A stretch of 64,000 bases of DNA, taken from IMG/VR virus record IMGVR_UViG_3300045009_000924, positions 39,249 to 103,248 of that record; one strand, given 5' to 3'. This DNA comes from a virus. Numbering within the stretch: the stretch's first letter is position 1; each line of letters starts with the position of its first letter. Shown here piece after piece: positions 1 through 64,000 of this stretch. The notes under the pieces are model-generated. The model worked only from the letters and a program-made list of their open reading frames with translations. It made no database searches and was not told the DNA's origin. Made by a program: the position numbers and the translations under genes.

Positions 1-1
1 C

Positions 2-3000
2 AGAAGAGTTGGCCCACTACTTCCTAAAATTGGAGAAACTTTTGCATTTCTTGCTGGCACAAATGAGGAATTAATACAAAAAGCATTTGAGTACGCCCAA
101 CTTTTGAACAACGAAGTCCAGATGGAAACACTTGCATGGATTATTAGAAATCCCGGCAAGACTCCACCACCAGGGCTTGTTCCTCAAATAACTATCGCTC
201 CCAAAAAATTCGACGATATTCTTACGTTTCTTAAGCACTACGCCTGGGTTTTGGATAGCGCAAAGGGACGTGCAGGAAAAAAACCGCCCAAATCTCCATT
301 TATAGGAAACCTGTGGACTAGAGAACAAATTAAAAGAGAAGCTTTAAGGCCGGGCAAAACACAGCTTAGAACAATGTGGAGAATACTTCACCCCCGCAAC
401 GGCCAACCAATGCACCCACGAAGACTTATACACCTAATGGAGGGAGGAATGCGAAGAACTGGTGTTTTGGGACCAGACGGCCGAGAGACACTTGTGTTCG
501 AACCAGCAGTCATTCTCCCTGAACGCAAGGTACTAAAAATTGAAACACAATTTCATTTTCTTCATGCAAAAAAAGAAAAAGGCGAATTAAGCATCGAAGA
601 ATTGAAAAATCAACCAACAACAAAATTAAGCAACAGAGCAGACGTAACCGACACCTCTCTTAATAAAGTGACCGTGTTGGCTGGCAAAGGCAAAGGCGAC
701 TCTGCGCAACAGTCGGATATTCACTGGCATCTTGAAATGGAACAACAAGATAGCAGTGGTAAATGGAAAGTAATTGACGGAACATGGGACCACAACTCCA
801 AAAAACCAGGACGATGGACTGGGCGAGTCATACTAACTGGACAGGGACTCAGTGGCTCAAAGTTAAGGGGAGGCGGACAAGGTAAACGAAGACCAGCTGG
901 GTATTATCAAGAAGATGTAAAAAGAATAACCACAAGAGACCCCAGATTCAAAAAATATTTTGTTTATGAAGAAAGCATGGGAGTGATTAGGCGTGCCGCC
1001 GCTGCAGGGCAGGGTGAAACAACTTCACGAAACGACCAATATGCGATAGACATAAAAGACGTTGATGGAAGCGAAGAAAGACTGTCAGAAATAATACGGG
1101 AAGTTTCACAGGAAATACTCAAAGCGGCAAACACAAATGGGGCAGATGCAACGATAACGACAGCGCAACTATTTAAAGGACTCGAAGCACATACCATCGT
1201 GATAGGTGAGGCTTTCCAAAATGCATTTGACGAAGAAAGAGAAGCGTTTAAAAGAGTCGGTAAAAAATCACCACAAATGAGAGAAATGTTGAATACTGTA
1301 TATGTCGCTTTAACTAGAGCAGAAAAACAAATTGACATTGGCGAAAGAATCGCCAAACTTTATTTTAATAGAGATAGCAGGCGGCGAGCCATAGACCACA
1401 TAAATGACGAAATTGCAAAACTTAGAAAATCTGGAAAGCCAGAAGATTTGACACTTGCAGATGCTCTCGAAATTCCCCAAAATCATTTTTACGGCATTGA
1501 TGACGACGACCCGAGAAGACCAGGACTACCAACCCCCACCTCACGGTCGGATGATGACGATACACGGGTGAATGAGGAGGCAGATAATGCCGAAATAGAA
1601 GTAGATAATGCCGAACTAGAAGAGGATGAAAACATAGTTCCCAACAAAGATAATGATGATGATGATGGGGAACCAACTGTTGATGAAGACAACATTGCCG
1701 GCAAGGATGATGAACAAAATGAGGATGAAACCTCTTATGTCAACTCTGGCAGGGTGAGCTCCGGAAGAGAAAATAACATAGTGGCAGTGTTGGGCAACCG
1801 GCCACGACGAGGAGTTCTCTCTCGGGAAGCTCAAAAAATTTGGGATACAAACTTCCCCGAGCAATTGAATAAAATAATAAAAAATAACAATAAAAATGAT
1901 GTATTGTCCCTTTATTCAGATACAACAAAATCAGAAATATCAAAAATATATAGAGGAAAAAATCGCTCATCGACTTTTTCGGAGAACCCGGATTTGGGGT
2001 TGGACCCAGACCACGAAGAGACGGAGTTTGATTTCTTCAATGTAAACCAAAAAGATTTTGAAAAAGCAAACAAGTTAATTAATCGGGTCGGCAAAGTATC
2101 AAATGTTGTCTGGGCACTGAAAAATTCAAACGATAAAAATTCAAGTCCCAAAACACAGCTGGCTGCGAAAAAAATACTCAATGATGCACGGTATGACCGA
2201 CTTTCATCTGGCAGGGCCGACAGAAGAGTAATTAAGAGTCTTGACGACGTCAAACAAAACATGAAGTATGACCACAGCAGGGCTGCGGATTACAAAATGA
2301 CGGACGAGCAAATAAATATATCCGATGCAGTAATGACAGGGGACAACATTGTTGTTCGAGCCCTTGCGGGAACTGGAAAAACCTCAACCTTGCTGTCGAC
2401 CGCAAAACGATTGCTTGACCAAGAGCCAGACAAGAGAATTGTCTATTTGACGTTTACAAGAAAAATGGCAGAAGAAGCAAGAAAAAAATTTAAAGATTAC
2501 CCCAATGTTGAAGTTAGAACTTGGGACTCCGTTGGATTTGGAATTATTGGAACAAACGAAAAACTTGCACGAAAAACAAATTCACAAAATCCAGGAATAA
2601 TCGGCGTCGGAAATAATGAAGATGTTGCTAACCATTACGGATTTCAGGATGATTTTGAACAAATTCAAGTAAAAAACAAACAGGGAGATTTGGTTCCAGA
2701 AACTGTTGGCTTAACCAGAAGACAAAGAGCTGCACTAATGGCAAGAGCGGCAACAGAATTTTCAACTGGAAAAAATCAAAAAACTAACAGACCCTATACG
2801 GAAATGAACAAATCTCTAATTGGAATCGCTGCTTCTAAAATGGGGATAAATAGACTCAGTGACAGACAAATCGAAGAACTCGTCCGTCAAGCTCAAAAAT
2901 TTTGGAACGATTCATTCGATGAAAATAGTCCACTGGAAATGTCAAGAAGTTATATTTTGAAAAAATGGTCATTAACAAACCCCGACCTTGGCACTGGCGC

Positions 3001-6000
3001 TGGTATGAAAAAAAATGTTGATGGCAATGACATAATTTTCTTCGATGAAGCACAAGATGCCAATCCGGTGATGACTGATGTCATTAGAAATCAAAAAATT
3101 CAATGGATAGCGGTGGGCGACAGTAATCAAGCAATTTATGAATTCAGGGGCGCCGTTGACGAATTGGAAGACCTTGAAGCTCCATATCAACTAACGCTCA
3201 CAAAAACATTTAGATTTGGCAAAGAAATACAGGCTATTGCAAACAGATTTCTCAAAGCTCATGAAACAAAACTGACAAACGAAGAAGACGAAACACCAAT
3301 ATTCGCAAAATTGAGAATCGACGCAGCTGGTCCAGAGGGAATAATTCTCGATTCCGAGGAAATGTTTCCCAAAGGAATTGCCGTTTCTGCAACTAGGGAA
3401 ACAAAGAAAAATGGAAGTAAGGAAACACTTGCATTTTTGTCACAAACAAATGCAAAATCTTTTGAAAGAATAATTAATGAACAAGACAATGGTCGAAAAA
3501 CAGGGTCAACAACTACATTTAAGAATGACCTGACCGGAATGATTGACCACATGGAATGGTTGCAGGGTGGTAAGAAGACTGAAAAACCTAAGAATGTATT
3601 TCCGCCGCTGTGGAGCGTAAAAAATTGGGACGAACTTGCCAAGGCCGCAGGCCCACTTGGAGAGGGGGGAGCAACCGAGCTAGGAGGGGGAGCACCGGAA
3701 GAATCAGTTGAAAATGTCGACGTAAGTCAACAGGCACTTACCGCTTACAGATTATTTGCTAAATATAACTTTAACTGGTCAAAAATGAGACAACATGTAG
3801 CAAATATACAAACACTTGATGGCGGAGATGTAATAAGTAGAAAGATAACTGCTGCAGATTTGCTCGATGAATTTGAACCAGTGGAAATTGTTGATGGCGG
3901 AGTTTTGTCGGCAAGCTGGAACCCACGAACAAAACAAATTGTTTTGAAAAACGAGGGGGGAGATTGGGGGCAATTCACTGCTTACAAAGACCTATTGATA
4001 AAAGGCAAATACAAATTTACCTGGGGGGACCCAGCCGGTAAATACGGCAGAAAAACAGAACAACCAGGATGGCACCTGGAAGTTCCCAATGTTGATGCTG
4101 CTGCTTCAACTCTCAATAATCTTGCTAAAGATATTGAAATTGGTATACCGGGTGGTGATTCTCCGGAGTTTTCTTCACTTCAAACTTTTTCCCCCATTGT
4201 TGAGGGGAGCGGGAGCATACCCAATTATTTGAGCGGCGCGAAATACATCGATGATAAAAGAAACACAAAAACAGTTAACTCCGAAATAACACTTCGTTTC
4301 AAGCGAGCAGATGGAAAATTTGTTGCCGTGGCGGATGGAAACACATTCCAAGTAAAAAACGTACTCAAGGGACAAGACCCCAAAACCAAAAAGTCAACAT
4401 TTGCATGGTCGTCAAAAGATAAACCCCAATTTGGCGAACCAAATAAATGGGTTACCTCAGCAGACACAATTGAGGAATTGTACGAAAAACTTGAAAACCT
4501 CCGAAAAGTTAATAATTTAAGCGGTGGTTCCTCCTTCTTGCTGCAACCAACACCATTGCAGGGGGCGGCGAAGAATAGTGTTGACATAGTTGCGCAAACA
4601 GCACATAGGTCCAAAGGACTGGAATTCGACAATGTTATTTTGGCGGGTGATTTCAAGGCACCGAAATGGGAGGAACTAGCTGAGGAATTAATAGTAAAAA
4701 TGCAAAAAGATGGAAGAGTTATATCTAAAGAAGACATTGGTTCTCTTAAGGAATTTTTGGAACTTCTTACACCCAAAGAGAGAGAAGAATTTAAGAAAAA
4801 GATAATTAAATCGATGGGAGCTGAAGAAATTCGATTGCAATATGTTGCCGCAACAAGGGCAATGCGAAGACTTGTTCCGGGTTCACTTTCATGGATATTC
4901 GACGTCACCGACAATGAGGACGAAGAATTTAAAAAAGTGGACATTTCGAAACCAAAGACACCAACAAGAAGAGCGGAAAGAAGAAATAGAAACACACAAG
5001 AGGGGGATGACAGGGTCTCGTCTGGCAGAGACCGAGACGAATCTGAAATTGACCCCGATTATCCAATCGCAACAGAGGAAGAGCGTAGACAGAACGAATA
5101 TGAAATGGGCCTGGATAATGAGGTAGACGAAAGAATTAGAGAAGGAGACAAAAAGAGCAGGAGACAGATAGAAAAGGAAATAAACCAAAGAGACGTAGAT
5201 GCTGGAGATGAACAGGCAAAAGTAAAACAAAGAGAAATTATCGATAGAGATAAAAGATTGCAAAGTTCTGAAATTGACCCCGATTATCCAATCGCAACAG
5301 AGGAAGAGCGTAGACAGAACGAATATGAAATGGGCCTGGATAATGAGGTAGACGAAAGAATTAGAGAAGGAGACAAAAAGAGCAGGAGACAGATAGAAAA
5401 GGAAATAAACCAAAGAGACGTAGATGCTGGAGATGAACAGGCAAAAGTAAAACAAAGACAAATTATCGATAGAGATAAAAGATTGCAAAGTGGCGCTGAC
5501 CAAACGACAGAAGAGGGAAGGCTGGCAAGAAGAAACAGAAAAAACAATAATATTGACGATTCTGGCGATGGGCGAATCAGCAGTGGCCGCGACACGGTGT
5601 CTGCTCGAATCGTAGAAAAAATGCACGGCTTTAGTGCTGACAATGATGAAAATGAATCGGCGAGACGCGCATGGGAGAGAATAAAAGAAAAAGGTTGGTT
5701 GATTGACCCATCGGGTGTCACTGGCGAGGGAATAGACAAAAAGAAAATCGAATCAACATCTATTGGAATGGCAAATATTGGTTCGAGAATAGCCGCCAGA
5801 AACAGAAAAATAAAAATTGGTGACATATCAAAAAATAATCCTGATTCAGCAAATCAAGAAACATGGATGCTTCCTGTTGAAAAACTTAAAAAAATGATAC
5901 GAATACCCACCAAATGGGACCCCGAAACTGGCGACGTAATTGAAAGACGGGAATTAAGTAGCGCAGAATTGGGGACAATGCTCAATTTGACTATTAGCGA

Positions 6001-7120
6001 ATCCAGAAAATTAAATTCACCCAATGCGGGATTGTCGTTTAATGATGTCATGTATTTGATTGCAGAAATCGGAAACGAGCCAAGATTTGATTCATGGAGA
6101 CTTTTCTCGCCGACAACTCTTGATGAATCTGGAGTTTCCGAATCAGACTATATGCAGAGAGCTATAGATAATTTAGGAAGAGCAAAACTTAGGGAGAGAT
6201 TTGTTCTGGAAACATTTGGCAAAGATGCATTCCCCATGTACATCGGGAGAAACGAAAAAAATAGGATATCCCAATCCGAATATGAAAAAATGGACTCTGA
6301 TAAAAGATTTGAATATGGTGGAATTTTTAAAGATGATGGTTCTTCGGAAGATGCAAATACGGAATTGATGTATGAAGGAATGCGGTCTGATTCCCCAATT
6401 CCATTCACGCAAAATATAAATAAAACAAATACGACAACGCCAATTTCTCCCGTTTCTTCAAATGCAAAAACAATGAGAGCAGAATTCAGATTGAGCGAAT
6501 TATTGGCAGCTCTGGGAATATCGGGAGAAGAAACAATTGCCGAAAAAGATAAAAAATTAAATTCATTTCTTAGCAGAAGTTCAATAGGTGAACAATCGAG
6601 AAAAACTATTGGAAGATGGGAAGCGATGGGTGTTCCCACTTCCGTTATTTCCGAAATGATTAAATCCGGGATTATAAAAGACGCAGCATCAGTGTTTAAA
6701 AATACCGATGTCGGAAGAAGGCTTGACATGGAATTGTCGAGACCAAAATATTCAGTTTATGAAGCGTTGCTTAATTTTATTAAAGAAACACAAGGTAGTT
6801 CGCCAAAAAATACAAGAAAAACAGTTTCCGACATACTTGACGCAACTGATGCTTACAACTACCTTCCGCAAATAGCAAAAGCCAAAGGTTCGATGCCATA
6901 TTCTGCAAACGTCGGCGATATTCCCAGGTACTCAGATTCCGAATTGCAGCAAATAGTAAATCGTTTCAATAATATTTTTGGAACCCAACACACAATTGAT
7001 GATATTTTTAGCGACGAGCAAATTCGGCAGGCAAGAGAGAGAATAGAAAAAGATGGAATTCATACGCCAATCGGCAAACCGAATGTAAGAACAAAACTAA
7101 AAAATGAAAATAATGAGTAA
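2..7120 (+). CDS. Giant polyvalent protein A (>2372 aa, 5'-truncated) containing a UvrD/Rep-like SF1 helicase module between RLSSG-type linkers
   Basis: The frame is open from base 2 (RRVGPLLPKIG...), so the tracked TTG start at 104 is probably not the real start. SF1 motifs: ALAGTGKT (2360-2383), FFDEAQD (~3044), VGDSNQAIYEFRGA, LTKTFRFG, TAHRSKGLEFD, YVAATRA (~4841). Six R[LIV]xS[GS] linkers. Confidence 0.85.
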   Translation, partial: RRVGPLLPKIGETFAFLAGTNEELIQKAFEYAQLLNNEVQMETLAWIIRNPGKTPPPGLVPQITIAPKKFDDILTFLKHYAWVLDSAKGRAGKKPPKSPFIGNLWTREQIKREALRPGKTQLRTMWRILHPRNGQPMHPRRLIHLMEGGMRRTGVLGPDGRETLVFEPAVILPERKVLKIETQFHFLHAKKEKGELSIEELKNQPTTKLSNRADVTDTSLNKVTVLAGKGKGDSAQQSDIHWHLEMEQQDSSGKWKVIDGTWDHNSKKPGRWTGRVILTGQGLSGSKLRGGGQGKRRPAGYYQEDVKRITTRDPRFKKYFVYEESMGVIRRAAAAGQGETTSRNDQYAIDIKDVDGSEERLSEIIREVSQEILKAANTNGADATITTAQLFKGLEAHTIVIGEAFQNAFDEEREAFKRVGKKSPQMREMLNTVYVALTRAEKQIDIGERIAKLYFNRDSRRRAIDHINDEIAKLRKSGKPEDLTLADALEIPQNHFYGIDDDDPRRPGLPTPTSRSDDDDTRVNEEADNAEIEVDNAELEEDENIVPNKDNDDDDGEPTVDEDNIAGKDDEQNEDETSYVNSGRVSSGRENNIVAVLGNRPRRGVLSREAQKIWDTNFPEQLNKIIKNNNKNDVLSLYSDTTKSEISKIYRGKNRSSTFSENPDLGLDPDHEETEFDFFNVNQKDFEKANKLINRVGKVSNVVWALKNSNDKNSSPKTQLAAKKILNDARYDRLSSGRADRRVIKSLDDVKQNMKYDHSRAADYKMTDEQINISDAVMTGDNIVVRALAGTGKTSTLLSTAKRLLDQEPDKRIVYLTFTRKMAEEARKKFKDYPNVEVRTWDSVGFGIIGTNEKLARKTNSQNPGIIGVGNNEDVANHYGFQDDFEQIQVKNKQGDLVPETVGLTRRQRAALMARAATEFSTGKNQKTNRPYTEMNKSLIGIAASKMGINRLSDRQIEELVRQAQKFWNDSFDENSPLEMSRSYILKKWSLTNPDLGTGAGMKKNVDGNDIIFFDEAQDANPVMTDVIRNQKIQWIAVGDSNQAIYEFRGAVDELEDLEAPYQLTLTKTFRFGKEIQAIANRFLKAHETKLTNEEDETPIFAKLRIDAAGPEGIILDSEEMFPKGIAVSATRETKKNGSKETLAFLSQTNAKSFERIINEQDNGRKTGSTTTFKNDLTGMIDHMEWLQGGKKTEKPKNVFPPLWSVKNWDELAKAAGPLGEGGATELGGGAPEESVENVDVSQQALTAYRLFAKYNFNWSKMRQHVANIQTLDGGDVISRKITAADLLDEFEPVEIVDGGVLSASWNPRTKQIVLKNEGGDWGQFTAYKDLLIKGKYKFTWGDPAGKYGRKTEQPGWHLEVPNVDAAASTLNNLAKDIEIGIPGGDSPEFSSLQTFSPIVEGSGSIPNYLSGAKYIDDKRNTKTVNSEITLRFKRADGKFVAVADGNTFQVKNVLKGQDPKTKKSTFAWSSKDKPQFGEPNKWVTSADTIEELYEKLENLRKVNNLSGGSSFLLQPTPLQGAAKNSVDIVAQTAHRSKGLEFDNVILAGDFKAPKWEELAEELIVKMQKDGRVISKEDIGSLKEFLELLTPKEREEFKKKIIKSMGAEEIRLQYVAATRAMRRLVPGSLSWIFDVTDNEDEEFKKVDISKPKTPTRRAERRNRNTQEGDDRVSSGRDRDESEIDPDYPIATEEERRQNEYEMGLDNEVDERIREGDKKSRRQIEKEINQRDVDAGDEQAKVKQREIIDRDKRLQSSEIDPDYPIATEEERRQNEYEMGLDNEVDERIREGDKKSRRQIEKEINQRDVDAGDEQAKVKQRQIIDRDKRLQSGADQTTEEGRLARRNRKNNNIDDSGDGRISSGRDTVSARIVEKMHGFSADNDENESARRAWERIKEKGWLIDPSGVTGEGIDKKKIESTSIGMANIGSRIAARNRKIKIGDISKNNPDSANQETWMLPVEKLKKMIRIPTKWDPETGDVIERRELSSAELGTMLNLTISESRKLNSPNAGLSFNDVMYLIAEIGNEPRFDSWRLFSPTTLDESGVSESDYMQRAIDNLGRAKLRERFVLETFGKDAFPMYIGRNEKNRISQSEYEKMDSDKRFEYGGIFKDDGSSEDANTELMYEGMRSDSPIPFTQNINKTNTTTPISPVSSNAKTMRAEFRLSELLAALGISGEETIAEKDKKLNSFLSRSSIGEQSRKTIGRWEAMGVPTSVISEMIKSGIIKDAASVFKNTDVGRRLDMELSRPKYSVYEALLNFIKETQGSSPKNTRKTVSDILDATDAYNYLPQIAKAKGSMPYSANVGDIPRYSDSELQQIVNRFNNIFGTQHTIDDIFSDEQIRQARERIEKDGIHTPIGKPNVRTKLKNENNE
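5042..5491 (+). repeat. In-frame tandem duplication, 2 x 225 bp (75 aa)
   Basis: The unit starts tctgaaattgacccc at 5042 and again at 5267. I see only one substitution (REII vs RQII). Confidence 0.95.
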
Positions 7121-7155
7121 AGAGAAGTAATAAACTTTTTAAATATTGCTAATAC

Positions 7156-7183
7156 ATGACAGTTGGTCGTGATAGGTTATAAT
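7156..7183 (+). promoter_or_regulatory. Putative sigma70-type promoter
   Basis: ATGACA (7156-7161), 16-bp spacer, TATAAT (7178-7183), in the gap upstream of the 7247 gene. Confidence 0.5.
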
Positions 7184-7246
7184 TTAGAGACATTTAAATA
7201 ACGGTTAATGCCAGCAACGGTATTTTCCTGCACACACAGGAGTTCT

Positions 7247-8917
7247 ATGAGCTACAGCGAAAAGGCAAATGTAAGCGTCGACGCGGACGGGAATGTACTC
7301 AAATGCGCCAAAGGCGCTAACGCTGGCGAATGCGGTTTTGTCAAGGGTGCTGCGATTTGTGCTAAATGCGGCGCAATACCAGTGGAAATGAAAATGGTGC
7401 CTGTTTCCGAAGTTGAAGAAGAAGAAATGATGGAAGAAACCGAAGGGGAAATGCCGAAAAAAACCAGAAAGAAGAAACTTAAAAAAGAATCCGGTGCTTA
7501 TGCGTCAATGGATGATGACGAGGAAGACATGGAGGGGGAGGAGATGGGCAAAAAGGAAATGGCAATGGATGATGATGATTCCGAAATGATGGAGGATGAA
7601 GTTACCGAAGAGGAAGAAGTTCCTACAAAGTCTAAAAAATCTTGGAAAAGAACAAAAGGAAAAGCCGCCCATGCATCCATGGACGACGAAGAGGAAATGG
7701 ACGAAGAGGAAATGCCATCCGAAGAGGAGGAGGAAGTCGTTGAAGAGACGGGAGAGGAAGACGAGGAAGTTGAAGTTGAAGAAGAGGTAGACGAGGAGGA
7801 AATTGAAGAAGACGAAATGAAGTCCAGTTATGCGCGTCGCCGAAAAATGGGCAAAAAAGCAGCCGTTGATATGGAGGCGGAAGACGAAGAAGAGCTCGAA
7901 GACGAAGAGGTGACGGACGAAGAAGAGGAAATGACGGACGAAGAAGAGGAAATGGGTGAAAAATCTTTTACTCCATCAGATACTTATTGGGAAGAGGTTC
8001 GTCGCTCAAGAATAAATTCACTTGGAATCAAATCGGCAGACCTGGGTGCTTTTGGTTATTTGTGTGCTCTTGAAAGAAAGGCATATCCGGGTTCGTCTCC
8101 GGTTTGTGATGATTGCCCTGGTGGCTGCGTTGCGGAGAAGGGTCTGCCCGGCATTCTTCACGCCGAGGGCGTGGCAGAACAAATGTTTGACGGCGTCGTC
8201 ATTGACTCTGGATATTCGCCAGATGCGGATATGTTTGTCGTTGACGTACAAGGAAAAGATGGTGTAGTAAAAGAAGTCTTTGTTGACGGAACAAGTGCCG
8301 AAATAATGGGATTTCATAAACTAGACATTTCCGAATTCGAACAAAAATCGGATTATTCAGAATACAAACTTATTGATTTTACCGAAGCCGCAGAAATAGC
8401 GATTAAATCAATTGACGGCCATGTTGTGGCTGTCGAACCGGACGTATTTGAAGGTTTTGATACATACGCTGTTGAAATTGAGGGATTTGACGGGAAATCA
8501 TATGATGTTTTTGTTTCTCTTGATGGAGAGGTTCTTGGATACGACAGATACGAGCAAGATGAAGCAATTGAAATAGAAGCCGAAGCGGCAGAAATAGCGA
8601 TGAAGCGTGCTTTTTCTGAAGAAAAGCGGCAAGAGTTGGCTAAATCCGGCATGGCGTTACCGGATGGCTCTTATCCAATAGTTTCGGAAACTGACTTGAG
8701 AAATGCCATTCAAGCATTTGGTCGCGCCAAAGACAAGGAATCCGCAAAGAAGCACATAATGAAACGCGCAAGAGCGCTAAAACTCGAGAGCTTAATTCCT
8801 GCAAACTGGCTTGCTGGCGCAAGCGAGAAAAGTGAAAAAGAGGTGGATGATGCTTCATTCATGGCTTCACTTGTTGAATTCCAGCTTCTCGAAGACCAAA
8901 TCGACAGCGACAATTAA
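7247..8917 (+). CDS. Highly acidic putative head/scaffold-associated protein with Cys clusters, two PepSY-like domains and a conserved C-terminal phage domain
   Basis: SD CAGGAG precedes ATG 7247. Cys cluster C..C..CAKC, then a ~200-aa E/D/M-rich tract. Two PepSY-like repeats (AEGVAEQMFDGVV...KEVFVDG; AAEIAIKSIDGHVV...YDVFVSLDG). C-terminal motif ALPDGSYPI..DLRNAIQAFGRA. Confidence 0.65.
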   Translation: MSYSEKANVSVDADGNVLKCAKGANAGECGFVKGAAICAKCGAIPVEMKMVPVSEVEEEEMMEETEGEMPKKTRKKKLKKESGAYASMDDDEEDMEGEEMGKKEMAMDDDDSEMMEDEVTEEEEVPTKSKKSWKRTKGKAAHASMDDEEEMDEEEMPSEEEEEVVEETGEEDEEVEVEEEVDEEEIEEDEMKSSYARRRKMGKKAAVDMEAEDEEELEDEEVTDEEEEMTDEEEEMGEKSFTPSDTYWEEVRRSRINSLGIKSADLGAFGYLCALERKAYPGSSPVCDDCPGGCVAEKGLPGILHAEGVAEQMFDGVVIDSGYSPDADMFVVDVQGKDGVVKEVFVDGTSAEIMGFHKLDISEFEQKSDYSEYKLIDFTEAAEIAIKSIDGHVVAVEPDVFEGFDTYAVEIEGFDGKSYDVFVSLDGEVLGYDRYEQDEAIEIEAEAAEIAMKRAFSEEKRQELAKSGMALPDGSYPIVSETDLRNAIQAFGRAKDKESAKKHIMKRARALKLESLIPANWLAGASEKSEKEVDDASFMASLVEFQLLEDQIDSDN

Positions 8918-8947
8918 AAAAACGTCGCCCGCATTATCGGGTGGAAA

Positions 8948-11900
8948 ATGAAAAAAACACGTCACATTATTTCAGAGCGTCTATTCGCGCCCAAAAAATG
9001 CTGCGATGGACAAAATGAAAGAGCAATTGCATTTAAGAGGGCAATATATATTTCTGCTAAAACAGAAATATTGAATCCCGATATAGCCGTAAAAGCAGCA
9101 ATGTCGATTGGCGATTCCTACGGCGGAGGAGAAAAAAGAACAACGTACGAAGATACGGATAATAGAAAAAGAGATTTCAGCGGAGATTTGCCGCCAGGTT
9201 TAGAAAAAGATGAATTGGGAAATATTTGGGACAAAAATAAAAAATACACACCGGGTGACAGGCTTGTTCTTTTCCCGAATAGATTAACAAGAAACAGATT
9301 ACCACAGACTCCAAATTTTGGTTGGATTTCTCCACCCGCTCAAAAAAATGTTGAAAAATCAGAAGAAAATGAACCAGTCATTGTATTAAAAAAATACAAA
9401 GTAAATCCAAAAACTGACGACATAATTCCATCAACTGAAAAAATTTTAAATCCCCTAAATCATTCTTCCGGCGACAGCATGGATGACTTTATAAACGGAA
9501 TTACAAAAAGTAATAAAATAAATACGAAAATACTCCCTGGCAGACCCCTGAAAGACAGAATACCGGGAGGAAGGCTCATTGCCAGAGCAGCCGCAATGAT
9601 TGGCATAATAACAGACGCAAATAATAAATTTAGATGCCCACCGGGAACTCCAGCAGCAAATCAATTCACCGATATGCGTGGAACAACTTGTTTTGGATTT
9701 AGTGCATCAAGGTTTGCAAAATTTGCCGCAGAAAAAGCCGTAGAACTAACCGACGCAGGAGAATTGCAAGGTTTTAAGCGATTCGTAAGTAGGGCCATGA
9801 ACTGGGTTAATGGTGGCTCATGGGATGACGACCAAGGAATAAGCAACCTTCCAGTCAACAGACCTATTGAATACTTTTTTGGAAGAACACCAGGTTTCGA
9901 CCCCGTCACGGGAACAACCGCAAGACCGGACTGGGCATCTGCCGATGTGCCAGATTCTGCTGGCGGCAGAACTTTTAAAAACACAATGATTGAAGGTCAA
10001 AGAAGAATTGATGAAGCAAAAAAAATAGTAGATGATTTAATGTCATCACTTGGCGTGGATACTTCTGCTCCAGCAAGGGAAAACAACTCCGATATATATG
10101 AAACTTTTGACAGACTCAAGGAAAACGGACAGTGGGATGTTCAAATAGAAAGACTAGATGACAACGAAGTTAGAGCATTGGTTGTAAAAGAACTGAGGAG
10201 AAGATTTAGAGCCTTAAAAGCATCAGGAGAAACAACACTAACATTCGACTCCCTGCCACCAGAAATAAAAGAAAGCTTAATTAAATCCGAAACAGCAAGA
10301 TTCAGAGTTACGGAAAGAGCTGTTGCCAGCACCATTCTTGAACAATTTGCGTTAATGCCAGAACATATGAAAAAAATAAAAACTATTCGTTTAACAAAAA
10401 ATGAACCTGGCACAAAACATCCGGATGAAGGTTCTTTCGGATTTATGCAAAACGCAGAAACGGGAGAAATAGCATCTTCGATATTTTTTAATTTTGACAC
10501 GATTTTAGAAAATCAAACAAAGAATGTTCCTGGAATAAAATTTGACGAAAGACTTTTGGTGACAGCAATTGATGGAATGTCTGATGCCGAAAGGGCTGAA
10601 GCAGTAGCAGATTTTATAACAAGTGCAAATGATTTTGCAAAAAATAGAGCCTCACTTGTTTCTGGAGTTGAATCATTTTCCAGATTTATAGCTTTGCACG
10701 AAATAGGTCACTCTATTCAGGGCGAAGCGTTTGTTGCGTATTTGAAACGCAACTTTGACGAAACTGGAAAACTTGAATTTGTTGATTCGGCAGGAAAATT
10801 GCGCTCATTTACATCAATTACAGAAATGACAGCCAGTGATTTTAACAGCGCTCTCGTGGCGTTTTCGCGAGATGCGATTGAGTCAAACCCCGCATTAAAA
10901 GAACAATTATTAAAACTTGCCGATGTTTACGGCAAATACCCCCGTGGATACCTTGATAACGGAGGGAGTGGATTTTTTCTTTTAGAAGCCCAAGCAGAGA
11001 TGTGGGCTATGCGAGAAATGGGATTAATACATGGTGATGATATTGACCTCGCGCTCTCCTCAATGGACGAATACGAAAACGCAGAACTAAGAAAACAAAG
11101 GCTCAAAAAAGCATCTTCCATTGTCGAAGAATCAAAAGAAAAAAGAAAAATAGAAAGCATGAAGAGGCCGTGGGAAAAAACAGATAAACAAATAGATTCT
11201 GATATGAAAAAAATTAAAGACAGAATTAAGGACAGAGAGGGAACTGATAATTCAGATTTATTGAATATCGCCGCAGTGGCCGAACTTGAGATGGATGATG
11301 CCAAAAATAATTACGACTTGGCGAGTAAGGAATATGACAGAATCAAAGAAGCAATTGAAAAGGGTGAAGATGTTGACTTTGATTCGGCTTCAAAACTTGA
11401 TGTTTTGGCAAGCGCCAAGGAAAACGCTAAAAAAGATTTTGAATATTTTAAAAAAATAAGAGAAATGACTAAAAAAGAATGGATGAGCAGAAACACCATT
11501 GGCGACAGGGGGGCCTCAAGAGAGTTTGAGGATGCTCTTTACAAATTTAGAGAAGAAAAAGGAATTTTGAAAGGGTCAGAAAAAGCAGAAATTGTTGAAA
11601 AATTAAAAATACAAGAGCTAAAAGCTCAAGCAGAAAGACTTGACGACAAATCTCTGGTTGACGATTACACAAATATTATGTCCATTATCGACAAGGGTGA
11701 ATATTCTTCGCCAGAAGAATACGATGAGATGCTTAAACAAAGCGAAATACTGTTAGACGAATACATCAGAAGAGCCAGAGCTGCTGGTGATACAAGAAGA
11801 AAAAGCACAATACGAAAAAGTCTGCTTGAAAAAGTAGATGAAAAATCTTCTCCAAAATCCAAAAAAATTAAAAAATTTAAAAGCGGAGCAGATGCAAAAA

Positions 11901-14900
11901 ATCATGCTCAAAAAGAAAGAAAAAATCTTCGCAGAAAAATATCAAAAGAGCAAGCGCAGGCAGTTAGGGAAATGGGGGATTTCAAGTCGAATTCAATATC
12001 CAGAATTTTGCACCCAGAATCAAATGCACAATCCGGAAGAGCAATGAATAGGGCAAACGCAAGATTGCGAAGACTTGGCCTCGAGATAGATAAAAAAACA
12101 ACTTCCGACGGGTCAATGGAAGACCAAGTAAAAAATATTTTGATTCCAACCATGGAGGCCATGGACCTATCGTCGGCTTCCGAGCCATTCGAAATGGAAG
12201 CAATAATTGAATTAGAGCCAGGCGAATTAAGCGGAAAAGCATTGGGTAAAGAATTTGACCATAAGGGCTTTGTTAACGGAAGGGTAATCAGCAAAGGCCA
12301 TAAGAAGGGTGACGTCTCTAAAAAGAAAAATCCACAAACGGGCAAAAAGCAAAATCGAGTTATTGTGACCGTCAAGGAAGGTGACAGGGGGATATTCCCA
12401 TCGGCTGGAGCCGATGAAAAACAAATGTTTGTTATTCCGCCAGGAAAAATGAGGGTAATCGGGAGAGACCCAGATGGAACAGTAAGAGTTGAAATTTCTT
12501 CGCAAAAAGGTACGACCGAAGTTCTTGATGATTTGGCAAGGGATTTGGCAGAGGGTTCCGGTGATGCAATCTGGAGAAAATCAGCAGCTGCGAAAATCCA
12601 AAAAATTTCCGACAAAAGAGTCGTTGATGTTCCATCACGTCTTTCGTCTGGCAGAACGTCAGTATCAAAAGACAAAGAAGCAGTGTCCAGGGAGCTGGTT
12701 AAATCACTAAAAGATAAAGGCTCCACTTTTGGTTCATATTCAGAAGTTGACGACATGATGGACGAAATAAAAGACCCAGACAGCCCAATGTTTTTACTTA
12801 AAGGGGACACAGATGTAAAAATAAATAATTTAAGAACATATTTTGAACGCTCAGTGCCCAAGGGGGACAGAGAATCATTTATGAAACATTTCGAACAAAC
12901 TATGAGCGAAATAGAAAAACTCATAGACAGAAGTTCAACCAAGGGGAGCATGGGACAGGTAGAACCCCCAGAATTTGTTGTTAGAATCCAAAAAGAAATA
13001 GAAAAAAACCTTGTTAGGTTAACAACTAGAGATTTTTTGGGGAAAGACCCATACGGAGAACAACAATTCGTTGATGAAGATGGCGTTGAATATGGATGGG
13101 TAACGACAAGTCGGGGAGGCGGAAAGGGGCGTTGGGTTCCAACTGGAAGAACCGGACGAAAACCAACACCGTTTTTTCCTGTTCAAAAAATAGACAAAGA
13201 CGAACTCGACCCCAAAGTAGAAAATTTAATATCCACTTCCTCCACAAAAGAAATAGAAAAAATAATTGAGCAAGCAGCTATAAGATTTCACCAAGGTCTC
13301 GATTCGAGGCCAAGAGTACGAATGCGCGAATCAGAACTTGATGATTTTGCTGAAACTGGAAAAATAAGAGCAACAAAACGCACTGGCTCATCTGCTGTTT
13401 CGGGTATATCGAGAAGAACAGAAAGACTTTCATCTGGGGCTGAAAGAACATACAAACCGGGCGCAATAAAAGACGAAATTGAGTTTGCTGAAAAAGCTAA
13501 AGAAAAAATAATAGAACTTTATGAAAAAGTTGACCCCCCGGTAATTCCAGAAGGAACATCCCCGGCGGCAAGAGAAGAAATTAAGAGAAATCACCTAAAC
13601 AATTTTTTTGCCTCACTTACTGATGTTCAACTTTCAGCGATGGGCCTAGAAAAACTATACGACGAAAATGGAAATCCCAAAGTGAGCGTCACTACGGGTC
13701 AAATTGTTTTTGCAGTCAAAAACGCAGAAATGGCAATAGCAATGTTGGCAATGGGTCAGACTGTTCGGATTGACGACGGAAAGCGAAAAGATGAACCCAG
13801 AATGGTGGAAAATGCAGCAAATCAAATAAATAAACTTTTGAAAGACGTTAAAGACTCCAAAGGAATTTTGCAAACTATTGATTTATGTAGAGTTTATTCT
13901 GAGGGCGATAATGTTTGGTGCTCAGAAAATATAGGCGTTGATAGAAAAGAAATGCCACAGGTCGGCGGGATGGCAGCAGACCACCGAAGTCTTGCCATGA
14001 GATTGTGGAAGTCGCAATTCGCAACAGCAGAAACAATAAATGCTCACTTCGTAAACAGTGACGGCAAAAAACTTAAAAAAGAATTGAAAATCACAGAACA
14101 AATTAAAAAATTAAGACAAGATGGAAAAGTTGCGGAAGCGGATGAATTAGAAAAAGCATGGGGTCGACTTGAGGGAATATGCCATCAACATGATGGCGTT
14201 AGTTCAAAAAAATTAAACGGAAAAGATGAAATAAAAATAGAATACAAAATTGATGGTAAAAAAATAAAAGAAACCATCTCCCCGGAAGAAGCCAGAGCAG
14301 TAATGGAGCGTTTTGGGGTTAAATTAACCGGAAAAGATATAAAAGAACTTGGTGAAAGATGGAATCGAGAAGGAGAACTTAAAAAAATTAAAAGCATGCC
14401 CGATGGGGAAGAAAAAGAGAAATTACTCGAAAAATTTGTTGTTTTCCAACCGTTGAGCAAAGAAGAAAAAGAATTGTTTTTTAGTCATCTCGATTATCCA
14501 TATGTTGAGCCAGATGGACTTGACCAATTTATTGATTTCTTGGATTTGTTGAATGTGAAAGTCGATAGTGAAGAAATCGTTTCAGCAAAAACACTAAAAG
14601 CGTCACAACGGCAAATAGATGCTGGAAAAACCGACATGCTGGGCGAGGTGATGAAGTATGCACTTAAGGACATATTGAAAGAATATGAAAAAATACTTGA
14701 AACAGACGGAAAAGAAGCTGCAGATTTGTGGAGAGAAAATGAAATTGCGAAACTAAGAAGGGAACACGGTCTTTTCAAAAAAATTATTATTTCAAGCGAC
14801 GGATACATTGTTGATGGACACCACAGGGTGGTGGGAAGAGTTCTTTCTGATGCAGTTGAGGATAATCCACTTCTTCAACTTGGGATGACGATAAGACGAG

Positions 14901-17458
14901 TCGACATGCCGATTGTTGAATTGTTAACTGTCTCTCGCGTATATCAGGACCATCTTGGTCTTAAGCCTGCAAGCTTGGAAAAGGGTGCTCCAGAAACATA
15001 TATCGAACAAGGAATAGATGCAATCCAAGAAATCGACAAAGACACCATTGACGCCATGCACGGCAAGCTTCTTTTTGAACTCGATGACAGACTGGCAGAT
15101 ATTTACGACAAGGGAACATTTATCCAAGTTGAATCAGTTGGCCTACGCCAAAAAAGCAGCGAATATGTGGACGCATTACTAGAAAAACGAAGAGTAGCTT
15201 CACTAAAGACACGCTTTAGAAGGAAAAAATCACCCGGAACGCCAGTCGAAGAATTCGAAGAAAAGGTAAAACAGCGTTCACAAAAAGGAGAATTGGTCGA
15301 AAGTGGTTCGGGAAGGCTTTCCTCTGGGGCCGAAAAACAGTTGGATGCGGGGGAAGTAGCAAAACAATTACGGCCCATTGATTACATTTCAAAGCGAGTC
15401 AAACTTGAAAAATCAATAGACAAAGAATTTAAAAATTCCGTCGATTCTGTTTTCCAAAAGATAAACAAACTTTCAGCATCTGAAATATATGGAGCAAAAA
15501 GTAAATACATTGGAAATAAACAATTCAATGAATACGCAGAAAAATTCATAAAAAGCTTACCCGGCACCATTCCGGAAGAAGAAATCAGCAATTTTAGAAA
15601 ACTAACTAAAGCTGTTGGAGAATTGGTTGATAAATATGCAGAAAGCAAAACCATGAGAACTGGAACAAAATCTGCAGCAAGAATGATTATTACCGCATTA
15701 AAAATAATTCTCGACAATAAATATTTTAATAATTCGATGTCGGCGATTATGGTGCCGGGCACTGGCGGGCAAGGGGCTTTTACTTTTCTTGATGCATGGA
15801 TTGACACCGGCGCAAGAGAAATCTCCAAATCCGAAGGTATTAAATCAGTAATTGACATGTTGGTGATTGCGGCGGTCCTTGGAATATCGAGGGGACCCAG
15901 AGCCACCAAATTACTTAAAAAATATTTTAAGAAAGATAAAAAAGATAAATCTCCATCAGATTCCGGTCAAAGACTATCTTCCGGTTTGGCTCCACCTGGA
16001 AAAAGAAATGCGTTGAATTCAGCACAAAAAATTTTGAAGAAAACAAATATCAATTCAGAATCTTCAGAAAAAATAATGTTTGCCTACTCCGGAATTTTAA
16101 ATTATGAAAAAGGTTCCACAAATACGGAATTAGAAACAATGGCTCGCCGAGTAAAATTCAACTCTGGTGAAACAATAACAAAAATGATGATGGAAAAACT
16201 TGTTGACGCAGACAAAATAACAGAAGAACAAAAAACAGTAATGATAGAAAAACTCGGATTAAATATAAACGATTTTGATGGAATGGAGTCTAAATCGAAA
16301 GCAATCAAAAATGCATTCAATGATGGCATCGATGCTTTGGATTTTTACATAACAAACCAAGACAAAGAAGAATATTCCGGGAGAAAAGTTGGATATGGCT
16401 ATGCAAAAAGAAAATTCGGGCCGGATGAATTTGATATAGATGAAGAAGATGTCTCAACGAACATGTCCCTTTCTGCCCTGAGAAGAGGATATTGGGCGGA
16501 TAATGGATTAAACGAAAATATTCAAGATGATGAAATGCCAGTATCTGGCTACCTTATTCACAATTCACAAATTGAAGCAAAGAAAAAAATGATTAAAAAG
16601 AATGGTTCAATAAACATCGACGATGACGCAATATTTGAAATTGGAGATAGTGATATTTTCGGTGATGGCCTAACAGCACAGGGAGAGATAGAAGTTGTGT
16701 TGTCTCCAGAGGTTTCGTCAAGAACTGCTTACGGAAGGGGTTCAGCGCTAAAAAATGGACAAAAACCAGTATCGATGAGGTCTGCATCAAGAAGAGATAT
16801 AGCACAAGCGCTAGTTGGCTCAAATCAATCGATGGATACACAGGCGGCAATAAATATGCTGGCGGCTTCATTTGATAATGATTTTTCCGCAGTTGCGTCC
16901 AGGAAGCCGAGCGGCTCAAGATATAAACAGATTGGTCAATCAATTCCAGAAGATTTCGAACATGAACAAATACAGGCACACATTCTCGGGGGATTTGATA
17001 AAGACGAAGTCGAATCAATCAATTACCCATTTTCAAAAATCCAAAAACTTTCTCAAAAGGAAGACTTAAAAGATATAGCAGATGAAAAATCAATAGCAGC
17101 GATGCTGAGAAAAGCCGGTTTCACGGAAGCGGAAATAAAATATTTTTATTCAATATCTGATGGAAAACCGTTTAACACACAAAGCATGCAGGCGTTGAAG
17201 TCATATCGCGCAGCTCAAAAAATAAGAGAAAAATATAAAAGACAAGGATTCAATAAAATTAATTTTGCTCACCCACAAGGAATCAATATCGACAATCCGG
17301 CCACATACAACATAAATGCCACACCTAGTCAATCAGTTGAGGAAGTTCTTAAGAAAAATATTGCAAAAGAAATAGCAGAACAAGCAAAAAGGGTTTTGAG
17401 AGAAATGAGGAGCAATACAATTCCCAACTTTGAGATTTTGACTGGGAGAAAAAAATGA
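8948..17458 (+). CDS. Giant polyvalent protein B (2836 aa): zincin peptidase, degenerate VIP2-like ART, ParB/Srx-like and DUF3626-like modules
   Basis: HEIGH (10697-10711) with downstream EAQAE. LKASQ...YIVDGHHR (14813-14827). PVSGYL...GEIEVVL..EVSSRT...QAHILGG (16538-~16993). Four RLSSG linkers. Confidence 0.75.
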   Translation: MKKTRHIISERLFAPKKCCDGQNERAIAFKRAIYISAKTEILNPDIAVKAAMSIGDSYGGGEKRTTYEDTDNRKRDFSGDLPPGLEKDELGNIWDKNKKYTPGDRLVLFPNRLTRNRLPQTPNFGWISPPAQKNVEKSEENEPVIVLKKYKVNPKTDDIIPSTEKILNPLNHSSGDSMDDFINGITKSNKINTKILPGRPLKDRIPGGRLIARAAAMIGIITDANNKFRCPPGTPAANQFTDMRGTTCFGFSASRFAKFAAEKAVELTDAGELQGFKRFVSRAMNWVNGGSWDDDQGISNLPVNRPIEYFFGRTPGFDPVTGTTARPDWASADVPDSAGGRTFKNTMIEGQRRIDEAKKIVDDLMSSLGVDTSAPARENNSDIYETFDRLKENGQWDVQIERLDDNEVRALVVKELRRRFRALKASGETTLTFDSLPPEIKESLIKSETARFRVTERAVASTILEQFALMPEHMKKIKTIRLTKNEPGTKHPDEGSFGFMQNAETGEIASSIFFNFDTILENQTKNVPGIKFDERLLVTAIDGMSDAERAEAVADFITSANDFAKNRASLVSGVESFSRFIALHEIGHSIQGEAFVAYLKRNFDETGKLEFVDSAGKLRSFTSITEMTASDFNSALVAFSRDAIESNPALKEQLLKLADVYGKYPRGYLDNGGSGFFLLEAQAEMWAMREMGLIHGDDIDLALSSMDEYENAELRKQRLKKASSIVEESKEKRKIESMKRPWEKTDKQIDSDMKKIKDRIKDREGTDNSDLLNIAAVAELEMDDAKNNYDLASKEYDRIKEAIEKGEDVDFDSASKLDVLASAKENAKKDFEYFKKIREMTKKEWMSRNTIGDRGASREFEDALYKFREEKGILKGSEKAEIVEKLKIQELKAQAERLDDKSLVDDYTNIMSIIDKGEYSSPEEYDEMLKQSEILLDEYIRRARAAGDTRRKSTIRKSLLEKVDEKSSPKSKKIKKFKSGADAKNHAQKERKNLRRKISKEQAQAVREMGDFKSNSISRILHPESNAQSGRAMNRANARLRRLGLEIDKKTTSDGSMEDQVKNILIPTMEAMDLSSASEPFEMEAIIELEPGELSGKALGKEFDHKGFVNGRVISKGHKKGDVSKKKNPQTGKKQNRVIVTVKEGDRGIFPSAGADEKQMFVIPPGKMRVIGRDPDGTVRVEISSQKGTTEVLDDLARDLAEGSGDAIWRKSAAAKIQKISDKRVVDVPSRLSSGRTSVSKDKEAVSRELVKSLKDKGSTFGSYSEVDDMMDEIKDPDSPMFLLKGDTDVKINNLRTYFERSVPKGDRESFMKHFEQTMSEIEKLIDRSSTKGSMGQVEPPEFVVRIQKEIEKNLVRLTTRDFLGKDPYGEQQFVDEDGVEYGWVTTSRGGGKGRWVPTGRTGRKPTPFFPVQKIDKDELDPKVENLISTSSTKEIEKIIEQAAIRFHQGLDSRPRVRMRESELDDFAETGKIRATKRTGSSAVSGISRRTERLSSGAERTYKPGAIKDEIEFAEKAKEKIIELYEKVDPPVIPEGTSPAAREEIKRNHLNNFFASLTDVQLSAMGLEKLYDENGNPKVSVTTGQIVFAVKNAEMAIAMLAMGQTVRIDDGKRKDEPRMVENAANQINKLLKDVKDSKGILQTIDLCRVYSEGDNVWCSENIGVDRKEMPQVGGMAADHRSLAMRLWKSQFATAETINAHFVNSDGKKLKKELKITEQIKKLRQDGKVAEADELEKAWGRLEGICHQHDGVSSKKLNGKDEIKIEYKIDGKKIKETISPEEARAVMERFGVKLTGKDIKELGERWNREGELKKIKSMPDGEEKEKLLEKFVVFQPLSKEEKELFFSHLDYPYVEPDGLDQFIDFLDLLNVKVDSEEIVSAKTLKASQRQIDAGKTDMLGEVMKYALKDILKEYEKILETDGKEAADLWRENEIAKLRREHGLFKKIIISSDGYIVDGHHRVVGRVLSDAVEDNPLLQLGMTIRRVDMPIVELLTVSRVYQDHLGLKPASLEKGAPETYIEQGIDAIQEIDKDTIDAMHGKLLFELDDRLADIYDKGTFIQVESVGLRQKSSEYVDALLEKRRVASLKTRFRRKKSPGTPVEEFEEKVKQRSQKGELVESGSGRLSSGAEKQLDAGEVAKQLRPIDYISKRVKLEKSIDKEFKNSVDSVFQKINKLSASEIYGAKSKYIGNKQFNEYAEKFIKSLPGTIPEEEISNFRKLTKAVGELVDKYAESKTMRTGTKSAARMIITALKIILDNKYFNNSMSAIMVPGTGGQGAFTFLDAWIDTGAREISKSEGIKSVIDMLVIAAVLGISRGPRATKLLKKYFKKDKKDKSPSDSGQRLSSGLAPPGKRNALNSAQKILKKTNINSESSEKIMFAYSGILNYEKGSTNTELETMARRVKFNSGETITKMMMEKLVDADKITEEQKTVMIEKLGLNINDFDGMESKSKAIKNAFNDGIDALDFYITNQDKEEYSGRKVGYGYAKRKFGPDEFDIDEEDVSTNMSLSALRRGYWADNGLNENIQDDEMPVSGYLIHNSQIEAKKKMIKKNGSINIDDDAIFEIGDSDIFGDGLTAQGEIEVVLSPEVSSRTAYGRGSALKNGQKPVSMRSASRRDIAQALVGSNQSMDTQAAINMLAASFDNDFSAVASRKPSGSRYKQIGQSIPEDFEHEQIQAHILGGFDKDEVESINYPFSKIQKLSQKEDLKDIADEKSIAAMLRKAGFTEAEIKYFYSISDGKPFNTQSMQALKSYRAAQKIREKYKRQGFNKINFAHPQGINIDNPATYNINATPSQSVEEVLKKNIAKEIAEQAKRVLREMRSNTIPNFEILTGRKK

Positions 17459-17979
17459 GAGCAATACTTGTTGCGGCAGTCGAGGATGACAAAATCTATT
17501 ACGACCTAGATGCAAAAAATGAACAAAAAGATGCAATTTTGGTTAGGCCAGATGGGTCAATGGTAAAAGTAGATTTTTTTGATTTTGCCAATTCTTGTGG
17601 CGGTCTATTAAAAATAAGAACTTCTAAATTTCATAAATTCATGTGGGATGGTGCGGCAGGGAAAAAAGCAAACCTTTGGAAAAGTGTTTTTATTGATAAA
17701 ACGAAAGATGTGAGCGAGTCGGTCTTGGAAAATGTCGATGTGTTTGAGTCTTTGGGCAAAAACAGAAAAAAAATGCTGAAAACTGATAAAAAAGCAAAAG
17801 CTTTCAAAAAAACAGTTGACAAAAAATCAAAACAAAAGGTGCAGACAAAATCTGCGCAGCCCTGCTGCGATAACGAAATGGTAAAGTTTGATATGAAGAA
17901 TCTTGTTTTCGGGGATGCCCAAACAAGAAAGCAAGCATGGACAGCCATGATTCTCCTTCGCCAATTGGAAAGTAATTAA
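17455..17979 (+). CDS. Hypothetical protein
   Basis: ATGA overlap with the upstream stop codon; same operon. Confidence 0.75.
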   Translation: MRAILVAAVEDDKIYYDLDAKNEQKDAILVRPDGSMVKVDFFDFANSCGGLLKIRTSKFHKFMWDGAAGKKANLWKSVFIDKTKDVSESVLENVDVFESLGKNRKKMLKTDKKAKAFKKTVDKKSKQKVQTKSAQPCCDNEMVKFDMKNLVFGDAQTRKQAWTAMILLRQLESN

Positions 17980-17981
17980 AA

Positions 17982-18638
17982 ATGAAAGAAAATTTAATAA
18001 AAGCCGACCCACTTGGTGGAATAATTCCGCAAGAGCTCATAACCGGAGACATCTTGCGCGGATATGGGCCTCGCAGGGGAAATTTGGAAAGACTGTTGCG
18101 CTATTGGCGACCAATCATGAGAAAACCTGGCGGATTTAGAAGATGCAGATTGATACTTGCAAATCACCCAGAACTGTACCCATTAAACAATATTTGTGCA
18201 TGGCTCCATCACGAAGTAACTGGTGTTTGGCCAAACGAGGGGTGCCATCATCCCGGCATGAGAAATTGCAGAGGAAAACTTCGCAAATTGATGAATTGGA
18301 ACGACAGTCAATTTTCTTCATATATAAGAAGTGGTTTTAAAAAGAAGCCAAAAAATCTGATGCGAAACGCAAAAGATTTGTCTATTGAGGATGATGAGGT
18401 TTTCTTTTATGAATATATCAACCCATCCGTCAAGTCGGACGAACAAAACGTGGTAACAGAGGAGGACGCCAATCATGCAATAAATGTTCTTTTTGATTTT
18501 ATCGAAATGGAAAAAAAATTTATTGATTATTTAAGAAATGATGATAACTGGGAACAGGTGGGGGAAGGGAACAACGGAGAAATGAAATCTTCTCCAAGAA
18601 TCAAAACAAAATCTTTGGAAGAGGAATGCTGTGGATAA
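17982..18638 (+). CDS. Putative head-associated protein (GGFRRC...CAWLHH..TGVWP motif)
   Basis: Tightly coupled ORF. The Cys/His motif resembles one I recall from actinophage head-region proteins. Confidence 0.6.
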   Translation: MKENLIKADPLGGIIPQELITGDILRGYGPRRGNLERLLRYWRPIMRKPGGFRRCRLILANHPELYPLNNICAWLHHEVTGVWPNEGCHHPGMRNCRGKLRKLMNWNDSQFSSYIRSGFKKKPKNLMRNAKDLSIEDDEVFFYEYINPSVKSDEQNVVTEEDANHAINVLFDFIEMEKKFIDYLRNDDNWEQVGEGNNGEMKSSPRIKTKSLEEECCG

Positions 18639-20640
18639 CCATAAAAACAATGTTTATATTTACAGGGTTGTACTTGCGAAAATGGAAAACCAACAACCCA
18701 AAGACCATTTGCGCGGAATGACAATTCGAAATGACAAAAACATAGTTATGTTCAAAGCTCTTTCAAAAAGACACGGAAATAATAGGAGAAAAGTTGTTTC
18801 GGCTGATTTGGGTGGGATGCAATTCAAGGCAAATGTGGGTAGGCAGATTGCAAGAAGCGTAATCAGCACAATAGTTCCCGGGGACATGAGTCCGTATCGC
18901 TCTCCGGTTAGGTCGGCATTTTGGAGAACGGTAACACCGGGCTTTGGTGGGGGTAGGCGCGGTGGCTCAATGCCTGGGGAAAATCGCGGATATAGATGCC
19001 CGGAGGGCTATCAATATGGCGGAAGATTTACCGATAATAGATTGTCGACATGTGGTGCACAATTGTTCGATATACCATCTCCGCTTGGCGCTGCGTTGAG
19101 AGCCATTAGAAATGCAATAAATCCGAACGTATCAAGAACAACCGGAAAACCGATATCGGGAATTCGTGGAGATAGTGAAATAATAGTTCGGCGAGCTCCG
19201 GTTATTCCAAAAGTTTCTTCTGATAACAGGGCAGAAGTTTCTCGAGTTGTCTTAGACCTCGTGAACCAAATAGGAAAATTTAATAAATCTTCAAACGAAA
19301 TAGCCAGAAGAATGGTTAGGCGTGATGGATTTGTTCTAGAACCGGTTGTGCCAAATAAGGTTTTACGTGCAATACCAGATAACAGAGACATGGAGGGCGC
19401 AACAATGTTGATGTCGGCAATCTCTGCGGCGGGCATAGGGGGAGAAGAGTTGGGTTTGCTTTCAAACACCGGGATTAAATCTTTGATTTATGTTCTTCCC
19501 GGTGGTTCAACATTAACACTAGAAAAAGCAAGAAAGCTTTCGATTGGCGAAAGAAGAAAACTTGGCAGAGTCGTAAATTCCGCTGCAGAATTAGACAATA
19601 GAGACGACCCGGCAAAAAGGCTTCAATTTGTTGCGTCGGAAATAGGTTCTGGAATATCTTATACAGAAAATTTCGTCGGTATAAAAAATCCAAACGAGCG
19701 AATCGGAAAAAACCTTGCCTGGGTCAACACTCTTTTCAAAAATAGAAAATTGATTAAACCAGAAATGACCGGAACAGAAAGAGAAACTATTTCATTTGCT
19801 GCAAAAAGAAAACTAATAAAAAATACCGAATACGCACTAAGGCATATTGCGTCTGGTGGAAACATTTCCGATATTCATCCATCAATAATAGCGGAAGTGC
19901 TAAAACGTTCTTTAAATGTTTCAAAAAGAGAACTACAGGGAAACATAACCGCAATAGATGTGAACGGAAGGGGTTATTTGATTTACGGTAAACCGAAAAA
20001 ATTTCAACATATCGGTGAAAGATTTGCCTCTGATGTTCAGCAACATTTGGGACTGGAATCGCCCGATGTATTTTTCATTGGGAAACAGGGGAATGTGAGA
20101 AGCTATTTGAGAGATGATATTTCTTCTGTTATTCCCGACGGTGTTTTCAATCCTCAAAAAACTTTTAATGAATTAGATATGAATGATGTGGCCAGAATTA
20201 TGGTTGCAGATTTTTTGACAGACCAAAGAGAAAGACCAAATACATCAATTTACGCAGTAGACACAAATGAGGGTACGCGTGCGGTTTTGGCACAAAATAC
20301 AAGTTCCGGATTGGCGGATTTGTCGAAATTGGAAATAACAAAAAGAATGAAAATCAGACTCTCTGATTTTTACGAGTCTGGTCTTGTCCCTGCATATTCG
20401 GATTACTATCAGAAACTAAGAGCAGAACAAAGAATTTTATTCATAAAGTTTATTTCACAAATGATTAACAGAGCAAAATCATTTAATCCATCAAAATTCG
20501 CAGACAATCTAAATGTATATGGAATTTCTGAAGGTGAAAGAATACATCTTGAAATAATTACAAAATTGTTTAATGACAGAATTGAAGTTTTGTCAACTCA
20601 AAAAGAATTACTCAGAGAAATTTTAACGGAAAGAAAATAA
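18631..20640 (+). CDS. Protein with an N-terminal RCPxG..FTD..TC motif and a C-terminal degenerate HipA/PI3K-like kinase fold
   Basis: ERFASDVQQHLGLESPDV...DFLTDQRERPNTSI resembles the E..A..LG...P / D.L..N.DRH..N pattern, but the catalytic residues are altered. Confidence 0.5.
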   Translation: MDNHKNNVYIYRVVLAKMENQQPKDHLRGMTIRNDKNIVMFKALSKRHGNNRRKVVSADLGGMQFKANVGRQIARSVISTIVPGDMSPYRSPVRSAFWRTVTPGFGGGRRGGSMPGENRGYRCPEGYQYGGRFTDNRLSTCGAQLFDIPSPLGAALRAIRNAINPNVSRTTGKPISGIRGDSEIIVRRAPVIPKVSSDNRAEVSRVVLDLVNQIGKFNKSSNEIARRMVRRDGFVLEPVVPNKVLRAIPDNRDMEGATMLMSAISAAGIGGEELGLLSNTGIKSLIYVLPGGSTLTLEKARKLSIGERRKLGRVVNSAAELDNRDDPAKRLQFVASEIGSGISYTENFVGIKNPNERIGKNLAWVNTLFKNRKLIKPEMTGTERETISFAAKRKLIKNTEYALRHIASGGNISDIHPSIIAEVLKRSLNVSKRELQGNITAIDVNGRGYLIYGKPKKFQHIGERFASDVQQHLGLESPDVFFIGKQGNVRSYLRDDISSVIPDGVFNPQKTFNELDMNDVARIMVADFLTDQRERPNTSIYAVDTNEGTRAVLAQNTSSGLADLSKLEITKRMKIRLSDFYESGLVPAYSDYYQKLRAEQRILFIKFISQMINRAKSFNPSKFADNLNVYGISEGERIHLEIITKLFNDRIEVLSTQKELLREILTERK

Positions 20641-20641
20641 A

Positions 20642-21439
20642 ATGAAAAAAATTAATAAAATATCAATAGTCAAAGACGTATTTACAAACACCCCACACGT
20701 TATGGCAATTTCGTCCGACGAAGAAATAAAAATTAAAGCAATTACCGAATATGGAAAATTGATAATTAAGGAATATAATTATCAAAATGGGTATATAAAT
20801 GCTGGTGTTCCAGATGGATTCGTAAAAACAGACTTCAAGCAACTTACTCCCAACATGGAAAAAATGTTTTCTGCTGCATTTGACGAAATAGGCTGGAACA
20901 CGCAAAAAGTTAACGAAATGACAACAAAAATAATTAATTATCAAAAAACAAAATCTTTTATATCAAGAAACGCAAATATAAGGAAATCAAACTCATTTAA
21001 GAGCCCTTCAAGCAGGTCTCTGTTCAAATTTAAAAATAAAATAAACAAGATAAATATTTTAAATTACAAAGCAAAAACATTCAAAGATAACAACACAACA
21101 AGTGCTTTGGTTGAAAAAATAAAATCAAGAGAACTTGCATTTGACAGAAAAACAAATACAATCGCCGCGAAAAAAAACGATTTATTTTCTCAAAATACGC
21201 TTGATTTAATAAATCAAGATTCAAAAAATATTCGTCTGCTTAGACGACATTTCGGTGAAAAAAACGAAGACTTTATTAATATGGCGAAAAAATACAAGAG
21301 ACGGACATTGCGAAGAGCGACAAAAATATCAGAAAAAAAATTATTTGACGATATTGAAGAGAAAAACATTTTCGGATTTCAAAAGTTTAATACTTCAATA
21401 AGAACAAAACTTAAAAGAAAAACCGGGAAGAAAAAATGA
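20642..21439 (+). CDS. Hypothetical basic protein
   Basis: Coupled ORF, K/N-rich. Confidence 0.7.
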   Translation: MKKINKISIVKDVFTNTPHVMAISSDEEIKIKAITEYGKLIIKEYNYQNGYINAGVPDGFVKTDFKQLTPNMEKMFSAAFDEIGWNTQKVNEMTTKIINYQKTKSFISRNANIRKSNSFKSPSSRSLFKFKNKINKINILNYKAKTFKDNNTTSALVEKIKSRELAFDRKTNTIAAKKNDLFSQNTLDLINQDSKNIRLLRRHFGEKNEDFINMAKKYKRRTLRRATKISEKKLFDDIEEKNIFGFQKFNTSIRTKLKRKTGKKK

Positions 21440-22206
21440 AAGAGTTAATTAAAAAAGCGCAAGCTCTAAAAACCGCACGTGAAATAGGATGCAGTGGTGC
21501 GCACAAAGACAAAAATGGAAATTGGATGCCGTGCTCTTCTCACGAAGAATTAATTCGAATATCAGAGTTGGCAGAAACTTCAAAATGGAGAACTGTTGTT
21601 CCTGGTGAATCAAAGAAAGCATTAAGAAAAATCGGAAAAAATAAAAGAAAAAGATTTCAAGACGAGTGGGCAGAAATAAAAAAACAAAACCAGGGAGAGT
21701 GGGAGGAGCTCAGGGAGAAGCCCATATCGGGAATAGAGTCCCTACCCGGCGGCGGTCTTGTTTCCGGCGACCTTTTTGCCGGGAAATCAGCGAATGGCCC
21801 GTGTTGGCCCGGATACAAACAGGTAGGTATGAAAATTGGGAAGAGGGGCAAGCTGGTGCCGAATTGTGTTCCTGTCGACAATAAATCTGCAAAGGGTCCA
21901 GAATATGTTCGAGATAATGACCCCGATGTTTTTATTGATGCCGAATCGGCGCGAGCGAGAGCCAGGCAAATCGGTTGTATAGGGATTAGTAGAAGAATTA
22001 GTAAAACCGGTCGGTCGGTCTGGATGCCATGCACAAATATGACCGATTATGCAAATAGAACAGGTTCAACACCATTGGGTAAATTAAATATTGAAAAAAG
22101 AAGAAACGATGAAACCAGCAGGGCAGTGCGAACAATTCTTGCAGCACGAGACAAAGTGAGATTAAAAAGAAAAGTTTCTTTATTCCAACAATTAAAATCA
22201 AAATGA
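21436..22206 (+). CDS. Protein with two DUF3721-like (GC.G.....WMPC) repeats and a CWPGYKQVG...VPNCVP minidomain
   Basis: AREIGCSGAH...WMPC and ARQIGCIG...WMPC, plus GPCWPGYKQVGMK...VPNCVP; immediately upstream of the MCP. Confidence 0.65.
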   Translation: MKELIKKAQALKTAREIGCSGAHKDKNGNWMPCSSHEELIRISELAETSKWRTVVPGESKKALRKIGKNKRKRFQDEWAEIKKQNQGEWEELREKPISGIESLPGGGLVSGDLFAGKSANGPCWPGYKQVGMKIGKRGKLVPNCVPVDNKSAKGPEYVRDNDPDVFIDAESARARARQIGCIGISRRISKTGRSVWMPCTNMTDYANRTGSTPLGKLNIEKRRNDETSRAVRTILAARDKVRLKRKVSLFQQLKSK

Positions 22207-22352
22207 CTATTTACACACTTTTGATAACAAAATTAAATAGTTCCACTATTAAGTGTAAATAATCTGTTATTTTGGAATATCACAGGGCTGGGTGCTTTCC
22301 TGAGCCGAGTAAAAAAAAAATCAATCCAACCCTCTCAATACAGGAGAAAAAA

Positions 22353-23756
22353 ATGTCGCAAGACAAAGCAAGAATCGATGAGCTTCAAACAGCCCTTCGC
22401 TCAAAGATGGCAGAGAATAAAAACATCGCTGATTCATTTAAAGTTGAAGACGGCACTGTCGTTGTTTCGGCAGAACAGAAAACAACATTCGACAAAAACA
22501 TGCGTGACATCAAAGAAATCAAGTCACTCATTTCCGACCTCGAGTCAATGCAGGAAGTTTCCTCATGGGGCTCGGAGCAGAAAGAGACAAGTGTTGGTGC
22601 CGAATATTCAGCTGCAAATGCCGAAGTTGGTCAGTTGACATCACGTGAGCTTAAGACAATTGGCGAAATGTTCACGGAATCGCCAGAATTTAAAGCTCTA
22701 AACAACGGTCGCAATGGTGCAAACATGTCATCCCCATGGCAGATAAAGGCTTCATTGACCGGCCTGCAAGTGAAGGATGTCTTCACGGCGATGCCGACAG
22801 TCGGCAATCTCTCAGGATTCACCCGTGGAGGTGGCCTTGGTGATTTCGGCAGTGTTCAGCGCGATGCGATGATTACTCCGCCACAGAGAACACGTCGCGT
22901 GCGCGACCTGTTTCCAGTTCGTCGCACAACGGCTGCTGTAATTGAGTACTTCCGTCAGATTGGCTTCACATCGCTTGAGGCCCCAGGCGTAGACCACGCC
23001 AATGGCGTAACATACTCAACAAACAATGCAGCATCAACAGTTGCCGAGCGCTCCGGGAACGCGTTTGGAGCCAAGCCGCAGTCGTCATTCAAGTTCGTTG
23101 GTGAGCAGGCACCGGTTCGCACAATGGCGCACTGGGAAGCTGCACATCGCAACGTTCTTGCCGATGAGCCGCAGTTGCGGTCAATCATTGACAATGAGCT
23201 GATGTACGGTCTGCGCCTTCTTGAGGATGCACAGATTCTCAATGGCAACGGCGCCGGCGAAAACCTCATGGGTGTCATGAATACGCCGAGCATTCAGGAG
23301 TACTCATGGTCAGATGGTGCCACTGAGCCAGTTTCGGACACAAAAGCCGACGCACTCCGTCGCGCCGCAACCCTCTCGTTCCTCGCGTACTACGAGCCAT
23401 CTGGCATTGTGATGCACCCGAACGATTGGGAAGACATCGAGTTGACAAAAGACGCAAACGGTCAGTACCTCCTTGCTGTGTCAATCGCACAGGGTGGCGC
23501 GCCACGCGTCTGGAGAATGCCGATTGTTGACACGCCGGCCATGCCAGAGGGCTTCGCCCTTGTTGGAGCATTCGGTACAGCTGCACAACTTTACGACAGA
23601 GAGGAAGCAAGCATACGCATTAGCGAACAGCATGCAGACTTCTTCATTCGCAATGCAATCGTGATTCTTGCCGAGCAGCGCCTTGCGCTGGCTGTCAAGC
23701 GTCCGGAGGCTTTCGTCAAAGTTGAATTCGATGGGGCACCCTCCGTCTCCATCTGA
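22353..23756 (+). CDS. Major capsid protein, HK97 fold, with an N-terminal coiled-coil delta (scaffold) domain
   Basis: SD CAGGAG precedes ATG 22353. HK97-family signatures VAE..AKPQS, VRTMAHW, LADEPQLRSIID.EL.YGL..ED.QILNG.G, MHPNDW, ILAEQRLALAVKRPEAF. Visibly more GC-rich codons than neighbouring genes. Confidence 0.93.
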   Translation: MSQDKARIDELQTALRSKMAENKNIADSFKVEDGTVVVSAEQKTTFDKNMRDIKEIKSLISDLESMQEVSSWGSEQKETSVGAEYSAANAEVGQLTSRELKTIGEMFTESPEFKALNNGRNGANMSSPWQIKASLTGLQVKDVFTAMPTVGNLSGFTRGGGLGDFGSVQRDAMITPPQRTRRVRDLFPVRRTTAAVIEYFRQIGFTSLEAPGVDHANGVTYSTNNAASTVAERSGNAFGAKPQSSFKFVGEQAPVRTMAHWEAAHRNVLADEPQLRSIIDNELMYGLRLLEDAQILNGNGAGENLMGVMNTPSIQEYSWSDGATEPVSDTKADALRRAATLSFLAYYEPSGIVMHPNDWEDIELTKDANGQYLLAVSIAQGGAPRVWRMPIVDTPAMPEGFALVGAFGTAAQLYDREEASIRISEQHADFFIRNAIVILAEQRLALAVKRPEAFVKVEFDGAPSVSI

Positions 23757-23787
23757 TTCGAATAGCTTGGGCTAAATCACCAAGAAC

Positions 23788-23840
23788 GGGCCCCTGGGCA
23801 AAGGCTGCAACATAGCCTGAACCCGGGGGTCAATTCTTTC
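23788..23840 (+). terminator. Long GC-rich hairpin after the MCP, probable terminator or mRNA stabiliser
   Basis: Outer stem cccctggg/cccggggg (one G-U pair), inner stem aggct/agcct, followed by aattctttc. Confidence 0.6.
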
Positions 23841-23886
23841 TATCTGCATGTATTGACTGTGAGAGAATATATAGGTGGGTGTACCA

Positions 23887-25101
23887 ATGAAAGACAAAAA
23901 CAAAGACGACGAAAATTTGTTTTTAGAACTTGAAGCAATTGGCGAAGCAATCGAAATAGAAAATGAAATTCTAGAGGCTTCGGAAAAATCATTTGTAGAA
24001 TTGAAACAAGAAGAATTTAATCCAATTTATGATGAGTACTATAATTCAAAAGTAGTTGGCAAATTTGTGTTTGTTGACATTGAAGAAAAATCAGCATCCG
24101 GGAAAAAACTAAAAGACCCACGAGGGGGATTAACGGCAGCCGGACGTGCGCATTTTAAAAAAACAGAGGGCGCAAACCTAAAACCAGGAGTAAGAGGTCC
24201 GGCAAATACCCCAGAAAAAATGCGCCGAAAAGGTTCATTTTTGACTCGTTTTTTTACAAATCCATCCGGACCAATGAAGGATAAAAAAGGAAGAGCAACC
24301 AGGCTGGCCTTGTCGGCATCAGCGTGGGGCGAACCGGTTCCGGGTGATGCAGAAGCGGCAGCACGCCTAGCGGCAAAAGGTAGAAGATTGCTAGAACGCT
24401 ATGCAAAGACAAAGAAAAAAGAACTTGAATCTTTTGAAAATATTCAATCAAAAGAAGTTAATGAAATTTTTTCTAAAGCACTCGGACAGTCCATAGGGCA
24501 GATGGCCGGAGCAAAACCCAGTGCAGACGAGGCAATCGACCACGACATGGATGGCATGATTTTTGATGGAACCCCCCAGGAACAGAGAAAACCATACAAA
24601 AAGGGAAGCGACTCTTGGGGGCGCGAACAGGGAATGGATTACGAAAAGCGAAGAAGAGCCTTTGTTCGCCAAGAACTTGCACGTCAGGGTATAAAGCGCC
24701 GAAGGGGTCCACAGCGAACAGAAGCGGAGCGGCTTGCTCGCACCCGCGCACGCGCCAGATTCGATGCTGAATTTTTCGACAGAGCAGAGCGAGAAAGACA
24801 GGAAAGAATGCGGCCGGCAAAGCCAGACAACTCATGGCAGAGGGCCGAAGATGCAAGAAACGCTCGTAAAAAGCCACCCCTTGGACCGCCCGCCCCCAAA
24901 CCTCTGGGCCCACCGGCACCCAAAAGAACAGACAATTCATCGCAGAGGGCTGAAGATGCAAGAAACGCTCGTAAAAAGCCACCCCTTGGACCGCCCGCCC
25001 CCAAACCTCTGGGTCCACCGGCACCCAAAAGAACGGACAACTCATCGCAGAGGGCCGAAGATGCAAGAAACGCTCGCAAGAAGCCACGCCTAGTGATATA
25101 A
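23887..25101 (+). CDS. DUF6321-like phage protein with a DxDxDG...DGT motif and Pro/Arg-rich C-terminal repeats
   Basis: KDPRGGLTAAGRAHF..EGANLKPGV...RRKGSFLTRF...RLALSASAW; DHDMDGMIFDGTP. Confidence 0.65.
   Translation: MKDKNKDDENLFLELEAIGEAIEIENEILEASEKSFVELKQEEFNPIYDEYYNSKVVGKFVFVDIEEKSASGKKLKDPRGGLTAAGRAHFKKTEGANLKPGVRGPANTPEKMRRKGSFLTRFFTNPSGPMKDKKGRATRLALSASAWGEPVPGDAEAAARLAAKGRRLLERYAKTKKKELESFENIQSKEVNEIFSKALGQSIGQMAGAKPSADEAIDHDMDGMIFDGTPQEQRKPYKKGSDSWGREQGMDYEKRRRAFVRQELARQGIKRRRGPQRTEAERLARTRARARFDAEFFDRAERERQERMRPAKPDNSWQRAEDARNARKKPPLGPPAPKPLGPPAPKRTDNSSQRAEDARNARKKPPLGPPAPKPLGPPAPKRTDNSSQRAEDARNARKKPRLVI
24826..25087 (+). repeat. In-frame tandem repeat, ~2.5 x 105 bp (35 aa)
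   Basis: Units start at 24826, 24931 and 25036 (DNSxQRAEDARNARKKPPLGPPAPKPLGPPAPKRT). Confidence 0.95.
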
Positions 25102-25102
25102 A

Positions 25103-25462
25103 ATGCAGCGCTTTTGGTACGGAGCGGTAGTTCTCAATGTAGTTAATGGCGATACTGTCGATTTGATGATTGACCTCGGATTTAATATTCAGCACACAGT
25201 TCGTGTGCGTCTTTACGGAGCGAGTGCTCCAGAATCAAGGTCCAAAGACCCCATCGAGAAAGAAATGGGCCTAAGGGCCAAGTCTTTTACTAATGATTGG
25301 CTAACGAGACATGAATGGGTTTTCGTAAACACCATCCTTGACAAAAATGAAAAATACGGTATAGTACTTGCCAAAATTTACTCGTCCGACAAAGTGGATG
25401 ACCCGAAGACAGCATGTTTAAATACAGACATAGTTCAAGCTGGCTATGCCAGAGAGCACTGA
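25103..25462 (+). CDS. Thermonuclease (SNase)-like protein, probably catalytically degenerate
   Basis: VVNGDTVDLMIDLGF, VRLYGASAPE and KYGIVLA correspond to the SNase motifs DGDT, RLxGIDxPE and KYGR. Confidence 0.75.
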   Translation: MQRFWYGAVVLNVVNGDTVDLMIDLGFNIQHTVRVRLYGASAPESRSKDPIEKEMGLRAKSFTNDWLTRHEWVFVNTILDKNEKYGIVLAKIYSSDKVDDPKTACLNTDIVQAGYAREH

Positions 25463-25475
25463 AAGAAGGATAGTT

Positions 25476-25922
25476 ATGTCATTTTTATGGAAAGATTATT
25501 CTGGCCCAATTAAGGGCATTCGCATTGAGACAAAAGCAGAGAAATCGTGTCCCAAGGCAACAAGCGATATTGCCGTAAATCTCCGCAACCGTGGCAAAGC
25601 AATCAAGACGGCCATGTATGGTCCCCTCAATCCAGCAGAATCAAACAATGATTACTGGACGAAACTTGCGTCAGAATGGGACGTTGACATATCTGCTGCC
25701 AAAAGGCAACGATGTGGAAATTGTGCGGTATTTGTTATCACTCCAGAAATGAAAAATTGTATCAAATCTGGACTGACCGGCGAGACCCGACAGGACGAGT
25801 GGAATGCCATTGATGCTGCCGGCGAACTTGGCTACTGTGAAGCGTTTGACTTTAAGTGTGCATCTAAGAGAACCTGTCGAGCATGGGTTACTGGTGGGCC
25901 AATTACAAAGCAAAAGCCATAA
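25476..25922 (+). CDS. Cys-rich conserved phage protein (CP.AT.D...N / CGNC...C...C...C..W)
   Basis: SD-like aagga precedes ATG 25476; metal/Fe-S-type Cys pattern. Confidence 0.6.
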   Translation: MSFLWKDYSGPIKGIRIETKAEKSCPKATSDIAVNLRNRGKAIKTAMYGPLNPAESNNDYWTKLASEWDVDISAAKRQRCGNCAVFVITPEMKNCIKSGLTGETRQDEWNAIDAAGELGYCEAFDFKCASKRTCRAWVTGGPITKQKP

Positions 25923-25964
25923 GATTCAACCTACAACCCAAAACAACATCAATGGAGATAAGCA

Positions 25965-26273
25965 ATGGCTGGTCCACAAAAGAATAAAAAAATAAAAGAA
26001 GAAGAAAAAACGACAGAAGAGTCAGCTTTTCTTGCTAAAAAAAATTCAAACTACAACACCCTGATTCCCATGGTGAATGCTGAATACGTAAAGGTTCGCC
26101 ACCCATTTCTGGGAATAGATTTGCACTTTAAGACAAATAGCCAAGAATTTGTCGACATATTCAACGAATTTAGTCAAAAGGGACTTGGGGAAAAATTAAA
26201 AAAGGAACTTATATTATTCGCTGAACAATATGACAAAAGATGGTTTGATGTTTTGAAACATTTACAAGCGTGA
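25965..26273 (+). CDS. Hypothetical protein
   Basis: SD ggag precedes the ATG. Confidence 0.6.
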   Translation: MAGPQKNKKIKEEEKTTEESAFLAKKNSNYNTLIPMVNAEYVKVRHPFLGIDLHFKTNSQEFVDIFNEFSQKGLGEKLKKELILFAEQYDKRWFDVLKHLQA

Positions 26274-26310
26274 TAAATTTTCTGGGTAAATAACTGGAAA
26301 ACCAAGAAAG

Positions 26311-26652
26311 TTGGCGAATGTGATTTCGATGTTTGACGAGTACCAAGTAAAGTCCAGCCTGACTGCGATTTTTCCAAAGGAGTCAGCACTTGAATATCTT
26401 TGTCTTGGTCTTGTTTCGGAAGCTGGCGAGGTTGCTGGAAAAATAAAAAAAATAATTCGCGACGATAAAAGCAAAATCACAGAAGAAAGAAAAAACGAAA
26501 TCGCAAGTGAACTTGGAGATGTTTTATGGTATTTAGCTCAACTTTCCCTGGAGCTAAATATACCCCTAAGCACAATAGCTAATCAAAACATTGAAAAATT
26601 AAAAGACAGGATAAGCAGAGGAAAAATATCTGGCTCTGGCGATACTAGGTAA
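26311..26652 (+). CDS. mazG: MazG-like nucleotide pyrophosphohydrolase
   Basis: LGLVSEAGEVAGKIKK...ELGDVLWYLA (ExxE...ExxD); C-terminal GSGD.R. Confidence 0.9.
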   Translation: MANVISMFDEYQVKSSLTAIFPKESALEYLCLGLVSEAGEVAGKIKKIIRDDKSKITEERKNEIASELGDVLWYLAQLSLELNIPLSTIANQNIEKLKDRISRGKISGSGDTR

Positions 26653-27457
26653 AGTTTTTTCTAATTACATTTCCAAACTCCGTGATTATTGTGGTTCCGT
26701 CAACATGCTGCTTTGGCGGCATGTGTTTTATAGTCAAAAGTCTTTTTAGCCATCTGTCTGTTCCGTCATATCTTGGCTGGAATTTTGACCTTCCATGGAC
26801 TGCTCTATTATTGTCGATTACCAACAAATCACCAGAACGTAAAATAATATTTTCAATCGAGGAATTTATTGCATCTTTCATCGTTAGTAAAGCAAGGCTT
26901 GCATCTTTTGTTATTCCTTTCATCAATTGCCAATCAAACGTCATTGTCCATCTCAGGTCGCCCAACTTCTCGCCACCGTCTCGCAAAACAGGTGTCAACA
27001 AAGAAAAATTATCGTTTTTTCCATCTTTGAAACTTTCGTCTATTCCTGTTGTGAAATCGGGAAGTTTTAACTGGGATATCGTTTCATCATCAAGTTTTTC
27101 AATTATGTCGTTTACTGAGGCAATTGTCGTGGCAACGGATTCATCACCCCTCATGCACAGTAAAAAAACAAATGATGGCTTGTAGGGATGAAATGCGGTT
27201 TCGGTGTGAAGATATAAATCGTTTTTAGAAGATGTCGATATTTGTTCATATTCAGTTTTCTGCACGGGAACTATATTCTGAATCAGTCTTCCGCCCTGTT
27301 CCTGTTTGTAGGAAATGGGAAATCCACCAAGTATTGCAAAACTCAATAATGTTTCTGTTGCTGTTTTTGTTTGTAAATCATCTATTAGCGGAGTTGCGGG
27401 AGTTGGCGGAACATCGCCAATATCGGAAATATGAAACATGACATAAGACTTGGGCAT
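26645..27457 (-). CDS. TauD/clavaminate synthase-like Fe(II)/2-oxoglutarate dioxygenase
   Basis: LHTETAF (HxE), LLCMR, GDLLVIDNNRAVHGR, DRWLKR. Confidence 0.85.
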   Translation of the reverse strand: MPKSYVMFHISDIGDVPPTPATPLIDDLQTKTATETLLSFAILGGFPISYKQEQGGRLIQNIVPVQKTEYEQISTSSKNDLYLHTETAFHPYKPSFVFLLCMRGDESVATTIASVNDIIEKLDDETISQLKLPDFTTGIDESFKDGKNDNFSLLTPVLRDGGEKLGDLRWTMTFDWQLMKGITKDASLALLTMKDAINSSIENIILRSGDLLVIDNNRAVHGRSKFQPRYDGTDRWLKRLLTIKHMPPKQHVDGTTIITEFGNVIRKNFT

Positions 27458-27502
27458 TTAAAAATTCTATATCATCATTACCCCTGTCTGTTCCACTTCC
27501 AT

Positions 27503-27579
27503 TGGCGCGTCGGGAGGGATTCGAACCCCCGACCTAAACATTAGAAGTGTTCCGCTCTATCCAGCTGAGCTACCGACGC
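27503..27579 (-). tRNA. tRNA-Arg(UCU) with encoded CCA
   Basis: The reverse complement folds as a cloverleaf: acceptor GCGTCGG/CCGACGC, anticodon loop CT-TCT-AA, T-loop TTCGAAT, 3' GCCA. Confidence 0.92.
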
Positions 27580-29635
27580 CAATAAGACTCTCCCCTGTGT
27601 TGTCTCTTATTAGCTTAATCTCACACGAGTCGGTTGTGCAATAAGCCTCACCGATTGCATCAATGGCGAGCCCTGCATATATTCCAGCAAGGTCGATTGG
27701 GAAAATCTTGGATTTTGCCTCTTCGTATTCCTCTTCGGATATTTGTGTGTAGGGCATCTGGGGGTATATGTGATTGCCCATCGGGAGGAATGACACCGTT
27801 TTGAGCTGACCATCATGCATGTGCAGTATGGCCGGAATGTGCTCTGCTTCTTTTTCGGGGTCAAATGTCACGGTAACAGAAACAGAATTATCAGACCAGT
27901 ATCTTTGTGTCACAACAGCAAGAGCAACTTTTTCAAAGACGGAAACTTCTTTTTCCGCTCTCAATGCATCGGTTTTTATCGGAAAAAAAACAACAGATGT
28001 TGTATCTGGTGATTCTGATGCTGGCTCGACGCGATAGTTCGCCATTTTGAAAAGCTGAAGCATTGGGTCATTGTTCGAGAAGCGAATAGCCCTCATGAAG
28101 TATTTTCCGCCAGACGCCCAATGTACGCCAGGGCTTTCACCAGCAAGAATCGAAACAGTTCCAGATGGCTTAACTGTTGTCATTTTGATTGACTGTCTAA
28201 TTCCAAGCCATTCCGAGTATGTTTCGTCGTAGTGTTTTACTGTCTCATATCCAGAATTGAGCCAATCACGAAGCATTGTCCATCCGTTACTATCAGCAAA
28301 GTTTGCGATTCCCGAAACCGAAGTTCCAATTCTTCTGTTTCTTTGCATTATCGCATTTGTTTCTTCCCAGTGCGTTGGGAGAAGGGTAACTGTTTTTGCG
28401 TAGAGATATGCAAACTTGAGAGTTCGTTTGAAATCGTCTAGATTTTCATGGCGATTTAGGTATGTTTCGACCAGCGTGCAACATTCAAACGACTCAAGAC
28501 TTTGCTCTGCGCACGGATTGTAGCCAGTAATTCTCCAGTCCTTGTTGTTTGGCGGGTCAATTAATCGACCATATTGGCGGGATACATCCATCCAAACAAC
28601 ACCCGGTTCGCCATTTAGAACAATTCCATCAATTATTTTTGAAAAATCAGAACCAACTTTTGCCTCAACCGAGTTATTGGACATCCATGCCCAGCCTGGC
28701 TTTTCGGCATCATATGAATTTCTCTCGGGAAAGCGTTTTGAATTTTTTAGATTCAAAAATTCTTCATCGTCCATTCTTCCGATAAGAAGTTCTGCAGACC
28801 GACGCACATTTCCAGATACGACACAAACACCAATCATGTTTCCCATGTCTGCTATATCGATACGCGTCAACTTTTGACCACTGCGCCCAGAAAAAAGCTT
28901 AATGATGTGATTATGGAGTTTAATCAGTGGGCCCGGTCCAGCGGCAACGCCGCCGAAGGTTTTAATTGGTTGACCGGCAGCACGAATCATCGAATAATTG
29001 AAAATTGGGGCCGCTTGCTCTGGCTTGAGATATGAGTTTATTAGTTTTTCTACAGAATCAACCCACCCCTCTCGACTATCTTCTATTTTTATTATGTCCG
29101 TCGATGGCTGTGGTTCGTAAATAAAAAAATCTTTATCGGCGCCTTTATCATCGAAGCCAACGCCAACCCCAAGCATTGACGCCTCCATCAGAAACACGAA
29201 TGGTTTTGCTGGGTTGTGTTTTGTCATTTCCGATGTGGAAACAAACGCACAGTTCTGGAGAGCGGCAGAATTTCTCTGCTGGTTTACGAGTGGTGTTCCC
29301 ATGACCCAAAGACCACGTCCGGGCGGCGTCCACTTTAAATTAAAAAGTCTGTCATACGCCTCTTTTGCCGAAGCCTGAGCCTTCGCGTCATTCCATGGAA
29401 GACGGTTGAGTTTTGCATGGTCTTTCTGAAGGGAGTACATACCATTGACGACACGTTCGCAAACATCTGCCCACGTTTCCTTGGTTCCGTCATCCTTGAG
29501 GCGTGAGTATGTGCGAAGAAACGTAATTTCTCCGACCGAATTTCCCGCAGCGTCCCTGTAGCCAAAGGGTGGGATTTTTGTTTTGTATCCAGATACAAAA
29601 TCCTCGCTGAGCCTAAACGAAAAAAGATGAGTCAT
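27557..29635 (-). CDS. nrdJ: Class II (adenosylcobalamin-dependent) ribonucleotide reductase, monomeric RTPR type
   Basis: PPGRGLW, LQNCAF, VVSGNVRRSA, NPCAEQSLE (thiyl radical Cys), VKPSGT, C-terminal CTTDSC. Confidence 0.93.
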   Translation of the reverse strand: MTHLFSFRLSEDFVSGYKTKIPPFGYRDAAGNSVGEITFLRTYSRLKDDGTKETWADVCERVVNGMYSLQKDHAKLNRLPWNDAKAQASAKEAYDRLFNLKWTPPGRGLWVMGTPLVNQQRNSAALQNCAFVSTSEMTKHNPAKPFVFLMEASMLGVGVGFDDKGADKDFFIYEPQPSTDIIKIEDSREGWVDSVEKLINSYLKPEQAAPIFNYSMIRAAGQPIKTFGGVAAGPGPLIKLHNHIIKLFSGRSGQKLTRIDIADMGNMIGVCVVSGNVRRSAELLIGRMDDEEFLNLKNSKRFPERNSYDAEKPGWAWMSNNSVEAKVGSDFSKIIDGIVLNGEPGVVWMDVSRQYGRLIDPPNNKDWRITGYNPCAEQSLESFECCTLVETYLNRHENLDDFKRTLKFAYLYAKTVTLLPTHWEETNAIMQRNRRIGTSVSGIANFADSNGWTMLRDWLNSGYETVKHYDETYSEWLGIRQSIKMTTVKPSGTVSILAGESPGVHWASGGKYFMRAIRFSNNDPMLQLFKMANYRVEPASESPDTTSVVFFPIKTDALRAEKEVSVFEKVALAVVTQRYWSDNSVSVTVTFDPEKEAEHIPAILHMHDGQLKTVSFLPMGNHIYPQMPYTQISEEEYEEAKSKIFPIDLAGIYAGLAIDAIGEAYCTTDSCEIKLIRDNTGESLIGVGSSAG

Positions 29636-29723
29636 AAAGTTTCCTAACGGTGCGAGGTGATATTGTGTAGTCTACGATTGTAACTTATCGAAGAATAGTG
29701 AAATGGTCCAGCGTCAACCAAAT

Positions 29724-30053
29724 TTAATTAATGAAACCCAGTTCTTTCGCTTTTAATAATGGTATTTCTTTTCCTTTTGGATAAACAAGAATTTTTACAA
29801 ATAACCCAGGCCCCACTTCGCGCTGTTCATAAAAATCTTCCTGAATTAAAAAGGTTTGATTTAAATCAAAACTAGAACCAGTGTTGTACCCCCAAATTTC
29901 TTTTAGTGGTTCCGACTCTCCTGTGCAATCTCCGGTTGGGTGCCCACAAACAGGGCATGGTTTTCTTGTGGCCCTATAATATTTCAGTTCACCAATTTCC
30001 TCATATTCGCTTTGTTCCGTTGAAAAACCAGGACTATTGTAAAATGCCGTCAT
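29724..30053 (-). CDS. Hypothetical protein with a CPVCGH..GDC motif
   Basis: ORF in the minus-strand block; Zn-binding-type motif. Confidence 0.65.
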   Translation of the reverse strand: MTAFYNSPGFSTEQSEYEEIGELKYYRATRKPCPVCGHPTGDCTGESEPLKEIWGYNTGSSFDLNQTFLIQEDFYEQREVGPGLFVKILVYPKGKEIPLLKAKELGFIN

Positions 30054-30068
30054 ACTAAATATTTTACA

Positions 30069-30701
30069 TTATATTTCTTGTATTAAAAAGCCAAGAAGGG
30101 ACAACTCTTGTCTCGCATTTGCCAATTGAGCTTCATTCATGTCGTAAAGTGGCTCTTCTTTTAAACATTTTTCCAACATGACTGGCCATTTTGATTGTTT
30201 TAAATTTTTCTCTGGTTTTCTTGGATAAACAAGTAATTCTTTCCAAGTGATTTTTTTGCCAATATCTACGGAATATGGCGCAGCAATCATCGCAGCTGGG
30301 TTTATGTGACCGTCAGAATCAATAGATACATGACTAACCGTTATACACTCACTAACCGGCATTTTTTTGTTAAGAAAAGCATCTGCAAGGTCCATACCAA
30401 GTGTTTTTGTTTTATCAAATGAACAATAACCTTCGGCCACCATGCTTATTGATGTTACCCACCAGTATCTTCTCAATATGGAGCAAAGGTCAATACTTTG
30501 AATAAATCTTTCTTGGATATCTGCTCTAAATAGGTCATTTCTCATTTGACATACAATTGCGAGTTTTGAATTTTGCCATCCAAGAAAATGTGTGGCAACT
30601 TCTTCACCAATACCGAAATCGGAAGTCGCAGTTTCCTTCGCTAATTGGGCAGAGGTCAAAGCGAGAGCCATTTTCCCAAAATCATTGACGTACTCGTCCA
30701 T
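30069..30701 (-). CDS. Hypothetical protein
   Basis: 210-aa ORF filling the minus-strand block. Confidence 0.7.
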   Translation of the reverse strand: MDEYVNDFGKMALALTSAQLAKETATSDFGIGEEVATHFLGWQNSKLAIVCQMRNDLFRADIQERFIQSIDLCSILRRYWWVTSISMVAEGYCSFDKTKTLGMDLADAFLNKKMPVSECITVSHVSIDSDGHINPAAMIAAPYSVDIGKKITWKELLVYPRKPEKNLKQSKWPVMLEKCLKEEPLYDMNEAQLANARQELSLLGFLIQEI

Positions 30702-30797
30702 GATAAAAATACTAAAACACGGAACAAAAAATAAAAGTCAATAAATATTTTAAAATAGTTGCATTCCGGGTCGTGTGTTAGCACTAGGGTGTTGGGC

Positions 30798-31055
30798 ATG
30801 ACAGAAAAAAAATCAACAAACAAAAAATCATCAAAGCCCAAAGCAAAATCTACGCCGTCGGCAAATAAAAAAAGTACGTCTTCAAAATCAAAGACAAAGT
30901 CCCCCAATGCCTCCAAGCCGTCGGTTGCGGTTAGTGATGCAAAATCATCACTATATAATGCGTTGGGCGATGTATCGAGTATTCCGGTTTTTGAAAAGAC
31001 GTCAAACTCGGTTGTTAAATGGTTTGACAAGTTAATTAAAAAACTTCTCGGTTAG
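30798..31055 (+). CDS. Small Lys/Ser-rich basic protein
   Basis: MTEKKSTNKKSSKPKAK...; first gene after the strand switch. Confidence 0.55.
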   Translation: MTEKKSTNKKSSKPKAKSTPSANKKSTSSKSKTKSPNASKPSVAVSDAKSSLYNALGDVSSIPVFEKTSNSVVKWFDKLIKKLLG

Positions 31056-31088
31056 TTTGTGTTTGCCCTGGCGGGGGGCAGCCCAAAT

Positions 31089-31502
31089 ATGACTACCGAA
31101 AGAAGAAAAGCACCACGAAAAAAAATTAAATATATACAAAAAATAGGTTCGTGGGGAAAATACGAATACGTTCATCACCTTGTTTGTGGTCATGTAGAAA
31201 CAAGAAAACGCAAAGCACCGACAAGCGAAATAGCTTGTGTTATATGTTTAAAAACAGAAGAAAAAAAACAAGAAATAAGAGCTTTGTCTCGCATTTCGCC
31301 GCTCATTTCTGGAAACGAAGACTATTTAATTAATGAAGAACTAAAAATAGAAAGAGCAAGAGGTCTTCTCGGCGCCAAATTCGGAATACCGTTAGATGCT
31401 GTTGATATTTCATCAGAATATTTTGATGGAAAGCTTATAATAAGAGGCGCAACAATTTATCTTTCCTCACAAGATGTGGACAAGTTAACAAAAATAAACT
31501 AA
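31089..31502 (+). CDS. Hypothetical protein with an L.CGH...C..C zinc motif
   Basis: HHLVCGH...CVIC. Confidence 0.6.
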   Translation: MTTERRKAPRKKIKYIQKIGSWGKYEYVHHLVCGHVETRKRKAPTSEIACVICLKTEEKKQEIRALSRISPLISGNEDYLINEELKIERARGLLGAKFGIPLDAVDISSEYFDGKLIIRGATIYLSSQDVDKLTKIN

Positions 31503-31527
31503 CCTTTCTCCCATCACGGGAGGAGAA

Positions 31528-31920
31528 ATGAAAAGACAAGAAGATATTGATTTTCGCAATCAAATATCGATTGACCTAGATGTGGAATTGCTTTCAGCAC
31601 CAACTCCAAATCCACCAACAAATGGCGCATGCGCAGGCCACGACGTTTCGATGTGGTTTCCGTATTTTGATAAAGAGCAAGCAACCAATGAAACATACAA
31701 AAAATCACAACAAAATAGCTTAAGAGCAAGAAGAATTTGCTCCGGTTGTGAAAAAAGAATTCCCTGCCTGGCCTACGGTCTACAAAACGAACAATTTGGA
31801 ATTTGGGGTGGTTATACCGAAAGACAGAGAAAATCTCTTAGGCGAAAATTTGGAATTCAATTAGCAAGAAAAGAACCAATAATTAACATTCGGGGAATGA
31901 ATCTAAAATACGATAGATAA
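31528..31920 (+). CDS. whiB: WhiB-family Fe-S transcription factor
   Basis: Four Cys (GAC...ICSGC...PC) and the GIWGG turn; strong SD gggaggag. Confidence 0.92.
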   Translation: MKRQEDIDFRNQISIDLDVELLSAPTPNPPTNGACAGHDVSMWFPYFDKEQATNETYKKSQQNSLRARRICSGCEKRIPCLAYGLQNEQFGIWGGYTERQRKSLRRKFGIQLARKEPIINIRGMNLKYDR

Positions 31921-31922
31921 AA

Positions 31923-33710
31923 ATGTCCATATCCCCTTCAACCCAAACAGCAAATTTTTTGTCGCGCCTAAGTGGTGTTAGGCAAACAAACAATGGTTGG
32001 GTTGCAAGATGTCCATGCAGAAATGACGACAATAATCCATCACTCTCCATAGGTCAGGGAAATGACGGGAGAACGCTCATAACTTGCCATAGGGCAATGT
32101 CATGCAATGCCGAGCAAATATGCAGTTCGGTTGGAATGCGTATTTCTGAATTAATGCCAAATAATGGAGAAAAATTAACAACATTCACCTCAGAAAAAAA
32201 CTTTATTCCGTCGTCTTCTGCCAGCTTCAAAACGGAAAAATCAACATCAAAACCAAAATTTGTTGAATCATACGACTATGTTGACGAGTTTGGGAAACTA
32301 TTGTTTCAAAAAGTTAGATACATTGAAGAAAATGGAAAAAAAACATTTAGGCAGAGAAAACCCGACGGTCATGGTGGTTGGATTTATGCGCTTGGCGAAA
32401 CGCCAAAAGTTTTATACAACCTTCCTTCCGTTTTGGCTGCAAAAGAGGCAAATCAGCCAATTTGGCTTGTGGAGGGAGAAAAAGATGCAAACACTCTTAT
32501 TGACATGGGCATTTGCGCAACAACCATGCCCGGTGGTGCGGGTAAATGGCTTGACATTCATACCGAAACTCTTGCTGGAGCAATCGTTGAAATAGTTGCC
32601 GATAGGGATGATATTGGCATAAAACACGCAAATGATGTTTTGAAAAAACTAAAAGATGCTGGTTGTGATGCAAAAGCATGGGTGTGCCCATCAGAAAAAG
32701 ACATAACCGACCACATAGAAACCGGAAAAGCGGTTGATGAAATAATTCCACTTGAAGAAAGTCAACTCCCACTTTTAACAAATGAAAACAAAGTGCTTGA
32801 ACTTTCACCAGAAGATGTTGTAGTTGGCAAACTAAAAGAACTTTTTGACAGAGATGATTTAAGCGCAAAAGCGAAAATCGCAAAAAGTAATTTAATTATT
32901 GCCACTTCGACGGTATCTTTTGTTCTTGATTCGGGCAGATTGGTTCAATGGAACGATTTTTTGAACGAGTCCGACAAAGACAACTACGAATGGGTCATAC
33001 CTGGGTTGATAGAGAGAATTGAACGAGTGATAGTGGTTGCGGCAGAGGGTGTCGGAAAAACAATGCTGGCAAGACAGGTGGGAATTTTGTGCAGTGCCGG
33101 AATACATCCATTTTCATTTCAGGAAATTCCAAGGATTAGAACACTTTCTGTCGACCTTGAAAACCCAGAAAGAATTATAAGAAGAACATCTCGTTCAATC
33201 GCATTGCAGGCAATGCATCACTCAAAACTAAGCTCTCTTGATGCATTTATTTTGACCAAGCCATCTGGAATGGACCTACTTCACGCGAGAGATAGGGCAA
33301 TATTGGAGGAGGCATTGGACAAGGTGAAACCGCACATGCTGATAATTGGTCCGCTGTATAAAGCATTTGTTGACCCCGGCGGTCGAACATCCGAAGCAGT
33401 GGCCGTCGAAGTAGCGAAATATCTTGACACAATACGCACCATATATAACTGTGCCCTATGGATAGAACACCACGCTCCGCTTGGTTCAAGTTCAACAACC
33501 AGAGATTTGAGACCTTTTGGTTCTGCCGTTTGGTCAAGATGGCCCGAATTTGGCATTTCTCTACAGCCAGACCCAACCATTGTGGGAGAATATGTTTACG
33601 ACATTAAGCACTTCCGTGGAGCTAGGGATGAACGTCAATGGCCATTAAAAATAAAACGCGGAAAACGCTTTCCCTTCGAAGTTGTTGAATGGAATAAAGT
33701 TGTTACATGA
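31923..33710 (+). CDS. DNA primase-helicase (Zn finger + TOPRIM + RecA-like/AAA_25 helicase)
   Basis: ARCPC..DD..PSL..CH..C; LVEGEKDA; ADRDDIG; Walker A AAEGVGKT; RPFGSAVW. Confidence 0.88.
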   Translation: MSISPSTQTANFLSRLSGVRQTNNGWVARCPCRNDDNNPSLSIGQGNDGRTLITCHRAMSCNAEQICSSVGMRISELMPNNGEKLTTFTSEKNFIPSSSASFKTEKSTSKPKFVESYDYVDEFGKLLFQKVRYIEENGKKTFRQRKPDGHGGWIYALGETPKVLYNLPSVLAAKEANQPIWLVEGEKDANTLIDMGICATTMPGGAGKWLDIHTETLAGAIVEIVADRDDIGIKHANDVLKKLKDAGCDAKAWVCPSEKDITDHIETGKAVDEIIPLEESQLPLLTNENKVLELSPEDVVVGKLKELFDRDDLSAKAKIAKSNLIIATSTVSFVLDSGRLVQWNDFLNESDKDNYEWVIPGLIERIERVIVVAAEGVGKTMLARQVGILCSAGIHPFSFQEIPRIRTLSVDLENPERIIRRTSRSIALQAMHHSKLSSLDAFILTKPSGMDLLHARDRAILEEALDKVKPHMLIIGPLYKAFVDPGGRTSEAVAVEVAKYLDTIRTIYNCALWIEHHAPLGSSSTTRDLRPFGSAVWSRWPEFGISLQPDPTIVGEYVYDIKHFRGARDERQWPLKIKRGKRFPFEVVEWNKVVT

Positions 33711-34342
33711 GCGATGATAAAAAAAGAAACACCTCACTGATAAAAACTGCCGAATCAGTACATGAGCGAGATATGCGCATTTTTAAAATGCGCCAAGCCG
33801 GAACTGCGATTTCAGAAATAGCGAGAAGGTTTGGAGTTTCTACACAAACTGTTTCACGGTCGATTCAAAGACAATTAGAAAAAATGAATCGAGAAGCTAT
33901 GCTCGCGTACCCCGAGATATTACGAATGGAGCTAGAAAGACTCGACAATCTTCAGCAGGCACTATGGCCACTCACTCAGCATAGAAGGCAGATAAATGAT
34001 GACGGAACAGAATTACAACTAGAGCCAGACATAAAAGCTGTTCAGCAAGTTTTATCAATCATGGATAAACGTTCAAAATTACTGGGAATAGAGCAAACAA
34101 ATATAAGCGTGCAATTGGATGCGCAAATAAATGGAAATAACGCAATAAGAGCAATGATTGCCGGTCAGCCAGGAATAGAAAAACCAGCAAAAGGATTTGA
34201 CCCCGAATCTGAATCTAAGAAACTTCTTGAACTTATGGCAATAGCAGGAGTTTTACCAGAAAGTACGGTAAAAGCACTAATGTCCCCCAGTGAAGAAATA
34301 ATCGATGGCGAGATAATAGAGCAAGATGAGGAGGAAATTTAA
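33707..34342 (+). CDS. HTH protein, possible terminase small subunit
   Basis: HTH (ISEIARRFGVSTQTV) followed by ELERLD.LQ..LW and MDKRSKLLG, a pattern typical of actinophage HTH/TerS-like proteins. Confidence 0.55.
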   Translation: MSDDKKRNTSLIKTAESVHERDMRIFKMRQAGTAISEIARRFGVSTQTVSRSIQRQLEKMNREAMLAYPEILRMELERLDNLQQALWPLTQHRRQINDDGTELQLEPDIKAVQQVLSIMDKRSKLLGIEQTNISVQLDAQINGNNAIRAMIAGQPGIEKPAKGFDPESESKKLLELMAIAGVLPESTVKALMSPSEEIIDGEIIEQDEEEI

Positions 34343-34654
34343 GTGTCAAATAATTCAAACGAAATGTCAAATATAAAAATAGCCATGGACAAAATTTCAG
34401 AAACAATGGAATCGAAAATTCCACTTTCCGTGACCAATGACGGTGGGCCGGCTGATAAACAAGTTTTAATAAGAACAACTGAGCAAGAAAGAGAAAAATG
34501 GAAGATGGCTTCGGAAAAAGACGGCTTAAATCTTTCAGCATGGATTAGAAAACACCTGAACGAACAATCAGAAAAAGTTCTTACCTGTCAACACGAAGTT
34601 GTCAAGTCCTACCCCTGGGCGACAATTTGTGTGAAGTGTCGTCAAAGGTTGTAA
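34343..34654 (+). CDS. Ribbon-helix-helix-like DNA-binding protein with a C-terminal Zn motif
   Basis: QVLIRTT..EREKWK.AS...GLNLSAWIR; C.H...CVKC. Confidence 0.6.
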   Translation: MSNNSNEMSNIKIAMDKISETMESKIPLSVTNDGGPADKQVLIRTTEQEREKWKMASEKDGLNLSAWIRKHLNEQSEKVLTCQHEVVKSYPWATICVKCRQRL

Positions 34655-34704
34655 TAATAATTTAAAAACAATTTCAAATGCACAGAATGGTATTATTGCA
34701 GTAA

Positions 34705-37700
34705 ATGCTTAATCGTGAAGTAGACAATGTCCGCAACTCTGGTGAAACAAAATCTCCAGAAGTAAAAGCTCGCAGTATTCTTGGGAGGTCGGTGTCCTAC
34801 GCTGCTAGGCGTCTTATAGATAGGCCAAGACTGGGGGGAAGAAGACGAAGACGCAGGGGGCTCGACGTAGACATACCTACCGGCGGCGTGCCGGGAACAA
34901 GAATCCCAACGGGCTCCAGATTGGACCCAGACAAAGACGGGTGGTCCGATGAGGGAACCACAAAACCAATTTGGGTGGGTTTGCCCAAAGCAAAATTGCC
35001 CCAACCTCCAAAAATAAACAAAAACAGAGATTCTTACAACGCCACAACACCAGTCGATAGGCTCGCGTCCGGAGCAAAAAAACCATCATGGCCCAGAAAG
35101 CCAACGTATGGGGCTTTTGTTGACGGCGCCATTGATTATTTTTCGGGAGCGAGAAACTGGAAAGAATTCTCGGAGCTATATAAAGATAGAGAAATTATTT
35201 GGCTTGACTACGAAACAACTGGGCTCATTTTTGATGATTTTAAAAAACCCTCCCACAATGGAAACCCAACACAACTCGGTTTGGTAAAAGTGAAAAATGG
35301 AAAAGTCGTAGAAAAACTAAATCTATTCATGAATCCACAAATGAAATTGGAGCCGTGGTCACGCGACAACCTCAAAGACGCGGACGGAAATCCGATAACC
35401 GATGAGTGGCTGTCAACACAAATGTCAATTGAAGATGCTCACAAAAAACTTGTCGAATTTGCTGGAGATAAAAGCATTTTGGGTGTTCAAAATGCTTCTT
35501 TTGACAAAGACGTTCTGGAAGATGCACTAGAAAGTTCAGGAATTTCGTGGAGACCATATGGATATATAGATACAAAAGAAATATCCGATATGGTTTTGCC
35601 AAAATGGAACGAAGAAACACAGGACGGTCCATACAAAATTATTGACGGAAATAAAGTTCCGTCGAACGGCTTGGCAGACATAACAAAATATCTTGGGATT
35701 GACCTTGGCTCCAAACATCATTACGCAACCGAGGATGCCAGAGCGGCATCAGAGGTGATGCAGGCAATAATTGACAAAGCAATAGAAAACAATTGGTCTA
35801 CCGACATTTTTGACAAAAAAATAAGAGATGCGAAATTACTGGCAGACAAGAAAGCATACACAGAAAAAATTGAAAAATTTAAAATTGATAAAGAAAACTG
35901 GTTAAAAAACAACAGCAACGAAAATACCAGAATCTCGTCTGGACTTGACAAAAATAAGATTTTTAAAATATCGGCAGAAGAAGTAGAAAAAATAGAGCAA
36001 CATCGACGCAGAAAATATAAATACGGCGACGAAAGTGTTTTGCATGATGGAAAACAAATAAGAAGGGATAGGCAGGACTGGCTTGAGGGCCTAACGCCAG
36101 AACAAATGGCAGAAGTTCTTGTTCCGTCATCAAATGAAGAGTTTTTTGAAATGTGGCTCGATGATTTTGCGCCAGGAGCAAGATTGGAACCCAAAATAGT
36201 TGAAGCATTTAAAAAGTACTGGAACAATCACATGGAAAATAATCCGTGGGACGTCATTGATGAGTCTCCAGAATCCGTTCAGGCCATGAAGGATGTGTTA
36301 AAAGCTTCGCTTGAATCAAATCCCTACATGAGATGGGCTTACGAAAAGCATGGCGCCCCAATGCATGCAGTTTGGGCCCGTGGGGGAATCGACTCATGGG
36401 AGTCAAGAAAAGAAATGCAAGAATTACTCGACAAAATAACCGAGCAGCGTAATTATCGAGAGAGGGCACACGTTTCTGGCCGACTTTCTCCATTTATTGA
36501 ACTGGTGGTTTTTCATCCAAAAACGATTATAGAAATGTCAGGAAATGAAGGCGAAAAAATACCACTGTCACTAGGACAAAATCATGAAGTTATTCCAGGA
36601 GATTCACATATTGATAATTCAATAGCTGGAAGAATGATGCACGAATGGGCCCATTGGCTGCACTGGAGAGCAATAAGAGACCAGGGTAAACTTGGAGAAT
36701 CAAAAAACAGAATTTACTATGGTTCCGGAAACATCAATGACCCGGAATACATGAATGCATTGTCAATAGCCGAACAATATCGCTCCCATTCGATGAATCC
36801 AAACCTAATAAAGCTGCACGAAGATGGCGTGGATATAAACAAGGACCCAAACGCGCCAAGAACCACAACTTCATATTCCCACATATCTCCAGCAGAAATG
36901 ATTGCAGAAGGAATTTCTGCCATTCTTCATCCAAACAGAAATATTCAAAACGATGCCTTAAATGACAAATTAAGAAAAGACGCAAAAATTCTTCTCGGCG
37001 GAGACGGTTTTGACGACGAGCCATGGGAGCTACACGCATCAAAAGAAATAGCAATCAGAAAAAAGAAAATAGATTCACTTACCAAGCGCGAAAGAAAAAA
37101 TAGACTCTCTTCTGGAAAACTAGATGCAATCGGCAGAGAAAATTACAAAAATTCATTTTTGAAAAAATATTCACCGAAATCAAATTTTAAAAAATACACA
37201 AGTGGAACATCGCCAAATAATTTAATTTTTTCTAGAGAAATAGAAAAAGATAAATTCGACATAAATAATTCTGATTCTGCAAAATTTTCCTACGTTGACG
37301 AATTGGGGAGAACAATCGAGGTTTTTAATAATGAAAATCCGAACAAATTTGCGTCTGAATTATTTTTTTCAAAAAATATATCCGATTCCTTGAATTTTGA
37401 ATATTATGATTTTTTCGAACTTTTTACCGAAAAAGAATTTCCAAACACAAAAAGGTTTAAAAAATTACAAGATGAACTTAATGAGTCGAGTAAATTTCTC
37501 GTACGCGTAGACAAACTGGACGGCTCTGAGGATTTGGAATCTGTTGGCTTTTCACCAATTGACAACATAGTAACTGATTCGTCAATGAGCAACGAGCATG
37601 CATATCTTAATTTGAAGCCCATAAAAACAGAAAACGCAGGATTTCTTTTTGACACCGAAGCTGAAGGACTTTTTGAATCATCACTAAATGGAGAAAAAAG

Positions 37701-40700
37701 TTATTTTCTCAAATTTGATGCCGAATCCGAAAATGGTTTGAATGTATTGAAAACAGTATTGATAAATTCCCTTCTTAAAGAATGGAACAAATCTTCAAAT
37801 TCTCCGATTTCAAAAATGATTAATGCTGCAGCTTCTGAATTGTTTGATGGCGAAACGCAAAAATACAAAAATCAAAGACAAATGGATTTCATCAGAGATT
37901 TTGCAAGCACCATATATGAAAAGACACAAGACTATTTTCGTGGCAAGGGAATAACTCATATTGGTTTATATAGAAGTTTAAATATCAGTGACGATATTGA
38001 AAAACAAATAAAAGAATCGATGCTGGATATCGACGGAAATAAAAAAATGTTTTTGGGGGTAGTGGATGGAAATCAACTCTCCTCATGGTCCAACAACATT
38101 GATTCAACGTTGGCGCCCATAAAAAGAAGTGTTGGAAAATCAGCGATACTTAAATCAATTGTTAAATCTGATGATGTTTTTTCGATGCATTTATTTGGGA
38201 TGGGCTCTTCTGATAATGAAGAATTCATATTGAAAAACAATAAAAGACCATCTATTTTGAGATTAATTGAAAACGATGAAATGGACAATTCTTCGTTATC
38301 AAAAATTTCCAAATCGCTGCAAAAATACGATGAATCTTCCTTTTTTTCAAATATTAATACGTATGCGAAAATAACAAAAGAGAAAGATGAAGAAACTTTC
38401 AGATATTTGGTGAATTTTTTGAACAATGATGATGAGTCATCGTCAAGGCTTTCTTCGGGTGGTTCATCTCGAGCAAAGATTGCACTGGATACAGCTTTCA
38501 AAAAAATAATAAAAAAATTCAGAAACGTTAAATACACAAAAACAAAACAAAATGAAGGTTCTGGTATTGACCCGTCCACCGGGCAAGTTTCCGAAATTGA
38601 TTTTATTATTCCAACCCAACAAAGATTTGACCCATCGTACGGGGTGGATTTATCGGAAGCACTCAAAGCGGGCGGATATTCAAGTATTTCTGTGTTGAAA
38701 TACATGGAAGGAGACAACTTTGACCCCCAAAAAAATATTATCGAAACTGAAATAGATTCAACAATTATCGGACCCGAATCATCATTGGCGATGGTTTATG
38801 AAGTTGTTGGTGATGCATCTCGTCTGGACCTTCGCCGGAATGAGCGGGGAGAACCCACGATAAGCGTGCAGAGTGCAGCAAAAAGAGCAGTGGCTGCCGG
38901 AATTGCTGAACACATGGACGAAAGTGCTAAGGAAATCAGTTCGTTGCTCCTCAAAAGAGGCGACGTTATCGATTTGTTTCCCGAAAAATACAGAGACCAA
39001 CTTAGAAAATTATTTAAAATATTTGAAACAGAAAAAGAATTTTTCGAATCTACGACAGAAGAAACAGATGAAGGGGCGGAAACTATTTTTGGTGTCGAAA
39101 AAGACGAAGTTGGTACACCGGACACCTCGTCATCGGCATTGCTTGCAGAGTTAATTGAAATAACAAAGCCAGGTGTTGAGCAAAATCGCCCAGAATCAGA
39201 TTATGAATTCTTAATTGACCCGTCCACCGGGCAAGTTCTAGAAAGAAACGCAAATCGTGCTTATGACTCATTAAAAAATACCTTAGTTGCTCGCTCAAAA
39301 TTAATTAAAGGATTTTCCTCCATTATTGGCCAGGGGGACGGGGTGGATAGAAAAAAAATTATTTCGCTTTTTCCACAACTAAAAGAAGGCGTTGAATTTT
39401 GGAATCAAATAAAAGATGATTTAACCAACGGTTCGGGGTGGAAAAATGGTCAATTCTCAAGAGCTGACATAGCTCAGATTCTCCTAGAAAGATTAATTGA
39501 CGACGCCTTTAATATTAACAGCCCAGAATCAGGACAAACAGTTGGAAAAGCTTTCCTCCCCGACCACCAAAGGCAAAGATTTGTTTCTATTTTAAGAGAT
39601 ATTGGCGGATTGACAGAACAAGAACTGTTCATGCTTGGTTACGGACGGGCAATATTTGGTGAAACGAATGCAGAGTTTGACGCGAGTGCATATTTGATTT
39701 TTGAATCTATTCGTTCCGCCAGGGTCGTCCCCAAAGACGCCCAGTCTGGCTTTGGAAGATATTCAATTCAGTATGGAATTCTTTCTGATTCCAAAGATAC
39801 AAAAGAAAATTTGAAGGATTTCCAAACAATTTTTGAACTGAGCCCATCAAGTTCACAGCCAGAAAACGACCGCCTCCCCGCACCCGATATCAAAGATGTT
39901 GACCTGATTATTGCCGCAGAGCAAGATTCGATAAGAGATTTTGGTGGAGACGAACTGATGCCACGGGGTTCCGTGAGAAACGAACCAAACAAATATACAG
40001 GAAAAACCTACGTTTTAGAAAATCAATTGAATAAAAGAACACTTCAAGTGCGAAGGAGAGAACATCAAACTGCAATACTCGAGCCACTTTTTGGAAAAGA
40101 AGGGGGCCAATTGGAGGATGTAAAAATTGATGTGTATGAACACATTGATGGGAAAATTCATTACTTCTTTCGTAAAGCATCAGACCCACTGCGACCACCA
40201 AGTGGTGAAATGGTTGAGCAACTTGGCCAATCTTCGTACGAAATTAAAAAAAGAGAAAATCAATATCCAAACGGGCTGATAAAAACAGTTGATTTACGCC
40301 TTTCTGGATTAAACATGGACTCTGCAGCCACGGTAATAGATAGATTTTTAACAGAAGAACACCTAAGAGAAAGAATTGAACTCATCAATGAGAAAATCAA
40401 AGCCGCAGTAAAACAATATGGAAATCTTGCCGTTCCAGGCGAAATTTCTGACATGAACGGTTCAATATTTCCCAACGCGAAGATGGACTCTGAGCTAGAG
40501 TCGTCACTTCGTCGTAATTTGGATAGTGCAAAAATGCTTGTCTATTCATTTGCATTTAACGAGCGTTATGATGCCAGAACGGAAGAGGGACAAAAAGCCT
40601 TAAAACGCACAATTTTGTCAAAATTAATACAAGCATGGGCTGGCAGCTCAAATAAAGTTCTTTTATCTACTCTCTCACAAGAACTGGCCAGAGAGATTTT

Positions 40701-43700
40701 TTCAATAAATGGAGCAACATCACTCGAAGACATGCTCACAGAAGCCACCGCACCAAAAGGAACTGTGGTTGGTGTTTTGCGTGAAGTTTATCAAAACGGT
40801 GAACAACTCGAAATACCAGATGGAGTCAAATCGGTTTTAACAAGCGTTTTGAAGGCGATGCACGAAAATACCCAACAGTATTTTAGGGAAAAGGGAATAA
40901 GCCACATAACTATATACAGGGGGATGAGCTTGCCAAATCGCTTGCTCCCATTTAAAAAGTTTTCCACCCAAGAAGAAATAAGGGCCACCGGGGGGATTGC
41001 AGAAGAATCTCAACTCGTTTCCGTATCAATGAGACCACTCTCATCGTGGTCGACAAGTTTTGATTTGGCATCAAGATTTGGTGGTGATATTTTTGAAAAT
41101 AGTTCCGGAGACAATGGGAGAACTGGTGTTGTTTTGGCATCAACTGTTCCCGTGGAAGACATTTTGGCAATCCCATTAACCGGATTTGGATGTCTCATGG
41201 AGCACGAAGTTGTTTTGCTTGGTAGGCAAAGAGAAGCAATAATAAATAAAAATTCAACATTAAGCAAATATCCAAAAGAGAAATTAAATTTTTTTAAAAA
41301 AATAGATTCGGATTTTGTACAGCCACTGAGAGAAAAAGAAATGGAATTGATGTCCGGGGAAGAAAGACTTTCCTCCGGAGCGGAATTCATGAATTCAAAA
41401 CTAGAAAAAAACATAAACAGTAAAGAAATATTGGATATGTCAAAAAACATAACCATGGAATTTGAAGATTCGGAAAAGACAAATATATTTAACAACCCCC
41501 AGAACGCATATCGACTTGGGCTTGGTGTCGATTCAGAAATAAATGAAGGGATTGTGATACCCAGAAATCAAAAAGGATTACAACTTAAAAACATTGATTT
41601 ATTTGACGAAAATGGAGAACCGACAGAAAGCCTTATCGATGATTTTCTTGGCTGGGCAATACTAAACGGAGAAAACGAATTTTTATATGGCAAAACAAAT
41701 GATTCCGATGCCGCACTCAATACGTCAATAACTGACGATGACATCCACTTTGACGTAGTCGACGTATATCCAGAAACAAAAGAATTTATTGACAGGGCCA
41801 AGTTTTTGGCGTTCGGAGAAAAACAAACAAACGCTATGGTTTTGTCAAAATTAAGGCAAATAGACAATCAGGGAAATATTCCCAGCGACTCATTTTTAAA
41901 TTCGGGCGCAACGGGGGCAAAAAACATAACTCAAAGCACAATTAGAAAGTTCAATGAAAACAGAAACAAATTTATTCAAAATTTAAACACTACTGGTAGC
42001 CCGAAATTGAGACAAATAGGAAACATCAGAAGGGTTGAGCTACAAAAACACAAAAATGTAAAAAGAGTTAGGTTTGAGTCGAGTCCGAACAACTTTGAGG
42101 ATTATTTTATTTTTGATTCAAATGACGGTCTTTCTGTTTCGGTATTTTCTGGAGAACAGCTTAAAAAATACATAAATAATTCAACTTCCAACAGACCTTC
42201 GGTCAATCAACTCAATCAAATGACCAAAAAAGAAAAACCTGTTGCCAAATTGCAGGTTGACAAAAATAAAACTGACTTTTTGTCAATGTTTAATCTAAGC
42301 ATAGATGAATCTCATAGAAATAGGGGAATAGCAGATGCAATGATTCGTGTTCAGCATGAATTTAATGCAAATGATATATCAAAATATGCGGAAAGACTTT
42401 CAAGCGGAACAAATTCAAATAAAAAGAAAGAAAGAAAAACTGTAAAAATAGGTACACCGGGTTTTAATAATAAAATAATAACTTTAACATACAAAGTTTA
42501 CGACAGTGAATCTGATTGGATTAACGAAAAATACCCAAGACCGAATAAAAAACAAATACAAAAAATAAAAGAAGCTGGGGACAGGATAATAAAATCACGC
42601 CTTGATGCTGTTTGGTTTACATTTCAACAACCAAATGGAGAAAAAATAAATTCCCCACTGCTGACGTACAGCGGAAGATTGATGATGATTGTAAATGTCA
42701 ATGGTGTTCGTGTCCCATTTTATAGAAGCAGTGGAAAAAATCCCAAAGAGGGAGTTGTTCCGGGACAGTGGTATCCGTTTTTTGGAATAAACACGAAGGG
42801 TCAGTGGTTTAATAAGTTTGACAGAATGAGCACGTACTACGATATTCCGGAACTCAGAGAGGTAGCAAAAATACTTGATTTGACAGTCGGCAACGACCTG
42901 CCCAATCCCGAAAAATTTCGCTGGAATGCAGCTGACAGAAAAATAAAACCAGGGCTTCGAAGAAATCCCAAAGGTGATGGCTTTATTGAAACAGATACGA
43001 ATATTGAAAAGCCAGGATTGAAGCGAGCGATTGCAGAAGAGATGAATAGGGATTTGCCAGAGCCCTTCCCGACTCCATATTTTGCTAAGAAAGAAGAAAA
43101 AGAGAGATTGGCCATTCTTGCTAATTTGATTTTTAATGGCAGGGAAACTAGTAAAAAGGGATATTTGTTGGACGAGGAAAGAATTTCTTCAGGAAGAGAA
43201 AAAAAGAAGAAAGCTACAAAATTCAAAACAATACCGCAAAATGACAAAAGAATAAAAGAATTTACAGAACGATATGGAACAATAGAAAAAGCTGGAAATA
43301 TCTACTTTGAGGAATCTGACGAGAATTTGTGGGACAGATATAAAAAAACGCTTTCGGATTACCCAAACTTAATACAAACACAATTAACGGAACCCGAAAA
43401 ACCATTATCTGCGCAAAACTGGAATCCAGGAGTCGCTTTTGCTAGGGAAATGTTCAATAAAGCAAAATTTGTTGAATATACAAACGAAAAAGGAGAAAAA
43501 TATCTAATTGCATTAGTAATGGACACAACAAACAAGAGAGTTGTTGCAATAGATGTAAATGAATTGAAAAAGGACATGCGAAAATACAAATCTCGCTTTA
43601 CCAGCTGGAATAAAGTTCTGGATACGTATACAAACAGAAAAAACCCTAATCACTCTGGTTCTAGGCACATCCGCGCACTTGTTGGATGGATTAATTACGA

Positions 43701-46700
43701 CTATCAAGGCAAGTTTCAGTCTCGAGAAATAATTTCTGGCTCGCAATATGGAGATGAACGTTTTGAAATTCCGGAAAAATGGGTAGTGACCGATGCAAAA
43801 GTAAAAGCATGGCACCAGGGACGAGGCATCGCAAAAGAGTTAGTGGAGTTTCACAGAGAAGTTTTCCCAGAACTCAATTTGGGCTATAAATTTAAAAACG
43901 AAAAAGAAAAACTTGAGTATTTCGAAAGATTTGACTGGTGGGAAGGAAAAGATAAAGAAGACGCTGAACAAAGAAAACAAAGCATCCGCGTGCGTGCCGA
44001 TTCATTGGGTGAGAATATTACGCAAGAAGATGTGGAAACACGTCTTCGCTCTGGTGGTGGCGATTCACTAGAAACAAAGCAAAAAAAATTCAGACAATCA
44101 GAAAAGTTGGCCCAAGCAAGAAAATTATTGCAATCAATCTTTAACGATACACCAGTAAAAGGTTTAATTCAAGTCGAAAATAAAAGAGAAGAAAAAATGA
44201 AAAGCATGCTTGCCAGGGGCTTGCAAAAAATAGGAATTCCCAATGATTGGATTTGGCGAATTCCCGGGAAAACAGACGACGAGGCGATGGATGAAGTTTT
44301 ATCGTTGCTGCCAGAAGAAGAGCGTATTGTTTCCGCAATATTGGAATCAGGCAATGGAATAATTGAAGCAATAGATGACGAAATTTCGCAACTTTTTGAA
44401 ATTTCACAAAATGGTGTGATTGATGAAAAAACAGGAAAACCAAATTTTGACCTGGTTGCAGCAAGGCTTCAAAAACTGGTTGAACTAAAAGACGAAATGG
44501 CTGCCCATACGTCGCGATTGGATTCTCTCGCGTCAGATATTCCAGGGCTGGAAAACCTAGACGAAACTTCATATGAAGTTTTGCTTGGTGTTGCGCTTGG
44601 CAAGAACCGAACCAAAGAGCAATCAAAAATCAAAAGCGTTCCATATGCGGTAGACGCAAAAACATTTGTAAAAACTTTAAGAGATGTACTGAGTATTGTA
44701 AATTCTTCAAATAGTGAAGCGGAAAAAAATAACACGCTAACAAATAGGAGAATGAGGATTAGCGACCCGCGACGCATTGATGATTTGGCAATTGGTCGCA
44801 CCTCTATAGTAAATAAAGTTGAAAGAAATGAACAGGGAATACACAAAGTTGAATTTGTTGGCAAAAAACTTAAAAATATAACACGCAGTCAACTGGCACA
44901 AGACGAAAATGACCCATCCGGGTTTTACGAAATGCGAAAACCAACAGAAATTGTAGGAACATTAACAGAAGAAGAAAAAAATCTTATTGAGAAAAACCCG
45001 AACGTGGTAAGCGACCTCTTGGCAATACTTAGAGAATCGCAGCTAACTGCTGAGAATATAGTCCGCGACTTTGTATCCGGTGATATGGATGTTGATGAAA
45101 AAACAGAAAAACAAATTCCATTGCTTCAGCTAAGCGACGAAAGCATTTTGCGCTCATTTGAGAAATATGACATGTTTTGGTTAGCGCCTTACTCAAGTGG
45201 GGATTGGTCTTACGTTGACGAGAGAAATTGGGGAAAGTCATATGATTTCTTAACTGACGATGAAAAAAGAAATCTTAAAGAATTGAGAGAAAAGATAGAA
45301 GCTGAAAAATTATTAATAGAACAAGGTTTGCCCAGAACAATGTCACAAGAAGAGTACGAAAAGCTGGTGGTTGCGCGGGAGCAGATGCTTTCTTCTAAGG
45401 TGGCGATTAAGTTTACTCCATATCTTGGTGAAGCAGAGATAACCAGTTTGCCCCTGGGCAATGGCAATGGATATGCTGTTTCAATTAAGAACTTCGGTGA
45501 CGATATTGTTATCAGAAAATCGGGAGCGTGGGGAACTGACAGGGTAGACCTAGTCGACTTGCCTCCCAAATACCAGAATTTTATAAAAGATATGGAAGAA
45601 AACCTTAGAGCATTCCTTGCCATTTCTGGAGAAGATAGAAAAAAAATATTTCTTTCGCAGGTGCGAAAATTTTTTGAATCTGAACAAGTCCAATCGATAG
45701 AACGAGCAGTTTTTAACACCAACACAAAGAGTGACATAGTTCTTGCGGACGGTTCCGTAATACCAGCAGGAACAACTCTTGGGGCAATGAGAGAACGGAC
45801 CAGGGCGGCGTCCAGGAAGATTGCCGCATGGGAAAAAGAGCTTGTTGAATTAATAGTAGAACATAACGAAAAGATTTCGTGGGATGAAACAACAATCAGA
45901 ACTTTGCAAGATTTGAGCCAACTGCAGAATTCTTTGAGTACAGAAGAAATAAATCAAATATGGAAAGAAGCAGGGCACGAAAAAATTAAGTCTTGGGCAA
46001 AAACAAGAATTTTGAGACTTCGACAACAAAAAATAATTGAAGCACTTGAATCCGTCGGAGTAACTTTTACCAACCCGGAAGATATAGATAAAGAATTTTA
46101 CGACATCACAAACGAACCAAATCGAAAGAGTATTGCTTCTGGTACGCCCAGTAAAGTTTATAAAATTTGGGAAATAAAAAATTCCAAAGATTCAACGGTG
46201 AGAACAAATGTACAATTGAAAGGAGATTTGCTATATCCATTGCTTGATGCTCAAGACAGAATTTTGAGAATGATACCGAAATCCCTTACAGATGGTTCTC
46301 TTTCTGAACAGCTTTCGTCCGTTCCGGACTACATTTACAGTCCGTATGTTACTTCTCAACGAAAACAAGTTGGCGAAAAAAGAGGCGTGCTTAGATTAAT
46401 TTCATTTTTGGGTTTTGGTAGAGATAGTGCTAATCATAGGGCAAATCACGGAGACTTTTACGACGAAAACGGAAATATCGTGTCAATAATATCCAGCGCC
46501 CGTATTCCAACGTTGGGTGGAAAACTTTTTAAAAAGGACGACACAGACATACAGAACTGGGAAAGGGTTCAGCTTCACGAAACTGTACATGGCGTAGAAA
46601 CAGTTAATCCATGGTTGGGTGCTCTTCAACATATTTTTTGGTTAAGCAGAAGAAAAAAGGGAGAAAAATTGAAAAAACTTAGCGACATTGTTACAGCAAA

Positions 46701-49700
46701 AGGAGGACATGGTCATTACACCGATAATGAAGTTGCACTCGAGGACGATTGGAAATTTGCATATGCTGGCAAAAAATACGGAGGCCCTGATTTGTATGAA
46801 AGAAATGAGACATGGGAAATATTAACAACTGGAATGGAAAGGCTGTTTTTTGGAAGTCGAAATTTGGAAGTTGAAGACGAGATAGATAGAGACCATTTGA
46901 ATTTTGTTGTCGGTGTTTTGGCCCTAAGCGCTACAAAACCAGGAAACAGTCCTATTCAAATTCCCAAAACAGAAAGACTTTCCTCTGGTTCGCTTCCATC
47001 TAGCTCAGATGAAAAACGCGCTTTAAAACGACTTTCCTCTGGGCGGAAAAATGAAATAGACGAAAATGGACGATTTGTGGCAATCGAGAGACAAGAGGAC
47101 GATAAATTTAAATCGCGCAATTTTCTGCTGAGTCAGGCGTACGCATTCACCGACCTTTCGGACGAAAAAATAAAAGAAATCACAACTTCTGACAAAGGTT
47201 ATTACGGTTTTGCAAAATCCGAGGCAAGCCAATTTAGAGATTTTAAGTTGGAAGTAGGTACCAAACGCGAAGACTATCTAGAAAACATAGAAAAATATCT
47301 AAAATTAGATACGACGTACTATGAAGAATCCGTTCCCGGATTATCGAGCGACACCTTACTTTATCAGATTGCAACAATTCGAGCTACACAAAGTAACATT
47401 GAACATCTTGTTGATTATTTTAGTGAAAACGATTCTTCGCCATCTCTTCTGTCGCTTATTGCTTCACAAGCCGTCTTTGACAGAGTCCTGCCGGCATTTG
47501 ACAATATGATTCATGGCTCTGCGAGAAAAAAAGAATACAGAAGAGAAGCAGAAGAGGCGGCAGTGCGCCTATCAAAAACTGCACAACATTATATTTCGAA
47601 TTTCAAGAATGCACTACAAACAGGCGAAGCAAAAGAAGAGTCATTTGATGAACTGATTAGGTTTTTCGCCAAAGAATTAAAAAAATTAAAAAAACAACAG
47701 GCGCGAAAAAACACAATGGCAACAAACACCAACATATTGGACAATAGGTTGTCCTTTGTCGAACCAGTACTACGAGATTTAATGTCGCATCGCGAAAAAG
47801 TGCATCGACTCAATCATCCGGAATTGCCGTTTAACACTTCGGCAGAAAATGTTGACCGCGCATATGTGGCATCCTCGATTTTTTCGGGCTCCCTGATGGG
47901 TTCCTGGATACACCAATCTGATAGTCTTGGTGCAAACATATTTAGATATATCGTCGGTGATTCTCTAACAGAAAGTATTGCAAATTCAAAGCCAGAGTCA
48001 TTAGAAAGACAGAAAACCATAAAAGCAGCAGCTTCACTGTTGGATAAATTTGGTTTTGCTGAGGACGCCGAAAGGGGTCTTGTGTCAGTGGGTGCAATTC
48101 GCTCGATTGCGCGCGCAGTATATCGCTCAACGCAAGAGACCCTCAGGCGTAATGGAATTCGTTCAATCAAGCTCTATCGTGGCTCGTCGAATGAGGAGTT
48201 GCGACAAAAATTAGATTCTGTACCAGGTGATGAGATGATTACTGACCTGCGTCTCAGGCCAATAAGCAGCTGGACCTTTTCGGACGAACTGGCTCATGGA
48301 TTTTATGGAAACTATATCAAATATGGCCAATTTGAACCAGAAAAAGAGAATGCAAGTCGACCAGATTATAAACCGTACAAACCGGAATTGCAACAAAAAA
48401 TATTTGATAATCATGTTGTATATGAGGCCGACATACCAGCAGAGCAGGTGTTTTCCTTGCCTGTTTTCGGAGCAGAAGATGAAGTTCTCGTTATTGGGCC
48501 AACAGCCAAAAAAGCTAAAGTCATTCGAGGCGACTTTACAAAACGAAAACATCAACCAAAAGTGATATTGCCGTCAGAAAGACTTTCATCAGGTGGAAAA
48601 AAAACAATAGAAAGAATGAAAAAAGCCAAAATTCCAGATTTTGCCGTAAGGGCAATTTTATCGGAGGCAACAAAATACAACTCCCCGTATGAATTTTACA
48701 CTGCTTTTACCCTAAAGGGGATGGAAGGTGTGTACACGCATTTGACCTCAGATAAAAATTTTAAAATAGACCCCCGAAAAACAACATTCGCCGGCAGTAA
48801 TTTCACAACAGAACCAGGCCTGTTTGTCAGTATGAGCCCAGAATTTTGGAAGAGCACGTTCAACGAAGAAATTTCGAGTACGGAGAACATAACCCCAAAA
48901 AGAAAAAGACAAATGAAGTCCCAAAAAGCACAATACTTGGCGATTATCACCATGGCGAACGCTCCAAGTGGTTCATATATGAACACTAATACTGGTGAGG
49001 GAAATCAGATTCTTCTACGCCCGCAAGCCCTGCTTAACGCTGAGGTTCATCGCGTCATGCCATACAAAGAGGGTGTCAGATATTTCAACAGACTTCGCGA
49101 CAGGATTTACAACGTGATTACAGATGGGGATTTAGTTAACGGCGGGAATATCAAAGAGGAGCTTGAGGGTATTTGGCATTATGCAAATACCCAGAGTGAG
49201 CGTTTGTCCTCAGCCCAAAAAGCTAAAGTCATTCGAGGCGACTCTACAAAACGAAGACAAAGAAGAAAGAGATTGTCGTCAGAACGACTCTCTTCGGGTA
49301 TCGAACTTTTCCCCGTAGGAGAAGTTGCTGAACCGCCAAGGACAACCCAAGAAAAACTCGACCAAGGTCCAAAATCTTTGCAATTTGGAAGAGGTTCAAA
49401 CGGCACACCACGAGTTGCCGAACTTGCAGAATTGAAAAAAGTTTACGGAAATAGTGTAGGTCAAAATAGGAGATATTTTGCTAACAAATATAGAAATTAC
49501 AATCTGAAATTTAATTTTAAAAGACCTCCGGTAAAAGGCAACCCTCTTGACATCCATGCTTATTACGGACAACTTCAGGCCATGGATGATGTTCTGTCAG
49601 TGCTTGACGAAAGTGGAGCTGCGGCAATGCTTGTCGATACAGAATTTATTATTAACCAGGCAGGCTTTTCTGTGAGAGGCGTTCCCGTCGGAGCTCTTGG

Positions 49701-54692: not shown

Positions 54693-55024
54693 CAATTGAA
54701 CTTACCGAAGAGACATTTGACGAATTCTTAAAATCATCGCAACTTCCAGTTTTTGTTGATTTTTGGGCACCTTGGTGTGGTCCATGCAGGCTGGTTAGTC
54801 CAACCATTGAGTACCTGTCCCAACAAGAAGACAGATTGGTCAATTTTGCCAAAGTCGATGTTCAGGAATTTCCAGAAATGTCGCGCAAATATGATTTTGT
54901 CACGATTCCCACTTTCATTCTTTTTAAAAACGGAGAGTTGGTTACAAAAATAAAGCCAAACGGATTTTCTGCTGCATCGATTGTGGAAAGCATACGCACC
55001 GCATTGGCTGAACGGGGGCTGTAA
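54689..55024 (+). CDS. trxA: Thioredoxin
   Basis: VDFWAPWCGPC; cis-Pro motif IPT. Confidence 0.93.
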   Translation: MTIELTEETFDEFLKSSQLPVFVDFWAPWCGPCRLVSPTIEYLSQQEDRLVNFAKVDVQEFPEMSRKYDFVTIPTFILFKNGELVTKIKPNGFSAASIVESIRTALAERGL

Positions 55025-55038
55025 CCCGCAGGTTTGTG

Positions 55039-55111
55039 GGGCCGGTAGCTCAGTGGTGAGAGCGACACTCTTATAAGGTGTGGGTCGTGGGTTCAATTCC
55101 CACTCGGCCCA
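55039..55111 (+). tRNA. tRNA-Ile(UAU)
   Basis: Cloverleaf: acceptor GGGCCGG/TCGGCCC, anticodon arm ACACT-CTTATAA-GGTGT, T-loop TTCAATT. No encoded CCA. Confidence 0.88.
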
Positions 55112-55123
55112 CAAAAACATGTG

Positions 55124-55195
55124 GGGCCGGTAGCTCAGTGGTAGAGTGGCACTTTTACATGGTGCTGGTCGGGGGTTCAATTCCCTCTCGGCTCA
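55124..55195 (+). tRNA. tRNA-Val(UAC)
   Basis: Cloverleaf: acceptor GGGCCGG/TCGGCTC, anticodon arm GCACT-TTTACAT-GGTGC. Confidence 0.82.
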
Positions 55196-55262
55196 CTCCA
55201 CAGCAAATGGACTAATGTTTCTAATTTAGTGCGAGGCTACATCAAAGCAAAGGAGACCCAAA

Positions 55263-55643
55263 ATGTCGGTTGAAACAAAAGAAATTGAACATTTCGTCAA
55301 ATCTGGTTCTATGAGCGATGCCGTGATACATTTTATTCTTGTGTTCAACAAATCTTCAAAGAACGCCACTTTTGATTTGCTTTACCAAGCGAATCACCAG
55401 AAATACAAAAGCAGGAAAAATTTGAGAGATTGCTTACGCAGATTATTGAAGAACGGTCTCATTAGCGCAGATTTAAATGGTAACTATTTCTTGACTTCCA
55501 TGGGTGTTGAAACTATACAAAAACTTGCTCTTGAAAGAAAACGGAAACACGCTTTAGCATACGATAAACAAGCTTACAAATGCAAAGACCCGAACCTACC
55601 TGGGGCCACCTATGATACCCACTTTGAGAATCAATACTTTTGA
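55263..55643 (+). CDS. Winged-helix-like protein
   Basis: LRRLLKNGLI....Y.LT..G pattern; SD aaggag. Confidence 0.55.
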   Translation: MSVETKEIEHFVKSGSMSDAVIHFILVFNKSSKNATFDLLYQANHQKYKSRKNLRDCLRRLLKNGLISADLNGNYFLTSMGVETIQKLALERKRKHALAYDKQAYKCKDPNLPGATYDTHFENQYF

Positions 55644-55659
55644 TTGTCAAAGCGTTTTC

Positions 55660-55732
55660 GGGCCGTTAGCTCAGTGGTTAGAGCGGAGCACTCATAATGC
55701 TTTGGCCGTAGGTTCAATTCCTACACGGCCCA
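55660..55732 (+). tRNA. tRNA with CAU anticodon (Ile2-like; Met not excluded)
   Basis: Acceptor GGGCCGT/ACGGCCC, anticodon arm GAGCA-CTCATAA-TGCTT. The body resembles tRNA-Ile and lacks initiator features. Confidence 0.85.
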
Positions 55733-55736
55733 CAAA

Positions 55737-56084
55737 ATGATTATGAACCATCATAATGTTTATGATTTTTCCGAATGGAACACGTTTGTTTTGGTAATTA
55801 TTGTCTCATGTATCACGATGGGATTTTATGTAAAATACATTGAGCGTAAAGAGAATGATAAAGTAGGTTTAAGTAAGGACGCGACAATGACTAGAAAAGC
55901 ACGACCGTGGCACATATTTCGAAGAATGAATTATGTTGAGGAATCGATAGCCAAGGAAAGACTCTCAACATGTAGACAGTGTTCAAGATTCATAAAAGCG
56001 TCGCAACAATGTGTTGAATGTGGTTGTTTTATGCATATAAAAACAAAATTGAAAGGTGCCGAGTGTCCACTCGGCTATTGGTAG
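55737..56084 (+). CDS. Cys-rich small protein (R...C..C...C..CGC...K.....CP...W); the start may be 55887
   Basis: Common phage Cys motif; SD-like aagga precedes ATG 55887. Confidence 0.6.
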   Translation: MIMNHHNVYDFSEWNTFVLVIIVSCITMGFYVKYIERKENDKVGLSKDATMTRKARPWHIFRRMNYVEESIAKERLSTCRQCSRFIKASQQCVECGCFMHIKTKLKGAECPLGYW

Positions 56085-56092
56085 CATTTCAT

Positions 56093-56305
56093 ATGTCTCC
56101 GGCAGGGCTGCCACCACTATTTGTTTGCAAGGTTTGCGGATTGCCGATTGACCAAAACAGCGTCGGGGTTGAGAGAAAAGCCGTGGTCTGGTTGAAGTCG
56201 AAAGGTACATCTGTTTCTAGAGTTGTAGAAGAACTACATGATTATAAGCACACTTTTTGCAGCGACAAAATGAATATTGATTTCATACAAGACGCGCTTT
56301 TTTAA
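56093..56305 (+). CDS. Small Zn-finger-like protein
   Basis: CKVCG...H..C. Confidence 0.5.
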   Translation: MSPAGLPPLFVCKVCGLPIDQNSVGVERKAVVWLKSKGTSVSRVVEELHDYKHTFCSDKMNIDFIQDALF

Positions 56306-56319
56306 CTCGAAAATGCACT

Positions 56320-56340
56320 AACCCCCGTATTGGGTTTTTT
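56320..56340 (+). terminator. Possible intrinsic terminator
   Basis: Stem aaccc/gggtt plus a T-run at the end of the plus-strand block. Confidence 0.45.
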
Positions 56341-56505
56341 GTGGCAAAATTGATAGTGAGCATAGTGGCGTAGATTTTTATGGCAAAAAAGAAAAAAGAA
56401 GACAAAGAACCAGAACAATTTAGGCGTTCCGTAGTCTTTGTTAATGAAATAAAAGTCGTGAAACGGCCCCCAAAAATAGGCAATTATAAATGCTGTCGTT
56501 AATTT

Positions 56506-56793
56506 TTACTTCTTTGTAAAAATATTTCGCCAATTTGACGGGGAATGATTTTCTTCCACGGCTTTCTTGTGCTCTTCGTTTTCATAAAGTCTTATAATGT
56601 GGATGCACATATCGTCGCCGGCATCCCAGGCCACATCATCTTCCTTGCTGGTGGGTAGACCGTCATGTGTGTAACACACCGGTGGACCACACCAACCGCG
56701 TTCAATCCCAATTTTCATCCATTCATCAAATGACAGCTTCAGCAAGTCATCATCAGAATGGATTTTCTTCATTCGTGAGTGCCAGTTGCACAA
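56506..56793 (-). CDS. Hypothetical protein
   Basis: GWCGPPVC.THDG.P...C.H..R motif. Confidence 0.65.
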   Translation of the reverse strand: MCNWHSRMKKIHSDDDLLKLSFDEWMKIGIERGWCGPPVCYTHDGLPTSKEDDVAWDAGDDMCIHIIRLYENEEHKKAVEENHSPSNWRNIFTKK

Positions 56794-56968
56794 GATTCGT
56801 GACTTTTGAATTTTTGGGTGAGGTTGTATTTTTAACCGATTTTTTTGACTTGATGCTGATGGCTGCTTTCTTGTTTTTTGCCTTCTTGTTTTTTGCTGGG
56901 GCCTTCTTCTTTACTGGGGCCTTCTTCTTTTGGGGGGCTTTTGGGGCCGGTTTCTTTTTCGTTGCCAT
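56753..56968 (-). CDS. Histone-H1-like Lys/Ala/Pro-rich small protein
   Basis: MATKKKPAPKAPQKKKAPVKKKAPAKNKK... Confidence 0.55.
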   Translation of the reverse strand: MATKKKPAPKAPQKKKAPVKKKAPAKNKKAKNKKAAISIKSKKSVKNTTSPKNSKVTNLVQLALTNEENPF

Positions 56969-57094
56969 TGTGTTTTTTTTCCTTAGTTTGTGCCTGTTGT
57001 TGCAATTCGCCACAGGAAACTTTCCTGGCGGCAATAAAAGACTATAGCCGGAAATCACCCCGCAATACAACCTCCTTCGGGTTTCCCGGAATTT

Positions 57095-57137
57095 GGTGGG
57101 GGTGGGGGGTGGGGGGTGGGGGTGGGGGGGGGGGGGG
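57095..57137 (+). repeat. G-run tract (G5-G6 runs separated by single T, then a long G run)
   Basis: Directly visible in a divergent intergenic region. Confidence 0.9.
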
Positions 57138-57253
57138 CAAAATATTTTACTCAAAGTAGGTTGTTTTTCTGTTGACAATACAACTATGGTGTATTCAGCC
57201 CCACTGGGGGGTTCTCATCAACAACCTAAAAGAAATTGGAGAAACTACACAAC

Positions 57254-58180
57254 ATGAAAAAGAAAACACCACAAGACGCAGACCTGAAAAAGATTCTTCG
57301 GTCCAGCAAGCAATTGTCTCGACTTGACGACTCCTCAATCAATGCAATTTCTACCGCAATTCTCGACTCTGAAATCATTGTTCCCAAGCCAGCGGACGAA
57401 ATTGATTCAGCTGAATTGACAGGAGGTGTTGTCGAGCTGTCTAAGTTTGACATTGTTCTTTTGGCGTTGGTTTCTAACCCCAAGCAGTGGTTCCTCGTTC
57501 TTTCTGGAGATAAGCGACGACAGAATATGTCGGGCATTTATCAGTTTGGTGGATGTTTTGAGATGATTCGCAAAAACGAAAATGGGAAAATCAATCACTA
57601 CGCTCGCTACAACGGCAAACCAATGAACGAGGCAGGAAAGCGCCGCATGGAATCACTGCGCAAGAAAGTTGAGAAGCTCGGTGACGCAGCCAAGAAAAAC
57701 GGTGTCATAAAAATTCATGACGCCACCCCGAAATTCAAAAAGAACAAACTGGCCACTCCAAAACAAGCAATAACACATTACTCAAAGAAAACCCGCAAGA
57801 TTTCGGCGAAAAAGAAAACCTCCAAAATCTCTCTCGAACATGCCAAAACGTACCCCCTGAATGAAGAGGAGAGGGCGTTTCTTCACTTCCTTAGCCTGAC
57901 ACCGCGAATAGAATATCTGGTTTCTTCCGCAAGCAAAAAGCAAAATGCATGGTTCACGTTCCGCTGGAAATGGCAAAACCGCTATGGATTTGACATGAGC
58001 CAAATTGTGATTCGCCAAGAGAAGCAAGCCGATGGAATGTATTCCACCTACATGACATACACACCAAACGCTGCCAACATGATGAATCCTGGACTCAAGA
58101 ACTTGGTCGATTTCCTTGGGTCAAAGAGACAAAAAAACAAATCACCAATCCATCAAATCACCGAAAATCAAGTCAGCTGA
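57254..58180 (+). CDS. Hypothetical basic protein
   Basis: SD ggag upstream; ~308-aa ORF. Confidence 0.7.
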   Translation: MKKKTPQDADLKKILRSSKQLSRLDDSSINAISTAILDSEIIVPKPADEIDSAELTGGVVELSKFDIVLLALVSNPKQWFLVLSGDKRRQNMSGIYQFGGCFEMIRKNENGKINHYARYNGKPMNEAGKRRMESLRKKVEKLGDAAKKNGVIKIHDATPKFKKNKLATPKQAITHYSKKTRKISAKKKTSKISLEHAKTYPLNEEERAFLHFLSLTPRIEYLVSSASKKQNAWFTFRWKWQNRYGFDMSQIVIRQEKQADGMYSTYMTYTPNAANMMNPGLKNLVDFLGSKRQKNKSPIHQITENQVS

Positions 58181-58222
58181 ACAACAGGGGGGCGGTGGTT
58201 CCGGACAGGTGTTGCGTCATAC

Positions 58223-58408
58223 ATGGATTCCAGGCGCAACATTCTGTTCGGTTCCGCTGACAAAGTCCCAAAAACTCTAGCAGATTTTAAAATCTGGCTT
58301 CTTTATAGGTATCCAGAGCAGAGATTCTTCCTTGACATATCTCAAGAAACTTACACTATTCTTAGAGATAATCAAATAAAACTCGAAGAGAGGGCAAATG
58401 ACAAGTAG
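58223..58408 (+). CDS. Small hypothetical protein
   Basis: In-operon. Confidence 0.45.
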   Translation: MDSRRNILFGSADKVPKTLADFKIWLLYRYPEQRFFLDISQETYTILRDNQIKLEERANDK

Positions 58409-58652
58409 AGATACCTACGACATTGAACAACACGAAAAAGAAAAAAAGACAACCAACATTCAACCCGCTTTATTAATTAAATTAATGATGGAAGCCGAAC
58501 CATGTCTATTTGCTAATAAATCAAAGCCAGCGATAAAGCCATATGAAATATCGCCAAATATTTTTACTATGTATATGTTTTTCCTCGAAGCAGCTAGAAA
58601 GCACGCCAAAATTCAGATAGATTTTGACAAATCGCTGACGAAACAACCATAA
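58398..58652 (+). CDS. Small hypothetical protein
   Basis: SD gagg; overlapping start. Confidence 0.5.
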   Translation: MTSRDTYDIEQHEKEKKTTNIQPALLIKLMMEAEPCLFANKSKPAIKPYEISPNIFTMYMFFLEAARKHAKIQIDFDKSLTKQP

Positions 58653-58662
58653 AATATTATTT

Positions 58663-60594
58663 ATGAGGCTTTATTTGGACAAAAGCGAAATAGTTTTAGA
58701 TTTTCCATTTAATCAGACTCAGGTTAATGAGATAAAACAAATTCCAGGAGCGAAATGGGACAAACTTTCACGAGTTTGGAGACTTCCACTTACCTCAATG
58801 AACGAAGGTAGGGAATTTGCTATTCGACACGGATTTGAAGTGTCTGTTGATGCAATGAAATTTGACGTGCCGCAAAAAAAAGCAAATAAATCGCGCGTAT
58901 TTCTGCAAGATGGAATGATTTATATGCGCTTTCCATATGAACGGGTTGTAATCAAAGCCGTCAAACAGGTTCCGGCTGTTTCCTGGGACTCAAAAGCCTA
59001 TTCGTGGCGAGCCCCCCAGTCGTCAATTCAGTCAGTGATTGAGTGGGCTGACAGTTTTGGCATAGAAGTTGAGCAAGATGTGCGAATGATTTCTGATTCA
59101 GTAGTAACAAAAATGAATAATTTTATTGAAGCATCTCGCTCTATTAGTGCGGATATTGAGATTCCAACCCTTACTGGAAATTTACTTCCATATCAATGTG
59201 CCGGTGTTGTTTATGCTGCCAAAACCATGCGGACATTTATCGCGGATGAAATGGGGCTTGGAAAAACTATACAGGCCATAGCGACAGTTGAGCACGTAAT
59301 GGACTCATACCCGGCTGTAGTTGTATGTCCTCCAAGTCTGGTGCTCAACTGGGTGATGGAGTGGAATAAATGGCTTCCAAGACTTCGCGTCACCGCTGTA
59401 ACAAATAGAAAAACTTTCCCCGATTTTGGTTCCTATGATGTGGTTGTTGTTGGGTATAGCAATATTTCTCATTGGCAAAAAAATTTGATGGGACACAGGG
59501 CATATATATTTGATGAATCCCATTACTGCAAAACGCCCAACGCTCAAAGAACAAAATCAGCAATCAAAATTGCTCACAGCGCGCCCAAAAACACTATTAT
59601 TTTGTGTCTCACCGGCACCCCAGTAACAAATAGGCCAAACGAATATGCAAGTCAATTAGATATTCTGGGAAGATTAAAAGATTTTGGCGGGCTTTGGGGT
59701 TTCTATCGCCGTTACTGCGCTGCATATCAAGATTCTTTTGGCGTGTGGAATATTAGCGGCCACTCACATTTGGATGAATTAAACGACAGATTGCGCGGCT
59801 CTTGCTATATTAGGAGAACCAAAGACCAAGTTCTTTCCGAATTGCCCCCAGTCATACACAGTAAAGTTGTGGTAGATGGAAATTCTAATGCAATGAAAGA
59901 ATATAAAAAAGCAGAAAAAGACATAATCTTATACATCGCCGAGCGAGCTAGAGAAATAGCCAAAGAACAAGGAAAGCCAATGTGGGGGGCAGCTATTTCG
60001 GCAATGATTCGCGCAGAGGCAAATGAGCATCTTGTTCGCCTTTCCGTATTGAGAAAACTCGCAGCAAAAGCAAAAATGGAAGTAGTGGAGGAATGGATAA
60101 ATGCAAGACTCGAAAATGGCAAAAAAGTTGTTGTCGCTGCTCATCATCGCGATATCGTGGATGAAATCGCTCGCAAATATGGCAATATTCGAATTCAGGG
60201 TGGCATGGCGGTCGAGGAAGTGGAAAAAAATAAGCGCCGTTTTCAAACGGAATCGGTAGAAAGTGCTCCAGTGATTGTTTTGTCTATTCAGGCAGCAAAA
60301 ACCGGACATACGCTAACTGCTGCAGAAGAGTGCTTATTTGTTGAGCTCCCATGGACTCCGGCCGATGTTGACCAGACCTATTCACGTCTGCACAGAATCG
60401 GCCAAAAAGGCTCGGTTACGGCAACCTATCTTTTGACAGTTGACACGATTGACGAAGAAATATACACTCTTATTGAAAAGAAGAGGTCTGTTGTGGATGC
60501 CGCAGTTGACGGTGGTGAATTTGCAGAGGAAAGCGAAACGGTTCAATTAATTATGAATCTAATGAGAAAGAACAAAGATGAACAAGTGCTGTGA
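58663..60594 (+). CDS. SNF2-family helicase with two N-terminal HARP-like repeats
   Basis: IADEMGLGKTIQ, IFDESH, LTGTP, IRRTK, SRLHRIGQ; two FP[FY]....IK.[IV]P...WD.....W..P repeats. Confidence 0.9.
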   Translation: MRLYLDKSEIVLDFPFNQTQVNEIKQIPGAKWDKLSRVWRLPLTSMNEGREFAIRHGFEVSVDAMKFDVPQKKANKSRVFLQDGMIYMRFPYERVVIKAVKQVPAVSWDSKAYSWRAPQSSIQSVIEWADSFGIEVEQDVRMISDSVVTKMNNFIEASRSISADIEIPTLTGNLLPYQCAGVVYAAKTMRTFIADEMGLGKTIQAIATVEHVMDSYPAVVVCPPSLVLNWVMEWNKWLPRLRVTAVTNRKTFPDFGSYDVVVVGYSNISHWQKNLMGHRAYIFDESHYCKTPNAQRTKSAIKIAHSAPKNTIILCLTGTPVTNRPNEYASQLDILGRLKDFGGLWGFYRRYCAAYQDSFGVWNISGHSHLDELNDRLRGSCYIRRTKDQVLSELPPVIHSKVVVDGNSNAMKEYKKAEKDIILYIAERAREIAKEQGKPMWGAAISAMIRAEANEHLVRLSVLRKLAAKAKMEVVEEWINARLENGKKVVVAAHHRDIVDEIARKYGNIRIQGGMAVEEVEKNKRRFQTESVESAPVIVLSIQAAKTGHTLTAAEECLFVELPWTPADVDQTYSRLHRIGQKGSVTATYLLTVDTIDEEIYTLIEKKRSVVDAAVDGGEFAEESETVQLIMNLMRKNKDEQVL

Positions 60595-61126
60595 TTGTCA
60601 AAAAGATATAGATATCAACGTTGATGATTTCGGATGGAGTGCAACTAGACGCAGTATTTTGTGTGAAGATTGCAGAATGGGTGACGCGGAATCCCTATCC
60701 ACCATTTATATTGCCAATGAAGATTGTGTCAATACTTATTTAATTGGCACGCACCTCAGGATGGACGAAAAAGGAAATGAGATGGAAGGCTTAAAATTTG
60801 ACATAAATAGAGACTGGATATCGATTGGTGGATACAGGGGACACTATAAAACAATTATTAATGGCTGGGAGGAAATACTTTCCGGATGGTCTACCGGAGA
60901 CTGGGACGACGATGTTGGCACAAGAAAAGCGCCATTCAATAAATGGGCTGCAGATATAATTTGCGCAACCATGCTTCCGCCCCCACATTCACAAATAGCA
61001 GTAGTTGCCGACCCAACCAGCAATGTTTTCTCCACGCGTATTTCTGTATTTTGTGAAAATTCAAACCCCATTAGGGAATGGATGGGTGAAAATCTAATCA
61101 AACAACTAAGTTATTCGCTGTCGTGA
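60578..61126 (+). CDS. Hypothetical protein with an N-terminal Zn ribbon
   Basis: C.DC...CEDC. Confidence 0.65.
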   Translation: MNKCCDCQKDIDINVDDFGWSATRRSILCEDCRMGDAESLSTIYIANEDCVNTYLIGTHLRMDEKGNEMEGLKFDINRDWISIGGYRGHYKTIINGWEEILSGWSTGDWDDDVGTRKAPFNKWAADIICATMLPPPHSQIAVVADPTSNVFSTRISVFCENSNPIREWMGENLIKQLSYSLS

Positions 61127-61140
61127 ACAAAATTATTCAC

Positions 61141-61216
<76 letters not shown>

Positions 61217-61339
61217 ATTCAACCCATCGGGGATATTTTCAAATAAGAGAAAAAAAATATTCATGCGAAAACGGTAGCAAGTCAAAAAATTTTTTTAGAA
61301 AAACAGCATATACAGAAAGGTTGGATAGATTTAACCCAT

Positions 61340-61825
61340 ATGAGCAATCCTAGATATAGAAAATCGCCACCCCCTTGGAATTCTCCATTCCAAACACCAG
61401 AAGACCGAGAAAAAGCTTTGAAGGAGGCACGGGAGTATCAGGATTTTATTTTTTCGGCTATCCGCAGCAAAATTCCGGACATGAAAACAACAAATCGGCT
61501 CACTAAAACTCAACAAAAGATAATTCGGGCCCTGGTCGCCAAGTGCACGAAATTTTGTCCACACATAGATTCACTCATTATGCCTAAAGTAAATCATTGT
61601 ATCTTTCCCGAAATAGGTACGGTTTCCTGTTATGTGTGTGCGGACGACTTCCTGAAATTAATCGCTCAAGAATCAGATAACAATTGCAATTATTGTGGAC
61701 TGGAGAACGATAATTTTGTTGCATTCAGCGTCCCACTCGGAACCGGTGGTTTGGTATCTTTCAATCTGGGCACAAAATGCTGCGCCGGCAAGCTCACGGG
61801 AGAGAAATACCCCGAAAGCGAATAA
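61340..61825 (+). CDS. Cys-rich hypothetical protein
   Basis: CPH...CYVC...CNYC...CC. Confidence 0.6.
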   Translation: MSNPRYRKSPPPWNSPFQTPEDREKALKEAREYQDFIFSAIRSKIPDMKTTNRLTKTQQKIIRALVAKCTKFCPHIDSLIMPKVNHCIFPEIGTVSCYVCADDFLKLIAQESDNNCNYCGLENDNFVAFSVPLGTGGLVSFNLGTKCCAGKLTGEKYPESE

Positions 61826-61893
61826 AAAAATTTTTTAGAATACTGATAAATTTCAGATAAATTTATCCCACAACACAGGAGTAATTTATATAT

Positions 61894-62166
61894 ATGAGCA
61901 ACACTGAAATCACCAGCATCAAAGATGTGACGATTTATGGTTCTGGCATATGGCTGGAAATGGGGGGTCAGGAATGGCTCATTATTAGTTCTTTCCTCGA
62001 AGCAGATTTATACAAAGTTGCACGATATGTCAACAGGATGGTGCTAGAAAAGTATGCATCAATCAATATTTCCGGTGAAACGAAAGAAGATGAAATCATC
62101 GCCGGCCTTTTTTCAAAAATATTTCCACCACGAAACAACAAGCAGGAGGAACAGCTCGGTGGGTGA
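61894..62166 (+). CDS. Hypothetical protein
   Basis: SD caggag upstream. Confidence 0.6.
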   Translation: MSNTEITSIKDVTIYGSGIWLEMGGQEWLIISSFLEADLYKVARYVNRMVLEKYASINISGETKEDEIIAGLFSKIFPPRNNKQEEQLGG

Positions 62167-62338
62167 CGATAACAATGATGAAATCGAGACATTCATTATT
62201 AGATTACAAAAATCAGATAATAACGATATAAAAAATATCAATACTGAATCACTAATCAAATCACTTCTACAAAAAGGAAACTTTTTCCGAGTGGAAGAAA
62301 TAGTCAAAAGTGGAAAAAGAGGTAAAATAATTTCATGA
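62159..62338 (+). CDS. Small hypothetical protein
   Basis: GTG start after ggagga; coupled at both ends. Confidence 0.4.
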   Translation: MGDDNNDEIETFIIRLQKSDNNDIKNINTESLIKSLLQKGNFFRVEEIVKSGKRGKIIS

Positions 62339-62907
62339 AAAAACTACTACTAGCAACCATTATTTCACTTATTGTGTTTATTGCGTTTTCAGTGAGTGCT
62401 AATGCAAGGATGCATTCGAGTTACTGCGACATTGGTTATTCATACAATGTAGCAACCAATACTTGTGAACCATATTGGTTAGATTTTTCTGAAGACGATG
62501 GCCGTAATTCATATGTACAGCTGGGTGTCCAATCGTCAAATAAGGGATATGAAAATGGATTCATGCTTACATATTGGCTTGAAGTTATTTGTGTAAAACA
62601 AAATCTTTTAGTTCGTGTTTATAATTATCCTTTTGGTTTATATGCAAACGCAAGTCTTTATGGAGCTGGTTCTGGTCAAGTGAAATTCGATAATACACAA
62701 CCCAAAACAGTCAAGTATCAAAGAACATATGACGATGCGGGTGTTTGGCTTTCTGATGCGCGTGGATTCGTGCGCGGATTGATGAAGTCCAATTCTTCTG
62801 TTTCATTTAAGATTTTCGGAACAAATGGTCCCCATATCGCCACATTCCCAAAGGGTAACGTTGGTTCTTATGAGCAACTACTCCGCAAGAAGGGTTGCAA
62901 CTTCTAG
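62335..62907 (+). CDS. Secreted hypothetical protein
   Basis: Sec-type signal peptide MKKLLL...SANA. Confidence 0.7.
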   Translation: MKKLLLATIISLIVFIAFSVSANARMHSSYCDIGYSYNVATNTCEPYWLDFSEDDGRNSYVQLGVQSSNKGYENGFMLTYWLEVICVKQNLLVRVYNYPFGLYANASLYGAGSGQVKFDNTQPKTVKYQRTYDDAGVWLSDARGFVRGLMKSNSSVSFKIFGTNGPHIATFPKGNVGSYEQLLRKKGCNF

Positions 62908-63168
62908 TTCCGGTTTCTCTGGCCAGAGGGATTCCACAAACGCGTGAGTGTCAGTAGACGCTTTGTCGTGGTAGAAGGGGTCGAGTGGCGAGTGGCGAAT
63001 TTGCTCAGCTATTTCTGGATGCAAATCATCAAGCTCTACAAAATACACCTGACCGTATCGGAGTTTTGAACCGGCTTTCTTTATCATTTCATAGTCAATG
63101 CTGACGTTCGCTATAAATTCGTTGTACGAGATGTACTTGGTCGTGTTGTTTTCTGTGTTGTTTTCCAT
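62878..63168 (-). CDS. Hypothetical protein (R.GQ.YF..L...DPFY motif)
   Basis: Motif recurrent in small phage proteins, recalled rather than searched. Confidence 0.6.
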   Translation of the reverse strand: MENNTENNTTKYISYNEFIANVSIDYEMIKKAGSKLRYGQVYFVELDDLHPEIAEQIRHSPLDPFYHDKASTDTHAFVESLWPEKPELEVATLLAE

Positions 63169-63189
63169 CTGTACATTATAATTGGATTT

Positions 63190-63432
63190 ATGAAAAAACC
63201 TCTCAATGACTGTGATTTATATAAACAGCCAGATGATGTGATAAAAGAGTATGAGGATAGGGCTTTTGTGGAAATGATGTTGAATAACTTAATTCCCTGT
63301 TGTGGGGGGCACCCCGGTGAGGGCAAGCATAAAAAATTGTTTTATCGAACAGCCTGTGAGATGTATGAGGCTGATAAACGAGAAAAAGAAAAGCCAAGAA
63401 GATTGAAGAAAAAATCAGATAAATCTAAGTGA
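63190..63432 (+). CDS. Small hypothetical protein
   Basis: 80-aa ORF divergent from the preceding gene. Confidence 0.45.
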   Translation: MKKPLNDCDLYKQPDDVIKEYEDRAFVEMMLNNLIPCCGGHPGEGKHKKLFYRTACEMYEADKREKEKPRRLKKKSDKSK

Positions 63433-63522
63433 TAAAGTTTGAAGTTAATTTTCTATGGCATAGCTGCCCACGGTGTCGCAGGGTGCGAGAAAAGTTAGCG
63501 CGGGGCTCATTTCGGCACGCCA

Positions 63523-64000
63523 AAACACACACATAACACACCACACACACAACACACACAAAAAAAACTCAAAAAAAAAACGCACGACACACACACACAC
63601 GCACACACCGACACGCCGACACACGCCGACGCACCGACGCACGCCGACGCACCGACACGGCGACACACACACGCCGACGCACCGACACAGCGACGCCGTG
63701 ACGCACGCCGTGACGCACGCCGTGACGCACGCACGACGACACCGACGCACGACGACACCGACGCACGACGAACGACGCACGCCGTGACGCACGCACGACG
63801 CACGCCGTGACGCACGCACGACGCACGCCGTGACGCACCGACACGACGACACCGACGCACGACGCACGCACACGACGCACGCACACGACGCACGCACGAC
63901 GCACGCCGTGACGCACCGACACGACGACACCGACGCACGACGCACGCACACGACGCACGCACACGACGCACGCACGACGCACGCCGTGACGCACGCACGA
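63523..64000. repeat. Low-complexity CA / GACGCAC repeat array with a 78-bp higher-order period, running off the window end
   Basis: (CA)n tracts, then GACGCAC/GACAC/GCCGTGACGCAC units. The 78-bp period is seen at 63827, 63905 and 63983. T is almost absent on the + strand. Confidence 0.9.

Follow-up and report, generated by a model that had tools for sequence, protein, structure and literature searches.

A hydrophobic-Ser-Ser-Gly peptide recurs at the module junctions of giant phage proteins and may mark protease sites

Introduction

Why should three giant proteins of a single phage carry the same short peptide over and over again? An earlier note on the DNA studied here had described a shared R-[LIV]-S-S-G linker between the catalytic modules of three giant open reading frames, and had proposed that a protease cuts there to release separate effectors. 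For the polyvalent proteins of phages, delivery with the DNA and processing into units have been predicted, and the same work assigned the processing to the MPTase domain (Iyer, Burroughs, Anand, de Souza and Aravind 2017, PMC5512222). Proteomics has also detected a polyvalent protein in the virions of phi24B (bioRxiv 10.64898/2026.04.10.717836). The giant proteins described here share two hallmarks of this class: many unrelated conflict-type domains are found within one chain, and an MPTase-PolyVal domain is present in protein A. We analysed the window, i.e. the whole stretch of 64,000 nucleotides from IMG/VR record IMGVR_UViG_3300045009_000924, together with the entire 103,248-bp contig and its relatives.

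Results

In the window the strict motif R[LIV]SSG occurs 18 times, where about 0.05 copies are expected, and every copy lies within one of the three giant ORFs: four in the part of protein A that falls into the window, four in protein B and ten in protein C. For these proteins 2,000 shuffles gave expectations of 0.0075, 0.0125 and 0.03 copies, respectively, with a maximum of 1-2. The looser pattern R[LIV]xS[GSAE] was found 6, 5 and 15 times in A, B and C against 0.6, 0.8 and 1.5 expected. All remaining six-frame ORFs of at least 60 aa in the window lack the strict motif. The comparison with shuffled controls that the earlier note had called for therefore places the motif far above expectation, and every motif position given there translates to the claimed peptide in the claimed ORF. 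Its remark that the motif was not noticed outside the three giants holds for the window but not for the contig, where 25 strict copies are distributed over four proteins (A, B, C and the tail tape measure, which adds two) and the 83 remaining ORFs contain none. Beyond the giants the frequency of the motif is about that expected by chance (31 observed, 22 expected), and with these numbers we rejected the idea that the rest of the proteome avoids it.

No two of the 25 copies have the same 15-mer, and their flanks are unrelated. Five Arg codons, seven codons at the hydrophobic position and both families of Ser codons are used, which argues, as claimed before, that selection acts on the peptide rather than on the DNA. 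Comparison with relatives showed that the conserved core is [LFMIV]-[S/A]-S-G (Phi-S-S-G in the following) and that the preceding Arg is a lineage-specific addition. The recurrence first described stands, and is stronger than stated there, although the Arg is not part of the conserved core.

Protein A is represented in the window by its C-terminal half:

2..7120, + strand: giant protein A, C-terminal 2,372 aa (ORF map)
1751..1765, + strand: RVSSG junction site, A aa 3016-3020 (translation)
2198..2212, + strand: RLSSG junction site, N-edge of the helicase module (translation, homology blocks)
2294..4876, + strand: UvrD/SF1 helicase core between sites 2198 and 5012 (Pfam, PHROGs)
5012..5026, + strand: RVSSG junction site, C-edge of the helicase module (aligns with KLSSG/FFSSG/LASG of relatives)
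5573..5587, + strand: RISSG junction site, precedes the 511-aa C-terminal module of A (translation)

The full ORF runs off the window, encodes 4,804 aa (contig 31954-46368) and contains nine strict sites. Its helicase core is well supported (Pfam UvrD-helicase E 2.7e-19, UvrD_C E 7e-13; phrog_1967 E 1.9e-67), and the 511-aa module is kept at the C-terminal end of all A-type proteins. Upstream of the window, the N-terminus of A consists of an S78 prohead protease, a leader and an ArdC module. Pfam places Peptidase_S78 (PF04586) at aa 33-182 with 44.4 bits (cutoff 21, E 2.6e-11). The domain is nearly invariant, and His69 (VVWGHNW) and Ser133 (EWSIGY) are identical in 37 sequences; by analogy with HK97 gp4 we take them to be the catalytic pair. 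The portal gene (PF04860, E 2e-50) precedes ORF A at a distance of 95 bp, and the order is the same in relatives. Judged by its profile, its conserved His and Ser and its portal-adjacent gene, the N-terminal domain of A is a member of the Peptidase_S78 family. A PDB sequence search with the A N-terminus gave no match. The AlphaFold model of A 1-720 was poor (mean pLDDT 51), which suggests that the leader is disordered. A conserved I-Q-S-G at aa 522-525 was considered as a self-cleavage site and dropped, since this poor model suggests that it is part of a strand belonging to a small folded domain.

ArdcN and MPTase-PolyVal (PF18818) were detected in A by Pfam at 110.9 bits. The HExxH of the ArdC MPTase is invariant in 34 sequences, and all A-type relatives examined possess the MPTase. 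With the modelled module A 1093-1447, Foldseek retrieved the ArdC structures 6I89 and 6SNA (E 3e-16 to 4e-15; TM-score, normalised to the target, 0.73-0.78; 28-30% identity). According to this model, the module between two A sites is a complete ArdC anti-restriction fold, made up of an ssDNA-binding ArdC-N domain and a C-terminal metalloprotease.

Protein B begins with a conserved block of 1,234 aa that bears an HExxH zincin motif; four modules delimited by junctions come after it:

8948..17458, + strand: giant protein B, 2,836 aa (ORF map)
10697..10711, + strand: HEIGH zincin motif, kept in all five B-type proteins
12638..12652, + strand: RLSSG junction site that closes the conserved N-terminal block (translation, alignment)
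13424..13438, + strand: RLSSG junction site, position kept in all five genomes within SRRTERL..LSSG (alignment)
15314..15328, + strand: RLSSG junction site (translation)
15971..15985, + strand: RLSSG junction site; in relative G005 the module downstream stands alone as a 505-aa gene

In G005 one B junction thus coincides with a gene boundary, although this gene split did not locate the predicted cut to a single residue. Pfam and PHROGs gave no match for B, and the ESM Atlas returned only weak zincin-like leads for B 1-1234 (0.83).

In protein C, ten strict sites together with RLASG delimit 11-12 modules:

34705..50469, + strand: giant protein C, 5,254 aa (ORF map)
34765..34992, + strand: leader segment, C aa 21-96 (alignment and HMM search)
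35059..35073, + strand: RLASG, first site past the leader (counterparts in other C-type proteins by alignment: SLSSG/RMSSG/RLSSG)
35197..35757, + strand: DEDD (RNase_T) exonuclease domain, bracketed by sites 35059 and 35929 (Pfam, PHROGs)
35929..35943, + strand: RISSG junction site (translation)
35941..37113, + strand: zincin-bearing module with HEWAH at 36640-36654 (homology blocks, HExxH conservation)
37102..37116, + strand: RLSSG junction site (translation)
38446..38460, + strand: RLSSG junction site, ends ART-like paralogue 1, 37672-38457 (translation, paralogue alignment)
41365..41379, + strand: RLSSG junction site, ends ART-like paralogue 2, 40522-41376 (translation, paralogue alignment)
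42394..42408, + strand: RLSSG junction site (translation)
43180..43194, + strand: RISSG junction site (translation)
46975..46989, + strand: RLSSG junction site, first of a pair spaced 18 aa (translation)
47029..47043, + strand: RLSSG junction site, second of this pair (translation)
48580..48594, + strand: RLSSG junction site, ends ART-like paralogue 3, 47902-48591 (translation, paralogue alignment)
49285..49299, + strand: RLSSG junction site, with the variant RLSSE before it at 49270 (translation)

The exonuclease of C is recognized by Pfam RNase_T (E 1.2e-7) and phrog_192 (E 3e-23). Most other modules of C have no Pfam or PHROGs match, and self-BLAST of C found no internal repeats. For the ART-like modules Pfam matches remained below threshold (Tse2 ART E 0.11, DRAT E 0.039); Arg, Ser-x-Ser and Glu-x-Glu positions are kept among the three paralogues and one relative, a likeness at the level of motifs, and a profile of these four rows matched no PDB sequence. 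Among the catalytic modules that had been described as bracketed by the linker, the helicase, the RNase_T exonuclease and the conserved HExxH zincins were thus supported, whereas ART, GNAT and ParB modules lack Pfam support; ArdC was found in addition.

A leader of about 75 aa is common to A (aa 554-613), the N-terminus of C and all C-type proteins. When five proteomes were searched with a leader HMM, solely A- and C-type proteins matched (E 1e-15 to 4e-37), and in both types the leader is followed by the first junction site. By analogy it is a candidate capsid-targeting propeptide. The tape measure, the fourth carrier of the motif, has its two sites at the same positions in most of four complete relatives. 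A and B are placed between the portal and capsid genes, and C after the replication genes.

22353..23756, + strand: HK97-fold major capsid protein, without junction motif (Pfam Phage_capsid E 1.6e-43)

From an alignment of five major capsid proteins, Met28 of the ORF as listed is probably where this protein really starts. Phi-[SA]SG is absent from the major capsid protein in all five genomes; its N-terminal region has a conserved V-x-S-W that resembles the motif loosely. An A-LSSG in the portal protein was not counted as a substrate site, being conserved in the nearest relatives only. Megablast of window positions 20000-34000 against phage records gave no match. The nearest cultured capsid is that of Gordonia phage Chidiebere (45% identity), and we rejected this phage as a representative of the same system: its cargo genes are separate and the motif is not enriched.

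Relatives of the protease N-terminus of A are encoded on 310 IMG/VR contigs, and more than 300 IMG/VR relatives carry the core motif. Every A-type protein sampled has 3-16 Phi-SSG copies, and in the four complete relatives the motif is concentrated in the A-, B- and C-type giants. The core is retained although the N-terminal regions of these A-type proteins share just 48-76% identity. In one relative the protease stands alone as a protein of 441-447 aa, with one F-A-S-G lying some 40 aa before its C-terminus. Because the MAG bins that contain distant relatives belong to three different phyla, they do not point to one host.

Which residue precedes the core (R, K or S) depends on the lineage, and this residue is shared among all giants of one genome: R at 25 of 27 sites here, S at 18 of 25 in relative G001 and K/R at 19 of 23 in G002. 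Such a genome-wide common flank fits a single trans-acting reader. A more distant relative (L129) has seven copies of G-[LF]-[AS]-S-[RH] instead and retains Phi-[S/A]-S. Two columns of the S78 domain (position 85, and 181 at the domain edge) and 42 columns of the ArdC module track the R-versus-S flank, associations that are confounded by phylogeny. As position 85 is the only one inside S78 to do so, visible co-evolution of the protease does not account for the flank shift.

Are the sites really placed at joints? Internal BLAST blocks end within 10 aa of a site in 32% of cases, versus 5% at random (maximum 9.6%, 500 trials). The same module occupies different positions across genomes and is bracketed every time; the zincin-bearing module of C, for example, is found at four different positions in the giants of relatives, each time enclosed by junction motifs or the protein end. 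Compared with background, the flanks of the sites show a higher propensity for disorder and a lower hydrophobicity in all five genomes (p = 8e-3 to 2e-5). An AlphaFold model built on a 34-row alignment puts three of four sites in linkers with pLDDT<50 between two compact domains; the fourth (A 1090) has high pLDDT and lies at the edge of the ArdC fold, so that the possible objection of sites buried in folded cores loses its force for three sites but not entirely for this one. Homologues thus keep the linker while swapping the modules, and flanks, module-edge position and conservation together support the view that the giants have in common an inter-domain junction signal under selection.

Discussion

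What does this signal do? We consider it probable, on the basis of the sequence patterns described, that [R]-Phi-S-S-G is a proteolytic processing signal dividing the polyvalent proteins A, B and C as well as the tape measure into modules. A protease site is also the most economical reading of the motif, and the fusion of S78 to the head of A and the arrangement of leader and first site add support to it. In the original proposal of a protease site that releases effectors, the junction signal in linkers has held, and the S78 fusion and the leader now stand beside it, whereas the releasing protease, the cut itself and products small enough to be ejected are predictions. The favoured enzyme is most likely the S78 domain, acting in trans.

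The process might be pictured as follows. A is translated with its intact HK97-type S78 prohead serine protease at the N-terminus, from a gene that directly follows the portal gene. The leader of about 75 aa in A and C would carry the chains into the prohead, comparable to the propeptides of internal proteins in T4 and SPN3US. There the phage protease, most likely S78 in trans, would cut the exposed linkers, probably after the second Ser (Phi as P3, Ser as P1, Gly as P1') if other prohead proteases and herpesvirus assemblin are taken as a guide. The residues retained in L129 are those expected as P3-P1. Some 25 fragments, with lengths of about 150-1,360 aa, would stay in the head and be ejected with the DNA, including ArdC, the UvrD-type helicase, the DEDD exonuclease, zincins and ART-like modules. 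Identical junctions would let modules move between chains and genomes, a pattern that is seen in the relatives, and because each module bears the same junction it could be swapped without loss of processing. A complex prediction with the S78 domain (as an alignment) and a 41-aa linker around A 1445 gave a score of 0.00 and was counted neither way.

Some observations speak against this cleavage or this enzyme. The capsid protein is the canonical substrate of prohead proteases, yet it lacks Phi-SSG. The tape measure assembles outside the head, where a strictly prohead-confined protease should not reach it. As each giant has one conserved zincin, any of these might be the processing enzyme instead of S78. 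Finally, N4 packages a 3,500-aa protein uncut (as cited in PMC5512222), so giant proteins need not be cut at all. We hold the wider scenario more tentatively, at somewhat less than even chances: a large uncultured clade of tailed phages that may use a true polyprotein strategy with a protease-headed chain of 3,000-4,800 aa, leader-loaded entry of this and a second giant chain into the prohead, a Phi-S-S|G cut, about 25 injected enzymes and swapping of cassettes.

Could the polyproteins be cut by their own zincins? The ArdC-type MPTase of A and the HExxH modules of B and C might cleave before Phi (x|Phi-S-S-G), be it before packaging, in the head or after injection. Each giant has exactly one HExxH module that is kept in all five genomes, and the invariance and constant presence of the ArdC MPTase described above would fit. 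A hydrophobic P1' is typical for zincin specificity; Phi would suit this position, and the variable preceding residue would be one that P1 tolerates. The tape measure, which itself has no HExxH, would also be within reach of an enzyme that acts in the cytoplasm or after injection. The three modules show no detectable relatedness (hhalign probabilities 1-35%), and three enzymes would need one specificity with a flank that shifts in concert. Moreover, while MPTase processing of polyvalent proteins has been predicted in print, ArdC of plasmid pSa and TraC1 of RP4, with a C-terminal MPTase of the same type, are transferred uncut (PMC5512222). On balance we regard cleavage by the zincins as unlikely, albeit worth keeping in mind.

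Somewhat less likely still is a recognition peptide that stays uncut and is read by one factor, for docking (to the portal, the capsid interior or the tail channel), for chaperoning or pacing of ejection, or for phosphorylation or O-glycosylation of Ser. All bearers of the motif, giants and tape measure alike, must pass the tail, docking and modification motifs are also found in exposed linkers, and N4 ejects its giant protein uncut as well. R-x-S and R-x-x-S resemble basophilic kinase sites; here, however, the Arg is missing in whole lineages (S-LSSG; G-Phi-A-S-R). Docking would leave unexplained why the sites lie precisely at module edges, at the gene boundary of a relative and immediately after the leader, and up to 16 copies per chain would be unusual. 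That the peptide is a functionless relic, either an ancestral linker copied along with modules that are indeed shuffled between chains and genomes or a footprint of DNA recombination, is highly improbable, as it is already contradicted by the codon diversity of the 25 sites, all of them distinct 15-mers that draw on both families of Ser codons and have unrelated flanks, and also by the retention of the core at such low identity, the concerted change of the flank residue across the sites of a genome and the chance-level frequency outside the giants.

If the joints are cut, as we favour, this would be a clear sequence-level code for polyprotein processing in a tailed phage, and the processing prediction of 2017 would become testable with defined sites, two enzyme classes and a list of products. 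It would also explain the fast swapping of anti-defence modules in these phages, and the two conserved tape-measure sites would mean that the ejected protein of the tail is processed by the same enzyme. The junction motif provides a rule to parse unannotated giant phage ORFs into functional units, and the leader may load foreign proteins into capsids, which could be useful for phage-based protein delivery.

How does the system compare with known ones? With HK97 gp4 and the protease-scaffold fusions lambda C/Nu3 and P2 gpO, the S78 domain of A shares the fold family, the catalytic His and Ser, the portal-adjacent gene and a C-terminal extension. In HK97 the C-terminus of gp4 brings the protease into the prohead. 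HK97 gp4, however, has 225 aa and digests the delta domain of the capsid protein and itself, whereas in A some 4,100 aa of enzymes come after the protease and the leader.

T4 gp21 cleaves at L/I-x-E and phiKZ gp175 at S/A/G-x-E. In SPN3US, proteins of the head and ejection proteins are cleaved after A-x-E by gp245, which also takes off N-terminal propeptides (PMC10052503). The earlier note had drawn its analogy to the G-G sites of adenovirus and ASFV; L/I-x-E of T4 and A-x-E on the ejection proteins of SPN3US are closer. As in T4, phiKZ and SPN3US, a phage capsid protease is found along with a motif of 3-4 residues that is repeated in several packaged proteins, packaging being predicted in our case. 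Their determinants lie at P3 and P1 with a small P1', a layout that the core would match, and their prohead-targeting propeptides are removed at the motif, as might happen here at the first site after the leader. In contrast, their proteases are gp21-type and not HK97-type S78, their motif mostly trims separately encoded proteins where it would here dissect chains of 2,800-5,250 aa, and in our phage the protease itself has cargo attached to it, and the motif is absent from the capsid protein and present in the tape measure. Cleavage is proven for these three phages; here we infer it from sequences.

Picornavirus 3C, potyvirus NIa, the ASFV protease pS273R, which cuts pp220/pp62 at G-G-x, and the adenovirus protease are virus-coded enzymes with a short consensus. 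As presumed here, one ORF yields many mature proteins, with a consensus at each junction and the protease within the polyprotein. Those viruses infect eukaryotes, and their proteases are cysteine or chymotrypsin-like enzymes with demonstrated cleavage, whereas our cuts are predicted. To our knowledge, a polyprotein strategy of this kind has not been established for any tailed dsDNA phage.

In content the giants resemble the polyvalent proteins, which are also giant and multi-domain, encoded, as A and B are, in a virion gene neighbourhood and equipped with ArdC-N, MPTase zincins, helicases, nucleases and ART-like domains. No recurrent junction peptide is described in PMC5512222, where the word 'linker' never occurs and 'prohead protease' appears in the reference list only, and we found no publication that describes an LSSG junction code. 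In the proteins analysed here, by contrast, the junctions follow a defined code, A starts with an S78 protease fused to its N-terminus, and a leader is shared.

Contig layout and carriers of the motif

The window is the final 64 kb of one 103,248-bp virus contig, and since complete relatives measure 151-170 kb and have terminal repeats, this contig is probably a fragment of a larger genome. Window genes include those for an HK97-fold capsid protein, a class II ribonucleotide reductase, a primase-helicase and an SNF2 helicase; 5' of the window lie the portal gene and a row of sheath, tube, chaperone and a 1,836-aa tape measure. The three giant ORFs of the ORF map and some neighbours are placed as follows.

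Giant ORFs and neighbouring features (window positions)
2-7120, plus strand: giant protein A, extending beyond the window (4,804 aa on the contig)
7208-8917, plus strand: hyper-acidic 569-aa protein between A and B, with long Glu/Asp/Met runs and no family match
8948-17458, plus strand: giant protein B
21436-22206, plus strand: 256-aa protein directly 5' of the capsid gene, with two DUF3721 repeats (E 5e-15)
22272-22352, plus strand: 27 codons by which the listed capsid ORF precedes the start used in all four relatives (M-S-Q-D-K-A-R)
34705-50469, plus strand: giant protein C

The hyper-acidic protein may serve as a scaffold or mimic DNA. The DUF3721 protein, preceded by a basic 265-aa ORF that has no match, is like this ORF a possible scaffold or head-internal protein. 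The capsid protein itself, with a true start probably at 22353, begins with about 70 helical, delta-domain-like residues followed by a conserved V-x-S-W.

The earlier note had described a recurrent R[LIV]SSG peptide in the three giant proteins, not noticed in the other genes and written in varied codons. Re-translation returned every copy where it had been placed, and the strict motif is absent from all other six-frame ORFs of the window. Inside the window, A, B and C carry 4, 4 and 10 strict copies, compared with 0.0075, 0.0125 and 0.03 in shuffles. The whole contig has 25 (nine in A, four in B, ten in C, two in the tape measure), with none in the remaining 83 ORFs. These 25 copies are 25 distinct 15-mers, in which five Arg codons and both families of Ser codons occur; it is therefore the peptide that is conserved and not the DNA. 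Two places in C hold paired sites, namely two RLSSG copies 18 aa apart (window 46975-47043, plus strand) and RLSSE directly followed by RLSSG (49270-49299, plus strand). If cut, such pairs would either leave very short fragments or be redundant as cut sites.

Sites as joints between modules

In all five genomes (this contig and four complete relatives) the flanks of the sites, taken as 15 residues each way, are more prone to disorder and contain fewer large hydrophobics than these proteins do elsewhere, and in multiple alignments the sites lie in gap-rich stretches with the motif itself aligned. Across the giants of these genomes, 32% of internal BLAST block ends fall within 10 aa of a site, versus 5% at random (maximum 9.6% in 500 trials). 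The same module can change position from chain to chain, with sites or the protein end always flanking it, and the final module of B is an independent 505-aa gene in relative G005.

Matches of residues 413-803 of protein C in the four relatives
G001: 414-793, sites 397 and 779
G003: 1618-1962, sites 1602 and 1980
G002: 1877-2233, sites 1825 and 2243
G005: 867-1200, site 861, then the protein end

From a 34-row alignment, AlphaFold modelled A 1040-1720 as two compact domains, with sites 1061, 1445 and 1656 in segments of pLDDT<50 and site 1090 at the N-edge of the first domain. This domain matches 6I89/6SNA (E 3e-16), has the complete fold of the anti-restriction protein ArdC and carries an invariant HExxH. 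As judged from alignments, block ends and this model, the sites are joints between modules.

Helicase, exonuclease and zincin modules, which the earlier note had named, were supported. The full supported set is S78, ArdC and a UvrD-type helicase in A, HExxH in B, and a DEDD exonuclease and HExxH modules in C. Its ART modules in C correspond to three ART-like paralogues that share conserved Arg, Ser-x-Ser and Glu-x-Glu and all end in RLSS-G, and the resemblance is at motif level only. The GNAT of C was not supported (E 0.16 as a single module; 0.0011 and 19.7 bits in a half-protein scan, below the cut-off of 27), and the ParB-like module gave no hit.

The code across relatives

Scanning IMG/VR with the N-terminus of A as query gave 310 relatives, and in all those examined the portal gene is followed by a protease-headed giant ORF in which [LF]SSG is the most over-represented tetrapeptide (3-16 copies). 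The four complete relatives concentrate the motif in their A-, B- and C-type giants. Outside giants the tetrapeptide is at chance (31 observed vs 22 expected) and in hydrophobic contexts. The residue preceding the core varies by lineage and is uniform across all giants within one genome: R at 25 of 27 sites here, S at 18 of 25 in G001 (usually [LPI]-S-LSSG), K/R at 19 of 23 in G002. The code is family-wide, with Arg as a local dialect. A distant protease-headed giant ORF from a MAG bin assigned to Phycisphaerae (L129:9965-18058, plus strand; locus partly N-masked) has seven G-[LF]-[AS]-S-[RH]-[RN] copies and no Phi-SSG (Phi, hydrophobic residue), and therefore Phi-[S/A]-S is the clade-wide invariant part.

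The tape measure (contig 9971-15481, minus strand) is named from its position after sheath, tube and chaperone, with no tape-measure match in PHROG or Pfam. Its two sites, near aa 36 and 580 (~584 on this contig), keep their positions across the genomes, in most of which they read R[LF][SA]SG or similar. A fifth carrier may be a 1,391-1,452-aa protein with a hydrophobic N-terminal segment and R-L-F-S-S-G conserved at aa 129 (G001 39403-43578, minus strand; G003 130824-135182, plus strand); this incomplete contig has no counterpart.

Which enzyme might read the code

The observation of the earlier note is confirmed: the giant proteins are modular, and the motif is their selected junction code. 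It is best explained as a cleavage signal, and we consider it somewhat probable that a phage protease cuts there, with S78 favoured. The N-terminal domain of protein A is a Peptidase_S78 (44 bits) that is almost invariant over 37 sequences, His69 and Ser133 included. P3 and P1 are the positions that known prohead proteases and herpesvirus assemblin read (L/I-x-E, V/L-x-A|S). A cut after the second Ser of Phi-[S/A]-S would fit such reading; the prohead-protease motif of SPN3US is A-x-E (PMC10052503). Several points weigh against S78 as the reader: such a site is missing from the capsid protein, almost no change in the protease tracks the flank dialect, and the tape measure carries sites yet assembles outside the head. 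Each giant also has one conserved zincin.

In A the S78 domain is followed by a Cys4 element, a small folded domain and a leader of about 75 aa (K-A-I-G-R-R-L ... R-L-I-D-R-P ... D-P-D-x-D-G-W-x-D-E-G). Apart from A-type proteins, the five proteomes have this leader only in the C-type ones, all of which carry it at their extreme N-terminus. Within ~20-100 residues after the leader, A and C alike have their first junction site. This is the layout of the capsid-targeting propeptide in T4 and SPN3US (PMC10052503), which makes the leader a candidate propeptide of this kind.

Protease, Cys4 element and leader
Contig 31954-33800, plus strand (A aa 370-410): conserved Cys4 element (C381, C384, C393, C406) in otherwise very Cys-poor proteins; may be a zinc knuckle
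Window 34765-34992, plus strand (in C), and A aa 554-660: leader; its D-P-D-x-D-G-W-x-D-E-G resembles a calcium-binding loop and is replaced in some lineages by a shorter G-D-L-N-P-x-T-R
L130:9935-11275 and L131:9935-11257, plus strand: the same protease stand-alone (441-447 aa) in distant relatives, with one F-A-S-G ~40 residues from the C-end

The L130 and L131 contigs were binned with a gammaproteobacterial MAG. Their stand-alone protease may be the ancestral, cargo-free state, and it is followed by acidic 598-609-aa ORFs resembling the 569-aa protein.

That a zincin of the giants cuts the code seems unlikely to us. The three zincins are mutually unrelated, which speaks against three enzymes processing their own chains in parallel, though not against a single one working in trans, the role that Iyer et al. 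suggested for MPTase domains (PMC5512222). A recognition signal without cleavage is slightly less probable still, and a passive relic is very improbable.

Comparison with known systems

In the searchable literature we found no defined junction peptide at every module boundary, no capsid protease fused to cargo, no shared leader and no tape-measure sites; the word 'linker' is absent from PMC5512222, and no paper found mentions LSSG together with phages. Systems of this kind are already known: short motifs mark where prohead proteases cut proteins that are packaged and ejected (PMC10052503), processing has been predicted for polyvalent proteins (PMC5512222), and one polyvalent protein has been found in virions (bioRxiv 10.64898/2026.04.10.717836).
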